Part shown: piece after piece, positions 1-64,000 of the stretch
How the letters are laid out: each line of letters starts with the position of its first letter
How positions within the stretch are numbered: position 1 is the first letter of the stretch
NCBI GenBank assembly: GCA_964386765.1
Contig: CAYLUC010000005.1
Coordinates: forward strand, 3,201 to 67,200
Origin: an uncultured Candidatus Poseidoniales archaeon
GTDB taxonomy: Archaea > Thermoplasmatota > Poseidoniia > Poseidoniales > Thalassarchaeaceae
DNA length: 64,000 bases
Reading direction: 5' to 3'
Program-made: the position numbers and the translations under genes
The notes under the pieces: generated by a model
What the model was told of the DNA's origin: nothing
Databases searched by the model: none
What the model saw: the letters and a program-made list of their open reading frames with translations, nothing else

Positions 1-1
1 C

Positions 2-166
2 TGGAGTCCAGCAGAAGAGGACGTCGATCCAAGCGAGGATAGGAAGGTGAGACAGGCGTGCTCATCCTGCGAGAAGTTGTTCGAACTCGAACTTCCCGAA
101 GGCGTCAACTCAGCCAAGACCGCGTGTCCACATTGCGGCTCTGTTGAGAGAGTTAGCATTGGGTGA
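2..166 (+). CDS. 3' end of a CDS (partial, runs off window) with a C-terminal zinc ribbon
   Basis: Hand translation from nt 2: WSPAEEDVDPSEDRKVRQACSSCEKLFELELPEGVNSAKTACPHCGSVERVSIG*; CxxC...CPHC pair; TGA at 164-166. Confidence 0.75.
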   Translation, partial: WSPAEEDVDPSEDRKVRQACSSCEKLFELELPEGVNSAKTACPHCGSVERVSIG

Positions 167-218
167 TGACTTCAACAACCACGATTACCATCAACTCAAG
201 CAGGGCAATACCCTTTAG

Positions 219-237
219 CGCACCTCTATGAGGTGCG
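219..237 (+). promoter_or_regulatory. C-TAN-G triloop hairpin (copy 1) covering the SD of the downstream gene
   Basis: CGCACCTC-TAT-GAGGTGCG, perfect 8-bp inverted repeat; SD GAGGTG (230-235) lies in the 3' arm; ATG at 241. Confidence 0.65.
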
Positions 238-240
238 AAC

Positions 241-3200
241 ATGAACAGTAGCAGCGTTAGGGTGATTCACCGTGCGCCGCATTCTCCCAATTCAGGCAGC
301 ATTTTGGTAGTGATGATACTCCTTTTGCCATTGTTCTCACCGATATCCAGCGTCAACGCGGAGGCTAGGATCGAAGCTCAGGACTTTCAGATACTGGATG
401 ACCTGTCCGATGTTCTGGGCCAACGGCAAGATGTGCTGGACTCCAACTCTGTTGGGCAGATAGCAGGGCCCGCATTGGATGCAGTCAGAGATGGCATTTC
501 CGACAGTGGACCCAGTCAACCACTATCCTCGATAGGGGAGTCATTAGTCGACTCCTCGATGACCGACACGTCCCCTCCCTCACCTGATCACCCCCTTCCG
601 TACAATGTTATTTTGGGGATAGACGACGGGGAGACAGCCCCAGTCGACAATGTATGGCAGACCCTTGTGAATATCACCGATTACGTCATCCTAACCGAAT
701 ACACTGACCTGAATGGAAACATAATCAGGAACACCGAGGTGGTGACATTCACTGCAAACTTCCTCTCCCTACTAAACTTCCAGACAGACCCCCTAAGCCA
801 CGCCGTGGACGTCGACAATGACGGGGACGATGACATTCAGGTCGGGCTTGGGATATCTCTGGGCCCAATAGGTCTGGACAATATCATCTCAGAGTCTGGG
901 ACACTGTGGATTCAGCCTGCGATTACATACAGGGTAGACGTCCTCGACTCTAGCACCACAGACCCAATGTGGGATGAAGTGGACACTCTGCAAGTATCGC
1001 TGATCAAGGCATTTGCATACTCTAGCCCAGACTCCATACTAGCCCTTGGCGATGGCGAGAGCTATATCTGGGTAGTCGACTCATCATTCAACTCAATGCC
1101 AAAAGAGTTCTCTCTGGAGGTCGGTATTGAGAGGGTGTTCTTCAACGCCAGTGCGGTGATGCAGGACCTTGTCCAGGCGATTTTGAATATATTCTCATCC
1201 AATTTCGATGGAACCGGAATGACCCTGATTGGAATCTCAGCCCCATACTCAATATCGGTCGACTCGAGTAATATGGACACTTGCCCAGATAGGTACACCC
1301 CCGACCAACTCCTCTTCCTACCTTCTGACGAGATAGACTGCGGGGTTTCCGTTGGTTTGGGCTATGCCCATTTTTCTCCACCGGGATCAGATCAAGTAAG
1401 GGATTTGTGGGAACTGGCATACATCGATCTAGACATTCACCCGAACAAGGACTCGATGGTGATTCCCGGGGACTTGGAGGTGATAATCAGGACAGACAGT
1501 ACACTACCAGCCGCCGGCGGCATAGAGGGAGACAGGAGCCTAACCACTGTGGAGTACTTCGCAGACAGAAGGGCCGATCTGCACATCCGCTTCTACGAGG
1601 ATCGCTCAAACACCCCCCCTGAGGACAACGGGGGTTCATCTGGCAATATCACTGATGGTAGAGGTTGGCTGAGGGGAATGCCCGAGGGCTCAATGTCTTC
1701 CGGTGAGATAACCAGGATTTTCAGGATGCTTGGCTCAGAAGATGAACCCGAATTGCCAGGGGGGAGGCCTAGTCGTCTCGGCATGATTCTTGGAATCAAG
1801 AATTTCTCACGTGATACCAGCCCCAACGAGGATGACCCTTCCCTTCCCGTGAACCCAGCACACCCCCCAATCAGCATGATTCTACTCAGGTCAGAACAGG
1901 CGATCGACTCTTTGGAATATGTGTCGTGGTTCCAGAGGGGCGGACAGTCGGATGACCATAGGAGAGTGAGCATCTCCTTGGACTCAATACCTCCCGCACT
2001 GGTTCTTTTCGGCTCATTCGATGTAGGCGGATCAGAGGATGATAACACAGACCTAGATGACTCGGATAACTTGGATTTCGTTTCAAGGATAATGGACTCG
2101 CTTATTCTGAACTTAGTCGATCTTTACTTGGATGTTGGCTCGACCCTAAATGACGTACCGTCCACCGTTGTAGATGCGATTACAGGTGGCGTTGGGTCAG
2201 GAGGGGACCTGCAGGGCAGGGAGTTCAATCTCCTAATGCATGACCACTGGGGAGCTCAGAGAGAGCCTATGATAATCTCCAGGATAGGGATGGAAATAGG
2301 ATCAAGCCAACATCCAGTATTGGTCGGCGATCACCTACTCCTAGCAAATGACAGATCGCTAACCCAAGTGGTCAGCAGGTCGGGAGCCCTAGTCGATCCG
2401 CTAGTCCCGATAGCAGCTAGCATAAGCTTCAGTGGACTTTCAGCATTCACTCTTGACGATGATGACGATCTCGAAGAGCTGACGGTACACATAAGCACAG
2501 TATCTTCCGAGACGTTCAATTTCATGTATCTCGAACATGATGAGGGGACAATCTCAAACTCTTCCCACCAGGCACTCTCAATTTCTGACATCCCGGATGA
2601 CATTGACATATTCCTAACTGCAGACGGCGCCGAGTACCTGGCATCCAGCTCCATCGAATCGATAACCTATACTGGAATAGATGCAGATCAGAGACAGGCA
2701 GTAAGGATATCCGACTTCCCAGACCAATTCTCCTCTGAATTCGGCAGCTCGTCTAGCTGGTCCTCGACCTCATCGATAGGGAGCATAGAGGCGCAGATCA
2801 CAAACTCCTCGACACCCGTAACAATGGGAGGGGACCATTTCCTGTTCCATCACGATCCCAATGACGGGACTTCGACGATATCATCTAGGATTTCAGGAAT
2901 TTCCGATGCCGGTTGGACTGCTCCTGCGGAGGAAGGCGCCTCGGGTTCCGCGGGGAGGGGCACGGCATCGATATCAGCTGCAGGCGACAGGTCCCTGAGC
3001 ATCAGTGTGGATCATGCACCAACCACCGATGAGGAGCAACTCACAGCAATTGCAGTAATCGATCCCCTGCCTTCCTCTGTATCCATAGAAATCCCCACTG
3101 GGGCGGAATCCGGTCCAACCCTCGACGTCCCCGAACTAAATACCTCGATGGGACTCTCCGGTCTAGCATTCTTCCTCGGAGGATTTGCCGACTTGGGCCG

Positions 3201-4623
3201 TTCAGTAAACTCCGTGCTCTCGGGCATTACCACTGACATCTCCACTGGCTCGGGCGGGAGCAGTGGTGACGAGGACTTCTCGTTCGGAATGCAGCTGGAG
3301 GCAGATTCCGCATTCGATCTAATCGTAGAATCGAGTCACGGCTCCGGCTCCCTGGTTTCCCCTCCTTGGGTACATGGAGTCTCCTTCAATGCGGCCTCCT
3401 CCGGCATATCAGATGGATTCCACCTCAGAACATGGCTTCCAGGGCTTCCCCCAGTGGTCGACATGTCAATATCAAGAAGCTCAGGAACGGACACCGAGGA
3501 CTGGGACATCAGACTGGGCCTAGAGGGGTGGGTCCCCGCTCATAGCGAGTTGATGATTTACGCCCAGGGAATTAACGGGCAGGACCTGCTTATGACACTC
3601 AATGGACTTGAGCCCGGGGTAGAGACCGGCCTCCTGGTCGAATCAATATTCGAGTTCACGACTGTTGCGGGAATCACAGAGGTATCTACGTCGACTCACT
3701 ACTCGATGACAGACAGACTTGATTGGGTCCACGCCCTTCTGATCAACAGAGAAGCCGGCAGCAGGACAGAGATAATGATCGACGAGATACCCGAGACCGT
3801 CGATTTCACTGCTAGTCTGGGAACTGCCGTCTCCATCGACATGACAGTGCCAGACATCTACCTCAGAGAGGGAGTAGGAATCGAGTCGATAATGATGCAA
3901 CAGATGCAGTGGCTGGACTCCTCCTGGTGGCCTGCGACAGTCTTCCTGACAGACCTTCCCGGCTCAATCAACCTCACCACGGAGCCGGACCCCAATTTCG
4001 ACATCACCAAGAGCCTAGCATTCCAAGGAATGCCCATACTGGACTTCAGTGCCTCAAGTGAGGGAATGTCACTCTACATAGAAGCATTCGGCAGGGCGAT
4101 AAACACACGAGGGGACACGATACTCCTAGCTGAGGGGATGACAGACAGCCTAGTAATTAGGCCAACTGAGGGATACGGGCTTGAGGTTAGATCAGGCGGA
4201 GATGGAGTTGACAGGATATACATCAGGTCCAGTAACGTACCAGCCACCCCCCCTGTTACCATGGAGGAGATGGAGGCCCTGGGGGAGGACCTCAAGAGCG
4301 CCACCATTCACGTGCACGAATTCGGGAGAGCCTACGGAGTCATCGAGATCTCCGATGTGCAGGGGGGGAGAATAATAGTTTCAGCACGCGCATCCGCAGA
4401 ACTAGGGGGCGAGACCTTTGACTTGAGGGGGGTCCTGCTGGACGCTCAAACCACATCGGGCATTCCAACAGCCACAACGCTGGGCGTCAACGGACTCGCC
4501 TCTGACCTTTCGCTACTCAACATGATTCCAGGCTTCGATGGACCAACTCATCACATAATGGTGGTAGAGCCGATCTCGTCCGGGATCCTCACCCTCGTAG
4601 CGACTTTCATTGGAGGTGACTGA
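241..4623 (+). CDS. Very large (1460 aa) acidic secreted/membrane-anchored protein of unknown function with a recurring phi-x-(D/S)-x-(L/I)P-x-x-phi-x-phi motif
   Basis: Long ORF; SD GAGGTG 5 nt before ATG; hydrophobic N-terminal signal/TM (ILVVMILLLPLFSP); DVDNDGDDD Ca-binding-like motif; hydrophobic C-terminus. No family recognised. Confidence 0.8.
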   Translation: MNSSSVRVIHRAPHSPNSGSILVVMILLLPLFSPISSVNAEARIEAQDFQILDDLSDVLGQRQDVLDSNSVGQIAGPALDAVRDGISDSGPSQPLSSIGESLVDSSMTDTSPPSPDHPLPYNVILGIDDGETAPVDNVWQTLVNITDYVILTEYTDLNGNIIRNTEVVTFTANFLSLLNFQTDPLSHAVDVDNDGDDDIQVGLGISLGPIGLDNIISESGTLWIQPAITYRVDVLDSSTTDPMWDEVDTLQVSLIKAFAYSSPDSILALGDGESYIWVVDSSFNSMPKEFSLEVGIERVFFNASAVMQDLVQAILNIFSSNFDGTGMTLIGISAPYSISVDSSNMDTCPDRYTPDQLLFLPSDEIDCGVSVGLGYAHFSPPGSDQVRDLWELAYIDLDIHPNKDSMVIPGDLEVIIRTDSTLPAAGGIEGDRSLTTVEYFADRRADLHIRFYEDRSNTPPEDNGGSSGNITDGRGWLRGMPEGSMSSGEITRIFRMLGSEDEPELPGGRPSRLGMILGIKNFSRDTSPNEDDPSLPVNPAHPPISMILLRSEQAIDSLEYVSWFQRGGQSDDHRRVSISLDSIPPALVLFGSFDVGGSEDDNTDLDDSDNLDFVSRIMDSLILNLVDLYLDVGSTLNDVPSTVVDAITGGVGSGGDLQGREFNLLMHDHWGAQREPMIISRIGMEIGSSQHPVLVGDHLLLANDRSLTQVVSRSGALVDPLVPIAASISFSGLSAFTLDDDDDLEELTVHISTVSSETFNFMYLEHDEGTISNSSHQALSISDIPDDIDIFLTADGAEYLASSSIESITYTGIDADQRQAVRISDFPDQFSSEFGSSSSWSSTSSIGSIEAQITNSSTPVTMGGDHFLFHHDPNDGTSTISSRISGISDAGWTAPAEEGASGSAGRGTASISAAGDRSLSISVDHAPTTDEEQLTAIAVIDPLPSSVSIEIPTGAESGPTLDVPELNTSMGLSGLAFFLGGFADLGRSVNSVLSGITTDISTGSGGSSGDEDFSFGMQLEADSAFDLIVESSHGSGSLVSPPWVHGVSFNAASSGISDGFHLRTWLPGLPPVVDMSISRSSGTDTEDWDIRLGLEGWVPAHSELMIYAQGINGQDLLMTLNGLEPGVETGLLVESIFEFTTVAGITEVSTSTHYSMTDRLDWVHALLINREAGSRTEIMIDEIPETVDFTASLGTAVSIDMTVPDIYLREGVGIESIMMQQMQWLDSSWWPATVFLTDLPGSINLTTEPDPNFDITKSLAFQGMPILDFSASSEGMSLYIEAFGRAINTRGDTILLAEGMTDSLVIRPTEGYGLEVRSGGDGVDRIYIRSSNVPATPPVTMEEMEALGEDLKSATIHVHEFGRAYGVIEISDVQGGRIIVSARASAELGGETFDLRGVLLDAQTTSGIPTATTLGVNGLASDLSLLNMIPGFDGPTHHIMVVEPISSGILTLVATFIGGD

Positions 4624-5187
4624 ATGGGACTTCTAGAGAGGATGAAAAAGAAGGAGGAAAGTGAGGAAACTCCAGAGGAAGAATTAGCCCACGAGGCATT
4701 GGAGTATTTCGAGGACAAACTAAGTGAAGTCTCCCCAACAAGGGTACTTTTCGCCTCAATCGCGGCACTGTTGGTCATTTCCGCATCCCTGATAGTAGTA
4801 GCTTGGGTAGTCCCATATGACAGAGTGTCTGTCGATGTGGTCTACAGGCAGGGGGCCGCGGGGCACGTCGTTCTAGCACAGATCAACAATGAAGGCAGCA
4901 GGTCGATAGAGGAAGTATCCCTTGACATCAGATTCCTTGATTCTGAGGGGATCGTCGAGATTGATCGCGCGCACTACGACGTCGACGTGATTACTGCTCA
5001 CACCTCGGTTGCCGGTGATGAACTAGAGCTCATTGTACCCGGGGTTTCTGTATGGGATAACTACACCATAGAGATAATTCTGAGCTATGATAACTATCGA
5101 AACGGGGTCTATATGAAGCAGCCCTACTCAGTCGGTGAGTGGACTATGGAGCTGTTCACAGTCAAATCCCCCCTCAAGATTCTCTGA
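4624..5187 (+). CDS. Single-TM membrane protein with a small beta-sandwich (Ig/CARDB-like) domain
   Basis: Acidic N-terminus, TM (VLFASIAALLVISASLIVVAWVV), then VLAQINNEGSRSIEEVSLDIRFLD; SD GGAGGTGA upstream; ATG abuts previous stop. Confidence 0.7.
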   Translation: MGLLERMKKKEESEETPEEELAHEALEYFEDKLSEVSPTRVLFASIAALLVISASLIVVAWVVPYDRVSVDVVYRQGAAGHVVLAQINNEGSRSIEEVSLDIRFLDSEGIVEIDRAHYDVDVITAHTSVAGDELELIVPGVSVWDNYTIEIILSYDNYRNGVYMKQPYSVGEWTMELFTVKSPLKIL

Positions 5188-5256
5188 ACAAAGATGACTG
5201 AAGTGATGTTCAGTTAACCCATATGCTCAAAATGGTCCTGACAGGGGGCGAGTTCG

Positions 5257-8200
5257 ATGAACCAGCGCGTGACCCTCATTGTTCTCGGAATACTAATGCT
5301 ATCGTACTCCCCGCCAATGGGGCATGACGATGGTATTCAGATGGGGGGCTCGGAAGAACTCTCCACGGGTTTTGAGAGAGTTGAAATCTCCCCGGATCCA
5401 AACAGCATCAGGAATTTGGCGGAGCCTACTGTTCACGAAGGCCTCGAGGATGTCAGACAAGTGATCGCTGACACAGTGATAGGAATCTACACCGAATCAG
5501 GACTCATTCCTAGGTTGTCAATGGACTCTGGCATTGCAACCCCCCGCTCGGACCTCGTAATTGCCCTGATAGACGGGGAAGTCGGACTTTGGGATGCAAG
5601 GGTCGAACTGTCAGAAATAGAGGGCATCGAAATAAGGTCAACAATCCCTCCCTCGGGATTCCTCATTCAGGGAACAAAGGAATCCCTGGAAGCACTGACC
5701 CTTGCTAATTCTGTCGTCGCTATCCACAATGTTCCAGCGGGCCTTCTGGTCCACGAGTCATTGATGCATTTCACTGCTGGGGAGCAGGTGCAAGTTGAGG
5801 TTATAGGGTGGAAGAATGAACAGTTGCTCAGACAAGACGACCCCGGCCTAGATCTGAAAGACACGCTTTACTCAGCAGCCTCGAGTTGGTTGGATGACAG
5901 TTGGTCACCTGAAACTGGAAGATACTGGGGCATGCTCAGCCTCGAGTCGCTGCCCTCACTTCTGGCACACCCCTCTGTAGCGTATGTCGCTCCACAGCCA
6001 GTATTGGTCCTCCACAATGACCAGGCTAGGTCAAACATGGGCGTAAACACGGTTGACAACGCATTCATCTCCGAGCTAAATGGGAGTGGACAGATAGTAG
6101 CAGTAGGTGACTCAGGTCTCGATGGGGACCACGGTGACTTCACTGGAAGGATTTCTGGACTCACTTCCGTAACTCCGGGCGACTCATCCACTGCAGATCC
6201 CAGTTCAGGGCATGGGACGCACGTTGCCTGTACCGTTCTTGGCTCTGGATTCAGGAGCAATGGGGGGTACCAGGGAATGGCTCCAGAGGCAAATTTGTAC
6301 TTCCAGGCCATGGAGGATGACGACTCAGGCGCACTATACAGCTACGGAATAAACTCAATGCTAAACTCGGCTTACAACGCTGGAGCTAGGATTCACACCA
6401 ACAGCTGGGGAGCTGGAAGTGGGTTTGGAAGCTACTCCACCCAATCAGAGGATGCCGATGATAGAACTTCCACATGGGATCAATATTGGTCATATGACGG
6501 CATGACCGTTCTGTTTGCTGCGGGCAATGAGAGGGACGATGGAGTCTCACCCCCTGGAACCGCAAAGAACGTGATTACGGTTGGTGGACACAAGAATAGG
6601 TACAGCGGAGCACCCGATGAAATGTACTACTGGAGCAGCAGGGGTCCAACGGATGATGGCAGGATCAAGCCAGATATTGTTGCACCTGGTGACTATGTCC
6701 GATCCTGCAAGGCGCAGGAGGCAACGGACGCCGATGGCTCATGGGACAACACATGGTATCTCGAATACAGTGGCACTTCAATGTCGACGCCCGCTGCTGC
6801 TGGGGCCTCAGCCCTAGTCAGAGAGTACCTAACTGAGGTAATTGGGAGGCAATCCCCACAAGGCGCTCTCGTGAAGGGGCTCCTCATTCTAGGGGCCAAA
6901 GACATGGGAACAAGGGACATTCCAAATGAAGACGAGGGTTGGGGCAGGCTGAACCTCGTTGATTCACTAATCGCCGATGGGGAAGTAGCAATTTTTGTCG
7001 ATGACAGATCTAGGATAAGGAGTGGACAGACAGTAGAATACAACTTCGATGTAACTTCCCCCGGACATGAGTTCAAGGCCGTTCTGACATGGTCCGACTA
7101 TCCCGGTTCTACAAGCTCTTCCACACAACTCAGGAACGACCTCGACCTTGAACTGGTGTCTCCGAGTGGGCAGTCATTCAAGGGTAATGTTTTCACAAAT
7201 GGACGTTCAGTAACTGGCGGCATCAAGGACTCAGTGAACAATGTGGAGGTAATAGCCCTAGATAGCGCCGATCAGGGCACATGGACTCTCAGAGTAAGGG
7301 ACTCTCAGCATGGAGGATCGAGGACATGGCAGCCATTCTCTCTCGCAGTTAGGGGCTTCAATGTAAACGACCTAAACCCGGACCCAACGTTCGTAGCAGA
7401 TTCTTTCGATGTTTCTACACCAATACCACAGGTGGGGGAGCAAGTAGAGATTAGCGTCTCAGTGAAGAATCTGGGAGCTGGAACGGTTTCCGATTTGCAG
7501 GTACTGTCAAGGGTCAATAGCGCTCTTCTAGGAGAGGAGCTAGTAACCCTGTCCCCCGGTGAGACCGAGGAGATATCTTGGAATTGGACGCCTAGTGAAG
7601 AGGGGGAAGCCGCATTCGAGTTCTTCATAGACCCGAATAATCTGATTGAGGAGCTTTCCGAGTCGAACAATTACCTTGGTGAGCTGGTTATTGTCAGTGC
7701 ACCAGGAGTCAGGGTGACCGCAGAATCAGAACTAATCACACTGTCTGATCCCACCTCCACCACAACAACTTGGGATCTCACACTAACCAACACAGCTCTA
7801 TTCGAGACGAACGCCTCAATCAGCGCCTCATCTCCCATTAGAATTCAAGATGGTACCGAATTCGGATGGTTCCAGTCATTTACATCGAACACATTCAATC
7901 TAATGCCAACAGAATCAATTTCGGTGGGCATGACAATGGTTCATCCATCACCGCCACCACCTGGAACGTATTCCATGACGGTCTCGGGATACGACATCGA
8001 GAATGACATCGAGTCTGAATTGGCCCTAATTTTCGATGTTCCAGTGCTGGGCGATGCCGATATACAGATACTAAACGAACAGATCCTAGTCAGTCCATTG
8101 GTGCCTACTAGTACACAGATTTCCGTAATCAACGGAGGAAATGGGGCGCAATCATACGATGTTGAATTGGTCTCTCCAGCAGGATGGCATTTGGGGCTAG

Positions 8201-9750
8201 ATGACATCGGGGCATTCGAGGGGTCTTCTCATGGTTCCACGGGAACCCTCCAGAAGGACTCCAACAAGATTGTCGACATCACAATCAATCCACCAGGTGC
8301 AATGATTCCCGCTGGCTCCACTTACGAGGCGGCGATAATTGTTCATTCTCGTGTTGGTTCGGATTCATGGACTCAGGACATCGTCCTAGTGGTTGACTCT
8401 GTAGATGAGGTTTCTACGACACCCATCTCAGGAGGCACCGAGAACCAGGTATCGCCCGACGCACTGTTGGAGATTCCAATTTCATTCAATAATATGGGGA
8501 ACCGTGATCTGGAATTACAGCCATACCTGATGACAATCCCCGGGGGATGGTCAGTTTCAGGCGCACTTTCCACAATTACCGTTCCAGCCGGACAAACTGA
8601 GGAATGGACCTTGTCTATCCAAGGGAATGGAATCGCGGTCAGCGGCCTGCTGGAAATGAGATTCGCCACAGAGGACGGATTTAGAATTGATTGGAATCGT
8701 ACCCTTGACGTCCTCTCAGCAGCATCTCCAAGAATATCGTTCCACCAGATAGACCTTCCAGATGGAACGTCTTCTGAAACCATACTGGGTGTCCCCGCTC
8801 ATCCAGTGGGCCCTCCTGGGTTCGATTTGACTTGGATGGTTTGGAATGAGGGTTCGGGCACATGGAGGCCAAGTACCTACCTCGAGGTGCCGAATGACGA
8901 GTGGTCCTCCACATGTACTGGACCTACCTCGCTCTCACCAGGGCAATCGTCCACAGTATCATGTCTAGTTACAATACCCATCTCAGAACCGGCAGGCTCC
9001 GAGCCTGCAATCACTCTCGTGATGTCAGGAGAAGGAATCGAGATCAGAGATACGCAGTCACTTCTCGTCGAATCGGCACCAAGGATACAATGGTCTCTCA
9101 ACTCTGAGCCACTGGCCCACGAGGGATACTCAGCAACCTTCAGGCTGGATGTCACCAACACTGGAAACACCGACATATCTCACACACTCCAAGTCGATGC
9201 ACCCGCTCAATGGAACGCCCATGTCGTGGATGGCGTGAGAATAGTCCTGGCTCCTGGCGAATCGAGGAGCGTGATTGTAGACTTCACCCCAAACAACGGA
9301 AACGACGGTACGATATCCCTTACTCTGGCGGAAGCCGAGGGCCTCGAAGGAGGAAGCATCGATATTGCGGTAGATGTCAAGCCTTCAGTGGGAGGGCAGG
9401 ATGGCCTGGAAAGCCTGTTCCCAATAGCTATTCTAGCTCTATTGGTAGCTTTGGCAATAGGAATAGGAACATTCGTCTACGTCAGAACCGATGGGAAACC
9501 CTCCTCGATCCTCAATAACGAGAAGGTGAATAAGGCGGTTCAGAAGATAATTCCCAAATCCGAAGAAAAGGTGACCAGTGGCATTCCATGCTGGCTCTGC
9601 AGCATTGACGTTACAGTGGGGGAGGCATGGGCCTGCTCCTCATGCGGTGCAAGGTATCACAAGGCCGGGCAGGTTTCGGGTTGCGACATCATGGATTCAG
9701 GCAGATGCATGCATTGTGATGCCGAATCCGAAGACCTCGTCGAAGCCTGA
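5257..9750 (+). CDS. S8 subtilisin-family serine protease, secreted and membrane-anchored, with CARDB/Ig-like repeats and a C-terminal C4HC3 zinc finger
   Basis: Catalytic motifs VAVGDSG (Asp), HGTHVA (His), FAAGN (oxyanion Asn), GTSMSTP (Ser); CARDB-like segment (ISVSVKNLGAG...IDPNNLIEELSESNN); TM near the C-terminus followed by Cys/His finger. Confidence 0.95.
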   Translation: MNQRVTLIVLGILMLSYSPPMGHDDGIQMGGSEELSTGFERVEISPDPNSIRNLAEPTVHEGLEDVRQVIADTVIGIYTESGLIPRLSMDSGIATPRSDLVIALIDGEVGLWDARVELSEIEGIEIRSTIPPSGFLIQGTKESLEALTLANSVVAIHNVPAGLLVHESLMHFTAGEQVQVEVIGWKNEQLLRQDDPGLDLKDTLYSAASSWLDDSWSPETGRYWGMLSLESLPSLLAHPSVAYVAPQPVLVLHNDQARSNMGVNTVDNAFISELNGSGQIVAVGDSGLDGDHGDFTGRISGLTSVTPGDSSTADPSSGHGTHVACTVLGSGFRSNGGYQGMAPEANLYFQAMEDDDSGALYSYGINSMLNSAYNAGARIHTNSWGAGSGFGSYSTQSEDADDRTSTWDQYWSYDGMTVLFAAGNERDDGVSPPGTAKNVITVGGHKNRYSGAPDEMYYWSSRGPTDDGRIKPDIVAPGDYVRSCKAQEATDADGSWDNTWYLEYSGTSMSTPAAAGASALVREYLTEVIGRQSPQGALVKGLLILGAKDMGTRDIPNEDEGWGRLNLVDSLIADGEVAIFVDDRSRIRSGQTVEYNFDVTSPGHEFKAVLTWSDYPGSTSSSTQLRNDLDLELVSPSGQSFKGNVFTNGRSVTGGIKDSVNNVEVIALDSADQGTWTLRVRDSQHGGSRTWQPFSLAVRGFNVNDLNPDPTFVADSFDVSTPIPQVGEQVEISVSVKNLGAGTVSDLQVLSRVNSALLGEELVTLSPGETEEISWNWTPSEEGEAAFEFFIDPNNLIEELSESNNYLGELVIVSAPGVRVTAESELITLSDPTSTTTTWDLTLTNTALFETNASISASSPIRIQDGTEFGWFQSFTSNTFNLMPTESISVGMTMVHPSPPPPGTYSMTVSGYDIENDIESELALIFDVPVLGDADIQILNEQILVSPLVPTSTQISVINGGNGAQSYDVELVSPAGWHLGLDDIGAFEGSSHGSTGTLQKDSNKIVDITINPPGAMIPAGSTYEAAIIVHSRVGSDSWTQDIVLVVDSVDEVSTTPISGGTENQVSPDALLEIPISFNNMGNRDLELQPYLMTIPGGWSVSGALSTITVPAGQTEEWTLSIQGNGIAVSGLLEMRFATEDGFRIDWNRTLDVLSAASPRISFHQIDLPDGTSSETILGVPAHPVGPPGFDLTWMVWNEGSGTWRPSTYLEVPNDEWSSTCTGPTSLSPGQSSTVSCLVTIPISEPAGSEPAITLVMSGEGIEIRDTQSLLVESAPRIQWSLNSEPLAHEGYSATFRLDVTNTGNTDISHTLQVDAPAQWNAHVVDGVRIVLAPGESRSVIVDFTPNNGNDGTISLTLAEAEGLEGGSIDIAVDVKPSVGGQDGLESLFPIAILALLVALAIGIGTFVYVRTDGKPSSILNNEKVNKAVQKIIPKSEEKVTSGIPCWLCSIDVTVGEAWACSSCGARYHKAGQVSGCDIMDSGRCMHCDAESEDLVEA

Positions 9751-9753
9751 AAA

Positions 9754-9775
9754 GCGCGACCCTAAGGGGTCGCGT
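9754..9775 (+). promoter_or_regulatory. C-TAN-G triloop hairpin (copy 2, one bulged G), followed by a weaker TAG-loop hairpin at 9784-9797
   Basis: GCGCGACCC-TAA-GGG(G)TCGCGT starts 3 nt after the S8 stop; then GCCCT-TAG-AGGG(G)C overlapping the likely SD of the next gene. Confidence 0.55.
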
Positions 9776-9803
9776 GGTGCGAAGCCCTTAGAGGGGCGGT
9801 CTA

Positions 9804-12509
9804 GTGCGAAATGCGATGAAGCCAAACAATTCAGCAAGTCTGATAGTGGCGCTACTCGTCCTGAGCCTCTCATCACCACTGGTTTCAGCGGATGTAGACA
9901 TCTCGCTTTCTGCAAATCCCATGACGGCCGAGGCAACAACAGACGATGCCGCTGAATACGACATCGTGATACAGAATTCTGGAGACGACGATGCCTTGGT
10001 CTCCCTAAGCACACAGCAGGGAAATGACTGCAATGGATTCACGTCAACATTGGAATCAACAACCGTTACAGTAGACTCTGGCTCATCTGAAACCGTCAAA
10101 CTAACGGTTTCTGTCTCAGACCAGGCCAACGGAGAATGCGAAACCACCGTCAATGCACAGGGACAGGTATCTGGCGGCATACCGGGAACAGGCTCGAGTG
10201 ACGATGTCACTGTAACTACGACCGCTGGAGACGGAGGGGGTCTTTACTCCGTCAAACTGTCTACTGACGATCCACTCACTAGGAATTACGACGGAGAGGA
10301 TGATGAGGTAACTTGGGAAGTGGACGTCGAGAACAACGGCGAACAACAGGCGAATGTGCAGTTGGAGATGACTTCAGACAGTGATTGCGAGTCCGATGAC
10401 CTGTCAGCCACTGTGGATCCGGCCATCCTCCAGCTGGAGCCAGAAGATGAGGAGTCAGTCACTGTAACAGTCGATATGCCCAATGGGGCTGAGACAGAGG
10501 CAGGCTCCCATTGCTTCATCCTGAGGGCAACCGTAACTAACGACCCCAATGCCGCGGATCAGGCCGAGGATAACCTGACATTGAGCCTAAACGTCCCGGA
10601 GATAAAGGAATGCGAGGCATCACTCCAATTCAGCTCCCACAGCCTCGATCCAGGGGAGTCAGCATCAAACTCATTCGACGTTGAGAACATAGGGAACACG
10701 GAATGGACAGTTACAGCAAACGCACAAGCCCAGGACGGGCATGACATTTCTGGATGGGTAAACTTCGACAGCCCAAAGAGCAAGATGCTCGCGGAGCCCG
10801 GAAGTTCCGATGACTCCCATACATTCACCTTCGACGTAACGCCGGACGACTCTCTAGAAGCAGGGACTCAGATTGCAATAAATATCCAAGGAAGGGCGGG
10901 AACAGCAGTCGGCTGCGAGAAGGTACTCACAGTTACTGTCGGACAAGAGTTCGGTGCATCGATGACACTGAGCAAATCCACCCTCTCGAATGTTGACCCA
11001 GGCTCCTCAGGCTCCCTCTCAATTCAGATTACCAACGAGGGCAATGGACAGGATACCATGGCAATAGGCGCAAACGGACTCCCCCCTGGATGGCAGGTTT
11101 CTCTTTCCCAGTCTTCCGTCACCCTCGGGAGCGCCCAGTCCTCTAACAACAAGCAGACAATATCAGCGGATGTGCTGGTTCCCAATGACGCTAGTGCTGA
11201 GAGTGATGTTGTAATCACTTTCACAGTCGGTAGAGGAGGGGGAACCGAGCCTTATGCCACTAGGGATCTCACAGTCTCAGTTGCAGCCCGACATTCTGTA
11301 ACCACATCATTGGTTTCCGACCAACAGACAGGCCGTTCAGGGCAAATTGTTCAATTCCCCATAGAGGTGACAAACTCAGGAAACATTCAGGACACGTTCA
11401 GATTGCAGGCATGTGATCCCGGTGACATGACTGGTTGTAGCAGTCCGATGTGGGAATCGTCCTTCTCGGATACTAATGGTAACTCAATCACGCAGGTGGT
11501 CCTTGATCCGGGTCAGAAACAAACCGTCTATCTTGATGTCCTGGTGGAGGGGGAGGAAGATGCAGATTCCGCCAAGGTCCTAGCAAGAGTTGCTATTTAT
11601 GGAACCTCGGAAGTAGACGAGCACACAGTAACAGTCGTTGTCTCAAACTACAACTACGGGATGGCAATATCACCTCAGAATCCAGGGGAGGTACCAAGCC
11701 AGATAGACGTGATCCTTCCCCCGGGTGGCACGCTTTCCACCTTCTTCTGGGTAGAGAATACAGGGGACTACCCAGCTGGGGATACTGCCGTGATTACCAT
11801 CTCTGGAATGGACTCGTCAGTCATCAGGCAAATGTTTGTGGAAGGGGTGCAGATTGATGGCACGATTCAGATCGCCAAGGGAGAGAGAGTACTTGTCGAG
11901 GTACAAATGGAAGTCCTCGAGGGAGTCGCGAATGGGGTCTCTGGGATAATCAAGGTAAACGCCGCCTCCGAGAGGAACGCGGCCCAGACTACCACAGTGG
12001 ATGTAATAATCCAAGTGATGACCATTCACGATCTTAGATTCACATTGGAGAGTTCGTCCGAACAGACGGCCAACTATCCAGAGAAACTCTACTTCTCGCT
12101 TTTCGTAACCAACCACGGAAACATCGTTGAGGAGGTCGAGATACTGTCAAGCGACTCTCTAAGGGGTTGGACGGTTGACGTGGTGGAGGACGAGTTCGAT
12201 CTTCAGCCCGGAGAAACGAGGGAGATTGAGGTCAGAGTAACACCTCCCTCAGAAATGATTGATGATGATACCTACAGGTTCACCATTACAGTTCAGCCAA
12301 AGGGAATACCAGTGGCAGGCCAACCAATCGAACTGAAGGTCACATCCAAGGTTTCGAACCCCTTCCTAAACTTGTCAGATGAGGTCGAAGAGGCACTCGT
12401 CTATGGCCTGACTGGGTTGGGGACATTGCTAGTGGTAGTCCTCTTCTTCCGCTCGAGGGCAGAAAACAGAATGATACGAAAGGCCCTCGAAGAAGAGGAC
12501 GAATCCTAG
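9804..12509 (+). CDS. Secreted Ig-like repeat protein (COG1470/NEW3-CARDB-like) with C-terminal TM anchor
   Basis: Signal peptide; about 7 modules with (V/I)xNxG[N/D]xxD and LxPGE motifs; paired Cys in several modules; TM LVYGLTGLGTLLVVVLFF. Start GTG 9804 or ATG 9816. Confidence 0.85.
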   Translation: MRNAMKPNNSASLIVALLVLSLSSPLVSADVDISLSANPMTAEATTDDAAEYDIVIQNSGDDDALVSLSTQQGNDCNGFTSTLESTTVTVDSGSSETVKLTVSVSDQANGECETTVNAQGQVSGGIPGTGSSDDVTVTTTAGDGGGLYSVKLSTDDPLTRNYDGEDDEVTWEVDVENNGEQQANVQLEMTSDSDCESDDLSATVDPAILQLEPEDEESVTVTVDMPNGAETEAGSHCFILRATVTNDPNAADQAEDNLTLSLNVPEIKECEASLQFSSHSLDPGESASNSFDVENIGNTEWTVTANAQAQDGHDISGWVNFDSPKSKMLAEPGSSDDSHTFTFDVTPDDSLEAGTQIAINIQGRAGTAVGCEKVLTVTVGQEFGASMTLSKSTLSNVDPGSSGSLSIQITNEGNGQDTMAIGANGLPPGWQVSLSQSSVTLGSAQSSNNKQTISADVLVPNDASAESDVVITFTVGRGGGTEPYATRDLTVSVAARHSVTTSLVSDQQTGRSGQIVQFPIEVTNSGNIQDTFRLQACDPGDMTGCSSPMWESSFSDTNGNSITQVVLDPGQKQTVYLDVLVEGEEDADSAKVLARVAIYGTSEVDEHTVTVVVSNYNYGMAISPQNPGEVPSQIDVILPPGGTLSTFFWVENTGDYPAGDTAVITISGMDSSVIRQMFVEGVQIDGTIQIAKGERVLVEVQMEVLEGVANGVSGIIKVNAASERNAAQTTTVDVIIQVMTIHDLRFTLESSSEQTANYPEKLYFSLFVTNHGNIVEEVEILSSDSLRGWTVDVVEDEFDLQPGETREIEVRVTPPSEMIDDDTYRFTITVQPKGIPVAGQPIELKVTSKVSNPFLNLSDEVEEALVYGLTGLGTLLVVVLFFRSRAENRMIRKALEEEDES

Positions 12510-12540
12510 CCGCCATCCTGAGTTCTTACCGGATAGGCTT

Positions 12541-12564
12541 ATTGCCCAATTTCAGGTGGGCAAT
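12541..12564. promoter_or_regulatory. Perfect 8-bp inverted repeat upstream of the nuo operon (candidate operator or hairpin)
   Basis: ATTGCCCA-N8-TGGGCAAT, overlapping an AT-rich CTTATTG stretch that could be the TATA box. Confidence 0.45.
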
Positions 12565-12565
12565 G

Positions 12566-12590
12566 CTGTCGGTCCCTACGGGACCGTCAG
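12566..12590 (+). promoter_or_regulatory. C-TAN-G triloop hairpin (copy 3) in the nuoA leader
   Basis: CTG-T-CGGTCCC-TAC-GGGACCG-T-CAG; core 12570-12586 is a perfect 7-bp stem; the outer arm overlaps the SD AGGTG before ATG 12600. Confidence 0.65.
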
Positions 12591-12599
12591 GTGTGCATA

Positions 12600-13046
12600 A
12601 TGTCGACAGTCCCGGAGGACTATCTAGCAGTGGCTGTAATGGCCCTAGTGGGCATCGGATTCCCTGTAATGAGCTTCATCGCATCGGGCTTCCTTAGGCC
12701 CAGAAAGACTGGTAACGACCCAAAGAAATTGAGCTCATGGCTTCTGCCAGGTTACGAGAGTGACCAGTCACTCTACATCCGTAGAGACAGCACATATGAG
12801 TGCGGAGCGGACCCTGTAGGGGACGCCCACATCAACTTCCACTTCCAATACTACTGGTATGCGATAATCTTCCTCGTCTTCGACATCGCATTCATGTTCA
12901 TGGCATTCGGGGGTGTCGTGGCGATACAAGAAGGAGTGGAATTGAGCGGGATCTATAGCGCACTCGCAACACTCACTGCATTCATCGTCCTGATGGGGCT
13001 AGGGGTATGGCATGTATTCCGAAAGAGAGGAAGAATATACATCTGA
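12600..13046 (+). CDS. nuoA: Complex I-like oxidoreductase subunit A
   Basis: YECG loop, YYWYAIIFLVFDI motif, 3 TMs; ATG 12600 preferred over GTG 12591 (SD AGGTG). Confidence 0.95.
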   Translation: MSTVPEDYLAVAVMALVGIGFPVMSFIASGFLRPRKTGNDPKKLSSWLLPGYESDQSLYIRRDSTYECGADPVGDAHINFHFQYYWYAIIFLVFDIAFMFMAFGGVVAIQEGVELSGIYSALATLTAFIVLMGLGVWHVFRKRGRIYI

Positions 13047-13055
13047 GGTGATTAA

Positions 13056-13649
13056 ATGACAGACGACCAGAATTATGCAGTTTTCAACAGCAGGATGTTG
13101 GTTGATACCGTCGGGGATGTTACGGACGAGGCCCTGAAGGCAAGTCGAATAAAGGACATCATTGGAGTTATCGCTGGCAGAATTTTCAACTGGGGACAGA
13201 GAAAGTCGCTCTTCCCCCTCCACCTTGGAATCAAGTGCTGTGCCTTGGAGATGGCCGCTGCGGGAGCTAGCAGATTCGATGCTGAGAGGTTCGGCGTCTT
13301 CTTCCGCTCCAGCCCCCGTCAGTGCGATGTACTATTGGTAAACGGCCCGATTAGCAAGAAGTTCGCTGACCCGATAGTTAGGCTATGGGAGCAGATGCCA
13401 GAACCAAAGTGGTGCATAGCAATGGGTGAGTGCGCTATCTCAGGAGGGCCATACTTCCAGTCATACAACATTCTGGAAGGCGTGGACACTGTCATACCAG
13501 TCGATGTGTACATCCCCGGATGCCCGCCAAGGCCGGAGGCTCTCATCGATGGTTTCGACAAGTTACGCCAGAAAATAATCCGAATAGGCGCTATGCCAAG
13601 TAGTGACAGACCAGAAACTCAGAGGCCACTGATTGCGGGAGACTTGTGA
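13056..13649 (+). CDS. nuoB: Complex I-like subunit B (N2 Fe-S cluster)
   Basis: CCALEM, SPRQCD, MGECAISGG and DVYIPGCPPRPE motifs. Confidence 0.97.
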   Translation: MTDDQNYAVFNSRMLVDTVGDVTDEALKASRIKDIIGVIAGRIFNWGQRKSLFPLHLGIKCCALEMAAAGASRFDAERFGVFFRSSPRQCDVLLVNGPISKKFADPIVRLWEQMPEPKWCIAMGECAISGGPYFQSYNILEGVDTVIPVDVYIPGCPPRPEALIDGFDKLRQKIIRIGAMPSSDRPETQRPLIAGDL

Positions 13650-13658
13650 GGTGAATCA

Positions 13659-14318
13659 ATGGGCAGAGTAGTTCCGACTTCTACACAGAAGGCATCTGCC
13701 GAGAAGCTATGCAAGGCAGTCTCGAAGATGAAGGGGGTCGAAGCAGAACCAGTAGAGAGAACAAGCGGAACGAGTCCCCGATGGACAGTTTCCGTAGTAT
13801 GTGAGGCAGACAATTGGAGGGCGCTCGCAGAGAAGCTAAGGGAGACTCACTCCGTCGACTACTGCTCAATGATTACTGGAATTCATTGGCCAGAGGGGCC
13901 GGACGAGAAGAAATGGGAAGTTGTCTACCACTTCCTAAGGACAGGTGTGAAGAACCCACCTTCATCGGACGGAGTTCTGCAGCCGATAATTACCGATCCA
14001 AACGCGGTCAAGGGCAATGACGTCCCTCTTGAGATAGAAGTCAGCATCAGGCTTCCAGACACCAGAACGCCATCTGTAGCAAGCATCCAAGATATCTGGG
14101 TTGGGGCTGACTGGAATGAGAAGGAGACATGGGACTTGGTTGGCATAGATTTCGATGGGCATGCTGGGATGAGGAGGGTTTTGCAGCCTCATGAAACACC
14201 AACTGGGTACCACCCTCTGCAAAGGCATCACAATTTGAGGTATCACGGGTTCGAGGAGATGTACGACGACGCTCAAGGATTCGGACGTAAGCCGGATGAC
14301 ATTGGAAAGGTAAAGTGA
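13659..14318 (+). CDS. nuoC: Complex I-like subunit C
   Basis: PSVASIQDIWVGADWNEKETWDLVGIDFDGH...HPL motif; position in operon. Confidence 0.93.
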   Translation: MGRVVPTSTQKASAEKLCKAVSKMKGVEAEPVERTSGTSPRWTVSVVCEADNWRALAEKLRETHSVDYCSMITGIHWPEGPDEKKWEVVYHFLRTGVKNPPSSDGVLQPIITDPNAVKGNDVPLEIEVSIRLPDTRTPSVASIQDIWVGADWNEKETWDLVGIDFDGHAGMRRVLQPHETPTGYHPLQRHHNLRYHGFEEMYDDAQGFGRKPDDIGKVK

Positions 14319-14327
14319 GGCGATATA

Positions 14328-15464
14328 ATGGCAGAAATGTGGATATCAATGGGACCTCAGCACCCAATGACACACGGCCTCTGGACACTCAAGATCAAGG
14401 TCGACGGTGAAACGGTCATTGACACCGTACCAGATCTGGGATACATCCACAGGGGAGTGGAGAAGATATGCGAGACCAGGGATTTCACGCAGATTACAAC
14501 CTACTGTGACAGACTTTGCTACGCCAGCGCGAATACCTGGTCGCATTCCTACATCTATGCGGCCGAGGACCTCTTGGGAGTGGAAGTACCAGAACGTGCA
14601 GAGTACATCCGACTCATCGCAGTCGAGCTCCAAAGGATAGCCTCGCATCTAATGTGGATGGGTGCATACGGCCCCGACACAGGAAACCTCTCGGTAATGG
14701 TGTGGTGCCTCAGAGAGAGGGAGATGATGATGGATCTACTCCAGGAATTGGGCGGTTCTAGAATGCACTACAACTTCCCCCGAATAGGAGGTGTCAAGAG
14801 AGACCTTCCTTATGGATTCGTACAGAGGGCCAGATCCAAACTGCATCTCTTCCTACAGAGGATACAGGAGTATGAGGCCCTCTTCGATGAAAGCACGGTA
14901 TTCTTGGTCAGAACCCAGGGAGTCGGTTATGCCAAGCCAGAGGAAATGATCAACCACGGCGTTTCGGGACCGAACCTACGTGCAGGAGGAGTCAACCATG
15001 ATGTTCGCTGGGCCCACCCTTATTCGGTCTACAGTGAATTAGACTGGGAGCCACCAGTTGAGAGGTCCTCGATAAAGGGGGCCGACTGCTATGACAGGTA
15101 CCGAGTAAGGATCGAGGAGATGAGGGTGAGTGCCCTCATGGTCCTCCAGGCAATGGAGAGGATACCGGGGGGCTCCGACACCTATCACGAACCCGGAGAC
15201 CCAAAGTTGCTGGCCAAGGCACCCAGCAGAGCTCCAGAGGGAACCAGCGGATACCATCACTTCGAAGACAGCAGGGGCGAGTCGATGTTCTACCTTGCAG
15301 GAGGCGGGGATGGCCGTGGAAAGAGCCCCTATCGAGTCTCAATAAGATCTCCTATGTTCATCACAATACCCTATGCCTCGAAGTGCATGATAGGGTACAA
15401 AGTCGCTGACATCCCTGCAATAATGGGATCATTCGACCCTTGCATAGGAGAAACCGACAGGTGA
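14328..15464 (+). CDS. nuoD: Complex I-like subunit D
   Basis: MGPQHPMTHG, GYIHRGVEK, DRLCY, C-terminal DPCIGETDR; no NiFe CxxC pairs. Confidence 0.97.
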   Translation: MAEMWISMGPQHPMTHGLWTLKIKVDGETVIDTVPDLGYIHRGVEKICETRDFTQITTYCDRLCYASANTWSHSYIYAAEDLLGVEVPERAEYIRLIAVELQRIASHLMWMGAYGPDTGNLSVMVWCLREREMMMDLLQELGGSRMHYNFPRIGGVKRDLPYGFVQRARSKLHLFLQRIQEYEALFDESTVFLVRTQGVGYAKPEEMINHGVSGPNLRAGGVNHDVRWAHPYSVYSELDWEPPVERSSIKGADCYDRYRVRIEEMRVSALMVLQAMERIPGGSDTYHEPGDPKLLAKAPSRAPEGTSGYHHFEDSRGESMFYLAGGGDGRGKSPYRVSIRSPMFITIPYASKCMIGYKVADIPAIMGSFDPCIGETDR

Positions 15465-15468
15465 TATA

Positions 15469-17004
15469 ATGGCTAGTAGCGATTGGCTGGATTTGAATGG
15501 GTGGTTTGGTTCAATCATCGGGTGGTCTATGGATCAAACCCACGATCTACTGCCCGACTCAGACTACAGCCTCGGGCCATTTGGTTCTCTAAATCCACAG
15601 TCAGGGTTCGCTTCCATCCAGCCAGCATTAGAATCCTTCTTCCATGCCACAATTATGTGCACGGTGGTGTTTACCACTCTGATGCTCACAATGCTTGCAA
15701 TACCCTACATCGAGAGGAAATTCATAGGTCGACTTATGGACAGACTCGGAGCAACAACAACTCTGAGAAGCCTCTGGGTCGGAGAAAGTGGAGTGACTGC
15801 AGGCGAATGGTGGAACCAGTTACCATTTGGCATTGGTACCCCTCTGGGCTGGGTCATCAACACTCTGAACGCGAACTGGGGCAACGACCACAAGCTAGAG
15901 ACAGTCTCTAGGGTCAACAACAGAAGCTACCACGGCTACTGGTTCCTCCTTCCCGGCTTCTTCCAGGCATTCGCTGACTTCTTCAAATTCGCAACCAAGG
16001 AGCACCTAGTTCCGAAGGACGCGGACAGAGTCGTCTTCGAGGTAGCCCCAGTCATCATAGTAGGCACAACCGTGATGGTATTCGCCTTCGTCCCCTTCGG
16101 ACCACATATTTACGCTGCAAATCCCGATCTCTCCCTGCTATTCATGATGGCCATTTTCGGAGTCGCACCACTGGGCGTGTTCTTCGCAGGGTGGGCCTCC
16201 AACAACAAGTACACGCTAATCGGTGGAATGAGGTCCGCAGCACAACTAACGGCCTACGAGATCCCGCTCCTAATCACGGTACTAGGGGTGGCCGTACTGA
16301 GCGGCTCCCTGAACATCATCGAAATCGTGGACTTCCAAATGGGCCAAGATGAGGGCAACGTTTGGAACATATTCCTGATGCCTCTCGGAGCAGCACTATT
16401 CCTGATCACGATGATTGCCGAGGTTGAGCGAATACCGTTCGACATGCCCGAAGCAGAGGCGGAACTAGTAGAGGGTTGGTGGACTGAGTACGGTGGAATT
16501 AGGTGGGGCCTAATGTTCTCTGCAGAATACATGAGATCCTATGCAGCTTGCATACTGTTCGCACTCTTCTTCCTGGGTGGTTGGGAAGCACCATTCCAGC
16601 ACACACTATCGGATCTACCAATTGCAGGGGTCGTATTCTCCACACTGTTCAATTTGATACCAGGGCTCATCTGGGTACTTCTGAAGGCGTGGCTCCTCTT
16701 TGCGGTCTTCGTTTGGATCAGGGCTTCCCTTCACAGAGTGAGAACGGATCAGATATTGGAGTTTGGCTGGAGGTACCTCCTACCACTTTCAATGCTAAAC
16801 CTCGTGGTTGCTATCTATCTGAGACTCGAGCATTATGATGGGGGGAATTGGGATCTGTGGGTGCCTGCAGTTGTCTCATTAGTCTCTCTTATTCTTTTCA
16901 TAGTCTACCTGATGGATGAAGACGAGGAGGCATTGGATCTCCAGAGGCGCCCATATAGCACTCAAGCAGTAATCAAGGCCTCGCCAGGGAGCCATAGGGA
17001 TTAG
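15469..17004 (+). CDS. nuoH: Complex I-like subunit H with N-terminal extension and ~65-aa loop insertion
   Basis: ERK...QAFADFFKFATKE, WASNNKYTLIGGMRSAAQLTAYE, ERIPFDMPEAEAELVEG motifs. Confidence 0.96.
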   Translation: MASSDWLDLNGWFGSIIGWSMDQTHDLLPDSDYSLGPFGSLNPQSGFASIQPALESFFHATIMCTVVFTTLMLTMLAIPYIERKFIGRLMDRLGATTTLRSLWVGESGVTAGEWWNQLPFGIGTPLGWVINTLNANWGNDHKLETVSRVNNRSYHGYWFLLPGFFQAFADFFKFATKEHLVPKDADRVVFEVAPVIIVGTTVMVFAFVPFGPHIYAANPDLSLLFMMAIFGVAPLGVFFAGWASNNKYTLIGGMRSAAQLTAYEIPLLITVLGVAVLSGSLNIIEIVDFQMGQDEGNVWNIFLMPLGAALFLITMIAEVERIPFDMPEAEAELVEGWWTEYGGIRWGLMFSAEYMRSYAACILFALFFLGGWEAPFQHTLSDLPIAGVVFSTLFNLIPGLIWVLLKAWLLFAVFVWIRASLHRVRTDQILEFGWRYLLPLSMLNLVVAIYLRLEHYDGGNWDLWVPAVVSLVSLILFIVYLMDEDEEALDLQRRPYSTQAVIKASPGSHRD

Positions 17005-17018
17005 TCGGAGGTGAATAA

Positions 17019-17981
17019 ATGAAATACAATACAGGACATCCAAGAGCCACTCCAAACTTCAGAAATTTAGTCATAAGGCCAATGTGGATGACGCTGAAGA
17101 CCGCTCTGCGAACCGTGCCATTCCTAGGCAGGCTAAACTTCCTGAGAAACAGCTACCACGGCGAGTACGAGAAAATGGTCGACCCCGTGACTAGGGAAAG
17201 GGTCGGTGAGGGGCATCCCAGCGTTGGCCAGAAGTTCGCAGCGGACCGTGAGACTAGCCAGATAATGCCGTTCTTGGAGAGGCCAGTCACAGTAATGTAT
17301 CCGTACGAGAGGCTCGAAGATCTGGAGCCTTGGCTATTCGTCCCAGGGAACTACAATGGTAGGATAGGCGTAATCTGGGAGACTTGCACTGCTTGCAAGG
17401 CATGTGTTAGAGCCTGCCCGAATGACTGCCTGCACATGACCTCCGAAGTAAGAGTCGATGTCCTTGACACTGCTGAGGAGGGCGACGAATGGCATGGATA
17501 TGGGAATGATTTCGAGGAGGGAGGTTTTGCAGCTAGGCCCAGGGAGGATTCTGGAGCAGAGGATTTCGACCTCATGACCGCACATGCCGCAGCCCCTTCA
17601 GAGTACGATTTTGCTGAGGTGATAGACCTCACTGGCGACAAGGCGACAGTCCGTTGGATGGATGGATCGGGCGTAGAGACGCTGGATACCTCAGATCTCA
17701 AACCAGCGGAGAAGGACATCGTCTCCGGAAGGATAGACCTTGGCAGATGCATGTTCTGCGGACTATGCATGGAGGCGTGCCCCTTCGAGTCGTTCTTTAT
17801 GACGAACGAGTACGACGGAATGTCAGGATTCTCTAGACAAGATCTATGGATGGATGCAGACCGAACAAGGGTCCTGCCATCTACTCACAAGGAACGAGTC
17901 GACATGGAGCTCGCCAAGCGCGCCGAGAAGGAGAAGAAGAAGAGAGAGAGAAAGGCGGCAAAGGCCGAAGCGGAGGCATAG
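17019..17981 (+). CDS. nuoI: Complex I-like subunit I (2x[4Fe-4S]) with long N-terminal extension and inter-cluster insertion
   Basis: TVMYPYE; CTACKACVRACP and IDLGRCMFCGLCMEACP motifs, 111 residues apart. Confidence 0.93.
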   Translation: MKYNTGHPRATPNFRNLVIRPMWMTLKTALRTVPFLGRLNFLRNSYHGEYEKMVDPVTRERVGEGHPSVGQKFAADRETSQIMPFLERPVTVMYPYERLEDLEPWLFVPGNYNGRIGVIWETCTACKACVRACPNDCLHMTSEVRVDVLDTAEEGDEWHGYGNDFEEGGFAARPREDSGAEDFDLMTAHAAAPSEYDFAEVIDLTGDKATVRWMDGSGVETLDTSDLKPAEKDIVSGRIDLGRCMFCGLCMEACPFESFFMTNEYDGMSGFSRQDLWMDADRTRVLPSTHKERVDMELAKRAEKEKKKRERKAAKAEAEA

Positions 17982-17983
17982 GA

Positions 17984-18253
17984 ATGGGAATAGACTTCGA
18001 GGCGATAATGTTCGTGATCCTATCCGCGGTAACCGTCGCAGGGGCAATTGGTTGCGTTTACGGAAAGAGAGTCGCCCACTCACTCCTATTCCTGATGCTT
18101 ACCTTCTTCGGCGTAGCAGGAATATTCGTACTTGCGAGTGCAGAGATGCTCGCAGCCGTACAGATACTTGTCTACCTGGGCTCCGTGATGCTAGTGGTTC
18201 AGTTCGGAGTAATGCTAACACGCAAGCAAATTCAGGAAGGTGACATAGAGTGA
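17984..18253 (+). CDS. nuoJ: Complex I-like subunit J, N-terminal half
   Basis: AHSLLFLMLTFFGVAGIFVLASAEMLAAVQILVYLGSVMLVVQFGVMLT; ATG 17984 (the ORF-track start 17846 overlaps nuoI). Confidence 0.9.
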   Translation: MGIDFEAIMFVILSAVTVAGAIGCVYGKRVAHSLLFLMLTFFGVAGIFVLASAEMLAAVQILVYLGSVMLVVQFGVMLTRKQIQEGDIE

Positions 18254-18525
18254 GATTCCTATCTGTAGTTACTAGGCTGGGCGTCGTCGCCTTCGTTCTC
18301 GTACTGCTTAGGGAGGTCATGGATCCAGCAAACTGGCCCGCTGTCCAAGAGGGGGCCGCCCAACCCTCCACACTAGATCTGGCGAATGCGCTATTCGATG
18401 AATGGGCAGTAGCTACGATTGTACTGGGTGCCCTTCTTGCAATGGCGATGATTGGTGCCTCGTACTTGGTCCGTGATGAGAGACTGATAAACTTGGTTTG
18501 GGACATGGGGGGAGATGACCAATGA
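18250..18525 (+). CDS. nuoJ: Complex I-like subunit J, C-terminal half
   Basis: LANALFDEWAVATIVLGALLAMAMIGASYL matches the NuoJ C-terminal helix; lies between nuoJ-N and nuoK. Confidence 0.8.
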   Translation: MRFLSVVTRLGVVAFVLVLLREVMDPANWPAVQEGAAQPSTLDLANALFDEWAVATIVLGALLAMAMIGASYLVRDERLINLVWDMGGDDQ

Positions 18526-18824
18526 TAGACCCCAGTTGGATAGCAGGACTGGGGGTCATCCTCTTCGGAATAGGTCTGATAGGTGCATTCTCTAGGAAGA
18601 ATGCCATAGTGGTCCTCATGTGCATCGAGGTCATGTTGAACGGCGCAAACCTCAACTTCGTTGCCGGCACTATGTACTGGGGGGGACCTGATGGCTGGGT
18701 ATTCACTACAATTGCCATAGCAATAACAGCTGCAGAGGTGGCAATAGGACTAGCGATATTCCTTTCCCTTTACAGCACTCAAGAGACGATATCCCTGGAT
18801 GAGGCGAACATCCTGAGGAACTGA
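18522..18824 (+). CDS. nuoK: Complex I-like subunit K
   Basis: KNAIVVLMCIEVMLNGANLNFV and AAEVAIGLAI motifs. Confidence 0.96.
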   Translation: MIDPSWIAGLGVILFGIGLIGAFSRKNAIVVLMCIEVMLNGANLNFVAGTMYWGGPDGWVFTTIAIAITAAEVAIGLAIFLSLYSTQETISLDEANILRN

Positions 18825-18830
18825 GGTGGA

Positions 18831-21131
18831 ATGATGAGCGAGAACAAGAGCGAGGCAGGACTACTCGTCTACATCCTCCCATTCCTAGCAATAGTGCCAC
18901 TCATGCATTACCAAGGCTGGGAATCTTCAGACTCGGCCATCCTCATTGTCGCTGTCCCATTTGTCACATTCCCAGTGATTCTTGTGGCGGGCCAACTCTA
19001 CAACGGTCATGAGACATGGAAGAACAAACTGAAGGAGGGGGGAATACTAGCTCTTGGAGCTCTGGGAACATCACTCTCAGCTGCGGTTTGGATTATTTAC
19101 GACTACTTCGACGCTCTGCCAGATTTCGGGGATCAGCACAGCATCTCCCAGTGGCTGGAATGGGTGTCATTCGATCTCCTCCAGTCAGACTACACCTTGA
19201 CCGCGGAAACCAATATCCTAGGAGTCGGAGTATGGGTTGACTCGGTAACTCTGATGCTTCTCTTCGTTGCCACTTTCCTATGCTTCCTCATTTGCTGGTT
19301 TAGCCTTGGATACATGAACACGGATCCAATTAACGACGACAGGAACCATAGATTCTACGGTGAATTCGTCCTGTTTGCTTTGGGGATGTTTGGCATGGTT
19401 CTGGCTGACAATTTCCTCTGGCTATTCATATTCTGGGAGATAATGGGCCTCTGCTCCTATCTGTTGATTGGATTCTACTACTGGAAGGAAAGTGCAGCAT
19501 ACGCGGCCAAGAAAGCCTTCCTTACCACCAGGGTGGGGGACGTCTTCCTTATGGTCGGGCTCTTCATGCTCTACGACATCTACGGGTCACTGGAGTTCTC
19601 CGTAATATTCCACGACCCATCACTGCATGGGACCGTAGATTCCGCAGAACTATTCTGGGCACTTCTGATGATGTTCATCGGAGCTGTTGGAAAATCAGCA
19701 CAGTTTCCCCTACACGTCTGGCTACCTGATGCCATGGAGGGGCCAACACCGGTATCCGCACTAATCCACGCTGCCACGATGGTGAACGCGGGACTCTATC
19801 TGGTAGCGAGAATGGTCCCCTTCGTTGACGTAGGGCATCATGGGGTTCCGGGACTGGAGGATCTGGGGCTAATCGTCGCCTATGTGGGAGGGATCACGGC
19901 CTTCATGGCAGCTGCCATAGCCTTCGTCCAGAATGACATCAAGAAGGTATTGGCATACTCTACAATGAGCCAATTAGCGTACATATTCACGGGCCTTGGG
20001 TCAGCTCTCTGGTTCTACAACCACGATGAGCATCATGCTGCAGTAGTGGTATTCGGGGCATCCATGTTCCACCTATTCAACCACGCAATGGCAAAGGGGA
20101 TGCTATTCATGGCGAGCGGTTCGGTAATTCACGAGGTTCACCATGCCCATGACCACCTACACCATGGTAATGGGAATCACGAACATTTCGATCCACAAGA
20201 CATGCGGAATATGGGCGGCTTGGCTTCCAAGATGCCTATCACAGCAACGGCAATGATGGTTGGTTCGATGTCCATTATTGGTATTCCCCTTATTGGCGGA
20301 TTCTGGTCGAAGGAGGGGATAATAGCAGAAACATGGCTAGCAGCACTCGATCACGAACCACTCATGATAGGCCCGGCCATACTTGTCATACTCACTGCGG
20401 GAATGACAGGTTTCTACATGTCAAGAATGTGGTTCATGACCTTCGCTGGGGAGCCAAAGAGCGATGTTGTCGATCATGTACACGAGGCCACTCCTTGGAT
20501 CAAAGAACCACTGATCATATTGACGGTGATTTCCGCACTGGGGGGTATCGCATTCGCTCTCCTTGGCGCTACAGACTACCTATCCTCATCGTATGGTGAT
20601 TCGGGACATCTCAAGCTCCATGAGTCCACATTCATTGATTCAGTCATCTATCAATTGGAACATGCATTCCTCCCTGAGAACCAGAATCTTAGATTAGTGG
20701 GTTGGGTCACAATTCTGCTCTCCTTCATTATCGGGCCAATTTTCGCCGCCAGAATCCACGGAGGCTCCTTAGCGGAGGGAGAATCAGCTACCTCAGCAGT
20801 ATCCTGGCTGGTCGGAATTTCAGGCAAGTTTGGAAGCCAGGACGTCAGCTCCCTTTCCGAATCAGATTTGGCAGAGGCCCTAGAAAAAAGGCTATATTTC
20901 GATGATTTGTATGAGGGGCTTCTAGCAAAGACAGTTTTGCCAATGGCGGCTTTCGCAGCATGGTTCGACAGAACTGTAATTGACGGTGTAATCAAGCAGA
21001 TAGAGTCGAACTCAGTCTCTGGATCTCTCCAAATTAGGACAATAACCACCGGTAGTGCCCGTGATTACATACTCATGGCAGCAGTAGGAATGCTGTCGAT
21101 TATTGCATTGATATGGGGGATCAGCGCATGA
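18831..21131 (+). CDS. nuoL: Complex I-like subunit L
   Basis: FWEIMGLCSYLLIGF, GKSAQFPLHVWLPDAMEGPTPVSALIHAATMV, KKVLAYSTMSQL motifs. Confidence 0.97.
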   Translation: MMSENKSEAGLLVYILPFLAIVPLMHYQGWESSDSAILIVAVPFVTFPVILVAGQLYNGHETWKNKLKEGGILALGALGTSLSAAVWIIYDYFDALPDFGDQHSISQWLEWVSFDLLQSDYTLTAETNILGVGVWVDSVTLMLLFVATFLCFLICWFSLGYMNTDPINDDRNHRFYGEFVLFALGMFGMVLADNFLWLFIFWEIMGLCSYLLIGFYYWKESAAYAAKKAFLTTRVGDVFLMVGLFMLYDIYGSLEFSVIFHDPSLHGTVDSAELFWALLMMFIGAVGKSAQFPLHVWLPDAMEGPTPVSALIHAATMVNAGLYLVARMVPFVDVGHHGVPGLEDLGLIVAYVGGITAFMAAAIAFVQNDIKKVLAYSTMSQLAYIFTGLGSALWFYNHDEHHAAVVVFGASMFHLFNHAMAKGMLFMASGSVIHEVHHAHDHLHHGNGNHEHFDPQDMRNMGGLASKMPITATAMMVGSMSIIGIPLIGGFWSKEGIIAETWLAALDHEPLMIGPAILVILTAGMTGFYMSRMWFMTFAGEPKSDVVDHVHEATPWIKEPLIILTVISALGGIAFALLGATDYLSSSYGDSGHLKLHESTFIDSVIYQLEHAFLPENQNLRLVGWVTILLSFIIGPIFAARIHGGSLAEGESATSAVSWLVGISGKFGSQDVSSLSESDLAEALEKRLYFDDLYEGLLAKTVLPMAAFAAWFDRTVIDGVIKQIESNSVSGSLQIRTITTGSARDYILMAAVGMLSIIALIWGISA

Positions 21132-22720
21132 TTAACGATCCCCTCTCCGTAATCACGCTAGCTCCACTGGCAGTAGGGCTGGCTCTCCTGATCCTCCCCA
21201 AGATCCTCAGTTCTGCTGAAGGTCTGGCCCGTGCCTCTAGGGCGATAAGCATGGGTGTCGCCCTCGCCATGCTAGCCATAACCACAATGATATTCTTAGG
21301 GGAGATTGGGAGCATAGACTGGACAGATTATGGCTCCGGATACTCGCTAACAAACGAGTCATTCCTCTTGATACCATCAATAGGAGTCTCATGGACAGTC
21401 GGCATAGACGCCCTATCATTCCCAATGGTATGGCTAACGACATTACTAATCCCAGTCTCAATGCTAGTCGAGTGGGATGCAAAGAGGGGACACTTATTCC
21501 ACCCGTTAATCCTAATCATGGAAGGGGCATTGATAGGGGTATTCGTGTCTCTGGACATGTTCGTATTCTACGTATTCTGGGAACTGACCCTAGTCCCCAT
21601 GTTCTTCCTGATTATGGTTTGGGGAGGCGATGACAGGAGGTACGCCTCGATGAAGTTCTTCATCTACACATTCACGGCGAGCGTTGTCATGCTCATTGGG
21701 ATACTGGTCATGTACCTCTATACCCCGGATGTGGCCGGTTCGGGGACCATCACTGGGCACACATTCGATCTCGGGGTAATGGTATCCTCCGCATCCAGCA
21801 TTCCAAGTGAGGGGCTAAGGCATCTTGTTTGGATTCTGCTTCTGATAGGGTTCGCAACGAAGATGCCTAGCGTACCAGTTCACACATGGCTCCCCGACGC
21901 CCACGTACAGGCTCCCACAGCCGGGTCGATGCTCCTTGCTGGTGTCATGCTGAAGATGGGAGCATACGGTTTCCTGAGAATAGCAGTAACCGCTCTTCCA
22001 GAGTCAACCATGGTATTCATCCCTCTCCTGTTATTCCTCGGGATGGTCAGCCTAGTCTACGGGGCATGGGTGTGCATGGGTCAAACAAACCTCAAGAGAA
22101 TGGTAGCTTACTCTTCAGTTTCCCACATGGGGCTCATTTTCCTTGGAATAGCGACCATGCAGCCTCTTGGAATCGCTGGAGCTCTATTCATGATGTTCGC
22201 TCATGGGATCATAAGCCCGCTTCTTTTCGCAGTGGCTGGGGCGTTCAAGCATCACTATCACACTCTAGAAATAGGCTCTATGAGGGGAATCGCGCACCAT
22301 AGCCCATGGCTAGCAGGACATATGATGCTAGGGTGGATGGCCAGTCTCGGACTTCCCCTTCTGGCCGGTTTCGTTGCAGAGGTAACGGTTCTTATCGCCT
22401 TCTGGATGTCATTCGGGTGGCTGGTATTGTTGCCTGCCTTGACGCTGATAATTACAGCCGTTTACTACCTGACTTCAATGCAGAGGACAATCTTCGAGTC
22501 CAATGATCCGCACCAAGGAATACTACCAGATTCCCTACACGGTGAAGACCCCTCGGACATCACATGGCACGAGAACGCAGGGATGCTGATACTGGGAGCA
22601 TTGACGGCATTATTCGGGATCTTGCCATTCATCTTCTGGGACATGATGTCTGACTGGAGCTCAGGATTCATGATTGACGTTCTAGTCCAAGCAATGGAGT
22701 CAGAGGGGGTGAATCCATGA
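21128..22720 (+). CDS. nuoM: Complex I-like subunit M
   Basis: FYVFWELTLVPMFFLI, KMPSVPVHTWLPDAHVQAPT, LLAGVMLKMGAYG motifs; ATGA overlap with the nuoL stop. Confidence 0.97.
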   Translation: MINDPLSVITLAPLAVGLALLILPKILSSAEGLARASRAISMGVALAMLAITTMIFLGEIGSIDWTDYGSGYSLTNESFLLIPSIGVSWTVGIDALSFPMVWLTTLLIPVSMLVEWDAKRGHLFHPLILIMEGALIGVFVSLDMFVFYVFWELTLVPMFFLIMVWGGDDRRYASMKFFIYTFTASVVMLIGILVMYLYTPDVAGSGTITGHTFDLGVMVSSASSIPSEGLRHLVWILLLIGFATKMPSVPVHTWLPDAHVQAPTAGSMLLAGVMLKMGAYGFLRIAVTALPESTMVFIPLLLFLGMVSLVYGAWVCMGQTNLKRMVAYSSVSHMGLIFLGIATMQPLGIAGALFMMFAHGIISPLLFAVAGAFKHHYHTLEIGSMRGIAHHSPWLAGHMMLGWMASLGLPLLAGFVAEVTVLIAFWMSFGWLVLLPALTLIITAVYYLTSMQRTIFESNDPHQGILPDSLHGEDPSDITWHENAGMLILGALTALFGILPFIFWDMMSDWSSGFMIDVLVQAMESEGVNP

Positions 22721-24420
22721 TATCCCTTGGCCAACTAAACTTAGATTCAGAAACCGCATTCACGCTATTGCCGGAATTGGTAATGCTAATCGGCGTATTG
22801 GCAATAATACTCATTCCAAACCTCGGTAATGCAACATTCAGAATGCCCCTGACCAATTTCAGGGTCCCAATTCTAATCGGAGGCTCAAGGTTCGAAACTA
22901 CGAATGACCCACGTATGCCCAACCGAATCGCTACTGCCACCTTCGCAATAGCCTTCGCATCCTCCCTCTTGATGATCGATAGCACCTCGGAAGAAGTAGG
23001 CGGACTACTGAGGTCAGACGCGTTCAGTCGACTATTCTCTGCTATGTTCATCGGTGCCTTGCTACTGGTATCCGTCGCAACCACACATAGGATTCCAGCT
23101 AAGAAAAACGCCAGAGTTCCAGAAGATGGAGACTCTGAGGTAACCACATCGAGGAAGATGGCTGCCCTCATCGACAATAGGAGGCAGGTAGACTTCCACA
23201 TACTGCTAATCATGGTAGGATTGGGGATGAGTCTGATGGCCATGTCGACTAACCTGTTCATGCTCGTAGTCTGTATTGAGTTGGCTTCACTGTCGACCTA
23301 CGTCCTCGTCGCGTTCCACAAGGAGGAGGATGTCGGGGGCGAGGCCGGTGCGAAGTACTTCATCGTGGGCTCAGCTGCTTCTGCAGTCGGAATTTACGGA
23401 ATGTCACTACTGTACCTGTGGTCAGGAGACCTATCTCTCGACGCCCTGGCAGAGAAGTGGGGACAGATGCAAGGAATGGACCCATTCGCAGCCTTTGGAA
23501 TCGGGCTGATGATGGTGGCCTTCGGATTCAAGGTTAGTGCTGCGCCCTTCCATCTCGCAGCACCAGACGCGTACTCTGGAGCTTCATCACCAGTCTCGGG
23601 CCTACTCGCAACCGCATCTAAGGCCATGGGATTCGTTGCATTGATCAGGGTTCTAGTAATGATTACCGTACCGGATTTCGGAGAAGAGACAACATGGTTC
23701 CTGATGCTGGCAATCATATCAGTAGTTACGATGTCATGGGGGAACCTTGCGGCACTAACTAGCGAGAACCCAAAGAGGATGCTGGCATACTCCAGCGTTG
23801 CTCATGCAGGGTACATGCTAGCGGCCATTTCAGTGGTCGGGAGCGGCCTCGCTGGAGAGGAAGGTACGAGAATTATCCTAATCGCCATTACGTTCCATCT
23901 CGCAGTACTGGTTCTGTTCAAGCTGGGTGCCTTCCTGGTCCTATCCCTCTTGGAAACAGAGGGAAGGGGGCACCGAATGCAGGATCTCCACGGACTAGGC
24001 AAGAGAGAGCCTCTGATTGCCGGCTCGATGTTCCTCTTCATGCTCTCACTGGCAGGAGTTCCACCATTGTCGGGATTCCTGTCAAAATTGCTGATGGTCA
24101 ACGGAATAGTCTCTTCCTCGGCAGGAACTGGAAGCTCATCGACAACTGACGTCTACTCTTGGATGGAATCTGTGGACCCCATCTTCTGGCTCGCAGCAGC
24201 TATCGTGGCCAACAGTGCGCTGTCGCTCTTCTACTACCTCAGGTTGAGCCTAGTCATGTTCTTCGAAGAATCTGACAAGTCCTCGAGACTGAAATCGGCA
24301 CCCTCTCTGAGAATGGCAATAATGGCTTGCGCAGTACTCACAGTCTTGTGCGGGATAGGCCCAGTAAGCGAGTGGCTAGTCAGTCTAGTCACCACTTCTA
24401 TTGAGTCTCTGATGGGCTAA
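22717..24420 (+). CDS. nuoN: Complex I-like subunit N
   Basis: EAGAKYFIVGS, FKVSAAPFHLAAPDAYSGA, KRMLAYSSVAHAGY, SLAGVPPLSGF motifs. Confidence 0.96.
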   Translation: MISLGQLNLDSETAFTLLPELVMLIGVLAIILIPNLGNATFRMPLTNFRVPILIGGSRFETTNDPRMPNRIATATFAIAFASSLLMIDSTSEEVGGLLRSDAFSRLFSAMFIGALLLVSVATTHRIPAKKNARVPEDGDSEVTTSRKMAALIDNRRQVDFHILLIMVGLGMSLMAMSTNLFMLVVCIELASLSTYVLVAFHKEEDVGGEAGAKYFIVGSAASAVGIYGMSLLYLWSGDLSLDALAEKWGQMQGMDPFAAFGIGLMMVAFGFKVSAAPFHLAAPDAYSGASSPVSGLLATASKAMGFVALIRVLVMITVPDFGEETTWFLMLAIISVVTMSWGNLAALTSENPKRMLAYSSVAHAGYMLAAISVVGSGLAGEEGTRIILIAITFHLAVLVLFKLGAFLVLSLLETEGRGHRMQDLHGLGKREPLIAGSMFLFMLSLAGVPPLSGFLSKLLMVNGIVSSSAGTGSSSTTDVYSWMESVDPIFWLAAAIVANSALSLFYYLRLSLVMFFEESDKSSRLKSAPSLRMAIMACAVLTVLCGIGPVSEWLVSLVTTSIESLMG

Positions 24421-24444
24421 TCTTTCAGGCTCAACTTCACATAG

Positions 24445-24978
24445 GTGACTCTCGACGGAGACACAGTGGCACGCAGAGAGGAGAAGGTAGACTTCGAGCG
24501 CCTAGCGCAACTCGAGTCTGGAAGCGGAGACCGTATCAGAGTCCCTCTTCCAAATCGCAAGGTGAACGAGATGTTCGCTATTGCTGATGAAATTCTAGGT
24601 GGCAGGAGGATAAGGGCCGTATGCGAGGACGGCCTCAGCAGGATATCCAGAATTCCGGGAAAGATGAGGCGCCGCCAATGGGTAAGGGAAGGCGATCTGA
24701 TAGTTGTACAGCCCTGGGACTTCCAAGACGAGAAAGCCAATGTCTGCATGCGTTACACGAAGACACAGTCACTTTACCTGTCCCGTAAGGGGGTTCTTCC
24801 CGACATCGTCGACCTATTCGGGCTATCTTCCGATGACCAGGTGGAAGAATCCAGCGATCAGCAAATCGAAACGGACGAGCCAATGGAAGAAGAGGCTCCC
24901 GAGGAACCCGTCGAGGAGAAACAGGAGACAGCCCCAGCTGCCTCACAAGATGATGACATCGACTCTTTCTTTGGGTGA
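24445..24978 (+). CDS. eif1a: Translation initiation factor aIF1A with acidic C-terminal tail
   Basis: RVPLPNR..EMFAIADEILGG..IRAVCEDGLSRISRIPGKMRRRQWVREGDLIVVQPWDFQ; conserved aIF1A-Rio1-KH gene order. Confidence 0.93.
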   Translation: MTLDGDTVARREEKVDFERLAQLESGSGDRIRVPLPNRKVNEMFAIADEILGGRRIRAVCEDGLSRISRIPGKMRRRQWVREGDLIVVQPWDFQDEKANVCMRYTKTQSLYLSRKGVLPDIVDLFGLSSDDQVEESSDQQIETDEPMEEEAPEEPVEEKQETAPAASQDDDIDSFFG

Positions 24979-24982
24979 GTTA

Positions 24983-25864
24983 ATGCCTAATGAGGAACCT
25001 TGGGAAGAGGAAGATCCCGACGCATTGATGAAGGCACAGACGAAGCACGACTGGATGTCTGAACCACGATTCAAGAAAATATTCAGTGAAATAGAGGACG
25101 GACTTCAGGGCGTACTCGGCAAAGGGCCTTTCGAGTGGGTCGACAGGAGGGTGTTCGACGCAGTCTTCGATCGATCTACCCTACTTGCAATTCACAAGCT
25201 AATGGAGAAGGGCGACATTGAGACGGTTAACTACCCCATAGCAAGGGGAAAGGAGGCACATGTCTTCCACGCTTCCTCGTCCAATGGACCGGTCGCAGTG
25301 AAAATCTTCCACACCACTAACGCCGTTTTCAAAGGGCTCGCAAAGTACATCGATGGGGATCCAAGATTCGAGGGACTTTCGGGAAGACACAGGGAACTGG
25401 TCAATATATGGGTCAAGAAGGAGTTCAGGAACCTACGTAGACTAAGGAAGCACGGAATAAGGGTACCAATGCCAATTTCATATCACAAGAACGTGCTGAT
25501 AATGGAGCTAATTGGAGACAACGAAGCCAGCCCCAGACTACGAGACGTGGTTATCGATGAGCCATACGAGGTGTTCCTTGATTTGCTAGAAATGACAGCT
25601 GTTTCTTGGCAGAAGGCGAACCTAGTTCATGCTGACCTGAGTGAGTACAACATCCTGTGGTACGATGGCGAGCCTTGGCTAATTGACGTGGGACAGGGAG
25701 TGACCAACCAACACCCTCATGCCGAGGAGTTCTTGGTTAGGGATGTAACAAGACTCGTAAAATGGATCAATAAGCAAGGTTTTGAGGCTGAACTAGCCGA
25801 AAGCATGCTCAGAGTACTGGATGAACCGGTTCCAGAACTACCCGAGCTTCCGGGCGGGGATTAA
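24983..25864 (+). CDS. rio1: RIO1-family serine kinase/ATPase
   Basis: IARGKEAHVF, AVKIF, LVHADLSEYNIL, LIDVGQ motifs; ATG 24983 (ORF-track start 24704 overlaps eif1a). Confidence 0.95.
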   Translation: MPNEEPWEEEDPDALMKAQTKHDWMSEPRFKKIFSEIEDGLQGVLGKGPFEWVDRRVFDAVFDRSTLLAIHKLMEKGDIETVNYPIARGKEAHVFHASSSNGPVAVKIFHTTNAVFKGLAKYIDGDPRFEGLSGRHRELVNIWVKKEFRNLRRLRKHGIRVPMPISYHKNVLIMELIGDNEASPRLRDVVIDEPYEVFLDLLEMTAVSWQKANLVHADLSEYNILWYDGEPWLIDVGQGVTNQHPHAEEFLVRDVTRLVKWINKQGFEAELAESMLRVLDEPVPELPELPGGD

Positions 25865-25890
25865 AACCAGTTGTCTGGTGGGCCGCAGCC

Positions 25891-26622
25891 GTGGAGACCA
25901 TTGCACGCATCCCGAAGGACCGGATTGCCGTGCTGATAGGCAAGGGTGGCTCAACTAGGAAGATGCTAGAGGAAGCCTGCGGGGGACAATTGGAGATCGA
26001 CTCACAAACCGGCGAAGTAAGGGTATTCTGGGAAGACCAAGAAGTGGATCCAATAGTGAAGATGAAGACACCGGATGTGATACTCGCAATAGGGAGGGGA
26101 CTATCTCCCACCAGGGCCGTCCAGCTTCTAGAGGACGAGATCCATCTTGTCATGTTCGACATAAGGGAGTGGGTAGGCAGGCAGCCAAACCAGATTCGCA
26201 GAATGAGGAGTCGACTAATCGGAAGAAACGGGATGATACGTAGTAGAATAGAGGAGCTGACCGGCAGTGAAATCGCAATTTACGGATCAACGGTAATTGT
26301 GATTGGAGACGACATGGGATTAGAAATCGCCAAACCGGCCATAGAGTCCATACTTAGAGGGGCCGAACACGGAAATGTTCTGCACGGTCTAGAGAAAGAT
26401 CGTAAGAGACAAAGGATGAAGTCCAGGAGCTTGGAATCATACGAGGAAAGAAGGGACGAGGACGGAGGAACATTCGAAACCCTTGTCCCGGGACTTTCGG
26501 CTGCTAGAAGAAGAAGGGAGAGGAGGCTCAGGGAGTTCCAGGTAGATCCTGAAGACCAAGCATCAGTCAAAGAAATGCTGGAGCTTTCGGAGGACGAGGA
26601 AATCCTTTACGAAGAGGAATGA
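25891..26622 (+). CDS. dim2: KH-domain ribosome biogenesis protein Dim2/Pno1
   Basis: IAVLIGKGG, AIGRGLSP, SRLIGRNGMIR and ILRGAEHGNV motifs; follows rio1. Confidence 0.92.
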   Translation: METIARIPKDRIAVLIGKGGSTRKMLEEACGGQLEIDSQTGEVRVFWEDQEVDPIVKMKTPDVILAIGRGLSPTRAVQLLEDEIHLVMFDIREWVGRQPNQIRRMRSRLIGRNGMIRSRIEELTGSEIAIYGSTVIVIGDDMGLEIAKPAIESILRGAEHGNVLHGLEKDRKRQRMKSRSLESYEERRDEDGGTFETLVPGLSAARRRRERRLREFQVDPEDQASVKEMLELSEDEEILYEEE

Positions 26623-26665
26623 GAACATCCGCCATACCTAAGCGTAGGAGTCTTCTGGTAGATTC

Positions 26666-27946
26666 ATGGGCGACTCATGGGAAGAGTTGTACGATTACGA
26701 AAAGTGGTCAATTTACGCCTTGATGGGAATATCGCTGGCTTTCTTTGCCGCTCTAGGGCTCGACTCTCTGGATGTAAATAATCCGCTTACTGAGATGGTT
26801 ATGGAGTTCTATATCGAACCGGTGCTTAATGACGCAGGAACCGATGCAGGATACAACCGGGTCAATACTATCACCTATGCAGTTGTGTTGGCTCTATTTG
26901 TTGCTGCTTTGAGTGCTTGGCTAAGGTTCCTTGAGATTGATCCAAGTGAGGCCACCATCCTTGCATTGCTCCCCTACGTTCTCTGGGCTGCACTTGGTGA
27001 GGTGGTCGAGGACGCGCAAATGTTCGACGCCACCCTAGCTCCCTTTTTCGTGAGTCCTGGAATACACTTCCAGACTGCACTCTGGGTTGTTGTTGCTGGA
27101 GCAGTTGGATATTCCATTTCGTCGAATGAGATGGATCCGGAGGACAAGGATAGGACTATTGAGGTGACTTCCTCCATTCTCATTCTGGTTCAATTCTTCC
27201 TATATGGCTCGTCCATATCGGGAAGTGATGTAGTTGCAGGTGGAATCGACCTTGCTACATTTGCTGTGATAGGAATTTCTGCAACCTTCCTGCCATGGTT
27301 CTTCAGAGAATCAACCAGGTACTTCACGCACGTTCAGAGAGTCGTCTACTTCGTTGGCCTCGGGGGGTCTATGGTATTCTTCGGAGCGCTTTCTTCCTAC
27401 GCATCCAGCGTTCCCGATGACAATCTGGTCCTGTGGCCGTTGCTCCTCGTAATCGGGGTTCCAGTGTTAATTTGCGTCTCGATGTACTCGAGGGGCATCC
27501 AATCAGCATCGACGCTCTCCTCACACGGCCTAGTGGCAGGGGTCCTGCCCCTGGGGATGACCGAAGACGACTACGAAGCACTCACAGGCTCTCCTCAGAA
27601 GGAACTTCTCGAGAGCAACAGGAAGACCGCTGTTATGGCTTACCCTGTAGTTTTCCTAGCTGTTTCCGGACAGATATTAGATGGGCTAGCCACGTGGATA
27701 GGAATAGACTACTTTGGATATCAGGAGAAACACCTACTTTCGGCTGAGATTATCGAACTCCTGGACTCGGCATTTGGATTTACCTTGATCAAGGCAGCAT
27801 TAGGTGGACTGATATGGTATTTCTTCGCCATAGCTAACTTCGAGAATAGGCAACAGCATCTGAGGCTCCTGGTCGGATTGATGATGCTCGTAGTGGGAAT
27901 GGCACCCGGACTTCGTGATGTCGGCAGACTAGTGATTGGGGTCTGA
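26666..27946 (+). CDS. DUF63-family polytopic membrane protein (longer than typical)
   Basis: [10 protein letters not shown] near the N-terminus; [19 protein letters not shown] near the C-terminus; many TMs. Confidence 0.75.
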
Positions 27947-27949
27947 AGA

Positions 27950-27968
27950 CCGACATCTACGATGTCGG
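27950..27968 (+). promoter_or_regulatory. C-TAN-G triloop hairpin (copy 4) between the DUF63 gene and the MCC/liu genes
   Basis: CCGACATC-TAC-GATGTCGG, perfect 8 bp, starts 3 nt after the upstream TGA. Confidence 0.65.
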
Positions 27969-28014
27969 CTCCATTCAATTGAAGTCCCACACTCCCTCTG
28001 CGTGTTTGAGAGAA

Positions 28015-29574
28015 ATGGACCGGCTGCCCACTAGAGTCGACTTAGGAAGCGAAGAATTCGCTACTAGAAGTGACCACAACAAGTCCCTAGTCGAGGAACT
28101 CAGGGCCAGACTTGGTGAGGCCAAGGAAGGTGGTGGGGGCAAGTATGTGGATAGGCACAGGCAACGAGGAAAGAAGATGGCCAGAGAAAGAATCTCTGAG
28201 ATATGCGACCCAGGATCTCCATTTCTCGAGTTTTCCGGTCTTGCAGCAAACGGCATGTATGGTGGAAGGGCACATTCTGCCGGAGTGGTCACAGGAATAG
28301 GCACTGTTCACGGAAAGGAATGCGTTTTCGTGGCTAATGATGCTACTGTGAAGGGTGGCTCATACTATCCTATGACCGTGAAGAAGCATGTCAGGGCACA
28401 GGAGATAGCCGAATCGAATAACTTGCCCTGCATTTATCTCGTGGACTCGGGAGGAGCATTCCTGCCACTTCAGGACCAGGTTTTCCCCGACAAGGGTCAC
28501 TTTGGAAGAATTTTCAGGAACCAAGCAATCCTATCAAGCAAGGGAATTCCACAGGTAGCAGCAGTTCTGGGATCGTGCACAGCCGGGGGGGCGTACATTC
28601 CAGCAATGAGCGATGAATCGATAATCGTCAAGGACAATGGGACAATTTTCCTTGCTGGACCGCCCCTCGTCAAGGCTGCCACTGGCGAGGAGGTTAGTGC
28701 CGATGACCTAGGGGGGGCCGACGTCCACACTAAGGAATCAGGAGTGGCGGACCACTTTGCCGAAGATGAGCCAACGGCGCTTAGGATGGTTCGAAACATT
28801 GTTGAGAATCTGAATATAGAGCCCAAACACCGTCTCGATGTGCAACCAGCAGAGGCACCCGCGCATAACCCAGATGATTTGATGGGGATTATTCCGACTG
28901 ACAATAGGACTCCCTACGACGTAAGGGAGGTAATTTCCAGAATCGTCGATGGTAGCAGATTCCACGAATTCAAACAAAGATACGGAAATTCCCTCGTTTG
29001 TGGATTTGCTAGGATTCACGGCTACCCAGTTGGAATAGTTGCAAACAATGGGATATTGTTCTCAGAGTCATCACTCAAGGGAGCCCATTTTGTCGAGCTA
29101 TGTGGCCAGAGAGGGATCCCTTTGATTTTCCTTCAGAACATCATGGGATTCATGGTGGGAAGGGAGGCCGAGGCAGGAGGGATAGCGAAAGACGGGGCTA
29201 AGCTAGTCACTGCAGTCTCCTGTGTACCGGTGCCGAAATTCACAGTCATCATCGGGGGCTCCCACGGGGCTGGGAATTACGGAATGTGTGGTAGGGCATA
29301 TGATCCCAGATTCCTCTTCATGTGGCCAAATGCTAGAATTTCAGTGATGGGAGGGGAGCAAGCAGCTAGTGTACTATCCACTGTCGGCAGTGCAGACCCA
29401 GAAGAAATCAGGGCCAAATATGAGAGTGAAAGTAATCCCTACTACTCAACTGCCAGACTTTGGGACGATGGTGTGATTGACCCAAGAGACACTAGGGATA
29501 TTCTGGGACTGTGCATTTCAGCTAGTCTCAATGCACCAATGCCAGAACAGGGATACGGCGTATTCAGGATGTGA
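28015..29574 (+). CDS. mccB: 3-methylcrotonyl-CoA carboxylase beta (carboxyltransferase) subunit
   Basis: [60 protein letters not shown] motifs; ATG 28015. Confidence 0.93.
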
Positions 29575-29580
29575 TTAGAA

Positions 29581-30447
29581 ATGGAAATGAAGGATGCATT
29601 GCCCAATACCGATCTATGTAAACTGAGCATAGAGGGCTGTGTTGCAAACGTGACATTGACTAGAAGCGACGTCTACAACGCCCTGAACGTACAACTGATT
29701 TCCGAGTTGATTGATATCATAGAATGGACCGCTGCGCGGGCCGTCGGCACAACTTCATCCCTGAACGACTCATCAGGTAGCCCCTATCTCAGGGCAGTCG
29801 TAATCAGAAGTGAGGGTAAGCACTTCTGCGCGGGTGCGGACATCAACATGATGAGAGATGCGGGAGCATCAAGCCCAGAGGAGAACAGAAAGGACTCCGA
29901 GCGCCTGGATAGATTGTTCTTCTCACTATGGTCGCACCCATGCTTCACAATTGGGTGCGTACAGGGAGTCGCCTTGGGAGGCGGCGCCGGACTAGTGGCA
30001 TGCTTGGATCACGTCATAGCCGAACCAAGTACCAGAATCGCACTTTCAGAAGGTAAGCTGGGAATTCTTCCAGCGGTGATAGGGCCGTATGTGTATAGAA
30101 AGATTGGAAGCGCACAATTCCGAAGGCTCTCTATGCTCGCCAGCAGGGTCGGCTCCGAAGAAGCCCTGAGGATAGGATGGATAAACGAAATAGCGGACTC
30201 CCCGGAGTCTTTCGGAGACTCCGTTTCCTCGGTAATCTCGAATCTGTTGAGTACTGGTCCAATGGCCGTTACAGAATCGAAGAGGCTAACTCTGGAGTTT
30301 GACCGTTGGACTTCTTCAGATGAGGAACTAAGGGTTTGGACCATGGATAAGACGAGTGAGATGAGAGGCTCCAGGGAGGGTCAAGAGGGACTCTCCGCCT
30401 TCTTGGAGAGAAGGCTGCCAGATTGGTCACCGAGTGACGAAAATTGA
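29581..30447 (+). CDS. liuC: Methylglutaconyl-CoA hydratase (crotonase family)
   Basis: FCAGAD, ALGGGAGLVAC, SEGKLGILPAVIGPY, EGQEGLSAFLERR motifs; lies between MCC subunits. Confidence 0.88.
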   Translation: MEMKDALPNTDLCKLSIEGCVANVTLTRSDVYNALNVQLISELIDIIEWTAARAVGTTSSLNDSSGSPYLRAVVIRSEGKHFCAGADINMMRDAGASSPEENRKDSERLDRLFFSLWSHPCFTIGCVQGVALGGGAGLVACLDHVIAEPSTRIALSEGKLGILPAVIGPYVYRKIGSAQFRRLSMLASRVGSEEALRIGWINEIADSPESFGDSVSSVISNLLSTGPMAVTESKRLTLEFDRWTSSDEELRVWTMDKTSEMRGSREGQEGLSAFLERRLPDWSPSDEN

Positions 30448-30456
30448 GGTCTGCAG

Positions 30457-32010
30457 ATGTCCCCGGAATGGATGCAGGGAGCTCCTAAAGAGTATGATTC
30501 TGTATTGGTGGCCAATAGGGGCGAGATAGCAGTCAGAGTCCTACAGGCGGTCAAGGAATCAGGACTCAGGGCCGTCGCTGTTTATTCGGAAGCTGACTCG
30601 GATTCCTTGCATGTGGAAATAGCGGATGAGGCAATCCTCCTCCCAGGCGAGTCACTCTCTGAAAACTACCTCAATGCAGGAGCCATCATCGAGGCTGCAA
30701 AGTCTACTGGGTCCAATGCCATACACCCGGGTTACGGATTCCTGTCAGAGAGGGCAGACTTCGCAAGGGAAGTTTCAGAGAACGGAATAATTTGGATAGG
30801 TCCAGAGGCCGAGTCAATTGAGATAATGGGGGACAAAATATCTGCTAGATCGAGAATGATTTCCTCGGGAGTACCGGTGATTCCTGGTGACGAGGTTTCC
30901 ATACCAGAGGATGGCGCTCATCTCGGACCACTGGCTGTGGCCGCCGCCAAAGTCGGCTACCCACTCCTGCTGAAGGCCAGCGCCGGTGGCGGCGGCAAGG
31001 GAATGAGGGTCGTTCGAGATCCAAAGATGCTCAGAACTGAGTACGAGGCTGCTGCAAGAGAAGCTGCGGCAGCCTTTGGCGATGGCACTGTTTACGTGGA
31101 AAGGCTACTTACTGGAGCTAGACATGTCGAAATACAGGTTCTAGCTGACTCTACTGGAAATTGCATACACCTGAACGAGAGGGACTGCTCCTTGCAGAGA
31201 AGGCACCAGAAGGTAATCGAGGAGGCCCCTTCTCCTGCCGTGAGTAACTCTGTCAGGGAGTCCATGGGGAAGGCTGCAGTAATGGCAGCGAAGGCCGTGA
31301 ACTACGTCGGTGCAGGAACCGTGGAGTTCCTTCTTTCAAGCAACGGGGAGTTCTATTTCCTAGAGATGAACACCAGACTGCAGGTCGAACATCCAGTTAC
31401 TGAGATGATCACAGGAATAGATCTGGTGCAGAAGCAGCTGGAGATCGCAGCTGGGTTGGAAATGGGGATTTCCCAAAGTGAAGTACCACTGTCCGGGCAC
31501 GCAATCGAGGCTAGGATTTACGCCGAAGACGCAACCAGGGGGTTCCTGCCTGCAATCGGCAAACTATCCACATGGATTACGCCATCGGGCCCCGGAATCA
31601 GGGTCGATTCCGGAGTCAGGCAAGGAGACGAGGTTACTGTCAACTTCGATCCAATGTTGGCCAAGTTAGTCGTTCACGCGCCCACGAGGAAGGCTGCCCT
31701 CAGGAGGATGGACGCAGCTCTCTCAAACTTTGTCGCTCTGGGCGTTGTTACGAATATAGGATTCCTAAGGAATGCATTGTCGCACCCCTCATTCATATCT
31801 GGCAATGTTACTACTGACTTACTCGACTCGTCCGATATCTCAGAATTCAGTGACCCAGAACCACCGATCGAGGCACTTGTATCCATAGCAGAGGCAGCAC
31901 TCAGGATGGGATTGGACAAGACAAACACCGGAGCCTCTAGCAACCCAATCGACGAGCACACCGGACACTCGGGAGATCCGTTCAGAACTCTTTCCAGGAG
32001 CTACCCCTAG
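30457..32010 (+). CDS. mccA: Biotin carboxylase subunit of MCC (no fused BCCP)
   Basis: VLVANRGEIA, IHPGYGFLSE, KASAGGGGKGMR, ERDCSLQRRHQK, FLEMNTRLQVEHPVTE motifs. Confidence 0.93.
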   Translation: MSPEWMQGAPKEYDSVLVANRGEIAVRVLQAVKESGLRAVAVYSEADSDSLHVEIADEAILLPGESLSENYLNAGAIIEAAKSTGSNAIHPGYGFLSERADFAREVSENGIIWIGPEAESIEIMGDKISARSRMISSGVPVIPGDEVSIPEDGAHLGPLAVAAAKVGYPLLLKASAGGGGKGMRVVRDPKMLRTEYEAAAREAAAAFGDGTVYVERLLTGARHVEIQVLADSTGNCIHLNERDCSLQRRHQKVIEEAPSPAVSNSVRESMGKAAVMAAKAVNYVGAGTVEFLLSSNGEFYFLEMNTRLQVEHPVTEMITGIDLVQKQLEIAAGLEMGISQSEVPLSGHAIEARIYAEDATRGFLPAIGKLSTWITPSGPGIRVDSGVRQGDEVTVNFDPMLAKLVVHAPTRKAALRRMDAALSNFVALGVVTNIGFLRNALSHPSFISGNVTTDLLDSSDISEFSDPEPPIEALVSIAEAALRMGLDKTNTGASSNPIDEHTGHSGDPFRTLSRSYP

Positions 32011-32019
32011 GTGATTATC

Positions 32020-32520
32020 ATGGAATGGGGAATTGGAGAATCTTCGGAACGCTATTCTGCGGTGATGTCAAACGAGGGAGAGGCTATGTCACTAACTACT
32101 CTCATGAAGGGTGGCGAGAAATTGGGGAGCTCGTCCCTACTCATATCATCTGACGACTTCCCGGGCAGACTAGTCGTCGAAATTGAAGGGACCCCGATGT
32201 TCGCCCATGTGGCAAGGGTGGGGGATGACTGGTGGATTCATCTCGATGGCAGGATTCACGTGATCAGGGGGCATGAGCCGGGCGGCTCTCAGGATCAAGC
32301 CACAAATGGCGGGCTGTCCGCCCCAATGCCCGGAACCATACTCGAAGTATTGGTCAAACAGGGTCAGAGGGTTCGCGAGGGACAGACTCTCCTGGTCATG
32401 GAGGCGATGAAGATGGAGCACAAGATTCTCGCCCCCAGCGGTGGGGAGGTATCCTCTGTACACTACAAAGAAGGCGACAGAGTTGATATGGGCTCAGTAT
32501 TGATAGAAATGACCGACTAA
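32020..32520 (+). CDS. Biotin carboxyl carrier protein with N-terminal BT-like domain
   Basis: APMPG..LEV..KQGQRV..GQTLLVMEAMKME biotinylation motif; own SD AGGTGA before ATG 32020. Confidence 0.92.
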   Translation: MEWGIGESSERYSAVMSNEGEAMSLTTLMKGGEKLGSSSLLISSDDFPGRLVVEIEGTPMFAHVARVGDDWWIHLDGRIHVIRGHEPGGSQDQATNGGLSAPMPGTILEVLVKQGQRVREGQTLLVMEAMKMEHKILAPSGGEVSSVHYKEGDRVDMGSVLIEMTD

Positions 32521-32561
32521 TACGGGCCCGGGTTAATATCTCCCCTCATCATCGGACAATT

Positions 32562-33149
32562 GTGGACGAGGCCAGCTTAATCATTGCAGCATTCATGGGC
32601 ATCAGCCTAGCTGCAGCCTCAGGATTCCGGGTCTTCCTCCCTCCATTCATCCTGTCATTAGCGGTCAGGGCCGATTTTATCGATATCGATTTGGTAGGAA
32701 CACAATTCGAGTTCTTCACTTCCACCCCATCGATAATACTCCTAGGAATCGCCACAATCGCTGAATTTGCAGCATACTACGCTCCTTGGATAGACAGCCT
32801 TCTGGATGCCATAGCTACACCAGCAGCAGTAATTGCTGGAATAGGTGTTACCGCAATCTCTCTGGAGGGGAGCGAGCCAGTCGTCCAGTGGGCAATTGCA
32901 ATAATCGCTGGAGGGGGGATGTCTGCGACCATCCAGTCAGCCACTGTCGCCACCCGTGGAATCAGCTCAACCTTCACCCTGGGTGTGGCCAATCCAGTGG
33001 TGGCCACGGGAGAGAACGTAGCCAGCGTGGCACTCACGATTATCGCAATACTGGCCCCAATTCTCGCAATACTATTAGCAGCCATCCTCGCACTACTCCT
33101 GATTAGGCGAAGAATCACGAAGAGCAGCCAATCCATGGAAACCGATTAG
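32562..33149 (+). CDS. DUF4126-family membrane protein
   Basis: GISLAAASGFRVFLP, AEFAAYYAPWIDSLLD, NPVVATGENV motifs. Confidence 0.85.
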   Translation: MDEASLIIAAFMGISLAAASGFRVFLPPFILSLAVRADFIDIDLVGTQFEFFTSTPSIILLGIATIAEFAAYYAPWIDSLLDAIATPAAVIAGIGVTAISLEGSEPVVQWAIAIIAGGGMSATIQSATVATRGISSTFTLGVANPVVATGENVASVALTIIAILAPILAILLAAILALLLIRRRITKSSQSMETD

Positions 33150-33173
33150 AAACCCCACCCTCACCAGAGCTCG

Positions 33174-35468
33174 ATGGCGCGTGGAGTCAAGGCCCAACCG
33201 CCTATCGAGAAAGAGAACCTCAAGGTAGGCCCTCCCAAGAAAGTCGCCGCCGGACTGATGGGCGTTCAGAAGTCATTCGACATAGGACTTAGCGAAGCCG
33301 GACTCTCTCGCACGATCAAGACTATGAGGACAGTAAACAGATTTGACGGATTCGATTGTCCAGGCTGTGCATGGCCAGACCCAGATCACCACAGAAGCGG
33401 ATTCGAATTTTGTGAAAACGGTGCTAAGGCGTTTGCAACTGAGGCAACGAAGAAGAGGGCCACCCCAAAGGTGATTGGAAGCATGACCGTGAGGCAGCTC
33501 TCTGAGATGAGCGATATGGAATTGGACAAGTTGGGCAGGATAACTAATCCGATGATTCTTAGAGAAGAATCAGAGAGATACGAGGAAATCGGATGGGACG
33601 AAGCCTTCTCGGTTATTTCTGAAGCAACCAGTGCACTATCCTCTCCCAACGAGGCGGCTCTCTATACCAGTGGTAGAACATCCAACGAAGCCGCCTTTCT
33701 TTGGGGCACCCTAGCTCGTCAGATTGGTACGAACAATCTACCCGATTGCAGCAATATGTGCCACGAGTCCAGTGGATACGCCCTAGGTAAGTCGATAGGG
33801 ATAGGAAAGGGGACCGTCAAACTATCATGCTTCGACAAGGCAGACCTAATCTTGGTGATAGGGCAGAATCCGGGAACCAACCACCCGAGAATGCTCACAG
33901 CATTGTCGAATTGCAAGAAGAACGGAGGCTCAGTAATCAGTATCAATCCGCTAGAGGAGACTGCCATGCGTCGGTTCAAGCACCCTCAGAATCCATTGCA
34001 TATGCTTGGTTCGGGAACTCAGATTGCCGATGAACACATACCTGTCAGAATAGGGGGGGATGCAGCACTCTTGCAGGGATTCGCCAAGGTGATAATCGAT
34101 GAAGACAGGTTAGACCGGGCATTCATCGATGAGCACACCATCGACTTTGATGAATGGAAGTCACACATCCAGTCAACGGGTTGGGATGAGATTGTACTCC
34201 AGTCAGGAATTAGCAAGAAGAGAATCGAAGAGATTGGCAAGGTGATTTCCAAGTCCAAGAGGATGATTGTGTGCTGGGCGATGGGACTAACTCAGCACGA
34301 GAATAGCGTTGGAGTCATCCAAGAGATTGCGAACCTTCTCCTCGCCGGGGGGCACTTCGGCAAACCAGGTGCGGGGGCTTGCCCGGTGAGGGGGCACTCA
34401 AACGTACAAGGGGACCGCACAGTAGGCATCGATCATCATCCGAGCGAGGAATTTCTGTCTGCCTGTCAGGATGCCACTGGAATCGATATGCCCAGAGAGA
34501 GGGGATATGATGCTGTGGATTTCGTCCATGCTGCTCTGGATGACAATGTAAGGCTGTATATGGCGATGGGGGGGAACTTGGTTTCCGCTATGTCCGATAC
34601 CGAAAGAGTTGCAGAGGCTATCAGGAATATTGATCTCACTGTCCAAATTTCTACTAAAATGAATAGGTCCCACTTGGTCACTGGAAAGTCGGCGCTGATA
34701 CTCCCCTGCTTAGGTAGAACCGAAAAGGATCCGGCTGGATTTGTAACCGTTGAGAACTCAATGGGAGTCGTCCATCCCAGTAAGGGGTCTCTAGAACCTG
34801 CTTCTGAGAACCTATTGTCAGAGCCGGAGATAGTTTGTAGGATAGGCCAATCGTGCTTTCCAAAGGGTCCATTCAACTGGCAGTCATTTACGAATTACGA
34901 TGAAATCCGAGATCTGATTTCAAGATGTATCCCCGGTTTCGAAGACTACAACTCAAGAGTGAGGGAGAAAGGCGGATTTTACCTCCCAAATGGTCCCAGG
35001 GACGGGCCAGTATGGAAAACCCCCTCTGGAAAGGCGCACTTCTTCTGCAATAATCTGCCAGAACGTCATTTACGTGAAGGCAGTTTTGTTATGATGACAG
35101 TAAGAAGCCACGATCAGTACAACACCACTGTCTATGGGATGGATGACAGATATCGGGGAATATACAACTCACGCAGGATAGTGATGATGAATCCCGACGA
35201 TATGGGGGAACTCAATATCGTAAAGGGGCAGGAGGTTGACATTACTAGTCACTGGGAAGATAGGGAGATACACTCTGAAAGGTGGAAAGTCATTCCTTAC
35301 GAAATCCCCAAGGGGAACCTCTGTTCATACTTCCCTGAGGCAAATGTCCTAGTCCCACTAGAGAGTACCGCCGAAGGCAGCAACACACCCACCTCAAAGT
35401 GGATAGAAGTGACTGTATCAACTAGGAAGGCCAGATTCTGGAACTCTTCTTCTTCAAGCCTTAATTGA
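33174..35468 (+). CDS. FdhF/YdeP-family molybdopterin oxidoreductase alpha subunit
   Basis: GFDCPGCAWPD, FCENGAKA, YTSGRTSNEAAF, TNNLPDCSNMCHESSG, CPVRGHSNVQGDRTVGI, TVRSHDQYNTT motifs. Confidence 0.93.
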   Translation: MARGVKAQPPIEKENLKVGPPKKVAAGLMGVQKSFDIGLSEAGLSRTIKTMRTVNRFDGFDCPGCAWPDPDHHRSGFEFCENGAKAFATEATKKRATPKVIGSMTVRQLSEMSDMELDKLGRITNPMILREESERYEEIGWDEAFSVISEATSALSSPNEAALYTSGRTSNEAAFLWGTLARQIGTNNLPDCSNMCHESSGYALGKSIGIGKGTVKLSCFDKADLILVIGQNPGTNHPRMLTALSNCKKNGGSVISINPLEETAMRRFKHPQNPLHMLGSGTQIADEHIPVRIGGDAALLQGFAKVIIDEDRLDRAFIDEHTIDFDEWKSHIQSTGWDEIVLQSGISKKRIEEIGKVISKSKRMIVCWAMGLTQHENSVGVIQEIANLLLAGGHFGKPGAGACPVRGHSNVQGDRTVGIDHHPSEEFLSACQDATGIDMPRERGYDAVDFVHAALDDNVRLYMAMGGNLVSAMSDTERVAEAIRNIDLTVQISTKMNRSHLVTGKSALILPCLGRTEKDPAGFVTVENSMGVVHPSKGSLEPASENLLSEPEIVCRIGQSCFPKGPFNWQSFTNYDEIRDLISRCIPGFEDYNSRVREKGGFYLPNGPRDGPVWKTPSGKAHFFCNNLPERHLREGSFVMMTVRSHDQYNTTVYGMDDRYRGIYNSRRIVMMNPDDMGELNIVKGQEVDITSHWEDREIHSERWKVIPYEIPKGNLCSYFPEANVLVPLESTAEGSNTPTSKWIEVTVSTRKARFWNSSSSSLN

Positions 35469-35471
35469 TGC

Positions 35472-36755
35472 TCAAGCGCCCAGTGGATGGAGGATTTCCT
35501 GCCCTCCCATGTATGGCCTTAGTGCGTCCGGGACTGAAACCCTGCCATCCTCAAGTTGGTTCTGCTCCAGTATGGCTACCAGTGCCCTGCTAGTCGCAAC
35601 GGCCGTTGAGTTTAGCGTGTGGACGGCCTCGTTGCCCTCCTTCGTCCTGTACCTCATCCTGAGCCTGTTAGCCTGATAGTCAGTGCAGTTCGAGCAGGAG
35701 ACCACTTCCTTGTAAGCATCGGCCCCCGGTAGCCAAGCCTCGAGGTCGTACTTCTTCGCTGCTACAGTCCCCATGTCACCAGTGCAGATGTTGACTACTC
35801 TGTAATGGAGTCCTAGGCTGTCCCAGAGACTGACTGCGTTCTCTAGCAACTCCTCGTGATGGGACCACGAATCGTCCGGGTGGCAAATGACAATCTGCTC
35901 CACCTTGGTGAATTGGTGTACTCTCCAGATGCCCCTGTCCGACAGTCCATGAGCACCCACCTCTCTCCTGAAGCACTGAGAGACACCGACCATCTTTATC
36001 GGCAACTCGGAAGGCTCGATAATCTCATCCATCCTCATGGCGGTCAGGGGATGCTCGCTCGTCGCGATAAGGTAGTATTTGTCAGGCTCAATTCCATACA
36101 TCACAGTCTCGAAGTCAGACAGGTCAGTCACTCCCTCGTAGGCCTCTCGATTCATCATCAATGGAGGTTGCACTAGTGTGTACCCCCTCTTGATTAGGAA
36201 ATCAGAGGAGTACTGCTGCAACGCCATCTCCATCCTAGCTAGGTCTCCCTGCATGAAGTAGAACCTGCTCCCAGTCACCTTTGCCCCCCTTGCTTGGTCG
36301 ACCCACCCGTTCATCTCGATCAGGTCGTTGTGATTCCGTGGCTCAAAGCCCAGGTCAGATTTCTCCCCATGTAGACTGTGCAGGGTGTTCTTCTGGTCGT
36401 CCTCACCGACTGGAACGTCTGGATGCAGGATATTTGGGACCCTCATCCTCAAAGAATCTCTCTTCTCCAGGCACTCATCGGCATACGCCCCCAATTCGGA
36501 AATCCTGTTCCCGAGATCTGCGACCTCTTCTATGATGGAGTCCGCCGAAGCCGAGTCCCCTGCCTTCTTCGCCTCCGCAATGCCCTTCGCGGCAGCGTTC
36601 CTCTCCCTCCTTATCTGATCGGCATCGTACTGCGCCTTGCGCCACTCCTCGTCCAGTCTGATGATTTCGTCTATGGCGTCATGTGGTATTCCCCTCCTGT
36701 CGTGATCGGCACGAATTAGGTCCGATTGGTCACGAAACATGGCGATGTCCAGCAT
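35472..36755 (-). CDS. serS: Serine--tRNA ligase
   Basis: LIATSEHPL, CFRREVG, RVHQFTKVEQ, EVVSCSNCTDYQANRL, HTLNSTAVA motifs; ATG 36755 preferred to TTG 36770. Confidence 0.98.
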   Translation of the reverse strand: MLDIAMFRDQSDLIRADHDRRGIPHDAIDEIIRLDEEWRKAQYDADQIRRERNAAAKGIAEAKKAGDSASADSIIEEVADLGNRISELGAYADECLEKRDSLRMRVPNILHPDVPVGEDDQKNTLHSLHGEKSDLGFEPRNHNDLIEMNGWVDQARGAKVTGSRFYFMQGDLARMEMALQQYSSDFLIKRGYTLVQPPLMMNREAYEGVTDLSDFETVMYGIEPDKYYLIATSEHPLTAMRMDEIIEPSELPIKMVGVSQCFRREVGAHGLSDRGIWRVHQFTKVEQIVICHPDDSWSHHEELLENAVSLWDSLGLHYRVVNICTGDMGTVAAKKYDLEAWLPGADAYKEVVSCSNCTDYQANRLRMRYRTKEGNEAVHTLNSTAVATSRALVAILEQNQLEDGRVSVPDALRPYMGGQEILHPLGA

Positions 36756-36810
36756 GGCTACCGAACCCAAGGGCCGGATTGCTCACTTTCAAGGAATCGG
36801 GAGAAAACGG

Positions 36811-37914
36811 TCAAAGGAAGGTGATGTCCTGCCATAGCTGGTCTATCCCGAGAGCGAAATAGCCCGAAATAAGGTATCCCAATATGGAACCCCCATTCAA
36901 TAGTGGAAGGCCTGCTTGTGGCTTGCCCCTAGCCACTTGAGTCATGAGTGCCAAGTATCCCACCAAACCACCAATCAGCGTGCCAAGACCCACGATTAGT
37001 GAATCTGAGTACATCGCACCGAAGGCACTGAAGTAAGTTATCTCGCTTCCTGTCTGGGGGAGGAAAGATACCGATGATATTACCAGCATCCCGGGAAATA
37101 TTACGTCCCCAAGTCCCATGAACAGGGCCTCGCGACCCTTTGGCTTGCCCTTTGCCACCGGGACTTCTGGAACAGGGTCTTCCCAGTCCATGGCCCCTTC
37201 AATGGGCACATCGTCCCGCATCACACTGTCTCCCTCATCTAGGAAAGAGTAGTCGGAGCTCTTTGGCGCAACTAGGAGAACCGGCAATTTCAGATCAATC
37301 ATTGTGTCTGCCAATTCTAGCATGTGCTTGCTTCCATTCACTGCCCAGTGGTCATAAATAGCCGCGAGAATCATGAATGCAATGATGAGGACAGGGACGA
37401 ACGAAATACCAATCATCGTCACAACTCCAGCTCCAACCATTATCCCAACCCCATTAACCACGTACCACTCTGGGTAGACGTGTAGTAGGTAGATAGAGCC
37501 AATACTAACAATCAAGCTAGCTATGATTACTGCATATAGGGACTCCAAATTGAGGATGAATAGTAACAAGGCCGCATATGGCTGAACCGCATAGAAGAGA
37601 CTCATCCACAAGGCAAAAAGCACAATTCCCTTGATCAACCAGTCAATTCCCTTGCGAGCGAGCCAGATTATCGCCACTGTGAAAATCCCAATCATCAGCA
37701 GTTCCAGTGCTATGAAACCCCCTTTCGATGTCCCAGATTCACCGAAAGCCCGGGCTTCAGGAATGTTGTATATTGGTTGAATACTAAGGCCGATTAGAAT
37801 AGTGGCTACGAACATGCCACCCATCCCCATCATTGAGGTCCATTGCCCCTTCATCAAGTCCAGCAGACTGCCCTGCTCGCCATCTGCCATGTATGCACGA
37901 ACTTCAAGGGCCAT
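36811..37914 (-). CDS. Presenilin-family intramembrane aspartyl protease (PSH)
   Basis: Catalytic YD (AAIYDHWAV) and GxGD (MGLGDVIFPG) motifs; QAGLPLLN (PAL-like); multiple TMs. Confidence 0.93.
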   Translation of the reverse strand: MALEVRAYMADGEQGSLLDLMKGQWTSMMGMGGMFVATILIGLSIQPIYNIPEARAFGESGTSKGGFIALELLMIGIFTVAIIWLARKGIDWLIKGIVLFALWMSLFYAVQPYAALLLFILNLESLYAVIIASLIVSIGSIYLLHVYPEWYVVNGVGIMVGAGVVTMIGISFVPVLIIAFMILAAIYDHWAVNGSKHMLELADTMIDLKLPVLLVAPKSSDYSFLDEGDSVMRDDVPIEGAMDWEDPVPEVPVAKGKPKGREALFMGLGDVIFPGMLVISSVSFLPQTGSEITYFSAFGAMYSDSLIVGLGTLIGGLVGYLALMTQVARGKPQAGLPLLNGGSILGYLISGYFALGIDQLWQDITFL

Positions 37915-37964
37915 ATCACCTTGACCCGTACACGCACAACGGAGAGGGGCAGGGGGCGAACCAA

Positions 37965-39185
37965 ATGGGCGATAGAGAATGGCTCAATGACAGACTCTCG
38001 ATGGGAGTCAAACTGGGACTCGATAACTGTAGGGAAATACTGAGCAGACTGGGAGATCCGCACCTTGATTTCCCATCAGTTCACGTTGCAGGGACCAACG
38101 GAAAGGGGTCCCTCTGCGTAAAATTGTCCGCAGCCTCCTCCTCAAGCGGCAATGTCACTGGACTATTCACATCGCCGCATTTGATCACGGTGGAGGAAAG
38201 GATCAGGATAGATGGAAGGCCAATAGCCCCTGAATCCTTCAACCGCCTCCTGGATATGGTCAGAAAGGCCTCGGAGCAACCTCCAATGATTTCACCAACA
38301 TACTTCGAAACGACCTTCCTAGTCGCCATGCTCTCATTCAGCCTCTCCGGAGTCGATCGTGCCATCATCGAAACTGGGATGGGTGGGAGGTTAGATGCCA
38401 CTAGGATGGTCGATGCCGACCTATGCATACTAACCACGGTCTCCATGGACCATTCTGAATTCCTGGGCCCCACTCTCACTGATATAGCAGCAGAGAAGGC
38501 CGCCATTCATCGTCCAGGAACCCCACTAATTGCACTCCAGCAGAGCGACTCTGGGGTCATCGAGGCGATCGAGGACATCGCCGGTGAAGATCTGTTGTGG
38601 TGGCCCATCGATATCTTCGCCCCGACTAAGTGGGATAGTTACGACTCACTGGTAGATGCCGCTGCCACCTATCTCGAATGGAATGTTTCGTCCACTGAAT
38701 GCAGTTGGCCGGGTCGCTGTCCAAACTTCGGAAAGGACTGGATAGAGGGAGTCGCCACAAGACTTAGCGCAGCTCACAACGCAGAGAGCCTAGAGAGCGA
38801 TCTAAGTGAGGCAACCGTTCCAACTGTGATTCTATTTGGAATGACTAGGAAGACAGATCTGGAGGGGGCCCTCGCTCCCTTGGTCACGGAGATTTGCATG
38901 GACCGCCTGTTCCCGAAGGTGGTTTTCACCGAACCCAATAGTGGTAGGAACCCAGCCGTAACAGTGGAGGAACTTTCGGAAGCAATGGAAAAACTAGGAG
39001 TTGGATATATTCCAACAGAAGCTGTGAAGGATCCCAAGAAAGCGTTTGAGATTGCCGGCTCAATGGCCAGGGAGGAGAATGTGGAACTGATGGTAATTGG
39101 AAGCGTGTATCTGATTGGGGACCTGCTGGAATATGTGGTGGAAAGGGACGGCCTTGACCTCTGGGAAGTACTGACATCCCACTAA
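37965..39185 (+). CDS. folC: Folylpolyglutamate synthase/dihydrofolate synthase-like Mur ligase
   Basis: HVAGTNGKGS, FTSPHL, PTYFE, ETGMGGRLDAT, IAAEKAAI, WPGR, IGSVYLIG motifs; ATG 37965 (ORF-track start overlaps psh). Confidence 0.9.
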   Translation: MGDREWLNDRLSMGVKLGLDNCREILSRLGDPHLDFPSVHVAGTNGKGSLCVKLSAASSSSGNVTGLFTSPHLITVEERIRIDGRPIAPESFNRLLDMVRKASEQPPMISPTYFETTFLVAMLSFSLSGVDRAIIETGMGGRLDATRMVDADLCILTTVSMDHSEFLGPTLTDIAAEKAAIHRPGTPLIALQQSDSGVIEAIEDIAGEDLLWWPIDIFAPTKWDSYDSLVDAAATYLEWNVSSTECSWPGRCPNFGKDWIEGVATRLSAAHNAESLESDLSEATVPTVILFGMTRKTDLEGALAPLVTEICMDRLFPKVVFTEPNSGRNPAVTVEELSEAMEKLGVGYIPTEAVKDPKKAFEIAGSMAREENVELMVIGSVYLIGDLLEYVVERDGLDLWEVLTSH

Positions 39186-39224
39186 GAACCCAAGTATGAT
39201 GACTATCTGTGGAGAGTGTATCGC

Positions 39225-39548
39225 ATGTCGTCCAGAGATGAGAACAAGCCCGAGATTACAGTAGTGGTGGAGTCTAGAGACACTACCTCGAAGGTCATAC
39301 TTCTGGCTATGGTGATACTCCTGTCCGGCGTTCTAGTGGCTCTGCTAACAACCGAAGCAGGGGAGGATATCCTGGCAAAAAGCGGAATCGGCTCCGGAAA
39401 TTGCGGTGACGGTATTGACAACGACAAGGGGGGCCAGGCCGATGAGGATGATCCAGATTGCTATAACAATCCCGAGGTATGGGAGGGGTATGACGAGAAT
39501 CGCTCTGAGGCCAACAGAGATAACGACCCCCCGGGTGGGCAACCCTGA
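39225..39548 (+). CDS. Small single-TM protein with one Ca-binding-like C-x-DGxDND...DxDC motif
   Basis: TM VILLAMVILLSGVLVALL; NCGDGIDNDKGGQADEDDPDC. Confidence 0.7.
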   Translation: MSSRDENKPEITVVVESRDTTSKVILLAMVILLSGVLVALLTTEAGEDILAKSGIGSGNCGDGIDNDKGGQADEDDPDCYNNPEVWEGYDENRSEANRDNDPPGGQP

Positions 39549-39557
39549 GGTATAATC

Positions 39558-39995
39558 ATGAGCTCAAAATGGGACACACGTTTCCTAAATCTTGCAAAGC
39601 ACATCTCGGATTGGTCGAAAGACCCCTCAACCAAGGTTGGTTGTGTTGTTGTGGGCGAAGATCGAGAAATCCGCTCAACCGGATTCAATGGATTTCCAAG
39701 GGGAATCGAAGACACCGCTTCTAGGCTTAACGATCGCGAGCAGAAGTATCCAATGATTTGCCATGCTGAAGAGAATGCAATTATGCATGCAGCTAGAATA
39801 GGCATCTCTCTCAAAGACTGCACAGCCTATGTTACTTGGCCCCCATGTTCTCGTTGCGCTCGTTCTTTGATCCAGGCTGGTGTTGGAGAAGTAGTGTATC
39901 CTTCAGATTGTGAGATACCAGAGAGATGGGAGTCTGATTTCGAGATTGCAACGAGTATGTTCAATGAATCAGGCGTATCCTATCGCTCAGCCTGA
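39558..39995 (+). CDS. dCMP deaminase
   Basis: SKDPSTKVGC, TGFNGFP, HAEENAI and PCSRC zinc-binding motifs. Confidence 0.95.
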   Translation: MSSKWDTRFLNLAKHISDWSKDPSTKVGCVVVGEDREIRSTGFNGFPRGIEDTASRLNDREQKYPMICHAEENAIMHAARIGISLKDCTAYVTWPPCSRCARSLIQAGVGEVVYPSDCEIPERWESDFEIATSMFNESGVSYRSA

Positions 39996-40568
39996 TTAAT
40001 TGGATAGGATAACCCAGAGCTCCTCGAGGTCAGCGTGCAATTCCTCCAAACTCCCATCATTCACCAAAATCAGGTCTGCCAGTGCTGCGGTTGCGTTCAG
40101 AGCCTGCCCTGACTCATCCTTGGCAACGGCCTCTATCTCTTCATTAGCGAAGAAGGTCTCTTTGTCAGAAATATCTCCTGTTCTTGCACGGGACTGCGCT
40201 CTTTGCCAGCGTGCTTCCATCCCCGATCGAACTTCGATTAGAATGAAATCCTCACGTTGTCGTAGGGCTTCGACCTCACCAGGCGTCCTAATCGAATCGA
40301 TGACAGCATCCCCCTCTCCAATCCTCTTGAGTAACATTTCAGCGAGGATGCCAGATCCACCGATTCGGCGTAATTCATTACCACCTTCGATCAAGCTCTC
40401 CCGAGACTCTTCTATTCCTTTCTCTTTGAGATGAGCACGAATGGAATCAGAGCAGGATTCACTACTGACTCCCTTGGAAACAAGCCAAGCAACAACTGTT
40501 GATTTGCCCGAGGCATAGCGACCGGTCAGTCCTATCAGCACGTGCTGATGCGCGGGACTCCCGGGCAT
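39996..40568 (-). CDS. P-loop nucleotide kinase (dephospho-CoA kinase/NMP kinase-like, COG0237-related)
   Basis: IGLTGRYASGKST, VIDSIRTPGEVE, ADLILVNDGSLEEL motifs. Confidence 0.75.
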   Translation of the reverse strand: MPGSPAHQHVLIGLTGRYASGKSTVVAWLVSKGVSSESCSDSIRAHLKEKGIEESRESLIEGGNELRRIGGSGILAEMLLKRIGEGDAVIDSIRTPGEVEALRQREDFILIEVRSGMEARWQRAQSRARTGDISDKETFFANEEIEAVAKDESGQALNATAALADLILVNDGSLEELHADLEELWVILSN

Positions 40569-40576
40569 AGTGGTTT

Positions 40577-43552
40577 CTAGCCCCAGAACCTTCTAGTCCT
40601 AGCATATTGCAGTTCTGCGTTGTGGATTGCTCGAAGTAGCCTTACCCTGTCCCCCGGTGGCCCTCTCAGCAATCTGGTTGCAGTATCCTCACCGACCCCC
40701 CTGCCCATGAGGCATAGAACAGCGTCCTGTCCGTGAGTCCTGAGAAGCTCCGCGTTCCTCTGCATCCTCCCACTGACCTTAGGGTCCTTGCTTGCCACCC
40801 ACTCAGAGAGCATCGACTCCATCCTCTCTGGGGCGCAGGCCTGCATAGTTCCACCACACGTGGAACATGGTTCAATGACAGTCATTCGTTCCACCCTCCT
40901 CCTGGTCTTGCCCATGCAGTTCAGACAGATTAGGACGGTCCTTTCGTTCAGTAGTCGCTTCTCCAAGCGCTCCCTGATTTCTGCATCGCTCCACGCAGGG
41001 AGGAGCAAGTCTCTCTCTGCTCTGGGCGAAACGCCCAGTCTTCCAGCGGGCGTGTGGTGAATTGCAATACCTCCTCCTTGCAGGCCTCTGAGCAGATCCT
41101 GGGTGGCATCGATGTCCATCCTCTCATGGAACAATTTGTCCAGGGCCTCCTCGATTACGGGAGTTCCTCTATATCGGCTCATCAAACCTTCGAGGTTCAC
41201 CTTCCTCGGGTCAACGCCCTTCTTCAGGACCCCCATCCTCCTAGCCACTTGGACCACCCTCCACCTCACAGCTCGGCCGTTTGGGATTGTCATCCTCATT
41301 ATCGATGGAAGGGCCTCTGCCGAGGTCCCCGTTAGCCACTCTATCACATTGCCCGGAGTGACTCCAGGCACCTGCAGGGAAATTCTGTATGGGTCGATAA
41401 TTGCCCTCCCCATCCTCCCCTCGTTGAGCGAACCCATTGCCTGTAGGAAGTGTGCCAGGGTCTCGTTCACTCTTGATCCATGGCAAGTGTTCAGGATTAC
41501 AGCCCCATCCCTCTCGGAAACGGTCATGGTCCGGTCGTCAGGGAGTATCCCGGAGGAATCCAGATGCTCTGCAACGCATCCCATGAATGCCTCTCTTGCA
41601 TCATCGGACAATGGGTACGAGTCCAAATCGGCGACACCCCCCTCATCATCCATTGCCCCCATTGCAATGGCAGCGCTCCTCCTCAATTGCCCGACTTCGA
41701 TAGCCACTTCGATTGGAACAGGAGGCAGTTCCCCGGACCAGACTGGCACCTCTCCAGTGTCCTTCACCGGAACGACGAGAAGCTCTTCCTGCTCTGGATC
41801 GGCATCAACTATCTGCCAAGTCCTCCCGGCCATGACGAAAGTCCTCGTTCTTGCTAGGTCCCCATCGTCATCCCCTCCGAGAGACAGAACAAATGCCTCA
41901 TCCACTGTACCAATTATCCCTCTGCCAACAGCATCCCTGACTCTGTAGGAAAGCTCATCCGGAATCATCGAGATGTGCTCAATACGAGTTCTCCCAAGTC
42001 TCCCCGAGGGGGAAAACCAACCCTTCGAAAGAGAATCCGGTAGCGCAACTAAGAATTGCCGCTTCCACTTCTCCTTGTCATCCTCTGAATGCTCCTCTTC
42101 CCAAGACGGCCTCTCATCCGGAGCATCGCCCTCAGTCCTTATTGAGAGCTCCCTCCATAGGCTTGCCGGCCATGTCGTGACATCAGAATCTGCTGGGTCC
42201 TCGATTAGTCTGATCATCCACCTGTCATTGAGAACCCTAAGGATCGAGATAGTACTCTCTTCATTCCAATCATTGAAAATCGAGCAATTGGACACTATCT
42301 CAGTAGCAAGCCCGAGGGGTACAACCCCTCTTTCTATAGACATCTGAAGAAACTGATTTGCAGCTACAACAGCCGGATTAGTTCGCCACTCCACTCCTTC
42401 GAGCTCCCCTGCCATGGCCCTCCTTGAGATTACGGCCCCCTCTGCGATCTCATCAATCTCCCAGGCTAGCAACTCCCCTCTTCCAGAACCGCCTAGATGA
42501 TGTTCGGCTCTCCCCATTCTCTGGAGTAGCCTGTCTACTGCTCTGGGACTTTGCATCTGGTGGACTCTTCGGATGCTACCAATGTCTATCCCCAACTCAA
42601 GGCTGCTGGTGCAAATTATACCATGCAGAGAGCCACTCCTCAGTGCCTCTTCCATCTCCCGACGAGTCTCAGCTGCAAGGCTCCCATGATGCACACCCAG
42701 ACGAAGGTCGCCATTCATGTTGCCAAGCCTCTGGGCAACCGACTCTGCGGCGTTACGAGAATTCACGAATACAAGAGCGGGACTCTCATTCAGAAGCGAA
42801 CCGACGAGACGCCTGTGTGCCGCTACGGCATGTGGCGTGCTGGACCAATTCACCGCCTCTGACTCATCAGAAACGTTAGGAGGCTCTCTATGAACCACAA
42901 CTTCAGTGGTCCTCGGAGCAGGCCCATGTATCGCAGACGCATCTGCAGACACCCATCTTGCCATCTCCTCTGGATTGCCCACAGTCGCCGACAAACCGAC
43001 TCTCTGGAAGTCTCTCGGGCAATAGGCCCTGATCCTTTCCAATCCAACCAGCAATTGCCCCCCCCTCTCAGAAGATGCAAGATCATGCACCTCGTCCAGA
43101 ACTACGGCCTTTATTCCAGCCAGATGGGTCCTAAGTCTGCTGCCTAGGAGCATTATCTGTGCAGTTTCAGGAGTGGTGACTAGCAGGTTGGGAGGACTTT
43201 TGGATTGCTTGGTCCTAACTTTCTGAGGGGTGTCTCCATGCCTCAGTCCAACACTTAGCCCCAGAGGCTCAAGCATCGCTGCGAGCCTTCTGTCTATGTC
43301 CCTGTTTAGGGCCCTTAGTGGTGTGATGTAGAGTATTGAAAGACCACTCCAACCCTCTTCCAGGCACCTTGAGACTAGGGGTAGAATGGCCGCCTCAGTT
43401 TTCCCGCTTCCAGTGGGGGCAACCAGAACTCGGTCGAGTCCGTTCATCAGGTCCGGAATCGAGGCCTCTTGAATTGGAGTCAATTTCCAACCCAGGTTAG
43501 AAACAAGCTCCCCGACTCTTGGATGGAGGGAACTGGCCGACTCGCCACTCAT
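40577..43552 (-). CDS. lhr: Archaeal Lhr-family SF2 helicase with C-terminal Cys-rich region
   Basis: APTGSGKTEAA, ITPLRALNRD, TTPET, DEVH, LSATVG, HHGSL, SSLELGIDIG, QRMGRA; CLNC..CSTC near the C-terminus. Confidence 0.93.
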   Translation of the reverse strand: MSGESASSLHPRVGELVSNLGWKLTPIQEASIPDLMNGLDRVLVAPTGSGKTEAAILPLVSRCLEEGWSGLSILYITPLRALNRDIDRRLAAMLEPLGLSVGLRHGDTPQKVRTKQSKSPPNLLVTTPETAQIMLLGSRLRTHLAGIKAVVLDEVHDLASSERGGQLLVGLERIRAYCPRDFQRVGLSATVGNPEEMARWVSADASAIHGPAPRTTEVVVHREPPNVSDESEAVNWSSTPHAVAAHRRLVGSLLNESPALVFVNSRNAAESVAQRLGNMNGDLRLGVHHGSLAAETRREMEEALRSGSLHGIICTSSLELGIDIGSIRRVHQMQSPRAVDRLLQRMGRAEHHLGGSGRGELLAWEIDEIAEGAVISRRAMAGELEGVEWRTNPAVVAANQFLQMSIERGVVPLGLATEIVSNCSIFNDWNEESTISILRVLNDRWMIRLIEDPADSDVTTWPASLWRELSIRTEGDAPDERPSWEEEHSEDDKEKWKRQFLVALPDSLSKGWFSPSGRLGRTRIEHISMIPDELSYRVRDAVGRGIIGTVDEAFVLSLGGDDDGDLARTRTFVMAGRTWQIVDADPEQEELLVVPVKDTGEVPVWSGELPPVPIEVAIEVGQLRRSAAIAMGAMDDEGGVADLDSYPLSDDAREAFMGCVAEHLDSSGILPDDRTMTVSERDGAVILNTCHGSRVNETLAHFLQAMGSLNEGRMGRAIIDPYRISLQVPGVTPGNVIEWLTGTSAEALPSIMRMTIPNGRAVRWRVVQVARRMGVLKKGVDPRKVNLEGLMSRYRGTPVIEEALDKLFHERMDIDATQDLLRGLQGGGIAIHHTPAGRLGVSPRAERDLLLPAWSDAEIRERLEKRLLNERTVLICLNCMGKTRRRVERMTVIEPCSTCGGTMQACAPERMESMLSEWVASKDPKVSGRMQRNAELLRTHGQDAVLCLMGRGVGEDTATRLLRGPPGDRVRLLRAIHNAELQYARTRRFWG

Positions 43553-43590
43553 GACCCTCTGCCAGAGTCATCCCGGAAAACCCTCTCCCC

Positions 43591-44880
43591 TCATGGATGG
43601 GGGGGAACTTCATCGGACCAGTGAGACATCTTGTTCATCGTAATTGTAACGTTCGTTATTTCACCATCTTCCCAGTAGTCCACTGCAACGAAAGTTGGCC
43701 TGTTGTCCATTATCTCCCAGCACTCAATCGATCTGTTCAGTAGGAAATCATAGTCATTCACCTCTCCAGCCCTAAGTGGATCGGGGAGTCCGAAGGCGTT
43801 GGAAAGCCAGTTGTTCAGATGCCAAACCGGCTGGGAGCCATCCCCCCTGTAAACCGTGCAAGTCATGTCTTCGGGATTATCTTCAGCATAATCTGTTGTC
43901 CAACTGAAAACACCGAAGTCATGTATCCAAGGGTACGAGTCGTCTTGTCCCTGTTCCCAGAAGACCACTAAGTCGGTTCCACCCAGAACCATGTCCCCTA
44001 TGCTGGGCCAGGAACTTCCCAATGTGTGGGTGTAAATTCTCTCTGACATCCCCGTCTGCTCGAAAAGGTACTCCAAATGGGATGCAGGCACAGTATTCTC
44101 GATTAGCAATGTAACGACATCCCCACTGCTGTTGTTCATCAGTGAGTTCAACAGATCAAGCCATTCAAAGGCATTAATCTCGCCATATTGGCAGGGATGG
44201 AAGAATTGTCCAGTACCATGGCAGAACCTGACATCCTCTTGCGTGGTGTTCTCATATGTTCTGTGATGAGTGTCAACCATGAATGCCCTGATTCCCCCGT
44301 CCCATTGAGATTGAAGCCCGGTATAGTGGTTAACGCCAATCAAAACACCGTCCTCAACAGAAGAGTAGGCATTGTGAGTCTCCGGGAAAGTGAAGTCATC
44401 ATATGACCTCATGCAATACACAGACTCGCCGTGACAGGACATGTAATCTTCAGGATCAAGGGGGTCAAAACCCCTCTCTTCCTCCCAGTCATTGGGCAAC
44501 CCATCTCCATCTGCGTCCTCGTCATTCATGTCGCACTCACCGTCACCATCCAAGTCACTGGGAATTGACGAGGAATTGGATGGGTCCGTCAGACAGGCCT
44601 CTTCCTCAACATCGTCCCAATTGTCCCCATCATCGTCATCATCCAGTAGGCTACAGATGAAATCCCCGTCCTCATCGTCAGGAACATCATCTCCGTCCAA
44701 AGGATCAGAACTACAATTGAACTCCACTTCATCCGCCCAACCATCACCGTCGTCGTCGATATCCTCGGAGTCACTAATCCCATCCCCATCCAAATCTGGG
44801 GGTGCCGTGGAAAGGCACCCAGAGCACAGTAGTAGGAGACAAATCAGCAGAGATAGCGGTCTTTCTCCCACAGCCCCCAC
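43591..44880 (-). CDS. Lipoprotein with thrombospondin type-3-like Ca-binding repeats and a PI-PLC-like phosphodiesterase domain
   Basis: Lipobox-like LLCSGC; repeated DxDGDGxxD; ETHNAYS, GGIRAFMVDTH, FCHG, VVTLLIEN motifs of the PI-PLC X-box. Confidence 0.82.
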   Translation of the reverse strand: MGAVGERPLSLLICLLLLCSGCLSTAPPDLDGDGISDSEDIDDDGDGWADEVEFNCSSDPLDGDDVPDDEDGDFICSLLDDDDDGDNWDDVEEEACLTDPSNSSSIPSDLDGDGECDMNDEDADGDGLPNDWEEERGFDPLDPEDYMSCHGESVYCMRSYDDFTFPETHNAYSSVEDGVLIGVNHYTGLQSQWDGGIRAFMVDTHHRTYENTTQEDVRFCHGTGQFFHPCQYGEINAFEWLDLLNSLMNNSSGDVVTLLIENTVPASHLEYLFEQTGMSERIYTHTLGSSWPSIGDMVLGGTDLVVFWEQGQDDSYPWIHDFGVFSWTTDYAEDNPEDMTCTVYRGDGSQPVWHLNNWLSNAFGLPDPLRAGEVNDYDFLLNRSIECWEIMDNRPTFVAVDYWEDGEITNVTITMNKMSHWSDEVPPHP

Positions 44881-44991
44881 TCCGGTACCCCACTCATGAA
44901 TTAATCGGATTATGATAGAATCTGGCTATGGATTAGCGGAACGACCCGTCGGAAGGCACTAATCATGTGTGCCTGACGCCGGTATGAGAAA

Positions 44992-45807
44992 ATGGCACGG
45001 GCAAGCACTAGGAGGAAGGGGTTTTTCGCCAGATGGTGGGATTCTCAGACAGATAGTCAGTTTCAGATAATCGTGTACTCAACAATCCTTTCCACGGCAG
45101 CCTCGGTATGGGGCTTCTTGTTCCTATTCATGCTAGGGGGGGCGACTGACCCAACTCAGGAGGAGTACATGATACCGTTTAGCTGGGCTTGCCTTATTTT
45201 TGGTGGTCTGGTTGCCTTCTTTGTGGTTCCTGAGTTCATGCACTACATGAGCCACAGAGCAGTAATCGAGGATATCCTATCATTGGACTCCCGTCCTGAG
45301 GTTCTGCGCAGGAGGAAGGAGGCAGAGGATGCGGCTGACATACTGGGCAAATCTTACCAGTCTCGGCTAATGGGACTCTACTCAGAGTTCGAGATAAAGG
45401 GAGGAAAGAGGTACAAGGTCCCAGTTCCTAGCTCCAGAGGTGCCAGCATCTACTCGGACAAATCACTGGCTGGGAGAATATCAAATTGGTGGGGGACCGA
45501 GGAATCCAGACTGTCAATGTGGTTGCCGGGACTACAAAACCTCGAACAACAGAACTCAAACAGATCAATAATCGTACTTTCGGGCACATCCCTATTCTTA
45601 TTGTCATGGAACACGTTCTTCGGAATTGTCACAGGTAGTAGCGGAGCTAGGGATCACACACTGGACCTCTCGGCATATATCGGTGGAGCAGAAGAAATCC
45701 ACCAACTCGCACCGCACTTCGATTCGGTCTCACTCCTCCTGATAGCCTTCATGGGAACTGTCCTGTGGTCGACAATGCCAGAATCTGCATTGGATGAGGA
45801 GGAATGA
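44992..45807 (+). CDS. Membrane protein, N-terminal part resembling DUF3198
   Basis: Two N-terminal TMs followed by a charged helix (RPEVLRRRKEAEDAADIL); two more TMs. Family call is tentative. Confidence 0.55.
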   Translation: MARASTRRKGFFARWWDSQTDSQFQIIVYSTILSTAASVWGFLFLFMLGGATDPTQEEYMIPFSWACLIFGGLVAFFVVPEFMHYMSHRAVIEDILSLDSRPEVLRRRKEAEDAADILGKSYQSRLMGLYSEFEIKGGKRYKVPVPSSRGASIYSDKSLAGRISNWWGTEESRLSMWLPGLQNLEQQNSNRSIIVLSGTSLFLLSWNTFFGIVTGSSGARDHTLDLSAYIGGAEEIHQLAPHFDSVSLLLIAFMGTVLWSTMPESALDEEE

Positions 45808-46619
45808 CATTGTCCAGAGCCGTTCTAAGGGAGGCCTACCTCGCCTTGGGACTAGTCTCAATACTACTCGGATCAATGTGGGTGGCAACAGGCTCCTTCC
45901 CTCCAATGGTAGTGGTCGAGTCCGGCTCAATGATGCATGATGATGATGGTTCAGTGGGGTCAATAGATCCGGGTGACTTGGTCCTCGTCATGAACCCAGA
46001 TAGGAAAGAAGTCATCACCTTCGCAGAAGCCACCCAGGAAGGGAACGAGAACTATGGGTACCAGTCCCACGGAATGCCGGGCGATGTGGTAGTCTACAAG
46101 AAGAACGGGGGGACTGATACCCCGGTAATCCACAGGGCTCTACTGAAGGCAGTATCCAATGACTCAGGAGGGTGGGATGTCCCCGGAACGACCCTTGTGA
46201 ATGTATCATCTATAGATTGGACACTCGACTATCAGTGCCCATACCATGGTGGTTTCTACAATCTGGAAATTAAGGACTGGATACCCCCTCACGAGGGCTA
46301 TCTGACAACGGGGGATAACGAAGAAACCAATGGCTGCAAGATAGATCAGAGAGTAGCAACGGGGGACGATCCAAAACAAGGCTTGAGGGATGAGTTCGGA
46401 AATCCAGTAAAAGCGGTAAAGGATGAATGGATAGTCGGCGTGGCTTCTTCAGAGATACCTTGGATTGGAGCAGCAAAACTGATTCTATCTCCTAATCCGG
46501 GGGCCTCTCAGGTCACAGACAAGACATGGACAAGTCTTGCCATGGTCGTAGCCATGATATTCATAGCCCCAATGGCGATTGAATTCATCTCTGGAAATCG
46601 TAATGGGGAAGAAGAGTGA
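45804..46619 (+). CDS. Signal peptidase I (S26, archaeal Ser/His type)
   Basis: VVVESGSMMH (catalytic Ser), GDVVVY, PVIHRA (His), TTGDN, IPWIG motifs. Confidence 0.92.
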   Translation: MTLSRAVLREAYLALGLVSILLGSMWVATGSFPPMVVVESGSMMHDDDGSVGSIDPGDLVLVMNPDRKEVITFAEATQEGNENYGYQSHGMPGDVVVYKKNGGTDTPVIHRALLKAVSNDSGGWDVPGTTLVNVSSIDWTLDYQCPYHGGFYNLEIKDWIPPHEGYLTTGDNEETNGCKIDQRVATGDDPKQGLRDEFGNPVKAVKDEWIVGVASSEIPWIGAAKLILSPNPGASQVTDKTWTSLAMVVAMIFIAPMAIEFISGNRNGEEE

Positions 46620-48131
46620 CTAGTAGAACAAGGGCATGATTAATGGAATAATAATTATGCTGAGGACTACAATCGTAGTGTAGTAACTGAATTTGTTCGC
46701 TAGAATCTCAACTTTCATCGGGTTCTCATTTCTGAATACTCTGGAAAGCAAAGAGTGTGACGTGTCCTTGACAATGTGCCCCCCATCGAATGGAACTATG
46801 GGTATGAGATTCGCAAAGCCAAGTAGGAAATTTATCCATGCCATCCAGAAGATGCAATCGAATAGATTTAGCATGCCTTCAGTACCCAGAGCTGAAGCCA
46901 ACCCTCCATCTCCTGCCATCAGCATGGACCTCTCATGTAGATCCATCGTCTGTCCGTCATGTTGCATGGGGGTTCCTAGCATTAACAAAGGAGTAACCGC
47001 CGTCAGAACAACAGTATCTCGTAAGGAATATCTGCCATCAACAATGTATGAGAACTTGTCAGACTGCACGGTCCCAGAACGAATATTGCTGACCCCTAGG
47101 AAAGCGTCTCCCTGTTCTATCCCGAGAGAATCAAGGGCTGTTTCAGTTTCCTCCAAACAGCTTTCATCACCATCGCAGAGGTCAAGATAGTATTGATGCC
47201 TATCACCAAGAATGACTATTTTCTCTGAAGGCCCCCCACTTTCCTCTGAGTACGGTATGATTGTGAACGAAGCCTCATCCCCTGCTGACAATGTACTCAT
47301 TTGCTCTGAAAAAGAATTGTAGTCATCGATTTCCACTCCGTTAATTTCGGTAATGATGTCATAAGGCATGATTCCTGCATCATCCGCACCCCCTCCCTCA
47401 ATTACGGCCAAAGCATGAACTCCTGGGTTTACGGCAACGAAGCCACTGGAAACCACTCCCAGCAGTACAAGAGAGATGAACGTGGCAACGATGTTGATTG
47501 AAGGCCCAGCTGCATAGAGTCTGACCCTCTCCCTCCTGGGGGCAATTGACATGTCTAGATGTTCTGGCTCTGCGAAAGCCCCTACTGGCAGAGGCCCCAT
47601 CAACAACAATCCAAAATTCCTAACCTCCATGCCGTGGGCACGAGCCTGAATTCCATGGCTGTACTCGTGAATAATCAAGGCCACTACCAATGCCAATACT
47701 GGCCACCAGAACGGAACAAAACTAGTCACTCCGGGAATCAGGAGAATATCAGTGGCTGGAAGAACTTCCTGCGGCGGGTTCCTTATGGAGGAAACCAATG
47801 AGCTAGAAATCAGGTAGACGACACCTGCCATCAGTAAGAAGCAAATCCAAATCGAGAACTCCCCAAAACCCCTCCAGAATTTTCGATTCTTTGAAACATA
47901 TTCCAGTAGAGACTTACCTCTGTTGGTCCTAGCCATGAGGATAATTCCAAGGACTCTGTCGAAGTTCCAACTGTCTAGGTGACCACTCTCTTCAAGATAG
48001 CCCAGTGAATAGTACCAGATACCGATTGATGCCACTAGCCAGAAGGGAGCCACACCGTAGTAAATCAGCATAATCAGGATTAATATGGGTATTACCGAGC
48101 CCCTTCGCTCCCCTCCCTCATCCATGGACAT
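46620..48131 (-). CDS. Site-2 protease (M50) with PDZ domain
   Basis: IHEYSHG zinc motif, GAFAEP, YAAGPSIN, NLIPIVPFDGG; PDZ-like AGIMPYDIITEING. Confidence 0.95.
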   Translation of the reverse strand: MSMDEGGERRGSVIPILILIMLIYYGVAPFWLVASIGIWYYSLGYLEESGHLDSWNFDRVLGIILMARTNRGKSLLEYVSKNRKFWRGFGEFSIWICFLLMAGVVYLISSSLVSSIRNPPQEVLPATDILLIPGVTSFVPFWWPVLALVVALIIHEYSHGIQARAHGMEVRNFGLLLMGPLPVGAFAEPEHLDMSIAPRRERVRLYAAGPSINIVATFISLVLLGVVSSGFVAVNPGVHALAVIEGGGADDAGIMPYDIITEINGVEIDDYNSFSEQMSTLSAGDEASFTIIPYSEESGGPSEKIVILGDRHQYYLDLCDGDESCLEETETALDSLGIEQGDAFLGVSNIRSGTVQSDKFSYIVDGRYSLRDTVVLTAVTPLLMLGTPMQHDGQTMDLHERSMLMAGDGGLASALGTEGMLNLFDCIFWMAWINFLLGFANLIPIVPFDGGHIVKDTSHSLLSRVFRNENPMKVEILANKFSYYTTIVVLSIIIIPLIMPLFY

Positions 48132-48205
48132 AGCCAGAAGTCATGACTATTCAACATGCACTATCGGATAGTAATTGACTTGAGGGAGGGCCAACTCCAA
48201 GGCAT

Positions 48206-48388
48206 ATGGGCGAACTTCGGGATGCAGAGGAAGGCAACCGCAAGGTGAATAGAGAGATAGACTCACTCAGAAGGGAAAGGGACAGCGTTCAGCGACTGAT
48301 CAACCAAGTAAAGTTAGAGGAAGTCAGAGCTTCCCTGGAGTCCATTAGAAGCAGGATGGACGCAATAGAAAAGATCCTTGACAACTAG
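48206..48388 (+). CDS. Small coiled-coil hypothetical protein
   Basis: 60 aa with heptad periodicity; GAGGGAGG SD-like element upstream; overlaps the hjc stop by 4 nt. Confidence 0.55.
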   Translation: MGELRDAEEGNRKVNREIDSLRRERDSVQRLINQVKLEEVRASLESIRSRMDAIEKILDN

Positions 48389-48966
48389 TCTATCACTATA
48401 CCAAGGGAATCCGCATTCTTGGAGTTTCCAATCAATCTAGCCCCGTCCGATCTACAAACGAGAGCTAGGAACCGGTGAAGGGGCATTCCCTGTTCCCAAT
48501 CGAGGAATTGCTTTCCATTCCTAGTCAGTGGCAGGGAAGGTATGCTCCTTGAGAGGTGCCTCAACTTCCCACTGAGCCCCTCGACTTCGACTTTCATTAT
48601 TCTCCAACTATCCCCCCTAACTCCCTTTAGCCTGTATGCGTAGAGGGGTAGCAGCCCACATCTCTCACCTGTCTCTTTCAATGACTCGTACTGGTCCCAA
48701 GTCCTTCCTGAAAGGTACAGTTTGGATGTTTTCGAGGATTTAACTTCCACGGGAAAGCACATATCGCCCCTCAGTACGAGGAGGTCACCAGTGCCCTCTG
48801 AACCACTCCCCGGAGCACGAACAACCAGGAAAGGCCTCTGGGTGACCTGCATAGCTCTGGCCCTCTCCATCTCGGAGCAAGATCTGGTTATGGCCCTGAC
48901 GCCACTGACCTCCCCAGCAAGAACCGAACGGAGCTCCCTCTCGTATTGGCTCCCGATGCTTCCCAT
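48385..48966 (-). CDS. hjc: Archaeal Holliday junction resolvase
   Basis: GSQYERELRSVL, RAPGSG, GDLLVLRG, PVEVKSS (PD-(D/E)xK nuclease). Confidence 0.85.
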   Translation of the reverse strand: MGSIGSQYERELRSVLAGEVSGVRAITRSCSEMERARAMQVTQRPFLVVRAPGSGSEGTGDLLVLRGDMCFPVEVKSSKTSKLYLSGRTWDQYESLKETGERCGLLPLYAYRLKGVRGDSWRIMKVEVEGLSGKLRHLSRSIPSLPLTRNGKQFLDWEQGMPLHRFLALVCRSDGARLIGNSKNADSLGIVID

Positions 48967-49010
48967 GGGGTGAGCCGATTCTCAGGGTTCTTGAGGACAT
49001 TGGTAAATGT

Positions 49011-49652
49011 TCACTGAATCTTGCCCTTTCTGAAATCCCTAGTGCGATCCACTCCGGGGAACTGATCCTCGCTCTCCCTGTACACGGTTTTCATGTTGTT
49101 GAGGAAGTTAACTTCGTCAGTAACAATTAGCACCATCCTGACTCCCGGGTCTTCTTCCGCATCCATCCAACCTAGGATTATTTCCATAGTCAACCTAGCT
49201 CCCTCTCTGTGTGGGTACGCGAAAACGTCCATCCCTAGAGGGGGGGTGACGAGAGTTTCGCGCTTCTTGATGTTAGAAACTTGATCAAACAGGGCGTTGT
49301 ATGAGTTAGCTAGGAGTTCCCTCCTGAAGTTGTCCTGATTGGGTCTGCGACAGTCTGGTCCCACTACGTGAACCAGATTGGAAGCTGGCAGATTGAAGGC
49401 AGGGGTGGTCACTGCCTCTCCGACTCCACAGGGTTGTTTCCCGTCCTTTCTCCTTTCAACTGCTATTTTCGTGCAGAATTCTCGTAGTTCCTCGCCGGCT
49501 GCTAGTTGCATCTTTTCGTCCAAGCCTTCTCTTCCTGCTAACCTGTTGTTAGCTGGAATTACCATCACATCCCCCTCGACTCTGATAATGTTCCCAAACT
49601 GAACCCTGACCTGTCCATGCCTGCATTCCCGGACGATGATTGTCTCCGCCAT
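49011..49652 (-). CDS. Macrodomain protein (divergent)
   Basis: DVMVIPANNRLAGREG...AAGEELREFC, GEAVTTPAFNLPASNLVHVVGP, LANSYNAL, LGMDVFAYP. Confidence 0.85.
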   Translation of the reverse strand: MAETIIVRECRHGQVRVQFGNIIRVEGDVMVIPANNRLAGREGLDEKMQLAAGEELREFCTKIAVERRKDGKQPCGVGEAVTTPAFNLPASNLVHVVGPDCRRPNQDNFRRELLANSYNALFDQVSNIKKRETLVTPPLGMDVFAYPHREGARLTMEIILGWMDAEEDPGVRMVLIVTDEVNFLNNMKTVYRESEDQFPGVDRTRDFRKGKIQ

Positions 49653-49747
49653 GAGATATCAAGGTCAAGCCATCTGATAAGTAACCATCGTACGATTATT
49701 GACAATTCCAGCGATGCATTCATTCGTGGGTGCTCCCTACCAAGGCC

Positions 49748-49981
49748 ATGTCCGCTGGATACGTATTGGTAAATGTCGAACCGGGAAGTGAATCTTCCGT
49801 GCATGAAGCAGCCCTCTCTCTTGATTGTGTGACCGATGCAAGCATGCTTTTCGGTGACTATGACCTAATTGTGAAAATTGAGGCTGAGGACATGGGAGAA
49901 ATTGCAAAACACGTCGTTGAATCAATTCGATCAATACCAGGAGTGGCTAATACCAAGACATTAGCCTGTGCCGAAATGTGA
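49748..49981 (+). CDS. Stand-alone Lrp/AsnC ligand-binding domain protein
   Basis: YVLVNVEPG...LFGDYDLIVKIEAEDM..I...IRSIPGVANTKT; no HTH. Start ATG 49748 or GTG 49730. Confidence 0.88.
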   Translation: MSAGYVLVNVEPGSESSVHEAALSLDCVTDASMLFGDYDLIVKIEAEDMGEIAKHVVESIRSIPGVANTKTLACAEM

Positions 49982-50096
49982 GATAAATTCTACCCGGTAA
50001 AACCAAAAAACCCCCAATAGAGCCTCAGTGAAGCGTTTACTCCCCAATAACTTCATTATCTCTCTAGAGCCCCAAAACAGCGGAGGTATTGCAAAA

Positions 50097-50360
50097 ATGT
50101 CAGGAAAGAAGTACTTCGTACTGATGGAAAACGGCGATGACACCAGCCAGGTGTTTGTGAACAACCAGCCCCGTGGTGCAGCATTGAAAGCTGCTCGAAG
50201 GGGTCACACAGACATCCAACTAAGGGAGCGAGGCACCAACAGGGTGCACTGCTTCGAAGGCTGGAGAGATCTCGTTGCAAAAGGCGCAGGCGGTCCAGCG
50301 TACCTTCCGGATAAGATCTGGAAGGCCAACGTAAAGAAGACCGGCATAAAGCGCCTTTAG
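50097..50360 (+). CDS. mc1: MC1 non-histone chromosomal protein
   Basis: FVNNQPRGAALKAARRG..IQLRERGTNRVHCFEGW...P.YLPDKIWKANVKK matches MC1; SD GGAGGT before ATG 50097. Confidence 0.9.
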   Translation: MSGKKYFVLMENGDDTSQVFVNNQPRGAALKAARRGHTDIQLRERGTNRVHCFEGWRDLVAKGAGGPAYLPDKIWKANVKKTGIKRL

Positions 50361-50390
50361 TTGGGTCTAGCCAATTTCAGAATAACGTAA

Positions 50391-50420
50391 ACCCCTTGGT
50401 CGGGTGACTGGCCGTGGGGT
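50391..50420 (+). other. GNRA-capped RNA hairpin in the MC1 3' region / MC1-sdhB convergent gap
   Basis: ACCCC-TT-GGTCGG-GTGA-CTGGCC-GT-GGGGT; G-U pairs work only on the + strand. Confidence 0.45.
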
Positions 50421-50471
50421 ATCCATAACGCCGCTCTGGCGCATAGCTAATTCTTCATATTCAGAGAGTAA

Positions 50472-51230
50472 CTACATTCCCAGTTTTCGGGCCAACATTG
50501 CTAGAGGGTCGTAGTATTCTGTGACAACTCTCTCTTTGAGTGGTATGATTGCATTGTCTGTGATGTTAATTCCAGCTGGGCATACCTCTGTGCAGCATTT
50601 GGTAATGTTGCAGTAACCAATGCCGAAGTCATCCTTTATTTCTGGGATCCTGCTTTCCTTGTCTAGGGGGTGCATTTCGAGGCTTGCTAGCCTAACGAAG
50701 AATCTAGGCCCAGCAAACTCATCGAATTTCTGATGCTCCCTTAGTACGTGACAGGTATTCACGCACAGCATACATTCGATACAAGACCTGAACTCCTGGA
50801 CTCTGTCCGCTTCTTCTTGATTGAACTCCCAGTCAAGCTCATCGGGACCGTTTATTGGGACAATTTTCCTATCCGTCTCATATGCCCAAGAAACATCAGT
50901 GACTAGATCCTTGACTAGAGGGAATGATTGCATGGGTCTGACTAAGATAGGGGTATCTTCGGGAGTCTCCTCCAGAATGTCCTCCATTCTGGTCATGCAC
51001 ATCAGTCTTGCTTTACCATTGACCTCTGCACTGCAGGAACCACACTTTCCAGCTTTGCAATTCCACCTGCAGGAGAGATCAGGGGCATGTTCTGCCTGAA
51101 TTCTGTGAATCACATCTAGGACGACCATGCCCTCATCCATCTCAACGGTGTAGTCAACCATCTTTCCAAATGGGTCACCTACTGAGTCTGGAGCCCCTCT
51201 AAAAACTCTGAATGTCACTTTTTCGCTCAT
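50472..51230 (-). CDS. sdhB: Succinate dehydrogenase Fe-S subunit (Sdh1/type F-like)
   Basis: WNCKAGKCGSCSAE..CMT, CIECMLCVNTC, CNITKCCTEVCP, NAIIPLKER motifs. Confidence 0.95.
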   Translation of the reverse strand: MSEKVTFRVFRGAPDSVGDPFGKMVDYTVEMDEGMVVLDVIHRIQAEHAPDLSCRWNCKAGKCGSCSAEVNGKARLMCMTRMEDILEETPEDTPILVRPMQSFPLVKDLVTDVSWAYETDRKIVPINGPDELDWEFNQEEADRVQEFRSCIECMLCVNTCHVLREHQKFDEFAGPRFFVRLASLEMHPLDKESRIPEIKDDFGIGYCNITKCCTEVCPAGINITDNAIIPLKERVVTEYYDPLAMLARKLGM

Positions 51231-51240
51231 TCAATCACTC

Positions 51241-53061
51241 CTAACTCAAGTCATCCTCATCCAGTAGAGACTTCAGGTCATCTGGAATGGGGGGGTAAGA
51301 AACATAATCAATGGCCATCGAGCCATCCCCTTTCTGCAAAATCACACTGTTTATCTTGCCCCAATGGGTGTGATCAGGGGCGGGGAAGTCATCTCTGGTG
51401 TGTCCCCCGCGGCTCTCTTCTCTTCGAAGAGCCGCTAATGTACACATCCTGCTTACATCAACCATGGCCCCAATCTCGAGGGCTTGGTGCCACCCTGGAT
51501 TGTATGTCGTTCCAGAACCCCCAAACGTTTTGTGAGATCTCGATTCAAGGTCATTCAAGTCATCCAGGGCTTCTTCCAGAAGTTTCTTGGTTCGGATAAT
51601 CCCAACCTTGTCTTGCATCATCCGCCTTAAGTCCTCAACAACTTTTGCAGGGTTCTCTCCACCTTCTCTGGAAAGTGGAGCCAGAGTCTCTTCAATCACT
51701 TCATCAATATCAGATTGTTCGATTTCTGCGAACTCATCCATTTTCGATGCGTCCGCGGAGGCATGCTCACCCGCAATTTTTCCAAAGACAATCAAGTCTG
51801 AAAGCGAGTTGCCACCTAACCTGTTTGCCCCATGAAGGCCAGTAGCCGCTTCCCCTGCAGCAAATAGCCCTGGAACAGTAGACTCCTGTGTTTCGGGATT
51901 GACCTTGACCCCGCCCATCACGTAGTGTGCCGTCGGTCCAACTTCCATGGGTTGCTTAGTGATGTCAACTGCTGCGAGCTCCTTGAATTGGTGATACATT
52001 CCAGGGAGCTTCTTCTTCACTTCCTCCTCATCCCTCCATGAGATGTCAAGGTATGCCCCTCCATGTTCGGATGCCCTACCTGCAGCCCTCTCGCTGTTTA
52101 TTGCCTTAGCAACAACGTCTCTGGTCAGGAGCTCAGGAGGTCTTCGCTTCGTGGCAAGCTTCCCAGCGACCACTTCATCGACCCACTCCAAAGCCTCTTT
52201 TTCTGTATCGGCAAACTCATCGGCATACATTTCTGGAACATAGTTGAACATGAAACGATCTCCCTCAGAGTTCGTTAGTTTTCCACCCTCTCCCCTCACT
52301 CCTTCCGTAACTAGGATCCCTTTGACCGATGGCGGCCATATCATTCCAGTGGGGTGAAACTGAACGAACTCCATATCTCCCATCTCGGCACCGGCCCAAT
52401 AGGCCAGAGCATGACCTTCCCCCGTATATTCCCAAGATCCCGAGCAGACCTCCCAGCACCTGGTGATCCCACCAGTGGCTAGAACAATTGACTTGGCCTT
52501 GAATACATGTAATGACCCATCGTTCCTGTCATATGCGAAACATCCTGAGATTCTTCCATCGGTCTTGAAAATCCTTCGAACGGTAAACTCCATGAAAACA
52601 TCCATTCCCATGTGGATTCCCTTCTGTTGAAGTGTTCTAATCAGTTCGAGACCAGTTGCATCTCCTATGTGAGCTAGTCTTGGATATGTGTGACCTCCGA
52701 AGTTCCTCTGGCTGGTCATGCCTTTTGGCGTCCTGTCGAAAACAGCACCCCACTGTTCCAACTCCCTTATTCGGTCAGGTGACTGCTGTGCGTGAATCTT
52801 GGCCATCCGCCAGTCACCGAGGTACTTACCCCCCTTCATCGTGTCACGGAAGTGAACTTCCCAGGAATCCCTTGGGTCCTTGTTGGCTAAAGCGGCAGCA
52901 GCTCCGCCTTCGGCCATAACAGTGTGTGCTTTACCCAGCATTGACTTGCAAATCATTGCAACACTGGCCCCAGTCGAGCTTGCCTCTATGGCTGCCCTGA
53001 GTCCAGCACCACCTGCTCCGATAATCACAACGTCGTGCTCGTGAGTGGTAACCTCCGTCAT
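51241..53061 (-). CDS. sdhA: Succinate dehydrogenase flavoprotein subunit
   Basis: [16 protein letters not shown] (covalent FAD His), [38 protein letters not shown]; ATG 53061 overlaps the anchor-gene stop. Confidence 0.96.
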
Positions 53062-53957
53062 GATATTCCACCCCAAATCACAATGTCTTTCCATCCGAAG
53101 AATGGATCCGTGCAGGCATATACATAGAAGTCAGTAAACATCACCCAGAATAAGCTGTAGAGTGCCCATTCTTTGTGCCTCTCGTTGAGTTTCGTAGAGA
53201 CTTTCCACATTCTATACTTCATCCTATTCATGGGGGTGCCAGTCCAGTCGTTGCTACCTCCTCCAATGACGTGTCTGAATGCATGGCAACCAACTGTGTA
53301 GCCAGTCAACATCAGTACGTTGATGAGAAGAACAATCGTTCCAATACTAACTCCATAGTGGTGTATATCTGCATCATGAAAGTTGACCGAAAGCCAAACG
53401 TCATACGAAAGGATCGGAAGATAGGCAAGCGCGATGTACATGAAATAACGATGTAAGTTTTGAACAACAAGGAGCCCAGTTTCCCCACTGTATTCATTCC
53501 ATGGTTTGGAGACGGCACAACCAGTTGGCTGTTGGAAGAACGCTCTGTAGTACGCCTTACGATAGTAGTAGCAAGTACCTCTGAAACCAGCTGGGAATAT
53601 GAGAATGAACATGGCAGGGCTCATCCACCACAGGAACTCTGGGATGGGTCCTCCGAAGGTACCTTGTCCCGGGATGATGAGGGGGCTGAACAGGGGGCTC
53701 AGTACATGGCTGCCGTTGGACTCTATCGCCATGGTCGAATGGCCAGCGCTCCTCCCGAAATCTTCGAAGATCCAGAAATCGGCTTCCATCATGCCTCTCC
53801 ATGTGGAGTATAGTATCATGATGCCCAGATAGGCGGCCATTGCCGTGGGACCTTTCCACCAGCCGTCTATCCTGTCGGTCCTTCCGAAGCCGCTTCTGAG
53901 TGGTAGCTTAACGCTAATTCCACGAGTACTGAGATACTCGCGATCCCAGTCCGCCAT
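53058..53957 (-). CDS. sdhC: Membrane anchor of Sdh1/type F succinate dehydrogenase (Rv0249c-like)
   Basis: [41 protein letters not shown] motifs; co-transcribed with sdhA/B. Confidence 0.88.
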
Positions 53958-53962
53958 AGTAC

Positions 53963-53981
53963 CCCGGCCCTTAGGGCCGGG
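53963..53981 (-). promoter_or_regulatory. C-TAN-G triloop hairpin (copy 5) in the sdh operon leader
   Basis: On the minus strand CCCGGCCC-TAA-GGGCCGGG, perfect 8 bp, ends 5 nt before ATG 53957; the GGGGT SD-like run starts in the 3' arm. Confidence 0.65.
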
Positions 53982-54043
53982 AGGCTCTCCTTAAGCAATT
54001 GCTTTATCCTATATTCCAAATCCTCAAGGTTTAAGCGGGCCTT

Positions 54044-54166
54044 ATGCCAGAATCATTCGTGCTAGGGGGGGACATCGAATCGTCAATATGCCTGAAGTGC
54101 GGGCACATGCCGGGGGCATGGCTACCGGGTCTGCCTTGCTCAGTCTGCGGGGAGCCATTCCTCTGA
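54044..54166 (+). CDS. 40-aa zinc-finger microprotein (CxxC-x12-CxxC), missed by the ORF track
   Basis: Hand translation: MPESFVLGGDIESSICLKCGHMPGAWLPGLPCSVCGEPFL*; fills the sdhC-ALDH gap; stop 1 nt from the ALDH stop. Confidence 0.7.
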   Translation: MPESFVLGGDIESSICLKCGHMPGAWLPGLPCSVCGEPFL

Positions 54167-54167
54167 A

Positions 54168-55796
54168 TCAGGCTAGGCCCGCATAATCGGCATCCGCTTC
54201 TTCCATCTCTATTTCGTCTACATCCATTTGTGCCAGTTGCAACTTTCCGGATAGTTCGTCATTAACGGCATGCCAGTATGAATATGCCTCAATCACCCAA
54301 ATTCCCGACTCTCGTGTTCCGTTGCCACTGCCTTTGACGCCACCGAATGGCAAGTGGGCCTCAGCACCAGTCGTTGAGTTGTTTATTCCGGTCATCCCGG
54401 CCTTTATTCCAGTCTTGTAGCGGTAGGCCTCTAGCCGATCATTCGTGTAAATTGCCGACGAAAGTCCGTATGGGCTGGCATTAGCGAGATGTAGTGCGTG
54501 ATCGAAGTCACGCGCTTTGACTACAGTGACTACCGGTCCGAAAATCTCCTCGTGGAAGCACTCCATATCTTCGGTGACGTCAGTGTAGACGTGTGGCCAC
54601 ATGTACACTCCCTCACTAGCATCTCCGTGGAAATTCTCGGGCTTGTTGTCATTCGTTATTCGGCCTTCTCCCCATATCTTCGTCGCACCACTGGCCTCAC
54701 ACATCTCAATTCCCTTGAGGAAATCAACCGCGTACTTCTCTGAAAGCATGGATCCATAGAGGACATCATCCTCTCGCATAGAGTCGCCGATTTTTGTTGA
54801 CTTTACCTTGGACATCAACTTCTCCACGAACTCGTCATAGATGTCTTCGTGAACGATCAGATTACCAAGACTCGTGCAACGCTGCCCCGCAGTTCCGAAG
54901 CCCGCCCAGTAGGCACCTTCCACCGCATTTTCCATGTTTGCCGATGGCATGATCACCAGTGGGTTCTTTCCGCCCAATTCAAGACTGGCGCTTACTAGGT
55001 TACGCCCACATACTTCACCTATCATTTTCCCCACTGCTGTACTTCCCGTGAAAGATATCTTGTTTACCATTCCTAGATCAACAGCGTCAACTAGGTGCTG
55101 TCCGGCACCGCTTCCCTTGCCGTGGACTAGGTTGATAACTCCATCAGGCAATCCCGCTTCATGCATTATCCTAGCGAGGGCAAAAGATAGGAGGGGGGAG
55201 TCTTGGGGGGACTTCCACACACATGTATTGCCGCACATTATTGCGGGAATCATCTTCCAGAAAGGAACTGCCGAGGGGAAGTTGCAAGCGTTGATGATGC
55301 CACATACTCCCAGGGGGCGCCGATAAGTGAAAAGTTCCTTGTCAGGTAACTCTGAGTTGACAGTTTGTCCGTAGAGGCGCCGCCCCTCGGACTGGAAGAA
55401 TAAGCATGTGTCTATCGCTTCCTGAACCTCACCCCCGCATTCCTTGAGAGTCTTGCCTATTTCACGAGCCTGTAGGCGAACAAGGTCCTCCTTGCGTTCC
55501 ATCAGGAGACGGCCCATATTGCCAATCACTTGTCCACGAGTTGGAGCGGGTGTAGCTGACCAACCGGGAAAAGCAGCCCGAGCCGCTTCCAGTGCCTCAT
55601 GAACATCCCTTTCATTCGAGAGTGGGAACTCTCCCAGACAGTCTTCTAGCCAGGCTGGATTGATGCTTTCAAAGCTAGAACCGCTACTTGACTGAGCTAA
55701 CTTGCCCGCGATAATGTTGTAGCCTCTGATCGAGGGGCTCCCGTTTGGGTTTGCTCTGTCTATCGTCTCAAAACCTGTTTCCAGCACATGGGTCAT
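54168..55796 (-). CDS. NAD(P)-dependent aldehyde dehydrogenase
   Basis: INACNFP, WKSP, FTGSTAVG, LELGGKNP, GQRCTS (catalytic Cys), EEIFGPV, PFGGVKGSG motifs. Confidence 0.96.
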   Translation of the reverse strand: MTHVLETGFETIDRANPNGSPSIRGYNIIAGKLAQSSSGSSFESINPAWLEDCLGEFPLSNERDVHEALEAARAAFPGWSATPAPTRGQVIGNMGRLLMERKEDLVRLQAREIGKTLKECGGEVQEAIDTCLFFQSEGRRLYGQTVNSELPDKELFTYRRPLGVCGIINACNFPSAVPFWKMIPAIMCGNTCVWKSPQDSPLLSFALARIMHEAGLPDGVINLVHGKGSGAGQHLVDAVDLGMVNKISFTGSTAVGKMIGEVCGRNLVSASLELGGKNPLVIMPSANMENAVEGAYWAGFGTAGQRCTSLGNLIVHEDIYDEFVEKLMSKVKSTKIGDSMREDDVLYGSMLSEKYAVDFLKGIEMCEASGATKIWGEGRITNDNKPENFHGDASEGVYMWPHVYTDVTEDMECFHEEIFGPVVTVVKARDFDHALHLANASPYGLSSAIYTNDRLEAYRYKTGIKAGMTGINNSTTGAEAHLPFGGVKGSGNGTRESGIWVIEAYSYWHAVNDELSGKLQLAQMDVDEIEMEEADADYAGLA

Positions 55797-55939
55797 GGTA
55801 TACGCGAATCAATACCCTGACATGAATGCTACTCATCGAACCTCCTTGTTCTGATAACTAATAGGGGCGATTTGACACTCGTTGATTGGTGGGTTTAACA
55901 ACCCCCGTGACCGAGAGACGTTTGTTAGGAGACGACGCC

Positions 55940-58165
55940 ATGACCGCAGACTCATCAGATTCACTCACGCTAAGAGTAGCTAAGGCCATACCAAGCGACG
56001 TCGGCCACGGGCGCGCAAGAGTTCCATTCGACAATGACCTAAATCTCAAGCCAGGGGATATCATTGAGATATCCGGAGAGAGAAAGACTGCTGCTATAGT
56101 CTGGAGGTGTAGGCCAGAGGATGCAAATCTGGGAGTGATAAGAGTTGATGGAATTATTCGCAAGAATGCCGGCGTCAGTCTGGGGGACAGAGTTGGCATA
56201 TCGAAAGTAGAAACCCAACCATGTGACAGATTGGTTCTGAGCCCAGTTATGGCGAAACAGCAGAAGGTAAGGTTCGGACCGGGGATAGAGGGCTTCGCAC
56301 GTAGGGGCCTGAACAAGAGGCCGGTGGTTGCAGGAGACAGGATATTCATTCCGGGAATGACACTTTTCGCCGAGGCCCTCCCATTTGCTATAGTGTCCAC
56401 AAAACCAAAGGGAATTGTCCAGGTCCTTCCAGACACTGAGATTGTCATTAAGGAAGATCCAGTTGACGAGGAAGACTCGGGAGACATTCTAGATATCTCT
56501 TATGAGGACATAGGAGGACTCGGAGACCAACTTCAGAAGGTCAGGGAGATGATAGAACTCCCTCTTAAGCATCCAATATTGTTCACGAGGCTAGGCATAG
56601 ACCCTCCGAGGGGTGTCCTGCTCCATGGCCCCCCGGGTACCGGTAAGACACTAATTGCCAAGGCAGTAGCTTCTGAGACAAACGCGCACTTCACGTCAAT
56701 CAACGGTCCGGAAATAATCTCCAAGTACTATGGTGAGAGTGAAAAGCAGCTTCGTGAGATATTTGATGAGGCGGCCGCAAACGCCCCTGCAATTATCTTC
56801 ATCGATGAGCTAGATAGCATAGCACCCAAGCGAGAAGACGTTAGCGGGGAAGTCGAAAGAAGGGTCGTCGCGCAGCTGCTGACATTACTAGACGGGATGC
56901 AGGGAAGAGACAATGTGGTCGTTATTGGAGCGACGAACAGGCAAGATGCAATCGATCCCGCCCTCAGAAGGCCAGGGAGATTTGATCGCGAGATAGAGAT
57001 AGGCGTTCCTGACAAGAATGGCCGTGCTGAGATTATCGGAATTCACACCAGAGGTATGCCAATCAGCGATGATTTCGACTTAGATTGGCTATTGGACAAT
57101 ACACACGGTTTCGTAGGAGCAGATATCTCAGCCCTAGTAAGGGAGTCTGCAATGAAGGCACTTAGGAGATACCTGCCAGAGATAGATCTCGACGAGGAGC
57201 AAATACCCCCCGAGGTACTTGAGAAGATGGCCGTGATAATGCCGGATTTCAGAATGGCAATCAAAGAAATCGAACCCAGCGCCCTGAGGGAGATCTACCT
57301 AGAGGTTCCAGAAGTATCGTGGGAGGAAGTAGGGGGCCTTGAGGAGATAAAGGACAGACTCAAGGAAAGTATCGAATGGCCCCTGACAAAGCCAGAAATG
57401 TTCGAACATTTCGGGATTAACCCTCCAAGGGGAATAGTCCTCTTCGGAGCACCAGGTACTGGCAAGACCCTACTTGCCAAGGCCATAGCCAATGAGGCAA
57501 AGGCCAATTTCATAACAATCAAGGGACCTGAATTAATTTCCAAGTGGGTGGGCGAATCCGAGAAGGCCGTTAGAGAGGTATTCAAGAAAGCCAAGCAATC
57601 CAGCCCCTCAATAATTTTCTTAGATGAGTTCGAGAGCATCGCCGGAATGCGTCGCTCAAGCTCCGGCGATGGCTCAGACGTCATGAACAGGGTCGTAAAC
57701 CAACTCCTCAGCAGCATGGATGGTGTTGAGGGAATGGAGGGAGTAATCGTAGTGGCGGCAACGAATAGGCCAGAAATGATTGATCCTGCACTACTTCGTA
57801 GTGGGCGCTTCGAGAGGGTCCTTCATGTGCCTCCACCGGATCCAGAGGCACTCAAGTCAATACTCAAGATACACACTGCTGACATGCCCATAGGGAGGTT
57901 CTCTATGGATGACATAGCAGCTAAGCTTGAGAATTACACCGGTGCTGATATTGAGGCCGTTTGCAGAGAGGCAGGACTGATCGCCATGAGGGCCGAGAAG
58001 AAGACAGTAACAAAGAAGCATTTCGAAGAGGCAGTAGAGAGGGTCCGTCCCACCGTCACCGACGAAATGATGCTATATTACAATCGAATGGAGTCACTTC
58101 TAACAAGTGGCCTTCAGTCAGTAAGGAGGCTACCAGACAGCCTCGCTGGAATCGAGTCAGTGTGA
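55940..58165 (+). CDS. cdc48: Cdc48/VCP-family AAA+ ATPase
   Basis: N domain, D1 [15 protein letters not shown]2 [14 protein letters not shown], two SRH motifs; ATG 55940 with SD AGGAG. Confidence 0.97.
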
Positions 58166-58174
58166 GGTGGTAAG

Positions 58175-58417
58175 TTGCCGACAACCTTCGGTAAGGAGCT
58201 GCTTGGGAGGGACGTTGTAGATGATTCCAACGACAAATTGGGAACGATGGCTGATTTCAGAATTGACATCGACACGGGGGATGTGGTGGCCTTCCTGGTT
58301 TCAATCGAGCAAGGAATTGACCCCGCATTTCTTCCTTGGCCAACTGTAGAGGGACTCCTCTCGGTACCTGTCGGCGAAGTGGCCAGTATAGGGTCTGCCA
58401 TACAACTTTCCCGTTGA
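58175..58417 (+). CDS. PRC-barrel domain protein (CdpB-like)
   Basis: LLGRDVVDDSNDKLGTMADFRIDIDTG...VPVGEVASIG; TTG start with SD GAGGTG. Confidence 0.85.
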   Translation: MPTTFGKELLGRDVVDDSNDKLGTMADFRIDIDTGDVVAFLVSIEQGIDPAFLPWPTVEGLLSVPVGEVASIGSAIQLSR

Positions 58418-58453
58418 ACTCGTGATGCGCCTGCGTTCATGGCCCCACAACGG

Positions 58454-58461
58454 TATTAATA
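58454..58461 (+). promoter_or_regulatory. Candidate TATA box of the DUF4350-DUF58 unit
   Basis: TATTAATA about 20-27 nt upstream of hairpin copy 6; position inferred, not mapped. Confidence 0.4.
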
Positions 58462-58480
58462 CGGAGTTAAGGCTCGATGG

Positions 58481-58497
58481 CCATTCCTATGGAATGG
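58481..58497 (+). promoter_or_regulatory. C-TAN-G triloop hairpin (copy 6) overlapping the SD of the DUF4350 gene
   Basis: CCATTCC-TAT-GGAATGG, perfect 7 bp; SD GGAGG (58496-58500) begins in the 3' arm; ATG 58508. Confidence 0.65.
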
Positions 58498-58507
58498 AGG
58501 ACAGGGG

Positions 58508-60151
58508 ATGGCCGACTTCAGCGCTACAATTAGGGGGCTTTCGACTCCCAAATTCAGGAGAGGGGCCTCAATAGCGGCCTTCTGGCTCCTCATTGGGGTA
58601 TTGGTTCTCGAGGTACTTCAGACATACCTCGTGGAAGGAGAAACGCAACAGTCTGCATATGGTGATGACTGGAATGATCTGGGAGCATTCAGAGCAGAGA
58701 TAAACAGCATGGGAGTTGATACAAATGCTCTTGTTTCCAGCCCCCTCCTTCTCAGTGAGATAGATTACCCCGAGGAAGCGATATTTGTGGTGTCTGGGGT
58801 TGAGAGGGACACCATATCACTACCAAGATTCACTGGAGACGAGAATGTGATCGAGTTCTCTGAGGGGGATGGTTACACCACGTCAGAGATACTGGCAATC
58901 GAGAATTTCGTACAGAGGGGTGGAACAGTCATCTTACTCGATGACTTCGGATACTCTGCACAATTAGCTAGCCAATTCGGATTAGACTACTCCGGGCACA
59001 GGCTCTATGACGGCCAAGCGTACGCCCACGAACTGGACTACAACTTCGTGTGGGTCAACACAACATCTGCATTCAACTTCACTACCAATTCGGGATCTCT
59101 TTCCTCCATCAATCCATGCTTGAAGGATTTGGACAATGACGGGGTCATTGATTTGCTAGACGAGGACCCACTGAATCCTTCCGTAACTACTCAGGGAATA
59201 ACTTCTGAAATGGCTGGATTGTGTGCCCACAGGTTCGACCAGGCAACTTCAAGCTGGGATTTCTCGGAGGGTTACGACATACTAACCAACGGCCCCTCAG
59301 CATTCGAGAAGGCAACTTCGTACAATCCCGTGGAAAACCGCTACGCTATAGGTCGCTCAACACTGGATTCATACCTCGATACAAATGATGATGGGAACCT
59401 AACTGTGGGATTCGAGGCGGCAGGAATTGAAGATGATGAACAGGGGCCATTCGCCGTTTACGTAAGATATTGTCAGGACAGACTTTGCATTGATTCAGAT
59501 TCAGGCAGGGTCCACTTTGTCTCAGATGGTTCAATGCTGATCAACTCACTCTACAACCCAGATTATGTCCCAGACTATTCAGGACTGGTTCCTGATAACG
59601 ACAATAGGAAATGGGCTCTGGACATCATTGCCGAGGCACTCCTTATCGGGAATTCAAGCACAAAAGCTAGTGAGAATGCAATCGTAATTTTCGATGAGAG
59701 TCGGCACCAGCAGTCGAATATCGGAGGAGATACCTACAATCTCCTGTACTACCTCCTAATCTATTTCACAAATGATTGGATGGCCATGCTCTTACTGTTC
59801 CTAGGGCTGTTTATCGCGTTGGAGGCAGTTCTGATTAGGAAAGAGGACCCAGACGATTGGAGACACGTTTTCAGAATAATTTACTACGGATTCGGAGATG
59901 CCAGGAGGTATGAGTATTATCAGAGGCCCGAGAAAATCAGACAAGTACTACTCACAAGGGTCAGGAATGTCAATGCTATGTCTAGGGAGGAGTTCGACGC
60001 ACTTCCCGCCTCTGAACTACAGAAAATGGTAGATGACAATGTTCTGACTGACTTCATCTTCAACGATCGCAGATACAAGACCGATGAGCTGGTTGGAATT
60101 GTGAAGAGAATCAAAGATTGGGGACGGACCGAGTCCGATTCGGAGGCCTAG
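58508..60151 (+). CDS. DUF4350-domain membrane protein
   Basis: N-terminal TM; AYGDDWNDLGAFRA, IENFVQRGGTVILLDDFG, RVHFVSDGSMLIN, VIFDESRH motifs; C-terminal TM plus cytoplasmic tail. Confidence 0.8.
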   Translation: MADFSATIRGLSTPKFRRGASIAAFWLLIGVLVLEVLQTYLVEGETQQSAYGDDWNDLGAFRAEINSMGVDTNALVSSPLLLSEIDYPEEAIFVVSGVERDTISLPRFTGDENVIEFSEGDGYTTSEILAIENFVQRGGTVILLDDFGYSAQLASQFGLDYSGHRLYDGQAYAHELDYNFVWVNTTSAFNFTTNSGSLSSINPCLKDLDNDGVIDLLDEDPLNPSVTTQGITSEMAGLCAHRFDQATSSWDFSEGYDILTNGPSAFEKATSYNPVENRYAIGRSTLDSYLDTNDDGNLTVGFEAAGIEDDEQGPFAVYVRYCQDRLCIDSDSGRVHFVSDGSMLINSLYNPDYVPDYSGLVPDNDNRKWALDIIAEALLIGNSSTKASENAIVIFDESRHQQSNIGGDTYNLLYYLLIYFTNDWMAMLLLFLGLFIALEAVLIRKEDPDDWRHVFRIIYYGFGDARRYEYYQRPEKIRQVLLTRVRNVNAMSREEFDALPASELQKMVDDNVLTDFIFNDRRYKTDELVGIVKRIKDWGRTESDSEA

Positions 60152-60153
60152 AA

Positions 60154-61407
60154 ATGTGGACAAGAAAGGCTGCAATAATGCTCACCAGTGGCATAAGTCT
60201 CATTCTCATCGGGATGATGATTTCCAATTTCCAACTGATGATTGTCGGGCTGTCGTTCATCTCCTTACTGGCAATCAATGGATGGGTATCAGGCCATTCT
60301 GAACTACTGGTCGAGAGAGAAACCTCCGCCACAAACGTGTACAAGGGAGACGACATAGTGGTCTCTCTCACTGTCACAAACAAATCTTATCGTAGAACTC
60401 AGCAATTGGAACTCTTCGACAATGTCCCGCATGAGATGAAGATGCGTAAAGGAATCAATCAGATGAGAATGAATCTAGGACCAGGACAAACGGCAAAACT
60501 CCGTTATGTTGTCAGATGCCCTCTGAGGGGCCACTACACAGTAGGCCCCGTTTCTATCCGATACAGAAACGCCTTCAATCTCTTTGTGAATGAAACGAAG
60601 TTGGACGACAGGTCGGATATCACGGTCTTCCCACAGATAAGGGATATTGAGGAGGCACTTCTGAGGTCAGATGTTCCCAAGATGTACTCGGGCGCGACTA
60701 CTCTGAAGACACCCGGTCCCGGGATGGAGTTCTACGCACTCAGAGAGTACCTGCCAGGAGACTCCTTCCGTTCGATCAATTGGAAAGCTCTGGCTAGAAC
60801 TGGGGAGATGATGGTAAACGAGAAAACCAGAGACGCGGTGACGGATGTTTTCGTGATAGTCGATACCAGGGACGTCTCTAGGATTGGCACGGTTTTGAAG
60901 AACCCACTAGAGATGGGCACCGTAGCAGCGGCCTCTGTGTCCAATTACTTCCTGAAGAGGAGGGACTCGGTATCTTTGGTAACATACGGCTCTAGGATGG
61001 ATTACATTCCACCCGAAACCGGAGACAAGCAGTACTTCAAGATCCTAAGTGGGCTAGCCTCGGTCGAGGCAAAGGGATCAATGCCGCTCCAAGCAGTCAC
61101 TAACGCACTATCACCGAGAATGAGTCGTGGTTCTCCCGTGTTCATTATCAGTAGTCTGGAGGGGGATGGGACAACATTGCCTGCAATTAGGAACCTATCT
61201 GGGAAAGGCCACGAGGTGATAGTCCTGTCACCAAGCAGCATCGACCTTGAGAGATTGGTTAGCCGGATTCCGAGGATGTCCTACGAGGTTCTGAAGTTGG
61301 AAAGACAGAACCGTCTCACAGCAATAGCTGGATATGGGGCCAAGGTAATCGACTGGATGCCAGATGTCGAGCTTTCTCAAGCTCTATTGCAGATTAAGTT
61401 GGGTTAG
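60154..61407 (+). CDS. DUF58 (vWA-like, MoxR-associated) protein
   Basis: CPLRGHYTVGP, TVFPQI, GPGMEFYALREYLPGDSFRSINWKALAR, IVDT motifs; ATG 60154. Confidence 0.92.
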   Translation: MWTRKAAIMLTSGISLILIGMMISNFQLMIVGLSFISLLAINGWVSGHSELLVERETSATNVYKGDDIVVSLTVTNKSYRRTQQLELFDNVPHEMKMRKGINQMRMNLGPGQTAKLRYVVRCPLRGHYTVGPVSIRYRNAFNLFVNETKLDDRSDITVFPQIRDIEEALLRSDVPKMYSGATTLKTPGPGMEFYALREYLPGDSFRSINWKALARTGEMMVNEKTRDAVTDVFVIVDTRDVSRIGTVLKNPLEMGTVAAASVSNYFLKRRDSVSLVTYGSRMDYIPPETGDKQYFKILSGLASVEAKGSMPLQAVTNALSPRMSRGSPVFIISSLEGDGTTLPAIRNLSGKGHEVIVLSPSSIDLERLVSRIPRMSYEVLKLERQNRLTAIAGYGAKVIDWMPDVELSQALLQIKLG

Positions 61408-61415
61408 GTGATTTT

Positions 61416-62588
61416 ATGATTTCAAATGAAGTTCCAATGAGAAAGTCACTCAACATCAGCCAACTCCGCCGACGTTGGCAGATACTGCTGTTGCAGTTAA
61501 TCTCAACCGCCTCGCTTGTCCTCCTGATGCAGAGAATGACGAGACTCTATGGAACGTGCTCAGACACATTTGTCGAATCATATGGTGACTCACTGTACTG
61601 GTGTCCGGCATATGAGCACACTCGTGGACTTAGGTGGTTTGAGCAGGAAACTGGTTCGTTGGTCCTTCCGGACTTCCTGACGGGACTAGATCAAACTGGT
61701 GAAATGACTGTGGCCGCCCCGCTCGTTCTTTGCTTCGCAATCACTGGAGTCTGGATTTACGTACTTACTCGTGGCGAGTCGACCAGAAAGTGGATCAATA
61801 TCGCAGTGGCAGTGATTTTCTTCGCATGGATGCTTCTTCCATTCCTGATTTCATGGATAATGGCGATGGATCACCCTCTGAATCACATCGGACATCTCTG
61901 GGGGCCTCTCCTTTTCATCTTCGAACTCATTTTCCTAGGGGTGGTTTTCGCTCCTGTACTCGCTGGGATAATGGGCATCTGGGGACTCTCTAAGAAGTTC
62001 CTAACTTGGACAGTCGGGTATTACCTTACGGTGATAGGGGTGCATGCAATACTAACATTTGAGGGGATAACTGAGTCTGTGGACTTGGGCTTAAATCCAC
62101 TCCCAGCTCAGATTGGTGAGGCCACGATGATTGGAGGCCTAGTTTCTCCAATGGCGCTTGACCTGATTGAGGTGGCCATACTACTACTATTGTACCTAGA
62201 ATCTGGGTCAGCAGTAATTTCCCATATGGAGTATGCGTCTCTGCTCCCCAAGGATGCGAAGAGGGATCCAGATTTCGTCAGGCAGTTCGAAAATGTCGTC
62301 AACGGCCACCTAGTTCACCTGATTGGGGTCATGTCCCTGGTAGCCCTCACTACAGCGATCGCACTCGAGTTCGACGACTTCCTGATTTCAACAGTTGGAG
62401 CACTATCTGGGGGACAGTGGTCTGGTCAGGTAAAGGAGTCTCTAGAGCTCCAGTTGACCTATGGGAAGGTCATCTCCGCGGGCCTCTTCCTAGTCGTGGT
62501 CGCTGGAATGAGGTTTGTTCTGCCGTGGCAGAGGGTCACAGGCATATTCGAGACAGCACTATTGAGGTTCAGATCCTCTGAGACATGA
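61416..62588 (+). CDS. Polytopic membrane protein of unknown function
   Basis: About 8-9 hydrophobic segments; SD AGGTGA; co-directional with DUF58. Confidence 0.75.
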   Translation: MISNEVPMRKSLNISQLRRRWQILLLQLISTASLVLLMQRMTRLYGTCSDTFVESYGDSLYWCPAYEHTRGLRWFEQETGSLVLPDFLTGLDQTGEMTVAAPLVLCFAITGVWIYVLTRGESTRKWINIAVAVIFFAWMLLPFLISWIMAMDHPLNHIGHLWGPLLFIFELIFLGVVFAPVLAGIMGIWGLSKKFLTWTVGYYLTVIGVHAILTFEGITESVDLGLNPLPAQIGEATMIGGLVSPMALDLIEVAILLLLYLESGSAVISHMEYASLLPKDAKRDPDFVRQFENVVNGHLVHLIGVMSLVALTTAIALEFDDFLISTVGALSGGQWSGQVKESLELQLTYGKVISAGLFLVVVAGMRFVLPWQRVTGIFETALLRFRSSET

Positions 62589-62840
62589 CTACCTTATTTT
62601 CATTGACCTGTACATCACTCTAATCAGCAAGTCCGCTACTAGTGGGGTCAATATTACCGCGGATGCAATCGCCCCGATTAGGGACATCTCCCCAATGTAC
62701 CCATCCAGTACTTCAGTAGCTTCAGGAATCAAAGCAATAGATGAGACTAAGCACAGAGAAAACACCAACCGCTCTGGCCAGGGACTGGAGTATCTGCCTA
62801 GTGAGTCAGATCTGTTGGGAAGCGTCCCAGTATCCTCCAT
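62589..62840 (-). CDS. Small two-TM membrane protein
   Basis: 83 aa from ATG 62840 (MEDTG...); two hydrophobic segments; fills the gap exactly. Confidence 0.55.
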   Translation of the reverse strand: MEDTGTLPNRSDSLGRYSSPWPERLVFSLCLVSSIALIPEATEVLDGYIGEMSLIGAIASAVILTPLVADLLIRVMYRSMKIR

Positions 62841-62935
62841 GCATACAAGTGCGCACCATAAGTTATCAAAAAATCGCATATTACTTCAGGAAAAACACTC
62901 ATTGGGTTCAAGACGACATACTCTCGGCCCCAATC

Positions 62936-63937
62936 ATGGGCGAGGCGATTGTGGTCAACTCCTGTAGCCGCTGCAAGTCCCCCGCCATAGTCCACCAGCC
63001 CTACAGCGGGCAGCATCTTTGTCCTAGACACCTCGAAGCATCCATTCGAAAGAGGACCTCCAAGGAACTCCGGAGGCAGTTGGAACTCCCTCGCGACGCC
63101 AGGCATGAAGATGGGAGCCCATTCGTCATCCTCGCTGCAATTTCTGGAGGGAAGGACTCCGCTGTACTACTAACAATGCTGATTGACATCATCGGGAACC
63201 GTCGTGACGTAGAGATAGTTTCTGGGTGCGTGGATGAGGGCATCGATGGATATAGATCGCCCTCGATGGAAAGGGCCAGAGAGCTTTCCGAATCTCTTGG
63301 CGTGGAGTTCTTCACACTTAGTTACGAAGAAATGGGATTCCAGAGGATGGACGAGGTCGTCAGGAGAATGCCTGCAATGGGCGAGTTACACGATGAGGCA
63401 GATGGCTTGATGCCTTGCTCATACTGCGGTGTTTTCAGAAGGCAGAGCCTCAATGCTTTGGCCGAGAAAACAAAGGCAGACGTGATGGCATTGGGCCATA
63501 ACCTAGATGACATGGCCCAATCGATATTGATGAACCTGCAGAAAGGGGAGATCGAGAGATCTGTTCGCCTGGCCCCACACACGTCAACCCCAATCGAAGG
63601 AATAGTCCCTAGGATCGTCCCTCTGCGTTGGATCCCAGAGCAAGAAATCCACGCTCATGCCATTTCCAAATCCCTCCCAATCCACCATGGTGACTGCCCA
63701 CACGCCCCAGGCGCACAGAGGCAACAGAGCAGATCCGTGATAGCACAACTTGAGTCCCTGACCCCAGGTGCTAGGCATGGACTCCTCCATTCCCTCGACC
63801 AGATTCGTGAAATTCACAGGGACGCCTATCCGAATGCCAAGCAGGATGTTGTGGAATGCAAGGAATGCGGGGAGATAACATCTAGGGAAGTGTGCCAGTC
63901 GTGCACCATGAAGAAGTGGCTTTCAGAGGCATCATGA
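62936..63937 (+). CDS. ttuA: tRNA 2-thiouridine synthesis PP-loop ATPase (TtuA/Ncs6, TIGR00269-like)
   Basis: N-terminal CSRC..HLC zinc site, SGGKDS PP-loop, CSYCGVFRR, GHNLDD, CPHA, C-terminal CKEC..CQSC; ATG 62936. Confidence 0.92.
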   Translation: MGEAIVVNSCSRCKSPAIVHQPYSGQHLCPRHLEASIRKRTSKELRRQLELPRDARHEDGSPFVILAAISGGKDSAVLLTMLIDIIGNRRDVEIVSGCVDEGIDGYRSPSMERARELSESLGVEFFTLSYEEMGFQRMDEVVRRMPAMGELHDEADGLMPCSYCGVFRRQSLNALAEKTKADVMALGHNLDDMAQSILMNLQKGEIERSVRLAPHTSTPIEGIVPRIVPLRWIPEQEIHAHAISKSLPIHHGDCPHAPGAQRQQSRSVIAQLESLTPGARHGLLHSLDQIREIHRDAYPNAKQDVVECKECGEITSREVCQSCTMKKWLSEAS

Positions 63938-63946
63938 GGTTTGAGA

Positions 63947-64000
63947 ATGATCGTAAACATAGCCGGATATAGGTTCGTGGACATTCCGGACAGGGACTCA
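63947..64000 (+). CDS. 5' end of a CDS (partial), resembling the N-terminus of TrhO/YceA-type rhodanese-domain proteins
   Basis: MIVNIAGYRFVDIPDRDS; only 18 codons visible, so the family call is weak. Confidence 0.45.
   Translation, partial: MIVNIAGYRFVDIPDRDS

Follow-up and report, generated by a model that had tools for sequence, protein, structure and literature searches.

Perfect short-loop hairpins as a conserved class in the intergenic gaps of Poseidoniales archaea

The six hairpins described here, all from one 64-kb stretch of a Poseidoniales genome (64,000 nucleotides, hereafter the window), are real, far more frequent than chance predicts, and conserved across marine group II archaea. 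They belong to a class of short G+C-rich perfect palindromes scattered in the promoter-bearing gaps between genes. An initial annotation of the window had proposed a family of elements defined by structure, and such a class does exist: it is enriched between genes, kept at orthologous sites, and maintains its pairing while its arms change. We tentatively favor, as the best explanation, that the hairpins act as RNA stem-loops at cistron boundaries. All six match the annotated sequences and positions.

219-237, forward strand: hairpin 1, CGCACCTC-TAT-GAGGTGCG, 8 bp, predicted RNA energy -13.8 kcal/mol
9754-9775, forward strand: hairpin 2, GCGCGACCC-TAAG-GGGTCGCGT, 9 bp with a tetraloop in the best predicted fold
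12570-12586, forward strand: hairpin 3, CGGTCCC-TAC-GGGACCG, 7 bp, from the window sequence and 49 orthologous sequences
27950-27968, forward strand: hairpin 4, CCGACATC-TAC-GATGTCGG, 8 bp, from the window sequence and orthologs
53963-53981, reverse strand: hairpin 5, CCCGGCCC-TAA-GGGCCGGG, 8 bp (9 with a U.G pair), from the window sequence and orthologs
58481-58497, forward strand: hairpin 6, CCATTCC-TAT-GGAATGG, 7 bp, from the window sequence and orthologs

Exhaustive counting across the window gave 10 perfect triloop hairpins of at least 7 bp, five intergenic and five coding. Read on the strand of the gene that follows, all five intergenic hairpins are C-TAN-G; the coding loops are CCG, CAG, AAA, ACA and GGG. 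In 100 dinucleotide-preserving shuffles of the window, 64 kb contained on average 4.4 triloop hairpins and 0.12 C-TAN/NTA-G hairpins, so that five perfect 7-8 bp triloops in 2.19 kb of intergenic DNA compare with 0.15 expected (Poisson P for at least five, 6e-7). C-TA hairpins of at least 7 bp are found between genes only, with coding DNA at background level. The six stems are mutually unrelated; no half-site is repeated within the window, and no stem reappears there or at non-orthologous positions of the related loci. Searching the whole window on both strands with cmscan gave no Rfam match, in line with the initial annotation, which knew of no matching family, and literature searches for a described hairpin family in Poseidoniales or archaea returned nothing relevant. 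The annotated gene identities were right for NuoA/NuoB, for the carboxyltransferase, enoyl-CoA hydratase and biotin carboxylase, for DUF4350 and DUF58, for the Ig-like repeats, and for SdhA/SdhB behind the 299-aa gene; the 1460-aa protein has no Pfam match.

Across 160 related Poseidoniales loci (2.7 Mb), such hairpins are again commoner between genes, and coding DNA stays at background. Intergenic enrichment, at 3-7 fold, is confined to triloops (0.71 per kb intergenic vs 0.11 coding) and tetraloops (0.34 vs 0.10), and hairpins with loops of 5-8 nt are equally dense in intergenic and coding DNA. The enriched hairpins are dominated by C..G-closed loops containing TA, which make up 28% of unique intergenic triloops and 20% of tetraloops with stems of at least 6 bp, compared to about 3% expected. 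A thermodynamically favored loop was considered as the source of this preference and is not supported: classic extra-stable loops of the GNRA and UNCG types are nearly absent from these loci (one GAAA, one UACG, no UUCG), so stability alone fails to explain the loop. We found no values for C(UAN)G in the triloop-stability literature. At orthologous sites, hairpins persist before the nuoA, sdhC-like, DUF4350 and 1460-aa genes, and also after the S8-peptidase and DUF63 genes.

Comparison of orthologous sites also revealed conserved, promoter-like boxes near every hairpin, and these define where the palindromes lie.

203-218, forward strand: BRE/TATA-like conserved box GGGCAATACCCTTTAG; T/A hexamer beginning 28-29 nt ahead of the 1460-aa gene's ATG
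9780-9797, forward strand: conserved box CGAAGCCCTTAGAGGGGC, putative promoter of the Ig-repeat gene, from ortholog comparison
12531-12559, forward strand: two conserved promoter-like blocks, GGATAGGCTTATTGCC and AATTTCAGGTGG, before nuoA; either could be the TATA box
27971-27984, forward strand: conserved box CCATTCAATTGAAG, at a constant 43-45 nt before the mccB start in about 40 orthologs
53989-54004, reverse strand: conserved palindromic box AAGCAATTGCTTAAGG (GATGCAATCCCTTATGG in relatives) before the sdhC-like gene, from ortholog comparison
54044-54167, forward strand: small conserved Zn-ribbon ORF of 40 aa, divergent from the sdhC-like gene
58451-58476, forward strand: conserved promoter-like blocks CGGTATTAATACGG (GGTCTTAAGAC in relatives) and GAGTTAAGGCTCG before DUF4350, from ortholog comparison

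Hairpins 2 and 4 both begin 3 nt past the stop codon of the upstream gene, as had been annotated. They had also been described as standing in front of the first gene of a module, and this description does not survive: each follows the upstream stop and precedes the next gene's conserved promoter box, and being upstream of that promoter they are not leaders. Hairpin 2 follows the S8-peptidase gene and ends 12 nt before the CTTAGA hexamer of the Ig-repeat promoter box. The C of this hexamer is always 29 nt before the Ig-repeat ATG at 9816, where gene callers also place the start; this constant distance and the lack of a Shine-Dalgarno (SD) sequence suggest that the gene is leaderless. The Ig-repeat promoter box itself is predicted to be able to fold as a short UA-loop hairpin. 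Among orthologs of hairpin 2 the arms CGCGACCC/GGGTCGCG are invariant, while the loop reads TAAG, TAA, TTA, AAG, TACA, TATG, TATA, TAAT, CTA or TACG; relatives carry a perfect triloop of TAA or TTA, and in locus L133 the site is a perfect palindrome with no spacer. Hairpin 4 follows DUF63 and stops 2 nt short of the promoter box of mccB, the true mccB start being ATG 28015 (MDRLPTRVD). Its orthologs show a compensatory change from CGACATC to CGATATC, an outer pair that is C-G, U-A or A-U, and loops of TAC, TAT and ATA.

The other four hairpins lie closer to a start codon. Hairpin 1 is placed between its T/A box and ATG 241 of the 1460-aa secreted protein. Its orthologs, collected through protein homologs (none was found in viral contigs), keep the arms invariant over 57-100% amino acid identity with loops of TAT, TTT, TTA, TGA and ACA. 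In seven of them, including the hairpin-less L172, CTTTAG, CTATAG, CTAAAT or CATATA stands at a constant distance from the ATG, a spacing the same as that of the box of the leaderless Ig-repeat gene. Hairpin 3 is extended by an outer CUG/CAG helix to 12566-12590 (predicted -22.6 kcal/mol), begins 33 nt after the T/A hexamer of the first nuoA block, and ends 13 nt before the nuoA ATG at 12600, with AGGTG 3 nt past the stem. Its arms are invariant in the 49 orthologous sequences, with loops of TAC, TAA, TAAG, GTA, TTA, TCA, GAA, TTC and TTT. Hairpin 5 ends 5 nt before the sdhC-like ATG (53957). The box of this gene lies 40-47 nt before the ATG with or without a hairpin; orthologous arms include CCGGCCC, CGTGCCC, GAACCCC, CGCCCCC, CGACCCC and GAGTCCC, and loops include TAA, TTA, GTA, ATA, TAT, TAC and AAA as well as tetraloops. 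Before DUF4350 (ATG at 58508), the distal block is kept in all orthologs and the hairpin begins 27-30 nt after its T/A hexamer. Here the arms vary among CCATTCC, CCGTTCC, CGTTCC, CACATCC, TGGACC and TAGACC, and the loops among TAT, TAC, GTA, ATA and TTA.

The initial annotation correctly noted G-rich, SD-like strings inside or adjoining the 3' arms of hairpins 1, 5 and 6. Sequestration of such a string in the stem is, however, not a general feature. Only hairpin 1 pairs a ribosome-binding-like GAGGTG, in its 3' arm, and its reading as an SD is doubtful because the distance from T/A box to ATG is leaderless in seven orthologs. At hairpins 3, 5 and 6 the string lies beyond the stem or shares 2-4 nt with it (for example, GGAGGA overlaps the 3' arm of hairpin 6), and hairpins 2 and 4 have none. 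In hairpins 3, 5 and 6 and their orthologs, a G-rich SD-like string lies 0-3 nt from the 3' arm. A bistable alternative fold pairing the start codon at hairpin 6 occurs in the window sequence and not in orthologs, and was treated as chance.

The loop does not behave as a fixed code. The annotated rule of an invariant TAN loop was contradicted by orthologs that carry TTT, AAA, TCA, TGA, GAA, TTC, ACA, AAG and 4-nt loops, although its weaker form stands, in that most loops are C..G-closed and contain TA. The claim that the loop reads TAN only on the sense strand fared no better. A six-of-six count on that strand has p = 0.03 under a coin flip and fails in relatives: the loop is inverted (GTA, ATA or TTA) in many orthologs, including the closest relative compared (98% identical CDC48), and a TTA/TAA polymorphism occurs within one population. 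Also abandoned is the suggested respiration/catabolism regulon, since no two sites share arms, the target genes are unrelated, and in relatives such hairpins stand at other genes. These results bear directly on the model first proposed, in which a dedicated RNA-binding protein or endonuclease reads C(UAN)G on the sense strand to co-regulate or process operons. The excess of TA loops over expectation, the scarcity of classic extra-stable loops, and the retention of TA after flips while the third base varies are in its favor. We nevertheless consider it quite unlikely, given that four of the six families include loops that lack TA, UAN and NUA loops swap freely even between near-identical genomes, two copies would lie outside the downstream gene's transcript as judged from the promoter boxes, the target genes share no function, and no candidate protein was identified. 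The loop TA as a transcription initiator was rejected as well: families differ by more than 25 nt in the distance from T/A box to loop, and the distance from loop to predicted transcription start site (TSS) ranges from -17 to +12.

What is retained is complementarity. The arms are always perfect Watson-Crick. Half-sites are invariant in the families of hairpins 1, 2 and 3, and in the DUF4350, sdhC-like and partly the hairpin 4 families they vary yet remain complementary, with 8, 5 and 2 pairs changing on both sides in these three. The proposed check for covariation in orthologous leaders was borne out in these families, with scores of 0.74, 0.68 and 0.23 exceeding all 500 shuffles (0.20, 0.17 and 0.08) and all slid controls (0.00-0.16), in rows selected for the hairpin; as the sequences behind the pair counts were chosen for having a hairpin, the percentage paired is inflated. 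Predicted RNA folding gave z = -3.6 to -5.2 for hairpins 1, 3 and 4. Because complementarity is kept while arm sequence, loop length and loop orientation change, what matters, judging by these comparisons, is intramolecular pairing and not the recognition of a given sequence in duplex DNA by a protein.

The main form of that second reading is a set of operators for dimeric transcription factors, with half-sites of 7-8 bp and a 3-bp spacer bound on duplex DNA, as repressor sites between TATA and start (hairpins 1, 3, 5 and 6) or activator sites upstream of BRE/TATA (hairpins 2 and 4). N3-spaced palindromes are typical of archaeal operators such as those of SurR (GTT-N3-AAC) and TrmB (TACT-N3-AGTA). 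Like these, our inverted repeats have a 3-bp spacer and are fixed around BRE/TATA or start within each family, and three families combine invariant arms with a free spacer over 57-100% protein identity; a symmetric dimer would not distinguish a rotated spacer, so that loop flips would be neutral for it. Unlike SurR and TrmB sites, the palindromes differ in their arms from site to site, with no half-site repeated in the window, and are perfectly self-complementary over 7-9 bp even at positions that vary among orthologs. Moreover, close relatives show repeated changes in the sdhC and DUF4350 arms, and spacers at one site measure 0, 3 or 4 nt (hairpin 2 family) or 3 and 4 nt (nuoA and sdhC families), with 3-4 nt spacers alone enriched. 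Triloops and tetraloops at the same site are harmless for a hairpin and bad for a dimeric DNA-binding protein. We judge operators to be a rather unlikely account.

Changes in both arms could also arise without selection on RNA, since template switching in DNA palindromes is also able to produce varying complementary arms. Loop inversion and the spacer-less palindrome are the signature of such concerted evolution, which could mimic covariation, and the spacers of inverted repeats are mutation-prone (PMC13155455). In its strongest form, this explanation holds that the palindromes are largely non-adaptive, made and corrected by replication template switching, surviving only in unconstrained intergenic spacers, with loops drifting toward A/T. 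It would account for perfect arms, for changes on both sides with G.U pairs essentially absent from the 7-8 bp cores (pairs 1-7), for loops inverting within one population, and for variable positions relative to functional signals. Hairpin-less orthologs retain the same promoter geometry, and no further C-TA hairpin was present in 13 kb of flanking DNA from the same genome, which agrees with the 1.2 expected from window density but lends the class no added support. Conversely, the arms of hairpins 1, 2 and 3 are 100% conserved across the order beside loops and an adjacent 3-10 nt that have diverged, which argues for purifying selection. Neutral palindromes, being deletion-prone, would be expected to be lost; the enrichment is 5-40 fold over shuffled and coding DNA, and neither the C..G closure nor the TA bias is predicted. 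A mainly neutral origin appears unlikely. The outer helix pairs give mixed indications: on the sense strand, the nuoA and DUF4350 leaders show G.U to A.C ratios of 27:4 each compared to about 80:61 in slid controls, the sdhC family shows no such bias, and in the hairpin 4 family it is reversed.

A further interpretation places the structure in DNA, as a hairpin or cruciform near the TSS that modulates promoter opening or is bound by a structure-specific protein. The copies occupy positions from about -78 to +21 relative to the conserved promoter boxes. If the proximal boxes are used, four palindromes fall within the interval from -25 to +9 around the predicted start, and the class is strand-symmetric, with C..G closure, a self-complementary TA step, tolerated flips and Watson-Crick cores free of G.U. 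G+C-rich arms around a TA centre favor cruciform extrusion, but arms of 7-8 bp are shorter than is normal for extrusion in vivo. Hairpins 2 and 4 and several relatives are 35-80 bp upstream of the start, the distance from loop to predicted TSS is as variable as noted above, and a G+C-rich melted region would weaken the promoters of respiratory operons. A DNA-level structure seems rather improbable. Promoter geometry also limits the RNA readings. The TATA-to-start spacer is taken up by the palindrome in the hairpin 1 family, as it may also be in the sdhC family depending on the reading, and there the palindrome would lie outside the gene's own mRNA. If the distal boxes are used, hairpins 3 and 6 and the MGIIa sdhC hairpins begin about -3 to +6 nt from the predicted mRNA 5' end; by this geometry a 5'-terminal stem would be allowed for hairpins 3 and 6 and not for hairpins 1, 2 and 4. 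Among the contents of PMC5069720 is a table of MGII TSSs.

Transcript data bear on termination. In locus L122, which is well covered, RNA contigs from three metatranscriptomes tile without interruption and at steady depth from the gene before nuoA, through the hairpin, into nuoA; these are assembled contigs, which break at population variants and carry no read ends, and DNA contamination is possible. This continuity indicates that the nuoA hairpin is part of read-through RNA rather than a point of termination. RNA coverage was almost nil in the runs containing the window, and at most 14% of sampled 31-mers were covered for L025. The location of hairpins 2 and 4 just past stop codons would suit transcription terminators of the upstream genes, and a few relatives have a T-run after the hairpin (for example, CAGGCC-TAC-GGCCTG-TTTTTT at L004 21608). 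Archaeal intrinsic termination, however, depends on oligo-T, and no T-run of at least 3 follows any of the six copies (the longest in the next 15 nt is 1-2). Hairpin 5 lies in a divergent region: because the Zn-ribbon ORF is divergent, no co-directional gene lies immediately before it, and the closest one, for an aldehyde dehydrogenase, ends 186 nt upstream. Convergent gene pairs, with gaps of 0-3 nt, have no such hairpins, so 3' hairpins are not generally required. We rejected the terminator reading on the missing T-runs and the read-through at nuoA, and regard it as highly improbable.

The stem-loop explanation that we tentatively prefer would work as follows. The class comprises Poseidoniales-wide, G+C-rich perfect inverted repeats of 7-9 bp with a 3-4 nt A/T-rich centre, usually containing TA, between C and G. 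In a genome with long co-directional gene runs and no oligo-T terminators, these would form stable RNA stem-loops (predicted -12 to -22 kcal/mol) in transcripts that cross gene boundaries, namely short 5' leaders and read-through or polycistronic RNAs, and would serve there as roadblocks and insulators. Hairpins 2 and 4 would block 3'-to-5' trimming just behind the stop codon, and hairpins 3, 5, 6 and perhaps 1 would block 5'-to-3' decay or hold the ribosome-binding region in a defined fold. The TA-rich loop would be a strong preference and not a required recognition code, and its bias may partly reflect mutation of DNA palindromes through loop inversion and decay of the single-stranded loop toward A/T. 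A more specific version, which we think unlikely, is a lineage-specific boundary system in which a dedicated capping protein or nuclease partner fixes the 5' and 3' ends of cistrons from read-through RNA. Such a protein may recognize G+C-rich, C-G-closed stems with a UA-containing tri- or tetraloop.

Several known systems share parts of this architecture. Bacterial REP/BIME elements are also short G+C-rich intergenic palindromes in many copies per genome, between co-transcribed genes or behind stops, and REPs are thought to act as mRNA 3' stabilizers among other roles. Unlike REP/BIME, which have a consensus sequence, a flanking tetranucleotide and RAYT transposases, the Poseidoniales hairpins have unrelated arms, occupy sites orthologous across the order, and share only architecture and loop bias between sites. 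Intergenic and 3' inverted repeats of chloroplasts likewise form stem-loops at cistron boundaries in compact, read-through genomes; they define and protect RNA ends rather than terminate transcription, and their loops show small "flip-flop" inversions of the type also present here. Chloroplast stems are longer, imperfect and without the C..G/TA bias, the domain of life and the nucleases differ, and the archaeal hairpins are known from sequence. Hairpins 3 and 6 and those of MGIIa sdhC, at the predicted 5' end and followed by a ribosome-binding site, resemble the 5'-terminal stabilizers of ompA, aprE and ermC that protect against RNase E or RNase J, whereas hairpins 1, 2 and 4 do not fit, and the 5' ends here are predicted. 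Protection by 5' stem-loops has been reviewed (PMC3997798), and archaea have 5'-to-3' beta-CASP exonucleases (PMC3792030). By analogy, the combination of variable stems with a C-G-closed triloop such as UAU or UAC recalls the shape-read constitutive decay elements of Roquin. Those are metazoan 3' UTR hairpins with a C-G-closed pyrimidine-purine-pyrimidine triloop; the loops here are not limited to that pattern and flip, and to our knowledge archaea lack the ROQ domain.

Two cautions follow from this work. The evolution of perfect palindromes, through double changes and loop flips, can imitate RNA covariation, and a loop "motif" drawn from one genome window can dissolve on ortholog comparison. 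In the surface ocean, marine group II archaea rank with the most abundant uncultured microbes, and we know of no experimental work on their gene expression. The conserved intergenic hairpin class, present at the operons of complex I and complex II among others, together with a sequence-inferred promoter geometry that covers leaderless and short-leader genes with conserved boxes, offers concrete, testable handles. If a dedicated boundary system does exist, its hairpins would be an archaeal counterpart of the end-defining elements of chloroplasts, with a loop signature resembling Roquin-type triloop recognition.

The intergenic hairpins of the window are real, conserved features and belong among intergenic hairpin elements. 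Six had been singled out in the initial annotation, which gave their sequences exactly and their gene context correctly:

219-237, plus strand: hairpin 1, before the gene for a 1460-aa protein
9754-9775, plus strand: hairpin 2, before the Ig-repeat gene
12570-12586, plus strand: hairpin 3, before nuoA
27950-27968, plus strand: hairpin 4, between the DUF63 gene and mccB
53963-53981, minus strand: hairpin 5, before the sdhC-like gene
58481-58497, plus strand: hairpin 6, before the DUF4350 gene

A two-strand census of all perfect hairpins (stem 7 bp or longer, loop 3-8 nt) found ten triloop hairpins in the window, half of them in the 2.19 kb scored as intergenic. Read in the direction of the gene that follows, every intergenic triloop is C-TAN-G; the loops of the five coding hairpins bear no relation to this pattern. 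When the window was shuffled with its dinucleotides preserved, triloop hairpins came to 4.4 and C-TAN/NTA-G hairpins to 0.12 per 64 kb, and the five intergenic triloops compare with 0.15 expected in 2.19 kb (Poisson probability 6e-7). Hairpin 2 is best described as a UAAG tetraloop on a 9-bp stem. The Rfam search proposed in the initial annotation gave no match anywhere in the window, and no described family matching the class was found in Rfam or in the literature on Poseidoniales and archaea.

The proteins encoded in the window share 75-98% identity with counterparts from marine group II archaea (Poseidoniales, mostly Thalassarchaeaceae). For comparison, we retrieved 80 genome loci containing the CDC48 gene, covering hairpins 5 and 6, and 80 metagenome loci around the 766-aa NuoL-like protein of the nuo operon, covering hairpins 2, 3 and 4; with the window, these amount to 2.73 Mb. 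Across this set, perfect hairpins of at least 7 bp occur at 0.71 per kb in intergenic and 0.11 per kb in coding DNA when the loop is 3 nt, at 0.34 and 0.10 when it is 4 nt, and at 0.05-0.09 and 0.06-0.10 when it is 5-8 nt. The commonest intergenic triloops are C-TAC, C-TAT, C-GTA, C-TTA and C-TAA, and the commonest tetraloops C-TAAG, C-TAAA, C-TAGA, C-TATG, C-TATA and C-TACA with their inversions; there are hardly any GNRA or UNCG loops. When unique intergenic hairpins with stems of 6 bp or more are counted, 28% of the triloops and 20% of the tetraloops are closed by C and G and have TA at one loop edge, where about 3% is expected. Given this enrichment and loop bias, the class is real and lineage-wide.

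In every family, many relatives carry a hairpin at the same place. Orthologs of copy 1 were obtained via protein homologs.

Arms and loops of the hairpins at orthologous sites
Copy 1 family: arms CGCACCTC/GAGGTGCG invariant at 57-100% protein identity; loops TAT, TTT, TTA, TGA, ACA
Copy 2 family: arms invariant; ten different loops of 3-4 nt
nuoA family: arms CGGTCCC/GGGACCG invariant in 49 sequences; loops TAC, TAA, TAAG, GTA, TTA, TCA, GAA, TTC, TTT
DUF63/mccB family (copy 4): one compensatory change, outer pair variable; loops TAC, TAT, ATA
sdhC-like family: arms change, complementarity always perfect; loops TAA, TTA, GTA, ATA, TAT, TAC, AAA and tetraloops
DUF4350 family: arms change, complementarity always perfect; loops TAT, TAC, GTA, ATA, TTA

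At the copy 2 site, locus L133 has a perfect palindrome without any spacer. The fixed loop that had been proposed thus softens to a strong preference for A/T-rich, TA-containing loops, and four of the six families include exceptions. We consider a loop-specific RNA-binding factor, as originally suggested, a doubtful explanation. Nor does the claimed sense-strand orientation hold: many orthologs have NTA on the sense strand, and the window's TAA is TTA in the closest relative fetched (L001, CDC48 98% identical). In metatranscriptome contigs from one coastal sample, a T>A polymorphism at position 3704 of locus L122 places TTA and TAA nuoA loops (3703-3705) in one population; small indels upstream of that hairpin (3625-3630) are also polymorphic. 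TA is its own reverse complement, so that a flipped loop keeps TA on the same strand, displaced by one base, and the C..G closure is likewise strand-symmetric. The hairpins had also been read as hinting at a respiratory and catabolic regulon, but the arms are unique to each site and relatives bear such hairpins at other genes. Both the sequence "code" and the regulatory reading were over-interpreted.

Covariation, which the initial annotation had proposed to examine, exceeded all shuffles in three families. As formal pair counts over rows chosen for having a hairpin, scores were 0.74 for sdhC, 0.68 for DUF4350 and 0.23 for copy 4, compared to 0.20, 0.17 and 0.08 in shuffles (none of 500 reached the observed value) and 0.00-0.16 in slid controls. 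The hairpin cores are essentially without G.U pairs, their arms change by double substitutions and their loops invert. This is the outcome of template-switch correction of DNA palindromes, so the covariation is no proof of selection on RNA. Self-correcting, largely neutral palindromes would account for these three features, and we regard them as an improbable explanation of the class. An alternative of similarly low probability is that the hairpins are transcription-factor operators. The invariant arms in three families are also compatible with a protein binding to DNA; however, the arms differ at every site, are perfectly self-complementary even where variable, and are separated by spacers of inconstant length, which makes ordinary dimeric operators unlikely as a general explanation.

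The position of the hairpins relative to promoters bears on whether they lie in leaders. For the Ig-repeat gene, the true start codon is ATG 9816; the ORF-based start at 9804 (GTG) is too far upstream. In all relatives, the C of CTTAGA in the box CGAAGyCCTTAGAGGG lies exactly 29 nt before this ATG, and the sequence between is variable and lacks a Shine-Dalgarno (SD) motif. This gene (9780-9816) and the DUF4126 gene (32531-32562) each have just one conserved T/A box, beginning 29-30 nt ahead of the start codon, and no SD, which is the geometry of leaderless promoters. The start codon of mccB is ATG 28015, and the box CCATTCAATTGAAG precedes it by a constant 43-45 nt; the ORF-based start at 27979 (TTG) is too far upstream. 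Hairpins 2 and 4 lie upstream of the Ig-repeat and mccB boxes, and their description as leaders does not stand. For copy 1, a T/A hexamer (CTTTAG, CTATAG, CTAAAT or CATATA) precedes the ATG by 28-29 nt in seven orthologs, one of which lacks the palindrome. Hairpin 1 thus fills the box-to-start spacer, and the SD assigned to it is doubtful, as it may not be transcribed from that promoter.

Several promoters (nuoA, DUF4350 and sdhC) contain two conserved T/A-containing blocks. If the distal block is the TATA box, hairpins 3 and 6 and the MGIIa sdhC hairpins would begin within a few nucleotides of the mRNA 5' end; if the proximal block is, they would straddle the start. The MGIIb sdhC family keeps a spacing of 40-47 nt between box and ATG with or without a hairpin, and the end of the stem is always 32 nt downstream of the box. 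On a scale calibrated on leaderless genes, which puts the start about 29 nt downstream of the hexamer's first base, palindromes fall anywhere from about -78 to +21, positions too variable for the loop TA to be an initiator element, which we rejected. Hairpin or cruciform elements of the DNA itself, situated at promoters, are as improbable in our view as operators.

Other repeats were seen near these promoters:

53989-54004, minus strand: conserved palindromic box before sdhC, AAGCAATTGCTT (GGGATGCAATCCC in relatives), distinct from hairpin 5
27971-27984, plus strand: conserved palindromic box before mccB, TTCAATTGAA, distinct from hairpin 4
58451-58464, plus strand: conserved palindromic box before the DUF4350 gene, GGTCTTAAGACC-type, distinct from hairpin 6
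12541-12564, plus strand: second inverted repeat in the nuoA promoter region, ATTGCCCA-N8-TGGGCAAT
58479-58513, plus strand: alternative fold competing with hairpin 6, GGCCAUUCCU pairing with AGGGGAUGGCC including the start codon (MFE -16.3 kcal/mol)

The three boxes, all strongly conserved, could be TATA/BRE elements or regulator sites. The second nuoA repeat is probably fortuitous, since its right arm is unconserved in relatives; orthologs lack the second complement of the alternative fold. Two sdhC loci, L004 (8120 and about 8060) and L008, have a C..G-closed triloop hairpin upstream of the box (loop AAA in L004, ATA in L008) and a hairpin without TA in the box-to-SD spacer (CGATGC-CGTTGA-GCATCG in L004; GATG-CGGA-CATC in L008), whose end-to-box distance is that of the TA hairpin of other relatives.

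We tentatively favor the interpretation that the hairpins are RNA stem-loops at cistron boundaries. Enrichment is limited to hairpin-competent spacers, loop length varies at one and the same site, predicted RNA stability is very high (-12 to -22 kcal/mol for the hairpins of the window), and SD-like strings adjoin the 3' arms of copies 3, 5 and 6. Where the helices of the nuoA and DUF4350 leaders extend beyond the core, the sense-strand ratio of G.U to A.C is 27:4 in each, compared to approximately 80:61 in controls. In three of four runs, metatranscriptome contigs extend with even coverage from the preceding gene across the nuoA hairpin and on into nuoA, placing this hairpin within read-through RNA as a non-terminating element. 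As no T-run follows any of the six copies either, terminators are a very improbable explanation. The stem-loops would stop exonucleases or act as insulators of the ribosome-binding region, in a setting that would combine long co-directional gene runs and read-through transcription with an absence of oligo-T terminators.

No hairpins occur at the convergent gene pairs of the window (35468/35472, 39995/39996, 46619/46620, 54167/54168 and 62588/62589). Only 0-3 nt separate their stop codons, so transcript 3' ends must fall within the opposing gene and there is no space for dedicated 3' signals. A 40-aa Zn-ribbon ORF (CxxC...CxxC; 54044-54167, plus strand), too short for the ORF list, is conserved in relatives and divergent from the sdhC-like gene; its end lies 1 nt ahead of the convergent aldehyde dehydrogenase gene. 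Public gene calls for the protein that follows hairpin 1 differ on identical DNA, giving 1460 aa (ATG 241) or 1436 aa (ATG 313, +72 nt); the 1460-aa form has a normal charged n-region ahead of the signal-peptide core. Elsewhere in the same genome, a tRNA-like gene with an apparent intron, recognized by eye, lies 5 kb upstream of the window (locus L165, about 1650-1761) in the 288 nt that separate a 137-aa gene of unknown function from the FtsZ gene, and a cytosine-5 DNA methyltransferase gene (PF00145) lies 6.5 kb past the window end (locus L161, 17694-18863).

Bacterial REP elements are likewise intergenic G+C-rich palindromes with possible mRNA-stabilizing roles, but they share a consensus, which the Poseidoniales class lacks. 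Chloroplast inverted-repeat stem-loops are similar in their cistron-boundary position and loop flip-flops, and bacterial 5' stabilizer hairpins also resemble the class; the analogy with the Roquin triloop element is in structure only. For an important uncultured archaeal lineage, the hairpins described here provide specific, testable elements.

Follow-up and report, generated by a model that had tools for sequence, protein, structure and literature searches.

In the 64,000-nucleotide stretch of Candidatus Poseidoniales (Thalassarchaeaceae) DNA that we analysed, hereafter the window, we find a gene for an S8 subtilase of 1497 residues, predicted to be type-I membrane-anchored, whose last residues form a conserved cysteine-rich tail. 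The reading that we favour, with modest confidence as a whole, is that a single transmembrane (TM) helix anchors the protease and that the tail is a RING-like zinc module acting as a non-catalytic cytoplasmic docking handle. The same reading holds the tail to be a divergent relative of the prokaryotic RING family Prok-RING_1, in which the loop from ligand His to Cys has grown from two residues to between four and seven, and places the finger in a set of cytoplasmic tail modules that can stand in for one another on the order's large type-I surface proteins, the others being zinc ribbons and a Trp-rich motif.

Few uncultured heterotrophs of surface seawater are as abundant as Marine Group II (MGII) archaea, whose cell-surface proteases are believed to drive the breakdown of protein in that habitat. 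Here a near-universal, single-copy protease of these organisms appears to be linked across the membrane with a RING-like finger that is itself conserved. In the mechanism that we propose, Sec export would carry the predicted-active subtilase to the surface of the MGII cell (Poseidoniales, Thalassarchaeaceae), where the C-terminal helix, as a stop-transfer sequence, would hold it. The last ∼55 residues would remain in the cytoplasm, folding round two zincs as a RING-like treble clef, and the finger, on a flexible linker (21–73 residues among orthologs), would tie, position or cluster the protease outside by way of a partner inside, most likely as a non-catalytic protein–protein docking handle.

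The gene lies at positions 5257–9750 (this and all features below are on the + strand), its translation ending in a stop codon at 9748–9750; we defined it from the list of open reading frames, the translation, Pfam matches and orthologs, the ortholog sets being 13 full-length sequences and 72 full-length sequences from genome contigs. The N-terminus (MNQRVTLIVLGILMLSYSPPM, 5257–5319) is signal-peptide-like, with a basic n-region and then a hydrophobic h-region, and N-termini of this type, as judged from sequence features, are kept across the orthologs. Pfam reports Peptidase_S8 (PF00082, E 2.5e-43), P_proprotein, two copies of CARDB, and NEW3, and the ectodomain includes Ig-like domains. Within the Peptidase_S8 match (residues 276–563, 6082–6945), the triad D285/H322/S508 and the oxyanion residue N424 are invariant in the 72 orthologs; the protease thus shows the Asp-His-Ser order, the oxyanion Asn and the Pfam match by which Peptidase S8 is recognised. 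One to four extracellular S8 copies occur in all MGII MAGs analysed in PMC6864105.

The TM helix (residues 1387–1409, LFPIAILALLVALAIGIGTFVYV, 9415–9483) was assigned from hydropathy and positive-inside bias. Its mean Kyte-Doolittle hydropathy across orthologs is 2.46, K+R residues number 0.65 in the 15 positions preceding it against 2.5 following it, and the positive-inside rule is obeyed by 67 of 79 orthologs. From the signal-peptide-like N-terminus, the single helix and this charge distribution the tail is predicted to be cytoplasmic rather than extracellular, as an earlier note on this DNA had proposed. A K-rich predicted cytoplasmic linker (residues 1410–1444, 35 aa, 9484–9588), which ortholog comparison shows to be poorly conserved, leads from the helix to the predicted binuclear finger (9574–9747), a C4HC3, RING-like and Prok-RING_1-related domain by its invariant ligands, its GARY motif, AF2 models, Foldseek and hhalign.

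The finger motif, C1445-x2-C1448-x11-C1460-x2-C1463-x4-H1468-x7-C1476-x7-C1484-x2-C1487, occupies nt 9589–9717, precisely the bases at which the earlier note had read it. All seven Cys and H1468 are invariant in the 72 full-length orthologs, whose whole-protein identity falls as low as 37–46%, as is the G-A-R-Y that precedes the ligand His; the Cys/His set is therefore conserved in homologs, on which the earlier note had made its claim depend. Mean identity is 0.65 in the finger against 0.37 in the 1401–1450 block that holds the linker, and the orthologs carry 4–8 Cys in the ∼1390-residue ectodomain but always seven in the last 60 residues. Given these invariant ligands, the excess of identity over the linker and the concentration of Cys in the tail, the motif is far beyond chance. 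Poseidoniaceae do not keep a second His, the H of C-x-H-C, so that the ligands amount to C4HC3, which bears out the original assignment. The His-to-Cys spacing, which had been called atypical, is genuinely so and varies between x4, x6 and x7 within the family, while the last finger Cys stands 10 residues from the C-terminus in every member compared.

Surveying MGII S8 proteases for the tail, as had been suggested, we found the finger in 71 of 95 Thalassarchaeaceae and 120 of 130 Poseidoniaceae genomes, and in none of the 24 sister-lineage genomes searched. It is single-copy per genome, and a search for paralogous fingers in the same genome found none. Among 1.84 billion representative proteins there were 25 matches to the finger; those read (three multi-stretch matches were left out) are all C-terminal, and the ones inspected are fragments of the same protease.

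Two independent AF2 models have pLDDT values of 90.5 and 83.4. The best Foldseek matches of both models are RING1B/BMI1/PCGF5, Rad18 and TRIM37 (probability 0.89–0.97, TMq up to 0.67), with E-values of 0.08–0.5, none of them reaching significance given how short the domain is. More broadly, the eukaryotic RING and U-box domains RING1B-BMI1, Rad18, TRIM37 and Prp19 are the best structural matches of the models (TMq 0.53–0.67; rmsd 2.5–3.2 Å for the second model) and share with the tail a predicted two-zinc treble-clef layout; they differ in having a C3HC4 rather than a C4HC3 order, and the E-values of the tail against them by sequence are not significant. The predicted secondary structure runs knuckle, hairpin, short helix, squiggle and C-terminal strand, in agreement with the description of RING-like folds in PMC4678705. 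The RING-like fold, probably of cross-brace type, that the earlier note had put forward is supported as a prediction. From the sequence we infer that the tail most likely binds two zinc ions, and the ligands would probably pair in cross-brace fashion as C1445/C1448 with H1468/C1476 and C1460/C1463 with C1484/C1487.

Scanned directly against Pfam and NCBIfam, the tail yielded no match that reached or approached threshold, and the precomputed Pfam lists of the protease orthologs hold no tail domain. The closest family is Prok-RING_1 (PF14446), which matches 16 of 16 tails below threshold, with a best score of 23.1 bits and 10.4–12.8 bits for the window's own tail; its gathering threshold of 29.1 bits was reached by none of the tails tested. 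Aligned by hhalign with 29 over-threshold Thermoplasmatota Prok-RING_1 domains, the tail family gives a probability of 94.8% and E 5e-8 over 45 columns, with a gap of six residues opening in the second half. A DZR control against the tail family gives 81.8% and 1e-5 over 26 columns, and Prok-RING_1 against DZR gives 84.4% and 7e-6; the margin is thus only about two orders of magnitude over a background of ∼1e-5 that unrelated Cys-rich families already reach. Profile comparison with Prok-RING_1, as the earlier note had advised, yields a relationship whose score stays below the Pfam cut-off.

What the two families share is the C4HC3 order, C-x2-C-x(11-12)-C-x(1-2)-C-x4-H and G-A-x-[YF]-H, the Thermoplasmatota Prok-RING_1 domains carrying a CxxCGAxYH motif. 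They also share an association with TM helices: the tail's finger begins 35 residues past the TM, and true PF14446 domains in other Thermoplasmatota lie 30–50 residues past one and 4–7 residues from the C-terminus of surface proteins, which bears out what the earlier note had said of prokaryotic RING family 1, that it is found behind TM helices. PMC4029887 describes the family as ‘characterized by a transmembrane domain’. The differences lie in the second half, which is H-x2-C-x6-C-x2-C in Prok-RING_1 and H-x(4,6,7)-C-x7-C-x2-C in the tail; in R1466, invariant in the tail family and variable at the Prok-RING_1 position; in range, the tail finger being confined, unlike Prok-RING_1, to a single protease family within a single order; and in neighbours, as no ubiquitin-system genes adjoin the tail whereas a Ubl/E1/E2/JAB neighbourhood is reported for part of Prok-RING_1. 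If the relationship holds, a well-populated, database-invisible subfamily joins the prokaryotic RING fingers, and it does so in an organism in which searches for UQ_con, Prok-E2_A and Prok-E2_B found no E2, so that it bears on the role of RING folds before ubiquitin ligation.

Membership of the PHD or RINGv families, which the earlier note had entertained, did not survive: there is no Pfam match and the spacings are wrong. The PHD finger (PF00628) is absent from the families listed at E≤10, the tail having H-x4-7-C in place of H-x2-C and no conserved Trp before C1484. The RINGv spacing is C-x2-C-x(10-45)-C-x-C-x7-H-x2-C. The tail departs from RINGv/RING-CH (PF12906) in having C-x2-C in the second pair and x4 to the His, and the sole trace of that family is a match to the K3 RINGv in the PDB (E 0.097–4.1). 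Sequence searches of the PDB gave only marginal matches, the best (E 0.0017) being a C1 domain (ARHGEF2/GEF-H1, PDB 9h1o) that aligns over CxxC-x12-CxxC-x4-H and is likewise cross-braced and binuclear; C1 domains, however, have an N-terminal His ligand and H-x2-C-x7-C, and the tail has no conserved upstream His.

There is a second way to read the eight ligands, as a pair of zinc ribbons, consecutive or nested, made of rubredoxin-like knuckle pairs; the tail would then resemble the DZR and Zn-ribbon tails of many archaeal membrane proteins and could likewise serve in docking or as a structural element. The C-x2-C-x11-C-x2-C half suits a short zinc ribbon, plain ribbons of this kind terminate other membrane proteins that the genome encodes, DZR (PF12773) matches 16 of 16 tails below threshold, and rubredoxins score nearly as well in Foldseek as the RING and U-box domains (TMq ∼0.5). 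We nevertheless consider this reading unlikely. DZR is defined by two consecutive CxxC-x(9-12)-CxxC ribbons and a score of at least 27.3 bits, whereas the best tail scores 24.7 bits, its second half (H/C/CxxC) forms no ribbon, and a single ribbon unit of 26 columns is all that the matches to DZR and the control alignment in hhalign span. The invariant x4-His after an aromatic residue (GARYH) is a signature of Prok-RING_1, PHD and C1, and RING/U-box domains rank above rubredoxins in both AF2 models. The rubredoxin matches are accounted for by the RING fold itself, since its second site is rubredoxin-like (PMC4678705).

The docking-handle reading draws on the exchange of tails among orthologs. 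In a clade of two genera (support 1.0) nested among finger-bearers, the finger has given way to a Cys-free, Trp-rich tail while the gene cluster remains syntenic. The motif of this tail, PGWLWD..W.PD, is found order-wide, and it also ends two other type-I surface proteins of this genome. Two Poseidoniaceae genera have protease orthologs with non-zinc tails, and in total at least three lineages have a Cys-free tail where the finger would be. Such swaps need not mean that the tails are equivalent, and could instead signal that the function was lost or altered. Tails of other kinds occur nearby: the partial gene at 2–166, which the earlier note had correctly seen to end in a zinc ribbon, is the end of a 795-residue, single-TM, PKD-like surface protein with a TM, an acidic linker and a C-terminal CxxC-x22-CxxC ribbon (Zn_ribbon_8, 24.7 bits, below threshold), and this ribbon is retained in the syntenic clusters of other genera.

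That the finger is swapped for the tail motifs of other surface proteins hints at machinery inside the cell by which the envelope is held or organised. It is conceivable, though we regard it as doubtful, that Poseidoniales connect the envelope to a single organiser within the cell, such as a cortical scaffold or a sorting machine, by way of a small repertoire of interchangeable C-terminal tails (RING-like finger, zinc ribbons and PGWLWD..W.PD). If so, these tails would correspond, in archaea, to the signals in the cytoplasmic tails of eukaryotic TM receptors and TM-RING proteins, and in the finger the RING fold would have an ancient role unrelated to ubiquitin, that of a connector from envelope to cytoplasm.

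A folded zinc domain at the extreme C-terminus, behind the sole anchor, might instead act as a biogenesis or topology stopper during export of the 1390-residue ectodomain, or as a handle for extraction and degradation by a cytoplasmic AAA+ protease, and a folded or motif-bearing tail is indeed common on the large type-I proteins that the genome encodes. We think this quite improbable: positive-inside charges already set the topology, genera whose tails are long, low-complexity and foldless keep the protease ortholog, and tightly folded zinc domains would be poor entry sites for an unfoldase. Furthermore, the non-ligand residues R1466 and Y1467 are invariant in the finger among orthologs and the 10-residue end is also counted as invariant, which indicates a specific contact at the surface of the domain.

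The conserved neighbours of the protease are surface proteins and nuoABC. Upstream lie an exported protein of 1460 residues with no Pfam match (241–4623), a syntenic partner in the same position in 72 loci, and, directly before the protease, a 187-residue type-II membrane protein (4624–5187) with an acidic cytoplasmic N-terminus, a TM and a small ectodomain, conserved in 73 loci. The N-terminus of this small protein does not co-vary with the type of protease tail, and we rejected it as the tail's partner. Downstream, a 901-residue multi-Ig surface protein with a C-terminal TM (9804–12509; Pfam Ig-like/NEW3/FixG_C), conserved in 78 loci, is followed by nuoA-B-C.

The earlier note had raised the possibility of an E3-like module for signalling or regulated turnover (SAMP/Cdc48). 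As a true E3-like module, the finger would recruit ubiquitin-like, SAMP-type conjugation machinery to the membrane and so tag the protease or cytoplasmic targets. The RING-like predicted fold, the homology to Prok-RING_1 and the presence of a ThiF-type E1-like gene in the genome would fit such a role, which we nonetheless hold to be very unlikely. To our knowledge, archaeal SAMPylation needs neither E2 nor E3. The 93.8%-complete genome has no match at E≤1 to the three E2 families searched (UQ_con, Prok-E2_A and Prok-E2_B), no Ubl, E1 or JAB gene was found in the strictly conserved cluster, and the finger is replaceable by Cys-free tails. PMC4029887, in a passage citing Burroughs et al. 2011, also states that some prokaryotic RINGs have functions outside the ubiquitin system. 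Since no E2 of the families searched was found and tails are swapped, we prefer a cytoplasmic docking handle of modular kind to an E3 role, and of the earlier note's proposals the broader one, a module for interaction or localisation, is still the best reading.

Two known groups of proteins resemble the protease in overall design. PA-TM-RING (RNF13) and ZNRF3/RNF43 proteins have a protease-associated or ligand-binding ectodomain, one TM and a cytoplasmic RING-type finger; the likeness is of layout only, their ectodomains having no homology to that of the protease, and no ubiquitin system was found here. The cell-envelope subtilases of archaea and bacteria are also large, surface-held S8 proteins with a P-domain and Ig-like spacers, but the anchors described for them are a bare TM, a sortase/PGF-type signal or S-layer contacts. 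We know of no membrane-anchored cell-envelope subtilase reported with a cytoplasmic zinc finger.

The window's finger has nine acidic and three basic residues, a net charge of about −6, on which grounds we rejected nucleic-acid binding and lipid binding of the C1/FYVE type. As Poseidoniaceae versions are roughly neutral, this charge is not a conserved property of the finger, which is small and is expected to be soluble and easy to express.

The S8 protease is encoded by a 1497-aa ORF (window 5257..9750, + strand; ORF list and translation) with a signal-peptide-like N-terminus and a Peptidase_S8 domain at residues 276-563 (Pfam, E 2.5e-43), downstream of which Pfam places a proprotein-convertase P-domain, two CARDB domains and a NEW3/Ig-like domain. 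A single hydrophobic helix, LFPIAILALLVALAIGIGTFVYV (nt 9415-9483), is followed by a K-rich linker of 35 aa and by the finger, C-x2-C-x11-C-x2-C-x4-H-x7-C-x7-C-x2-C (nt 9589-9717), with 10 residues then preceding the stop; the translation matches exactly the finger coordinates and Cys/His pattern of the earlier note. Given the export signal and the single helix, we predict that the tail is cytoplasmic, as that note had proposed, and not extracellular. The positive-inside rule is obeyed by 67 of 79 orthologs, mean K+R being 0.65 in the 15 residues before the helix vs 2.5 in the 15 after. The orthologs carry 4-8 Cys across the ∼1390-aa ectodomain, compared with always 7 in the last 60 aa.

The finger is real and under strong selection. 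A word-indexed search yielded 13 full-length orthologs (1490-1504 aa). Among 1.84 billion representative proteins, the finger profile found only 25 matches at E<=1e-3; the finger was C-terminal in every one read (three multi-stretch matches were left out of this reading), and those inspected resemble fragments of the same S8 protease. Scanning one genome per prokaryotic species confirmed 276 finger stretches, the best 80 of which all come from Poseidoniales MAGs, labelled Thalassarchaeum/Thalassarchaeaceae, Poseidoniaceae or Marine Group II. Complete ORFs with the finger are 1467-1610 aa each, and the stop always falls exactly 10 residues past it. Aligning 72 full-length proteins shows no variation at the catalytic D285, H322, N424 and S508, nor at any of the seven Cys of the finger (C1445, C1448, C1460, C1463, C1476, C1484, C1487), its H1468, or G1464, A1465, R1466 and Y1467; mean identity is 0.37 in block 1401-1450 vs 0.65 in the finger block. 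The His within C-x-H-C is not retained in Poseidoniaceae, and therefore the ligand set is C4HC3, the order originally read. Among 251 genomes that we surveyed across the class, the finger occurs in 71/95 genomes of Thalassarchaeaceae and 120/130 of the sister family Poseidoniaceae, in one copy per genome (one fragmented assembly excepted), and in 0/24 genomes searched of the other two lineages, f3 and f51.

The finger is a divergent Prok-RING_1-type RING-like domain. The RING-variant/PHD-like assignment of the earlier note is thus supported as to a RING-like finger, but not as to RINGv or PHD membership; the tail has no Pfam or NCBIfam match near threshold. When 16 diverse tails were scanned singly, all matched Prok-RING_1 below threshold (best 23.1 bits, cut-off 29.1), and all likewise matched DZR (best 24.7 bits, cut-off 27.3); a plain double zinc ribbon is a possible reading to which we give lower weight. 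Comparing profiles, the protease-tail family matches Prok-RING_1 with probability 94.8% (E 5e-8) over 45 columns, from first CxxC to last CxxC, against 81.8% (E 1e-5, 26 columns) for the DZR control and 84.4% (E 7e-6, 42 columns) for Prok-RING_1 vs DZR. The Prok-RING_1 link therefore spans the whole domain and exceeds the Cys-rich background, by a modest margin. Of 401 Thermoplasmatota genomes in which we looked for true Prok-RING_1 domains, 25 contained a match over the cut-off. The domains collected read C-x2-C-x12-C-x(1-2)-C-G-A-x-[YF]-H-x2-C-x6-C-x2-C; against their H-x2-C, the spacing that had been called atypical in the finger is indeed so, varying as x7, x6 or x4 among orthologs, with C-x7-C-x2-C constant. 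In line with the earlier note, they follow TM helices, mostly at a distance of 30-50 aa and 4-7 aa before the C-terminus; one 774-aa example comprises a signal peptide, a PKD/CARDB-like ectodomain, TM and RING. A TM domain is given as characteristic of Prok-RING_1 (PMC4029887). Other Thermoplasmatota loci (L119 in genome G055, L123 in G079) encode ∼1600-aa proteins without TM that consist almost wholly of coiled-coil-like helical repeats, with a small beta domain and a Prok-RING_1 that scores high (up to 60 bits) at their end.

AlphaFold2 gave pLDDT 90.5 for the window's finger type (model 1; 11-sequence alignment) and 83.4 for the Poseidoniaceae x4-loop type (model 2; 32 sequences). Model 1 runs strand, knuckle, hairpin bearing the second knuckle, short helix, third knuckle, C-terminal strand; model 2 has the same order with shorter strands. 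This is exactly the element order of the RING-like binuclear treble clef (PMC4678705). Against the PDB, Foldseek ranks RING and U-box domains top for both models (TRIM37, RING1B/BMI1/PCGF5, Rad18, Bre1, Prp19), with E only 0.08-0.5; for model 2 these matches have prob 0.94-0.97, TMq 0.57-0.67 and rmsd 2.5-3.2 Å. Rubredoxins follow closely, because the second site of the RING-like treble clef is rubredoxin-like (PMC4678705). The best PDB match by sequence is a C1 domain (E 0.0017), itself a cross-braced finger; for our finger, cross-brace ligand pairing is inferred.

Two genera of the window's family are without the finger (0/14 and 0/5 genomes). In both, the ortholog persists (52-54% identity as far as ∼residue 1420) and the syntenic cluster is intact, with the upstream protein still ending in its zinc ribbon. 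Their replacement tail runs from a TM helix through an acidic linker to the Cys-free end LERFSEYPGWLWDxxxxEWVPDPD. In an ectodomain tree the three Trp-tail proteins form one clade (support 1.0) nested among finger-bearers (parent node 0.999), and finger-bearing Poseidoniaceae fall across the midpoint root; the finger is therefore ancestral and was replaced once, in the Trp-tail clade. Two Poseidoniaceae genera have finger-less orthologs, 39-41% identical, whose long acidic tails are rich in Q, P and S. In one of the two, g18, the orthologs at L170 and L175 close with a long low-complexity stretch rich in Q, P, S and T and have the same terminal motif, ..EW[AP]DSxDxDDPWA.

The Trp-rich motif of the replacement tail is order-wide. 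Its general form, E/Q-x-PGWLWD-x4-5-E-W-V-P/A-D, is Cys-free and cytoplasmic, lies at the C-terminus of several type-I surface proteins and has no Pfam match; of the Poseidoniales genomes searched, 129/130 have it (49/50 in one family, 80/80 in the other), as against 0/20 from f3 and f51. In the window's genome, G000, two proteins terminate in it, a beta-helix surface protein of 1421 aa and a type-I protein of 392 aa, each with TM helix and acidic linker before it; motif loci are contigs C9:17242-21507 and C25 (ORF end ∼11890) of G000, and L160-L162, L168 and L169. About 10 membrane proteins of this 1.33-Mb genome terminate in cytoplasmic zinc ribbons (contigs C1, C2, C3, C9, C13).

The cluster order (zinc-ribbon-ended PKD protein, 1460-aa protein, 187-aa membrane protein, S8 protease, 901-aa Ig-repeat protein, nuoA-B-C) is retained in both Poseidoniales families, with identities falling to 28-40%. 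The 187-aa protein does not co-vary with protease tail type. The partial gene at window 2-166, which starts upstream of the window (C5:979-3366), encodes a PKD-like surface protein of 795 aa whose single TM is followed by 130 aa of very acidic linker and, as had been noticed, by a terminal zinc ribbon (CxxC-x22-CxxC); its cluster position is conserved even in those genera whose protease no longer has the finger. Within window 2-14318, five genes for envelope proteins, exported or anchored in the membrane, lie directly upstream of nuoA-B-C, their order and spacing kept across both families down to ∼30% identity.

We favour the finger as a non-catalytic docking/organising handle on a flexible tether, one among several tail modules of this order, because it is replaceable by a tail used on other surface proteins, because searches with UQ_con, Prok-E2_A and Prok-E2_B found no E2 (no match at E<=1) in the window's genome, which is 93.8% complete, and because no ubiquitin-related domains occur in the neighbours of the protease cluster. 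The same observations count against the finger as an E3 module, possible but of lower weight; thus, of the interaction or E3-like module first proposed, we retain mainly the interaction. The genome has a ThiF-type E1-like gene, as do most archaea. Not all prokaryotic RING fingers serve ubiquitin-related functions (PMC4029887, citing Burroughs et al. 2011). A stopper or degradation handle is possible, again at lower weight than docking.

Extracellular S8 subtilisins number 1-4 in all MGII MAGs previously analysed, with the tail not mentioned (PMC6864105). The closest S8 paralog of our protease, a 1605-aa protein at G000 C9:52221-57038 with a catalytic domain 43% identical, combines a TM and a long linker with a different Trp-rich end motif, PEGWTIDQWVAYGHLWWEQNRP, and a second S8-like protease (∼1610 aa, contig C2), with a Pro-rich linker, is among the zinc-ribbon-tailed proteins.

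Follow-up and report, generated by a model that had tools for sequence, protein, structure and literature searches.

The window analysed here, a stretch of 64,000 nt from an uncultured Candidatus Poseidoniales archaeon (GCA_964386765.1, CAYLUC010000005.1:3201-67200), carries a complex I (nuo) operon whose nuoI gene contains the features collected in Table 1. Among the operon products, Pfam matches were obtained for NuoA, NuoB, NuoC, NuoD, NuoH, NuoJ (in two pieces) and NuoL, while the calls of nuoK, nuoM and nuoN rest on ORF order and on conservation in related loci. The nearest genome records are Poseidoniales (Marine Group II) MAGs, mostly Thalassarchaeaceae, and the top record is Euryarchaeota archaeon UBA4 at 98% identity. 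nuoI is the sixth gene of the operon, and its placement next to nuoH and nuoJ is kept in 80 of the 80 loci retrieved.

Table 1. Features of the nuo operon and of nuoI (window coordinates; residues are those of NuoI)
Feature	Residues	Position	Strand	Basis
nuoA-B-C-D-H-I-J1-J2-K-L-M-N operon, without nuoEFG		12591..24420	+	ORFs and Pfam
nuoI, 320 aa, roughly double the canonical length		17019..17981	+	Best PDB and NCBIfam matches NdhI, NuoI and TYKY; sits between nuoH and nuoJ
Extra N-terminal segment, between the N-terminal amphipathic helix and the RPVTVMYPYE core	41-87	17139..17279	+	
First [4Fe-4S] motif, C123-x2-C126-x2-C129-x3-C133-P134	C123-P134	17385..17420	+	
Hairpin strand 1, homologous to NdhI strand	H139-A152	17433..17474	+	Colinear alignment; AlphaFold strand 139-146
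Insert part a, acidic, glycine-rich	E153-E195	17475..17603	+	Alignments, conservation, models
Insert part b, predicted SH3/Tudor-like small beta-barrel	Y196-A230	17604..17708	+	AlphaFold, Foldseek
Hairpin strand 2, homologous to NdhI strand, runs into second motif	E231-R243	17709..17747	+	
Second [4Fe-4S] motif, C244-x2-C247-x2-C250-x3-C254-P255	C244-P255	17748..17783	+	
C-terminal E/K/R-rich helix, net charge +4	289-320	17883..17978	+	AlphaFold

The operon lacks the genes of the NADH-oxidising end of the 14-subunit enzyme. The last base of nuoD is 15464 and nuoH begins at 15469, which leaves room for no nuoE, nuoF or nuoG, and there is therefore none of the three within the operon. The same abutment of nuoD on nuoH and an identical gene order are found in 80 Poseidoniales loci, with nuoEFG in none of the 80; the D-H gap is at most 19 nt in 72 of 77 loci, and the bigger gaps are incomplete alignment ends. 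A crude motif scan of 1.41 Mb around the operons returned no NuoF motif. Neighbourhoods were examined over the operon plus 10 kb on either side at the 80 loci, and no conserved redox partner gene was found beside the operon in that range. Upstream lie surface proteins; downstream come genes for eIF-1A, for a RIO kinase and for a protein with a KH domain. The eIF-1A gene behind the operon marks the organism as an archaeon. A scan of the window for Fe-S motifs returned NuoI and an SdhB-like gene and no others. NuoD is of the quinone type, since its best PDB matches are Nqo4 and NdhH (E 4e-80) and not a [NiFe] hydrogenase large subunit, and it has a lone Cys at each of the positions of the hydrogenase CxxC pairs ('GVEKICE', 'DPCIGETDR'). 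A sequence-only reading of this DNA had described the enzyme as NuoEFG-less, and had raised the co-occurrence of an insertion in NuoI with the absence of nuoEFG as a point to check. Both are borne out at the level of the operon across the 80 loci, the insert having been seen only where the nuo operon is without nuoEFG. The literature on Marine Group II, genome papers included, terms the enzyme 'canonical' and gives no subunit detail, and no paper pairing NuoI with Marine Group II was found in the literature searched. None of the RNA runs searched contains the nuoI sequence. Further Marine Group II subunits are extended as well, NuoH to 511 aa and NuoL to 766 aa, beside the N-terminal segment of NuoI itself.

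That the gene encodes NuoI is supported over most of its length. Both cluster motifs are present (CxxCxxCxxxCP, twice; Pfam Fer4, E 2e-12), and the likeness to NuoI and NdhI extends past the ferredoxin core into a PxxYPYE segment and a TxEY segment after the motifs. With canonical NuoI, Nqo9 and TYKY the protein shares both motifs, the PxxYPYE segment, the N-terminal helix and the operon position, and it differs in the span between the motifs, which in those proteins is without the 81 extra residues described below. Marine Group II NuoI is a known subunit in a new form and no new kind of system. Its top NCBIfam matches are the NuoI and NdhI models, but it stays below the curated NuoI cut-offs; its score against TIGR01971 (cut-off 113 bits) is 71 bits, or 78 bits once the insert is taken out. 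In public records the protein is called '4Fe-4S binding protein', 'hypothetical' or by a generic COG name, the first two because the score falls below the curated NuoI cut-off. Alignment with NdhI begins at NuoI residue 88, corresponding to NdhI residue 34-36. The extra segment ahead of it (residues 41-87) has no Pfam match at E<=10 and is kept across the family with a dN/dS of about 0.05. At the other end of the protein, the helix at residues 289-319 is modelled by AlphaFold with a pLDDT of about 83. The sequence-only reading had a Lys/Arg-rich C-terminal helix here, of which the helix and the 12 K/R of the last 34 residues stand; the composition is nevertheless mixed E/K/R, with 8 D/E in the same residues, and the net charge of the tail is no more than +2 to +6 in nearly all of 113 homologues.

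The principal feature of the protein lies between the two cluster motifs. C133 and C244 are 111 residues apart in Marine Group II NuoI as against 30 between C73 and C103 in T. elongatus NdhI, and 81 residues are therefore extra; among the solved NuoI-like chains matched here the same span differs by no more than about 10 residues. When the whole of NuoI was searched against the PDB, NdhI, NuoI and TYKY matched as two blocks (residues 88-139 and 231-277). Once E153-A230 had been deleted, a single colinear block aligned with residues 34-133 of chloroplast NdhI (E 4e-17), and in this insert-deleted alignment the joined stretch CPNDCLHMTSEVRVDVLDTA|EKDIVSGRIDLGRC matched a 31-residue stretch of NdhI. 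Colinearity after the deletion therefore places the roughly 81 extra residues at the tip of the inter-motif beta-hairpin. In 6hum_I the corresponding sequence reads CPINLPVVDWVFN-K86-EL-K89-K-K91-ELKHYSIDFGVC103, and since K86, K89 and K91 form the hairpin tip in that chain, they mark the exact splice point of the Marine Group II insert. The tip lysines of NDH-1 are missing in Marine Group II NuoI; on the stem, K228 and K232 vary, and no stem lysine is conserved. The insertion of about 80 aa that the sequence-only reading had proposed at 17445-17714 (residues 143-232), with a barrel-like segment at 17604-17705 (Y196-P229), is thus confirmed in size and in coordinates, and so is its acidic character. 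Residues 140-230 (91 aa) hold 24 D/E against 6 K/R, with a pI of 4.05, whereas NuoI without the insert has a pI of 8.5. In its conserved charge the insert is the opposite of every characterised ferredoxin-docking surface.

Length, sequence and charge of the insert are all kept. Of 115 homologous proteins only one departs from a spacing of 109-113 residues between the motifs. Full-length homologues from metagenomes number 113, most with a spacing of 110-113, and the whole insert-bearing sequence was recovered in independent marine metagenomes. Compared in pairs, the sequences are 58-71% identical over the insert and 89-93% over the core, and dN/dS is about 0.04 against 0.011, rough values given that dS is saturated; the insert changes about four times faster than the core. 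Part a contains a near-invariant motif, H159-G-x-G-x-E-x-E-x-G-G-x-A-A172, in which H159, E164 and E166 are invariant, as is H189 further on; the invariant residues of part b are F198, G206, A209 and W213. Across all 113 sequences the region between the motifs carries a net charge of -13 to -23 (mean -19), while NuoB, NuoC and NuoD of the window carry -1, -6 and -8, respectively. Since the charge is kept throughout the set and is far above that of these three subunits, the acidity is specific and not a background property of the proteome. Judged from the codon comparisons the insert is under strong purifying selection and, given its near-fixed length, dN/dS and conserved charge together, it is therefore a selected domain.

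The insert occurs in both Poseidoniales families, Poseidoniaceae and Thalassarchaeaceae, with the most divergent cluster (P0128, named Poseidoniaceae) at 50% identity in the insert. Among the matches listed, all of them from Poseidoniales, it is confined to that group. An exhaustive phmmer search of 1.84 billion representatives returned no homologue of the insert outside this NuoI family apart from marginal matches (E 2e-4 to 7e-4). The marginal match that was checked, P0138, falls within the Big_3 Ig-like repeats of a very large surface protein, and another is a junk repeat protein; they are read as a shared beta-hairpin motif and not as homology. No sequence homology of the insert to NdhS, NdhV or NdhO was detected, and Pfam returned nothing for it even at E<=10, i.e. 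no membership of an SH3, Tudor or KOW family.

Structure prediction assigns a fold to the second half of the insert. In an AlphaFold model of the full-length protein (22 close homologues) residues 196-230 have a pLDDT of 86-92, although the mean over the whole model is 47; the ferredoxin core is poor, and the position of the insert relative to the clusters is not readable from this model. A model of the insert by itself (62 sequences; mean pLDDT 65) has the same strands at a pLDDT of 70-86. In both runs the barrel is composed of strands 196-205, 208-213, 219-223 and 228-230, plus a strand at 170-174, and in the insert-only model residues 139-146 pair with 228-238 as the stem of the hairpin. 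Part a is mostly of low confidence apart from 170-174, with the weakest stretches at residues 149-162 (pLDDT below 50) and 186-189. Two Foldseek runs against the PDB each gave a top 50 made up entirely of small SH3-like barrels of the SH3/Tudor/KOW class, at best E-values of 0.011 and 0.028 and with no match at E<=0.001. The matches include the Spt5 KOW domain, the myosin N-terminal SH3-like domain, Src-family SH3 domains and the Tudor domains of Tudor-SN, SMN, FMRP and Krimper; a designed SH3 barrel, 7uwz, matched with a TM of 0.64-0.67 at an rmsd of 2.2 A. From the NDH-1 structure 6nbq of T. elongatus, chain O, presumably NdhO, ranks 22 and 4 in the two runs (E 0.04, TM 0.56, rmsd 8-9 A). 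NdhS and PsaE, the latter also of SH3-like fold, are within the top 50 of neither run. An SH3-like barrel fold class is accordingly supported for the insert as a prediction, and the small SH3/Tudor-like barrel that the sequence-only reading had seen at this place reappears in both AlphaFold runs and, at E-values of at least 0.01, in the class of the Foldseek matches. The same reading had suggested a comparison of the fold with NdhS, PsaE and Tudor domains; the Tudor/SH3 class is returned by it, but neither NdhS nor PsaE is. There is no support for homology of the insert to any known family of SH3, Tudor, NdhS or PsaE proteins, and neither sequence homology to NdhS or PsaE nor a Pfam match was found.

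Additional information about the likely setting of the insert can be drawn from enzymes in which electron entry has been studied. In NDH-1 the NdhI hairpin, a long loop, rises above the hydrophilic arm (Pan et al., PMC6992706), and ferredoxin and NdhV grip this hairpin from opposite sides, with the ferredoxin cluster 9.6 A from N6a (PMC6992706). In the Fd-NDH-1L structure K86, K89 and K91 of NdhI contact ferredoxin in a highly positive pocket, ferredoxin being bound by NdhI in the same manner as by PsaC, and NdhS, NdhV and NdhO are small compact subunits at the apex (PMC7021789). NdhS lies about 25 A from ferredoxin and has an indirect role as a foothold for NdhV, while NdhO suppresses ferredoxin-dependent quinone reduction at the donor site and has been proposed as a negative regulator (PMC7021789). 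In E. coli, F92 on strand 2 of the hairpin lines cluster N6a (PMC8357420). The homology of the anchoring hairpin to that of NDH-1 suggests for the insert an anchorage next to the distal cluster N6a, whose ligands would be C123, C126, C129 and C254 by ferredoxin topology. With an anchor at the hairpin tip beside N6a the insert would therefore not lie away from the distal cluster, in line with the location near that cluster that was expected of it.

The Marine Group II enzyme shares with NDH-1 its 11 core subunits, the absence of NuoEFG, seen here at the level of the operon, and presumably electron entry at N6a of subunit I. In NDH-1 the inter-motif hairpin of that subunit is central to the donor pocket, and it is at the tip of this hairpin that the insert of Marine Group II is found; small compact proteins, the SH3-like NdhS among them, occupy the NDH-1 apex. 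The two differ in that the additions of NDH-1 are separate subunits around a positive pocket (K86/K89/K91), whereas those of Marine Group II form one fused, acidic domain from which these lysines are absent. A further likeness is to photosystem I, in which PsaC, accompanied by PsaD and PsaE, is likewise a protein with two [4Fe-4S] clusters; this is a different complex, with accessory proteins as separate subunits and a near-neutral pocket. Additions to core subunits at the positions of accessory subunits are known from E. coli (NuoI C-terminus, NuoB and NuoF tails, NuoG G-loop; PMC8357420), but those strengthen the joint with an N-module, which is missing here, and are extended peptides or a loop and no folded barrel set into the hairpin of NuoI. 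In Bacillaceae, whose complex I has 11 subunits, an N-terminal extension of NuoC has been proposed to contact an unknown partner protein (PMC3144371). It resembles the insert as a lineage-specific addition to the Q-module of a NuoEFG-less enzyme and differs from it in subunit and in position.

The arrangement may point to a lineage-specific accessory domain that has been fused into NuoI at the electron-entry apex and remodels the entry site, a reading for and against which the chances are about evenly balanced. More generally, the module probably lies at the donor site and shapes it, with the orientation to N6a taken from the anchoring points. The insert could play in cis the part that NdhV, NdhS and NdhO play in trans in NDH-1, propping the hairpin and setting which proteins may approach N6a. 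Since the NDH-1 hairpin is clamped by ferredoxin and NdhV, an insert at its tip would have to make a wall or a lid of the pocket that feeds electrons to N6a. The loss of the ferredoxin-binding lysines together with the strong acidity suggests electrostatic selection, by which a positive partner surface would be recognised and a basic partner drawn in, or acidic ferredoxins and other acidic proteins would be steered or kept out. Docking of an acidic ferredoxin onto lysines, as in NDH-1, would not be expected of the insert. If some part of the insert is an interface that becomes ordered on binding, the best candidate is the HGxGxExExGGxAA segment, which is flexible in the isolated models. Whether the barrel itself directly binds the physiological donor is a separate matter, and that it does so is rather unlikely. 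NDH-1 and other NuoEFG-less enzymes work without the insert, which is therefore not required for this type of enzyme. This counts against the accessory-domain reading, and so do the moderate quality of the models, the Foldseek E-values of at least 0.01, the conserved acidity and the finding of no candidate partner gene near the operon.

Weighing on the other side of the accessory-domain reading is the existence of lineage-specific extensions that are purely stabilising, and of the rival explanations it is this one that fares best, though it is on the unlikely side. The insert would then be a stabiliser or shield over the surface of NuoI and N6a that NuoG covers in the 14-subunit enzyme, protecting an exposed [4Fe-4S] cluster against O2 and ROS in an aerobe of the surface ocean and stiffening the peripheral arm, with no part in donor recognition. 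In E. coli the extensions (the NuoI C-terminus among them) and a 94-residue loop of NuoG triple the inter-module contact area and overlap the accessory subunits of other species, and contact area is their sole known role (PMC8357420). The lengths of NuoH and NuoL and the N-terminal segment of NuoI suggest a general decoration of the Marine Group II enzyme, and the roughly fourfold faster evolution of the insert relative to the core fits the same picture. Marine Group II inhabit ROS-rich surface water (PMC10783094). On the other hand, the conserved net charge that the 91 residues carry, about -19, is far beyond that of the neighbouring subunits and is not needed for packing, and the most conserved stretch of the insert, HGxGxExExGGxAA, is predicted to be flexible when alone, which is typical of an interface that becomes ordered on binding. 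Moreover, NdhI of NDH-1, an enzyme that is NuoEFG-less in oxygen-evolving organisms, has no such insert.

A stronger version of the accessory-domain reading, which is improbable as it stands, takes the Gly-rich loop, the barrel and the E/K/R helix together as a built-in adaptor that recruits a positively charged input protein specific to Marine Group II onto N6a. The partner may be the orphan RnfB-like polyferredoxin that many Marine Group II genomes are reported to encode; a dehydrogenase is another candidate. If true, this would be a new type of electron input for complex I, unlike both NuoEFG and the ferredoxin pocket of NDH-1.

The contrast in pI between the insert and the rest of NuoI allows another construction, in which the insert is an acidic pseudo-substrate or regulator that folds onto a basic pocket of NuoI and NuoD, mimics an acidic ferredoxin and gates N6a as a negative regulator, as has been proposed for NdhO. 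The pocket of NDH-1 is highly positive and NdhO there suppresses ferredoxin-dependent quinone reduction (PMC7021789); in Marine Group II NuoD, K297 and R301 lie near the positions of K315 and K321 of NdhH, although the alignment of that NuoD loop is uncertain. Chain O of NDH-1 is among the best structural matches, but as a match it is weak at an E of 0.04 and an rmsd of 8-9 A, and there is no evidence of alternative conformations. This explanation is given little credence.

Equally hard to sustain is the function that the sequence-only reading had favoured, i.e. a ferredoxin-docking module of the NdhS/PsaE type, either by homology or by strict analogy, to which an acidic ferredoxin would bind with the basic tail assisting. 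The predicted SH3-like fold, the location on the hairpin that contacts ferredoxin in NDH-1 and the K/R of the C-terminal helix speak for it. So does a Lys-rich C-terminus of FpoI in Methanothrix that has reportedly been proposed for ferredoxin binding; on FpoI lysine tails nothing was found in the literature searched. The insert has no sequence likeness to NdhS or PsaE, however, neither of which reaches the structural top 50, and its charge of about -19 is set against only +2 to +6 for the tail in almost all members. The hairpin lysines are not conserved, and the strong acidity of the insert argues against classical docking of an acidic ferredoxin. A basic surface complementary to such a ferredoxin is not what the family presents, with its -13 to -23 and missing tip lysines. 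The premise taken from NDH-1 holds in that NdhS is an apex subunit and fails in that NdhS, at about 25 A from ferredoxin, makes no contact with it and acts indirectly (PMC7021789). An artefact or junk, whether misassembled sequence, intein or neutral spacer without order, has next to no probability: the low pLDDT of residues 149-162 and 186-189 would suit it, but an in-frame insert of near-fixed length in 115 proteins and 80 genomes, at a dN/dS of about 0.04, too short for an intein and without intein motifs, and found whole and in the same sequence in independent marine metagenomes effectively refutes it by length, conservation and dN/dS.

The accessory-domain reading bears on a broader problem. 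For decades it has been a standing question what supplies the electrons of the 11-subunit complex I in archaea and in many bacteria (PMC3144371, PMC11238625). One of the most abundant archaeal groups of the surface ocean has here rebuilt the very loop to which the donor binds in the one enzyme of this type with a solved donor complex, and the insert could serve as a handle on what feeds archaeal complex I. At about 80 residues it is defined, conserved and soluble-looking, and could be used as bait in pull-downs or in multimer-prediction screens with the ferredoxins, flavodoxins and orphan Fe-S proteins of Marine Group II. As the insert pushes NuoI below curated thresholds, metabolic reconstructions of Marine Group II could miscount the subunits of complex I.

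Lineage-specific additions are present on several subunits of the Marine Group II complex I. In NuoH the Pfam NADHdh domain spans only residues 163-448, and judged from these limits its N-terminal part holds roughly 115 extra residues and its C-terminal part some 60. The length of NuoL is given in the table below. NuoI has, besides its insert, another segment peculiar to the lineage, about 45 residues long and placed between an amphipathic N-terminal helix and the conserved core. A Pfam search with this segment gave no match, and it is conserved within the family (dN/dS approximately 0.05).

Features of the nuo operon and surrounding genes (window coordinates)
Feature	Position	Description
Three very large ORFs	241-12509	1460, 1497 and 901 aa; immediately upstream of nuoA
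NuoH	15469-17004	511 aa
NuoI	17019-17981	
NuoI second segment	17139-17279	residues 41-87
NuoI insert motif	17493-17534	near-invariant H159-G-x-G-x-E-x-E-x-G-G-x-A-A172
NuoI insert H189	17583-17585	invariant
NuoI barrel stretch	17604-17680	EYDFAEVIDLTGDKATVRWMDGSG
nuoJ, both ORFs	17984-18525	
nuoJ, first ORF	17984-18253	matches Oxidored_q3 positions 1-65
nuoJ, second ORF	18250-18525	matches Oxidored_q3 positions 80-146
NuoL	18831-21131	766 aa
Succinate dehydrogenase-like pair	50472-53094	minus strand

The acidic part of the insert between the two NuoI [4Fe-4S] motifs is otherwise variable, yet carries both the H159-A172 motif and H189. The two His and two Glu residues could form a metal site. 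The predicted barrel that follows resembles the motif 'EYxxGExLDLTGLxVTAxYSDGS' in the Big_3 (PF07523) repeats of P0138, a giant bacterial surface protein. Matches of such giant proteins to the barrel reached phmmer E values of 2e-4 to 7e-4, a significance probably inflated by the repeats, and the resemblance, read from sequence, probably reflects a common hairpin motif.

NCBIfam NuoI models score the protein at 71 bits, and at 78 bits with the insert removed, against a cut-off of 113 bits. Because of these scores, the subunit is publicly named '4Fe-4S binding protein' or 'hypothetical protein', and it may escape automated tallies of complex I subunits in Marine Group II.

The two nuoJ ORFs overlap by 4 nt, and the halves lie side by side in all 80 Poseidoniales loci. 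The two-ORF nuoJ is therefore a conserved split gene, and a frameshift error is excluded. One of these loci, PAJW01000011.1, holds a full Marine Group II-type nuo operon under the deposited name 'Gammaproteobacteria bacterium isolate SAT84'; the contig is probably mis-binned or mislabelled.

Among the surrounding genes, the smallest of the three large upstream ORFs encodes a strongly acidic product with a signal peptide that, by its sequence, looks like a surface protein. A comparable large acidic ORF is kept upstream of the nuo operon in 58 loci. The Fe-S subunit of the succinate dehydrogenase-like pair (252 aa) contains 'CIECMLCVNTC', and the adjoining 617-aa ORF we take, from position alone, as a putative flavoprotein subunit. 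Genes of complex I and complex II are thus about 26 kb apart.
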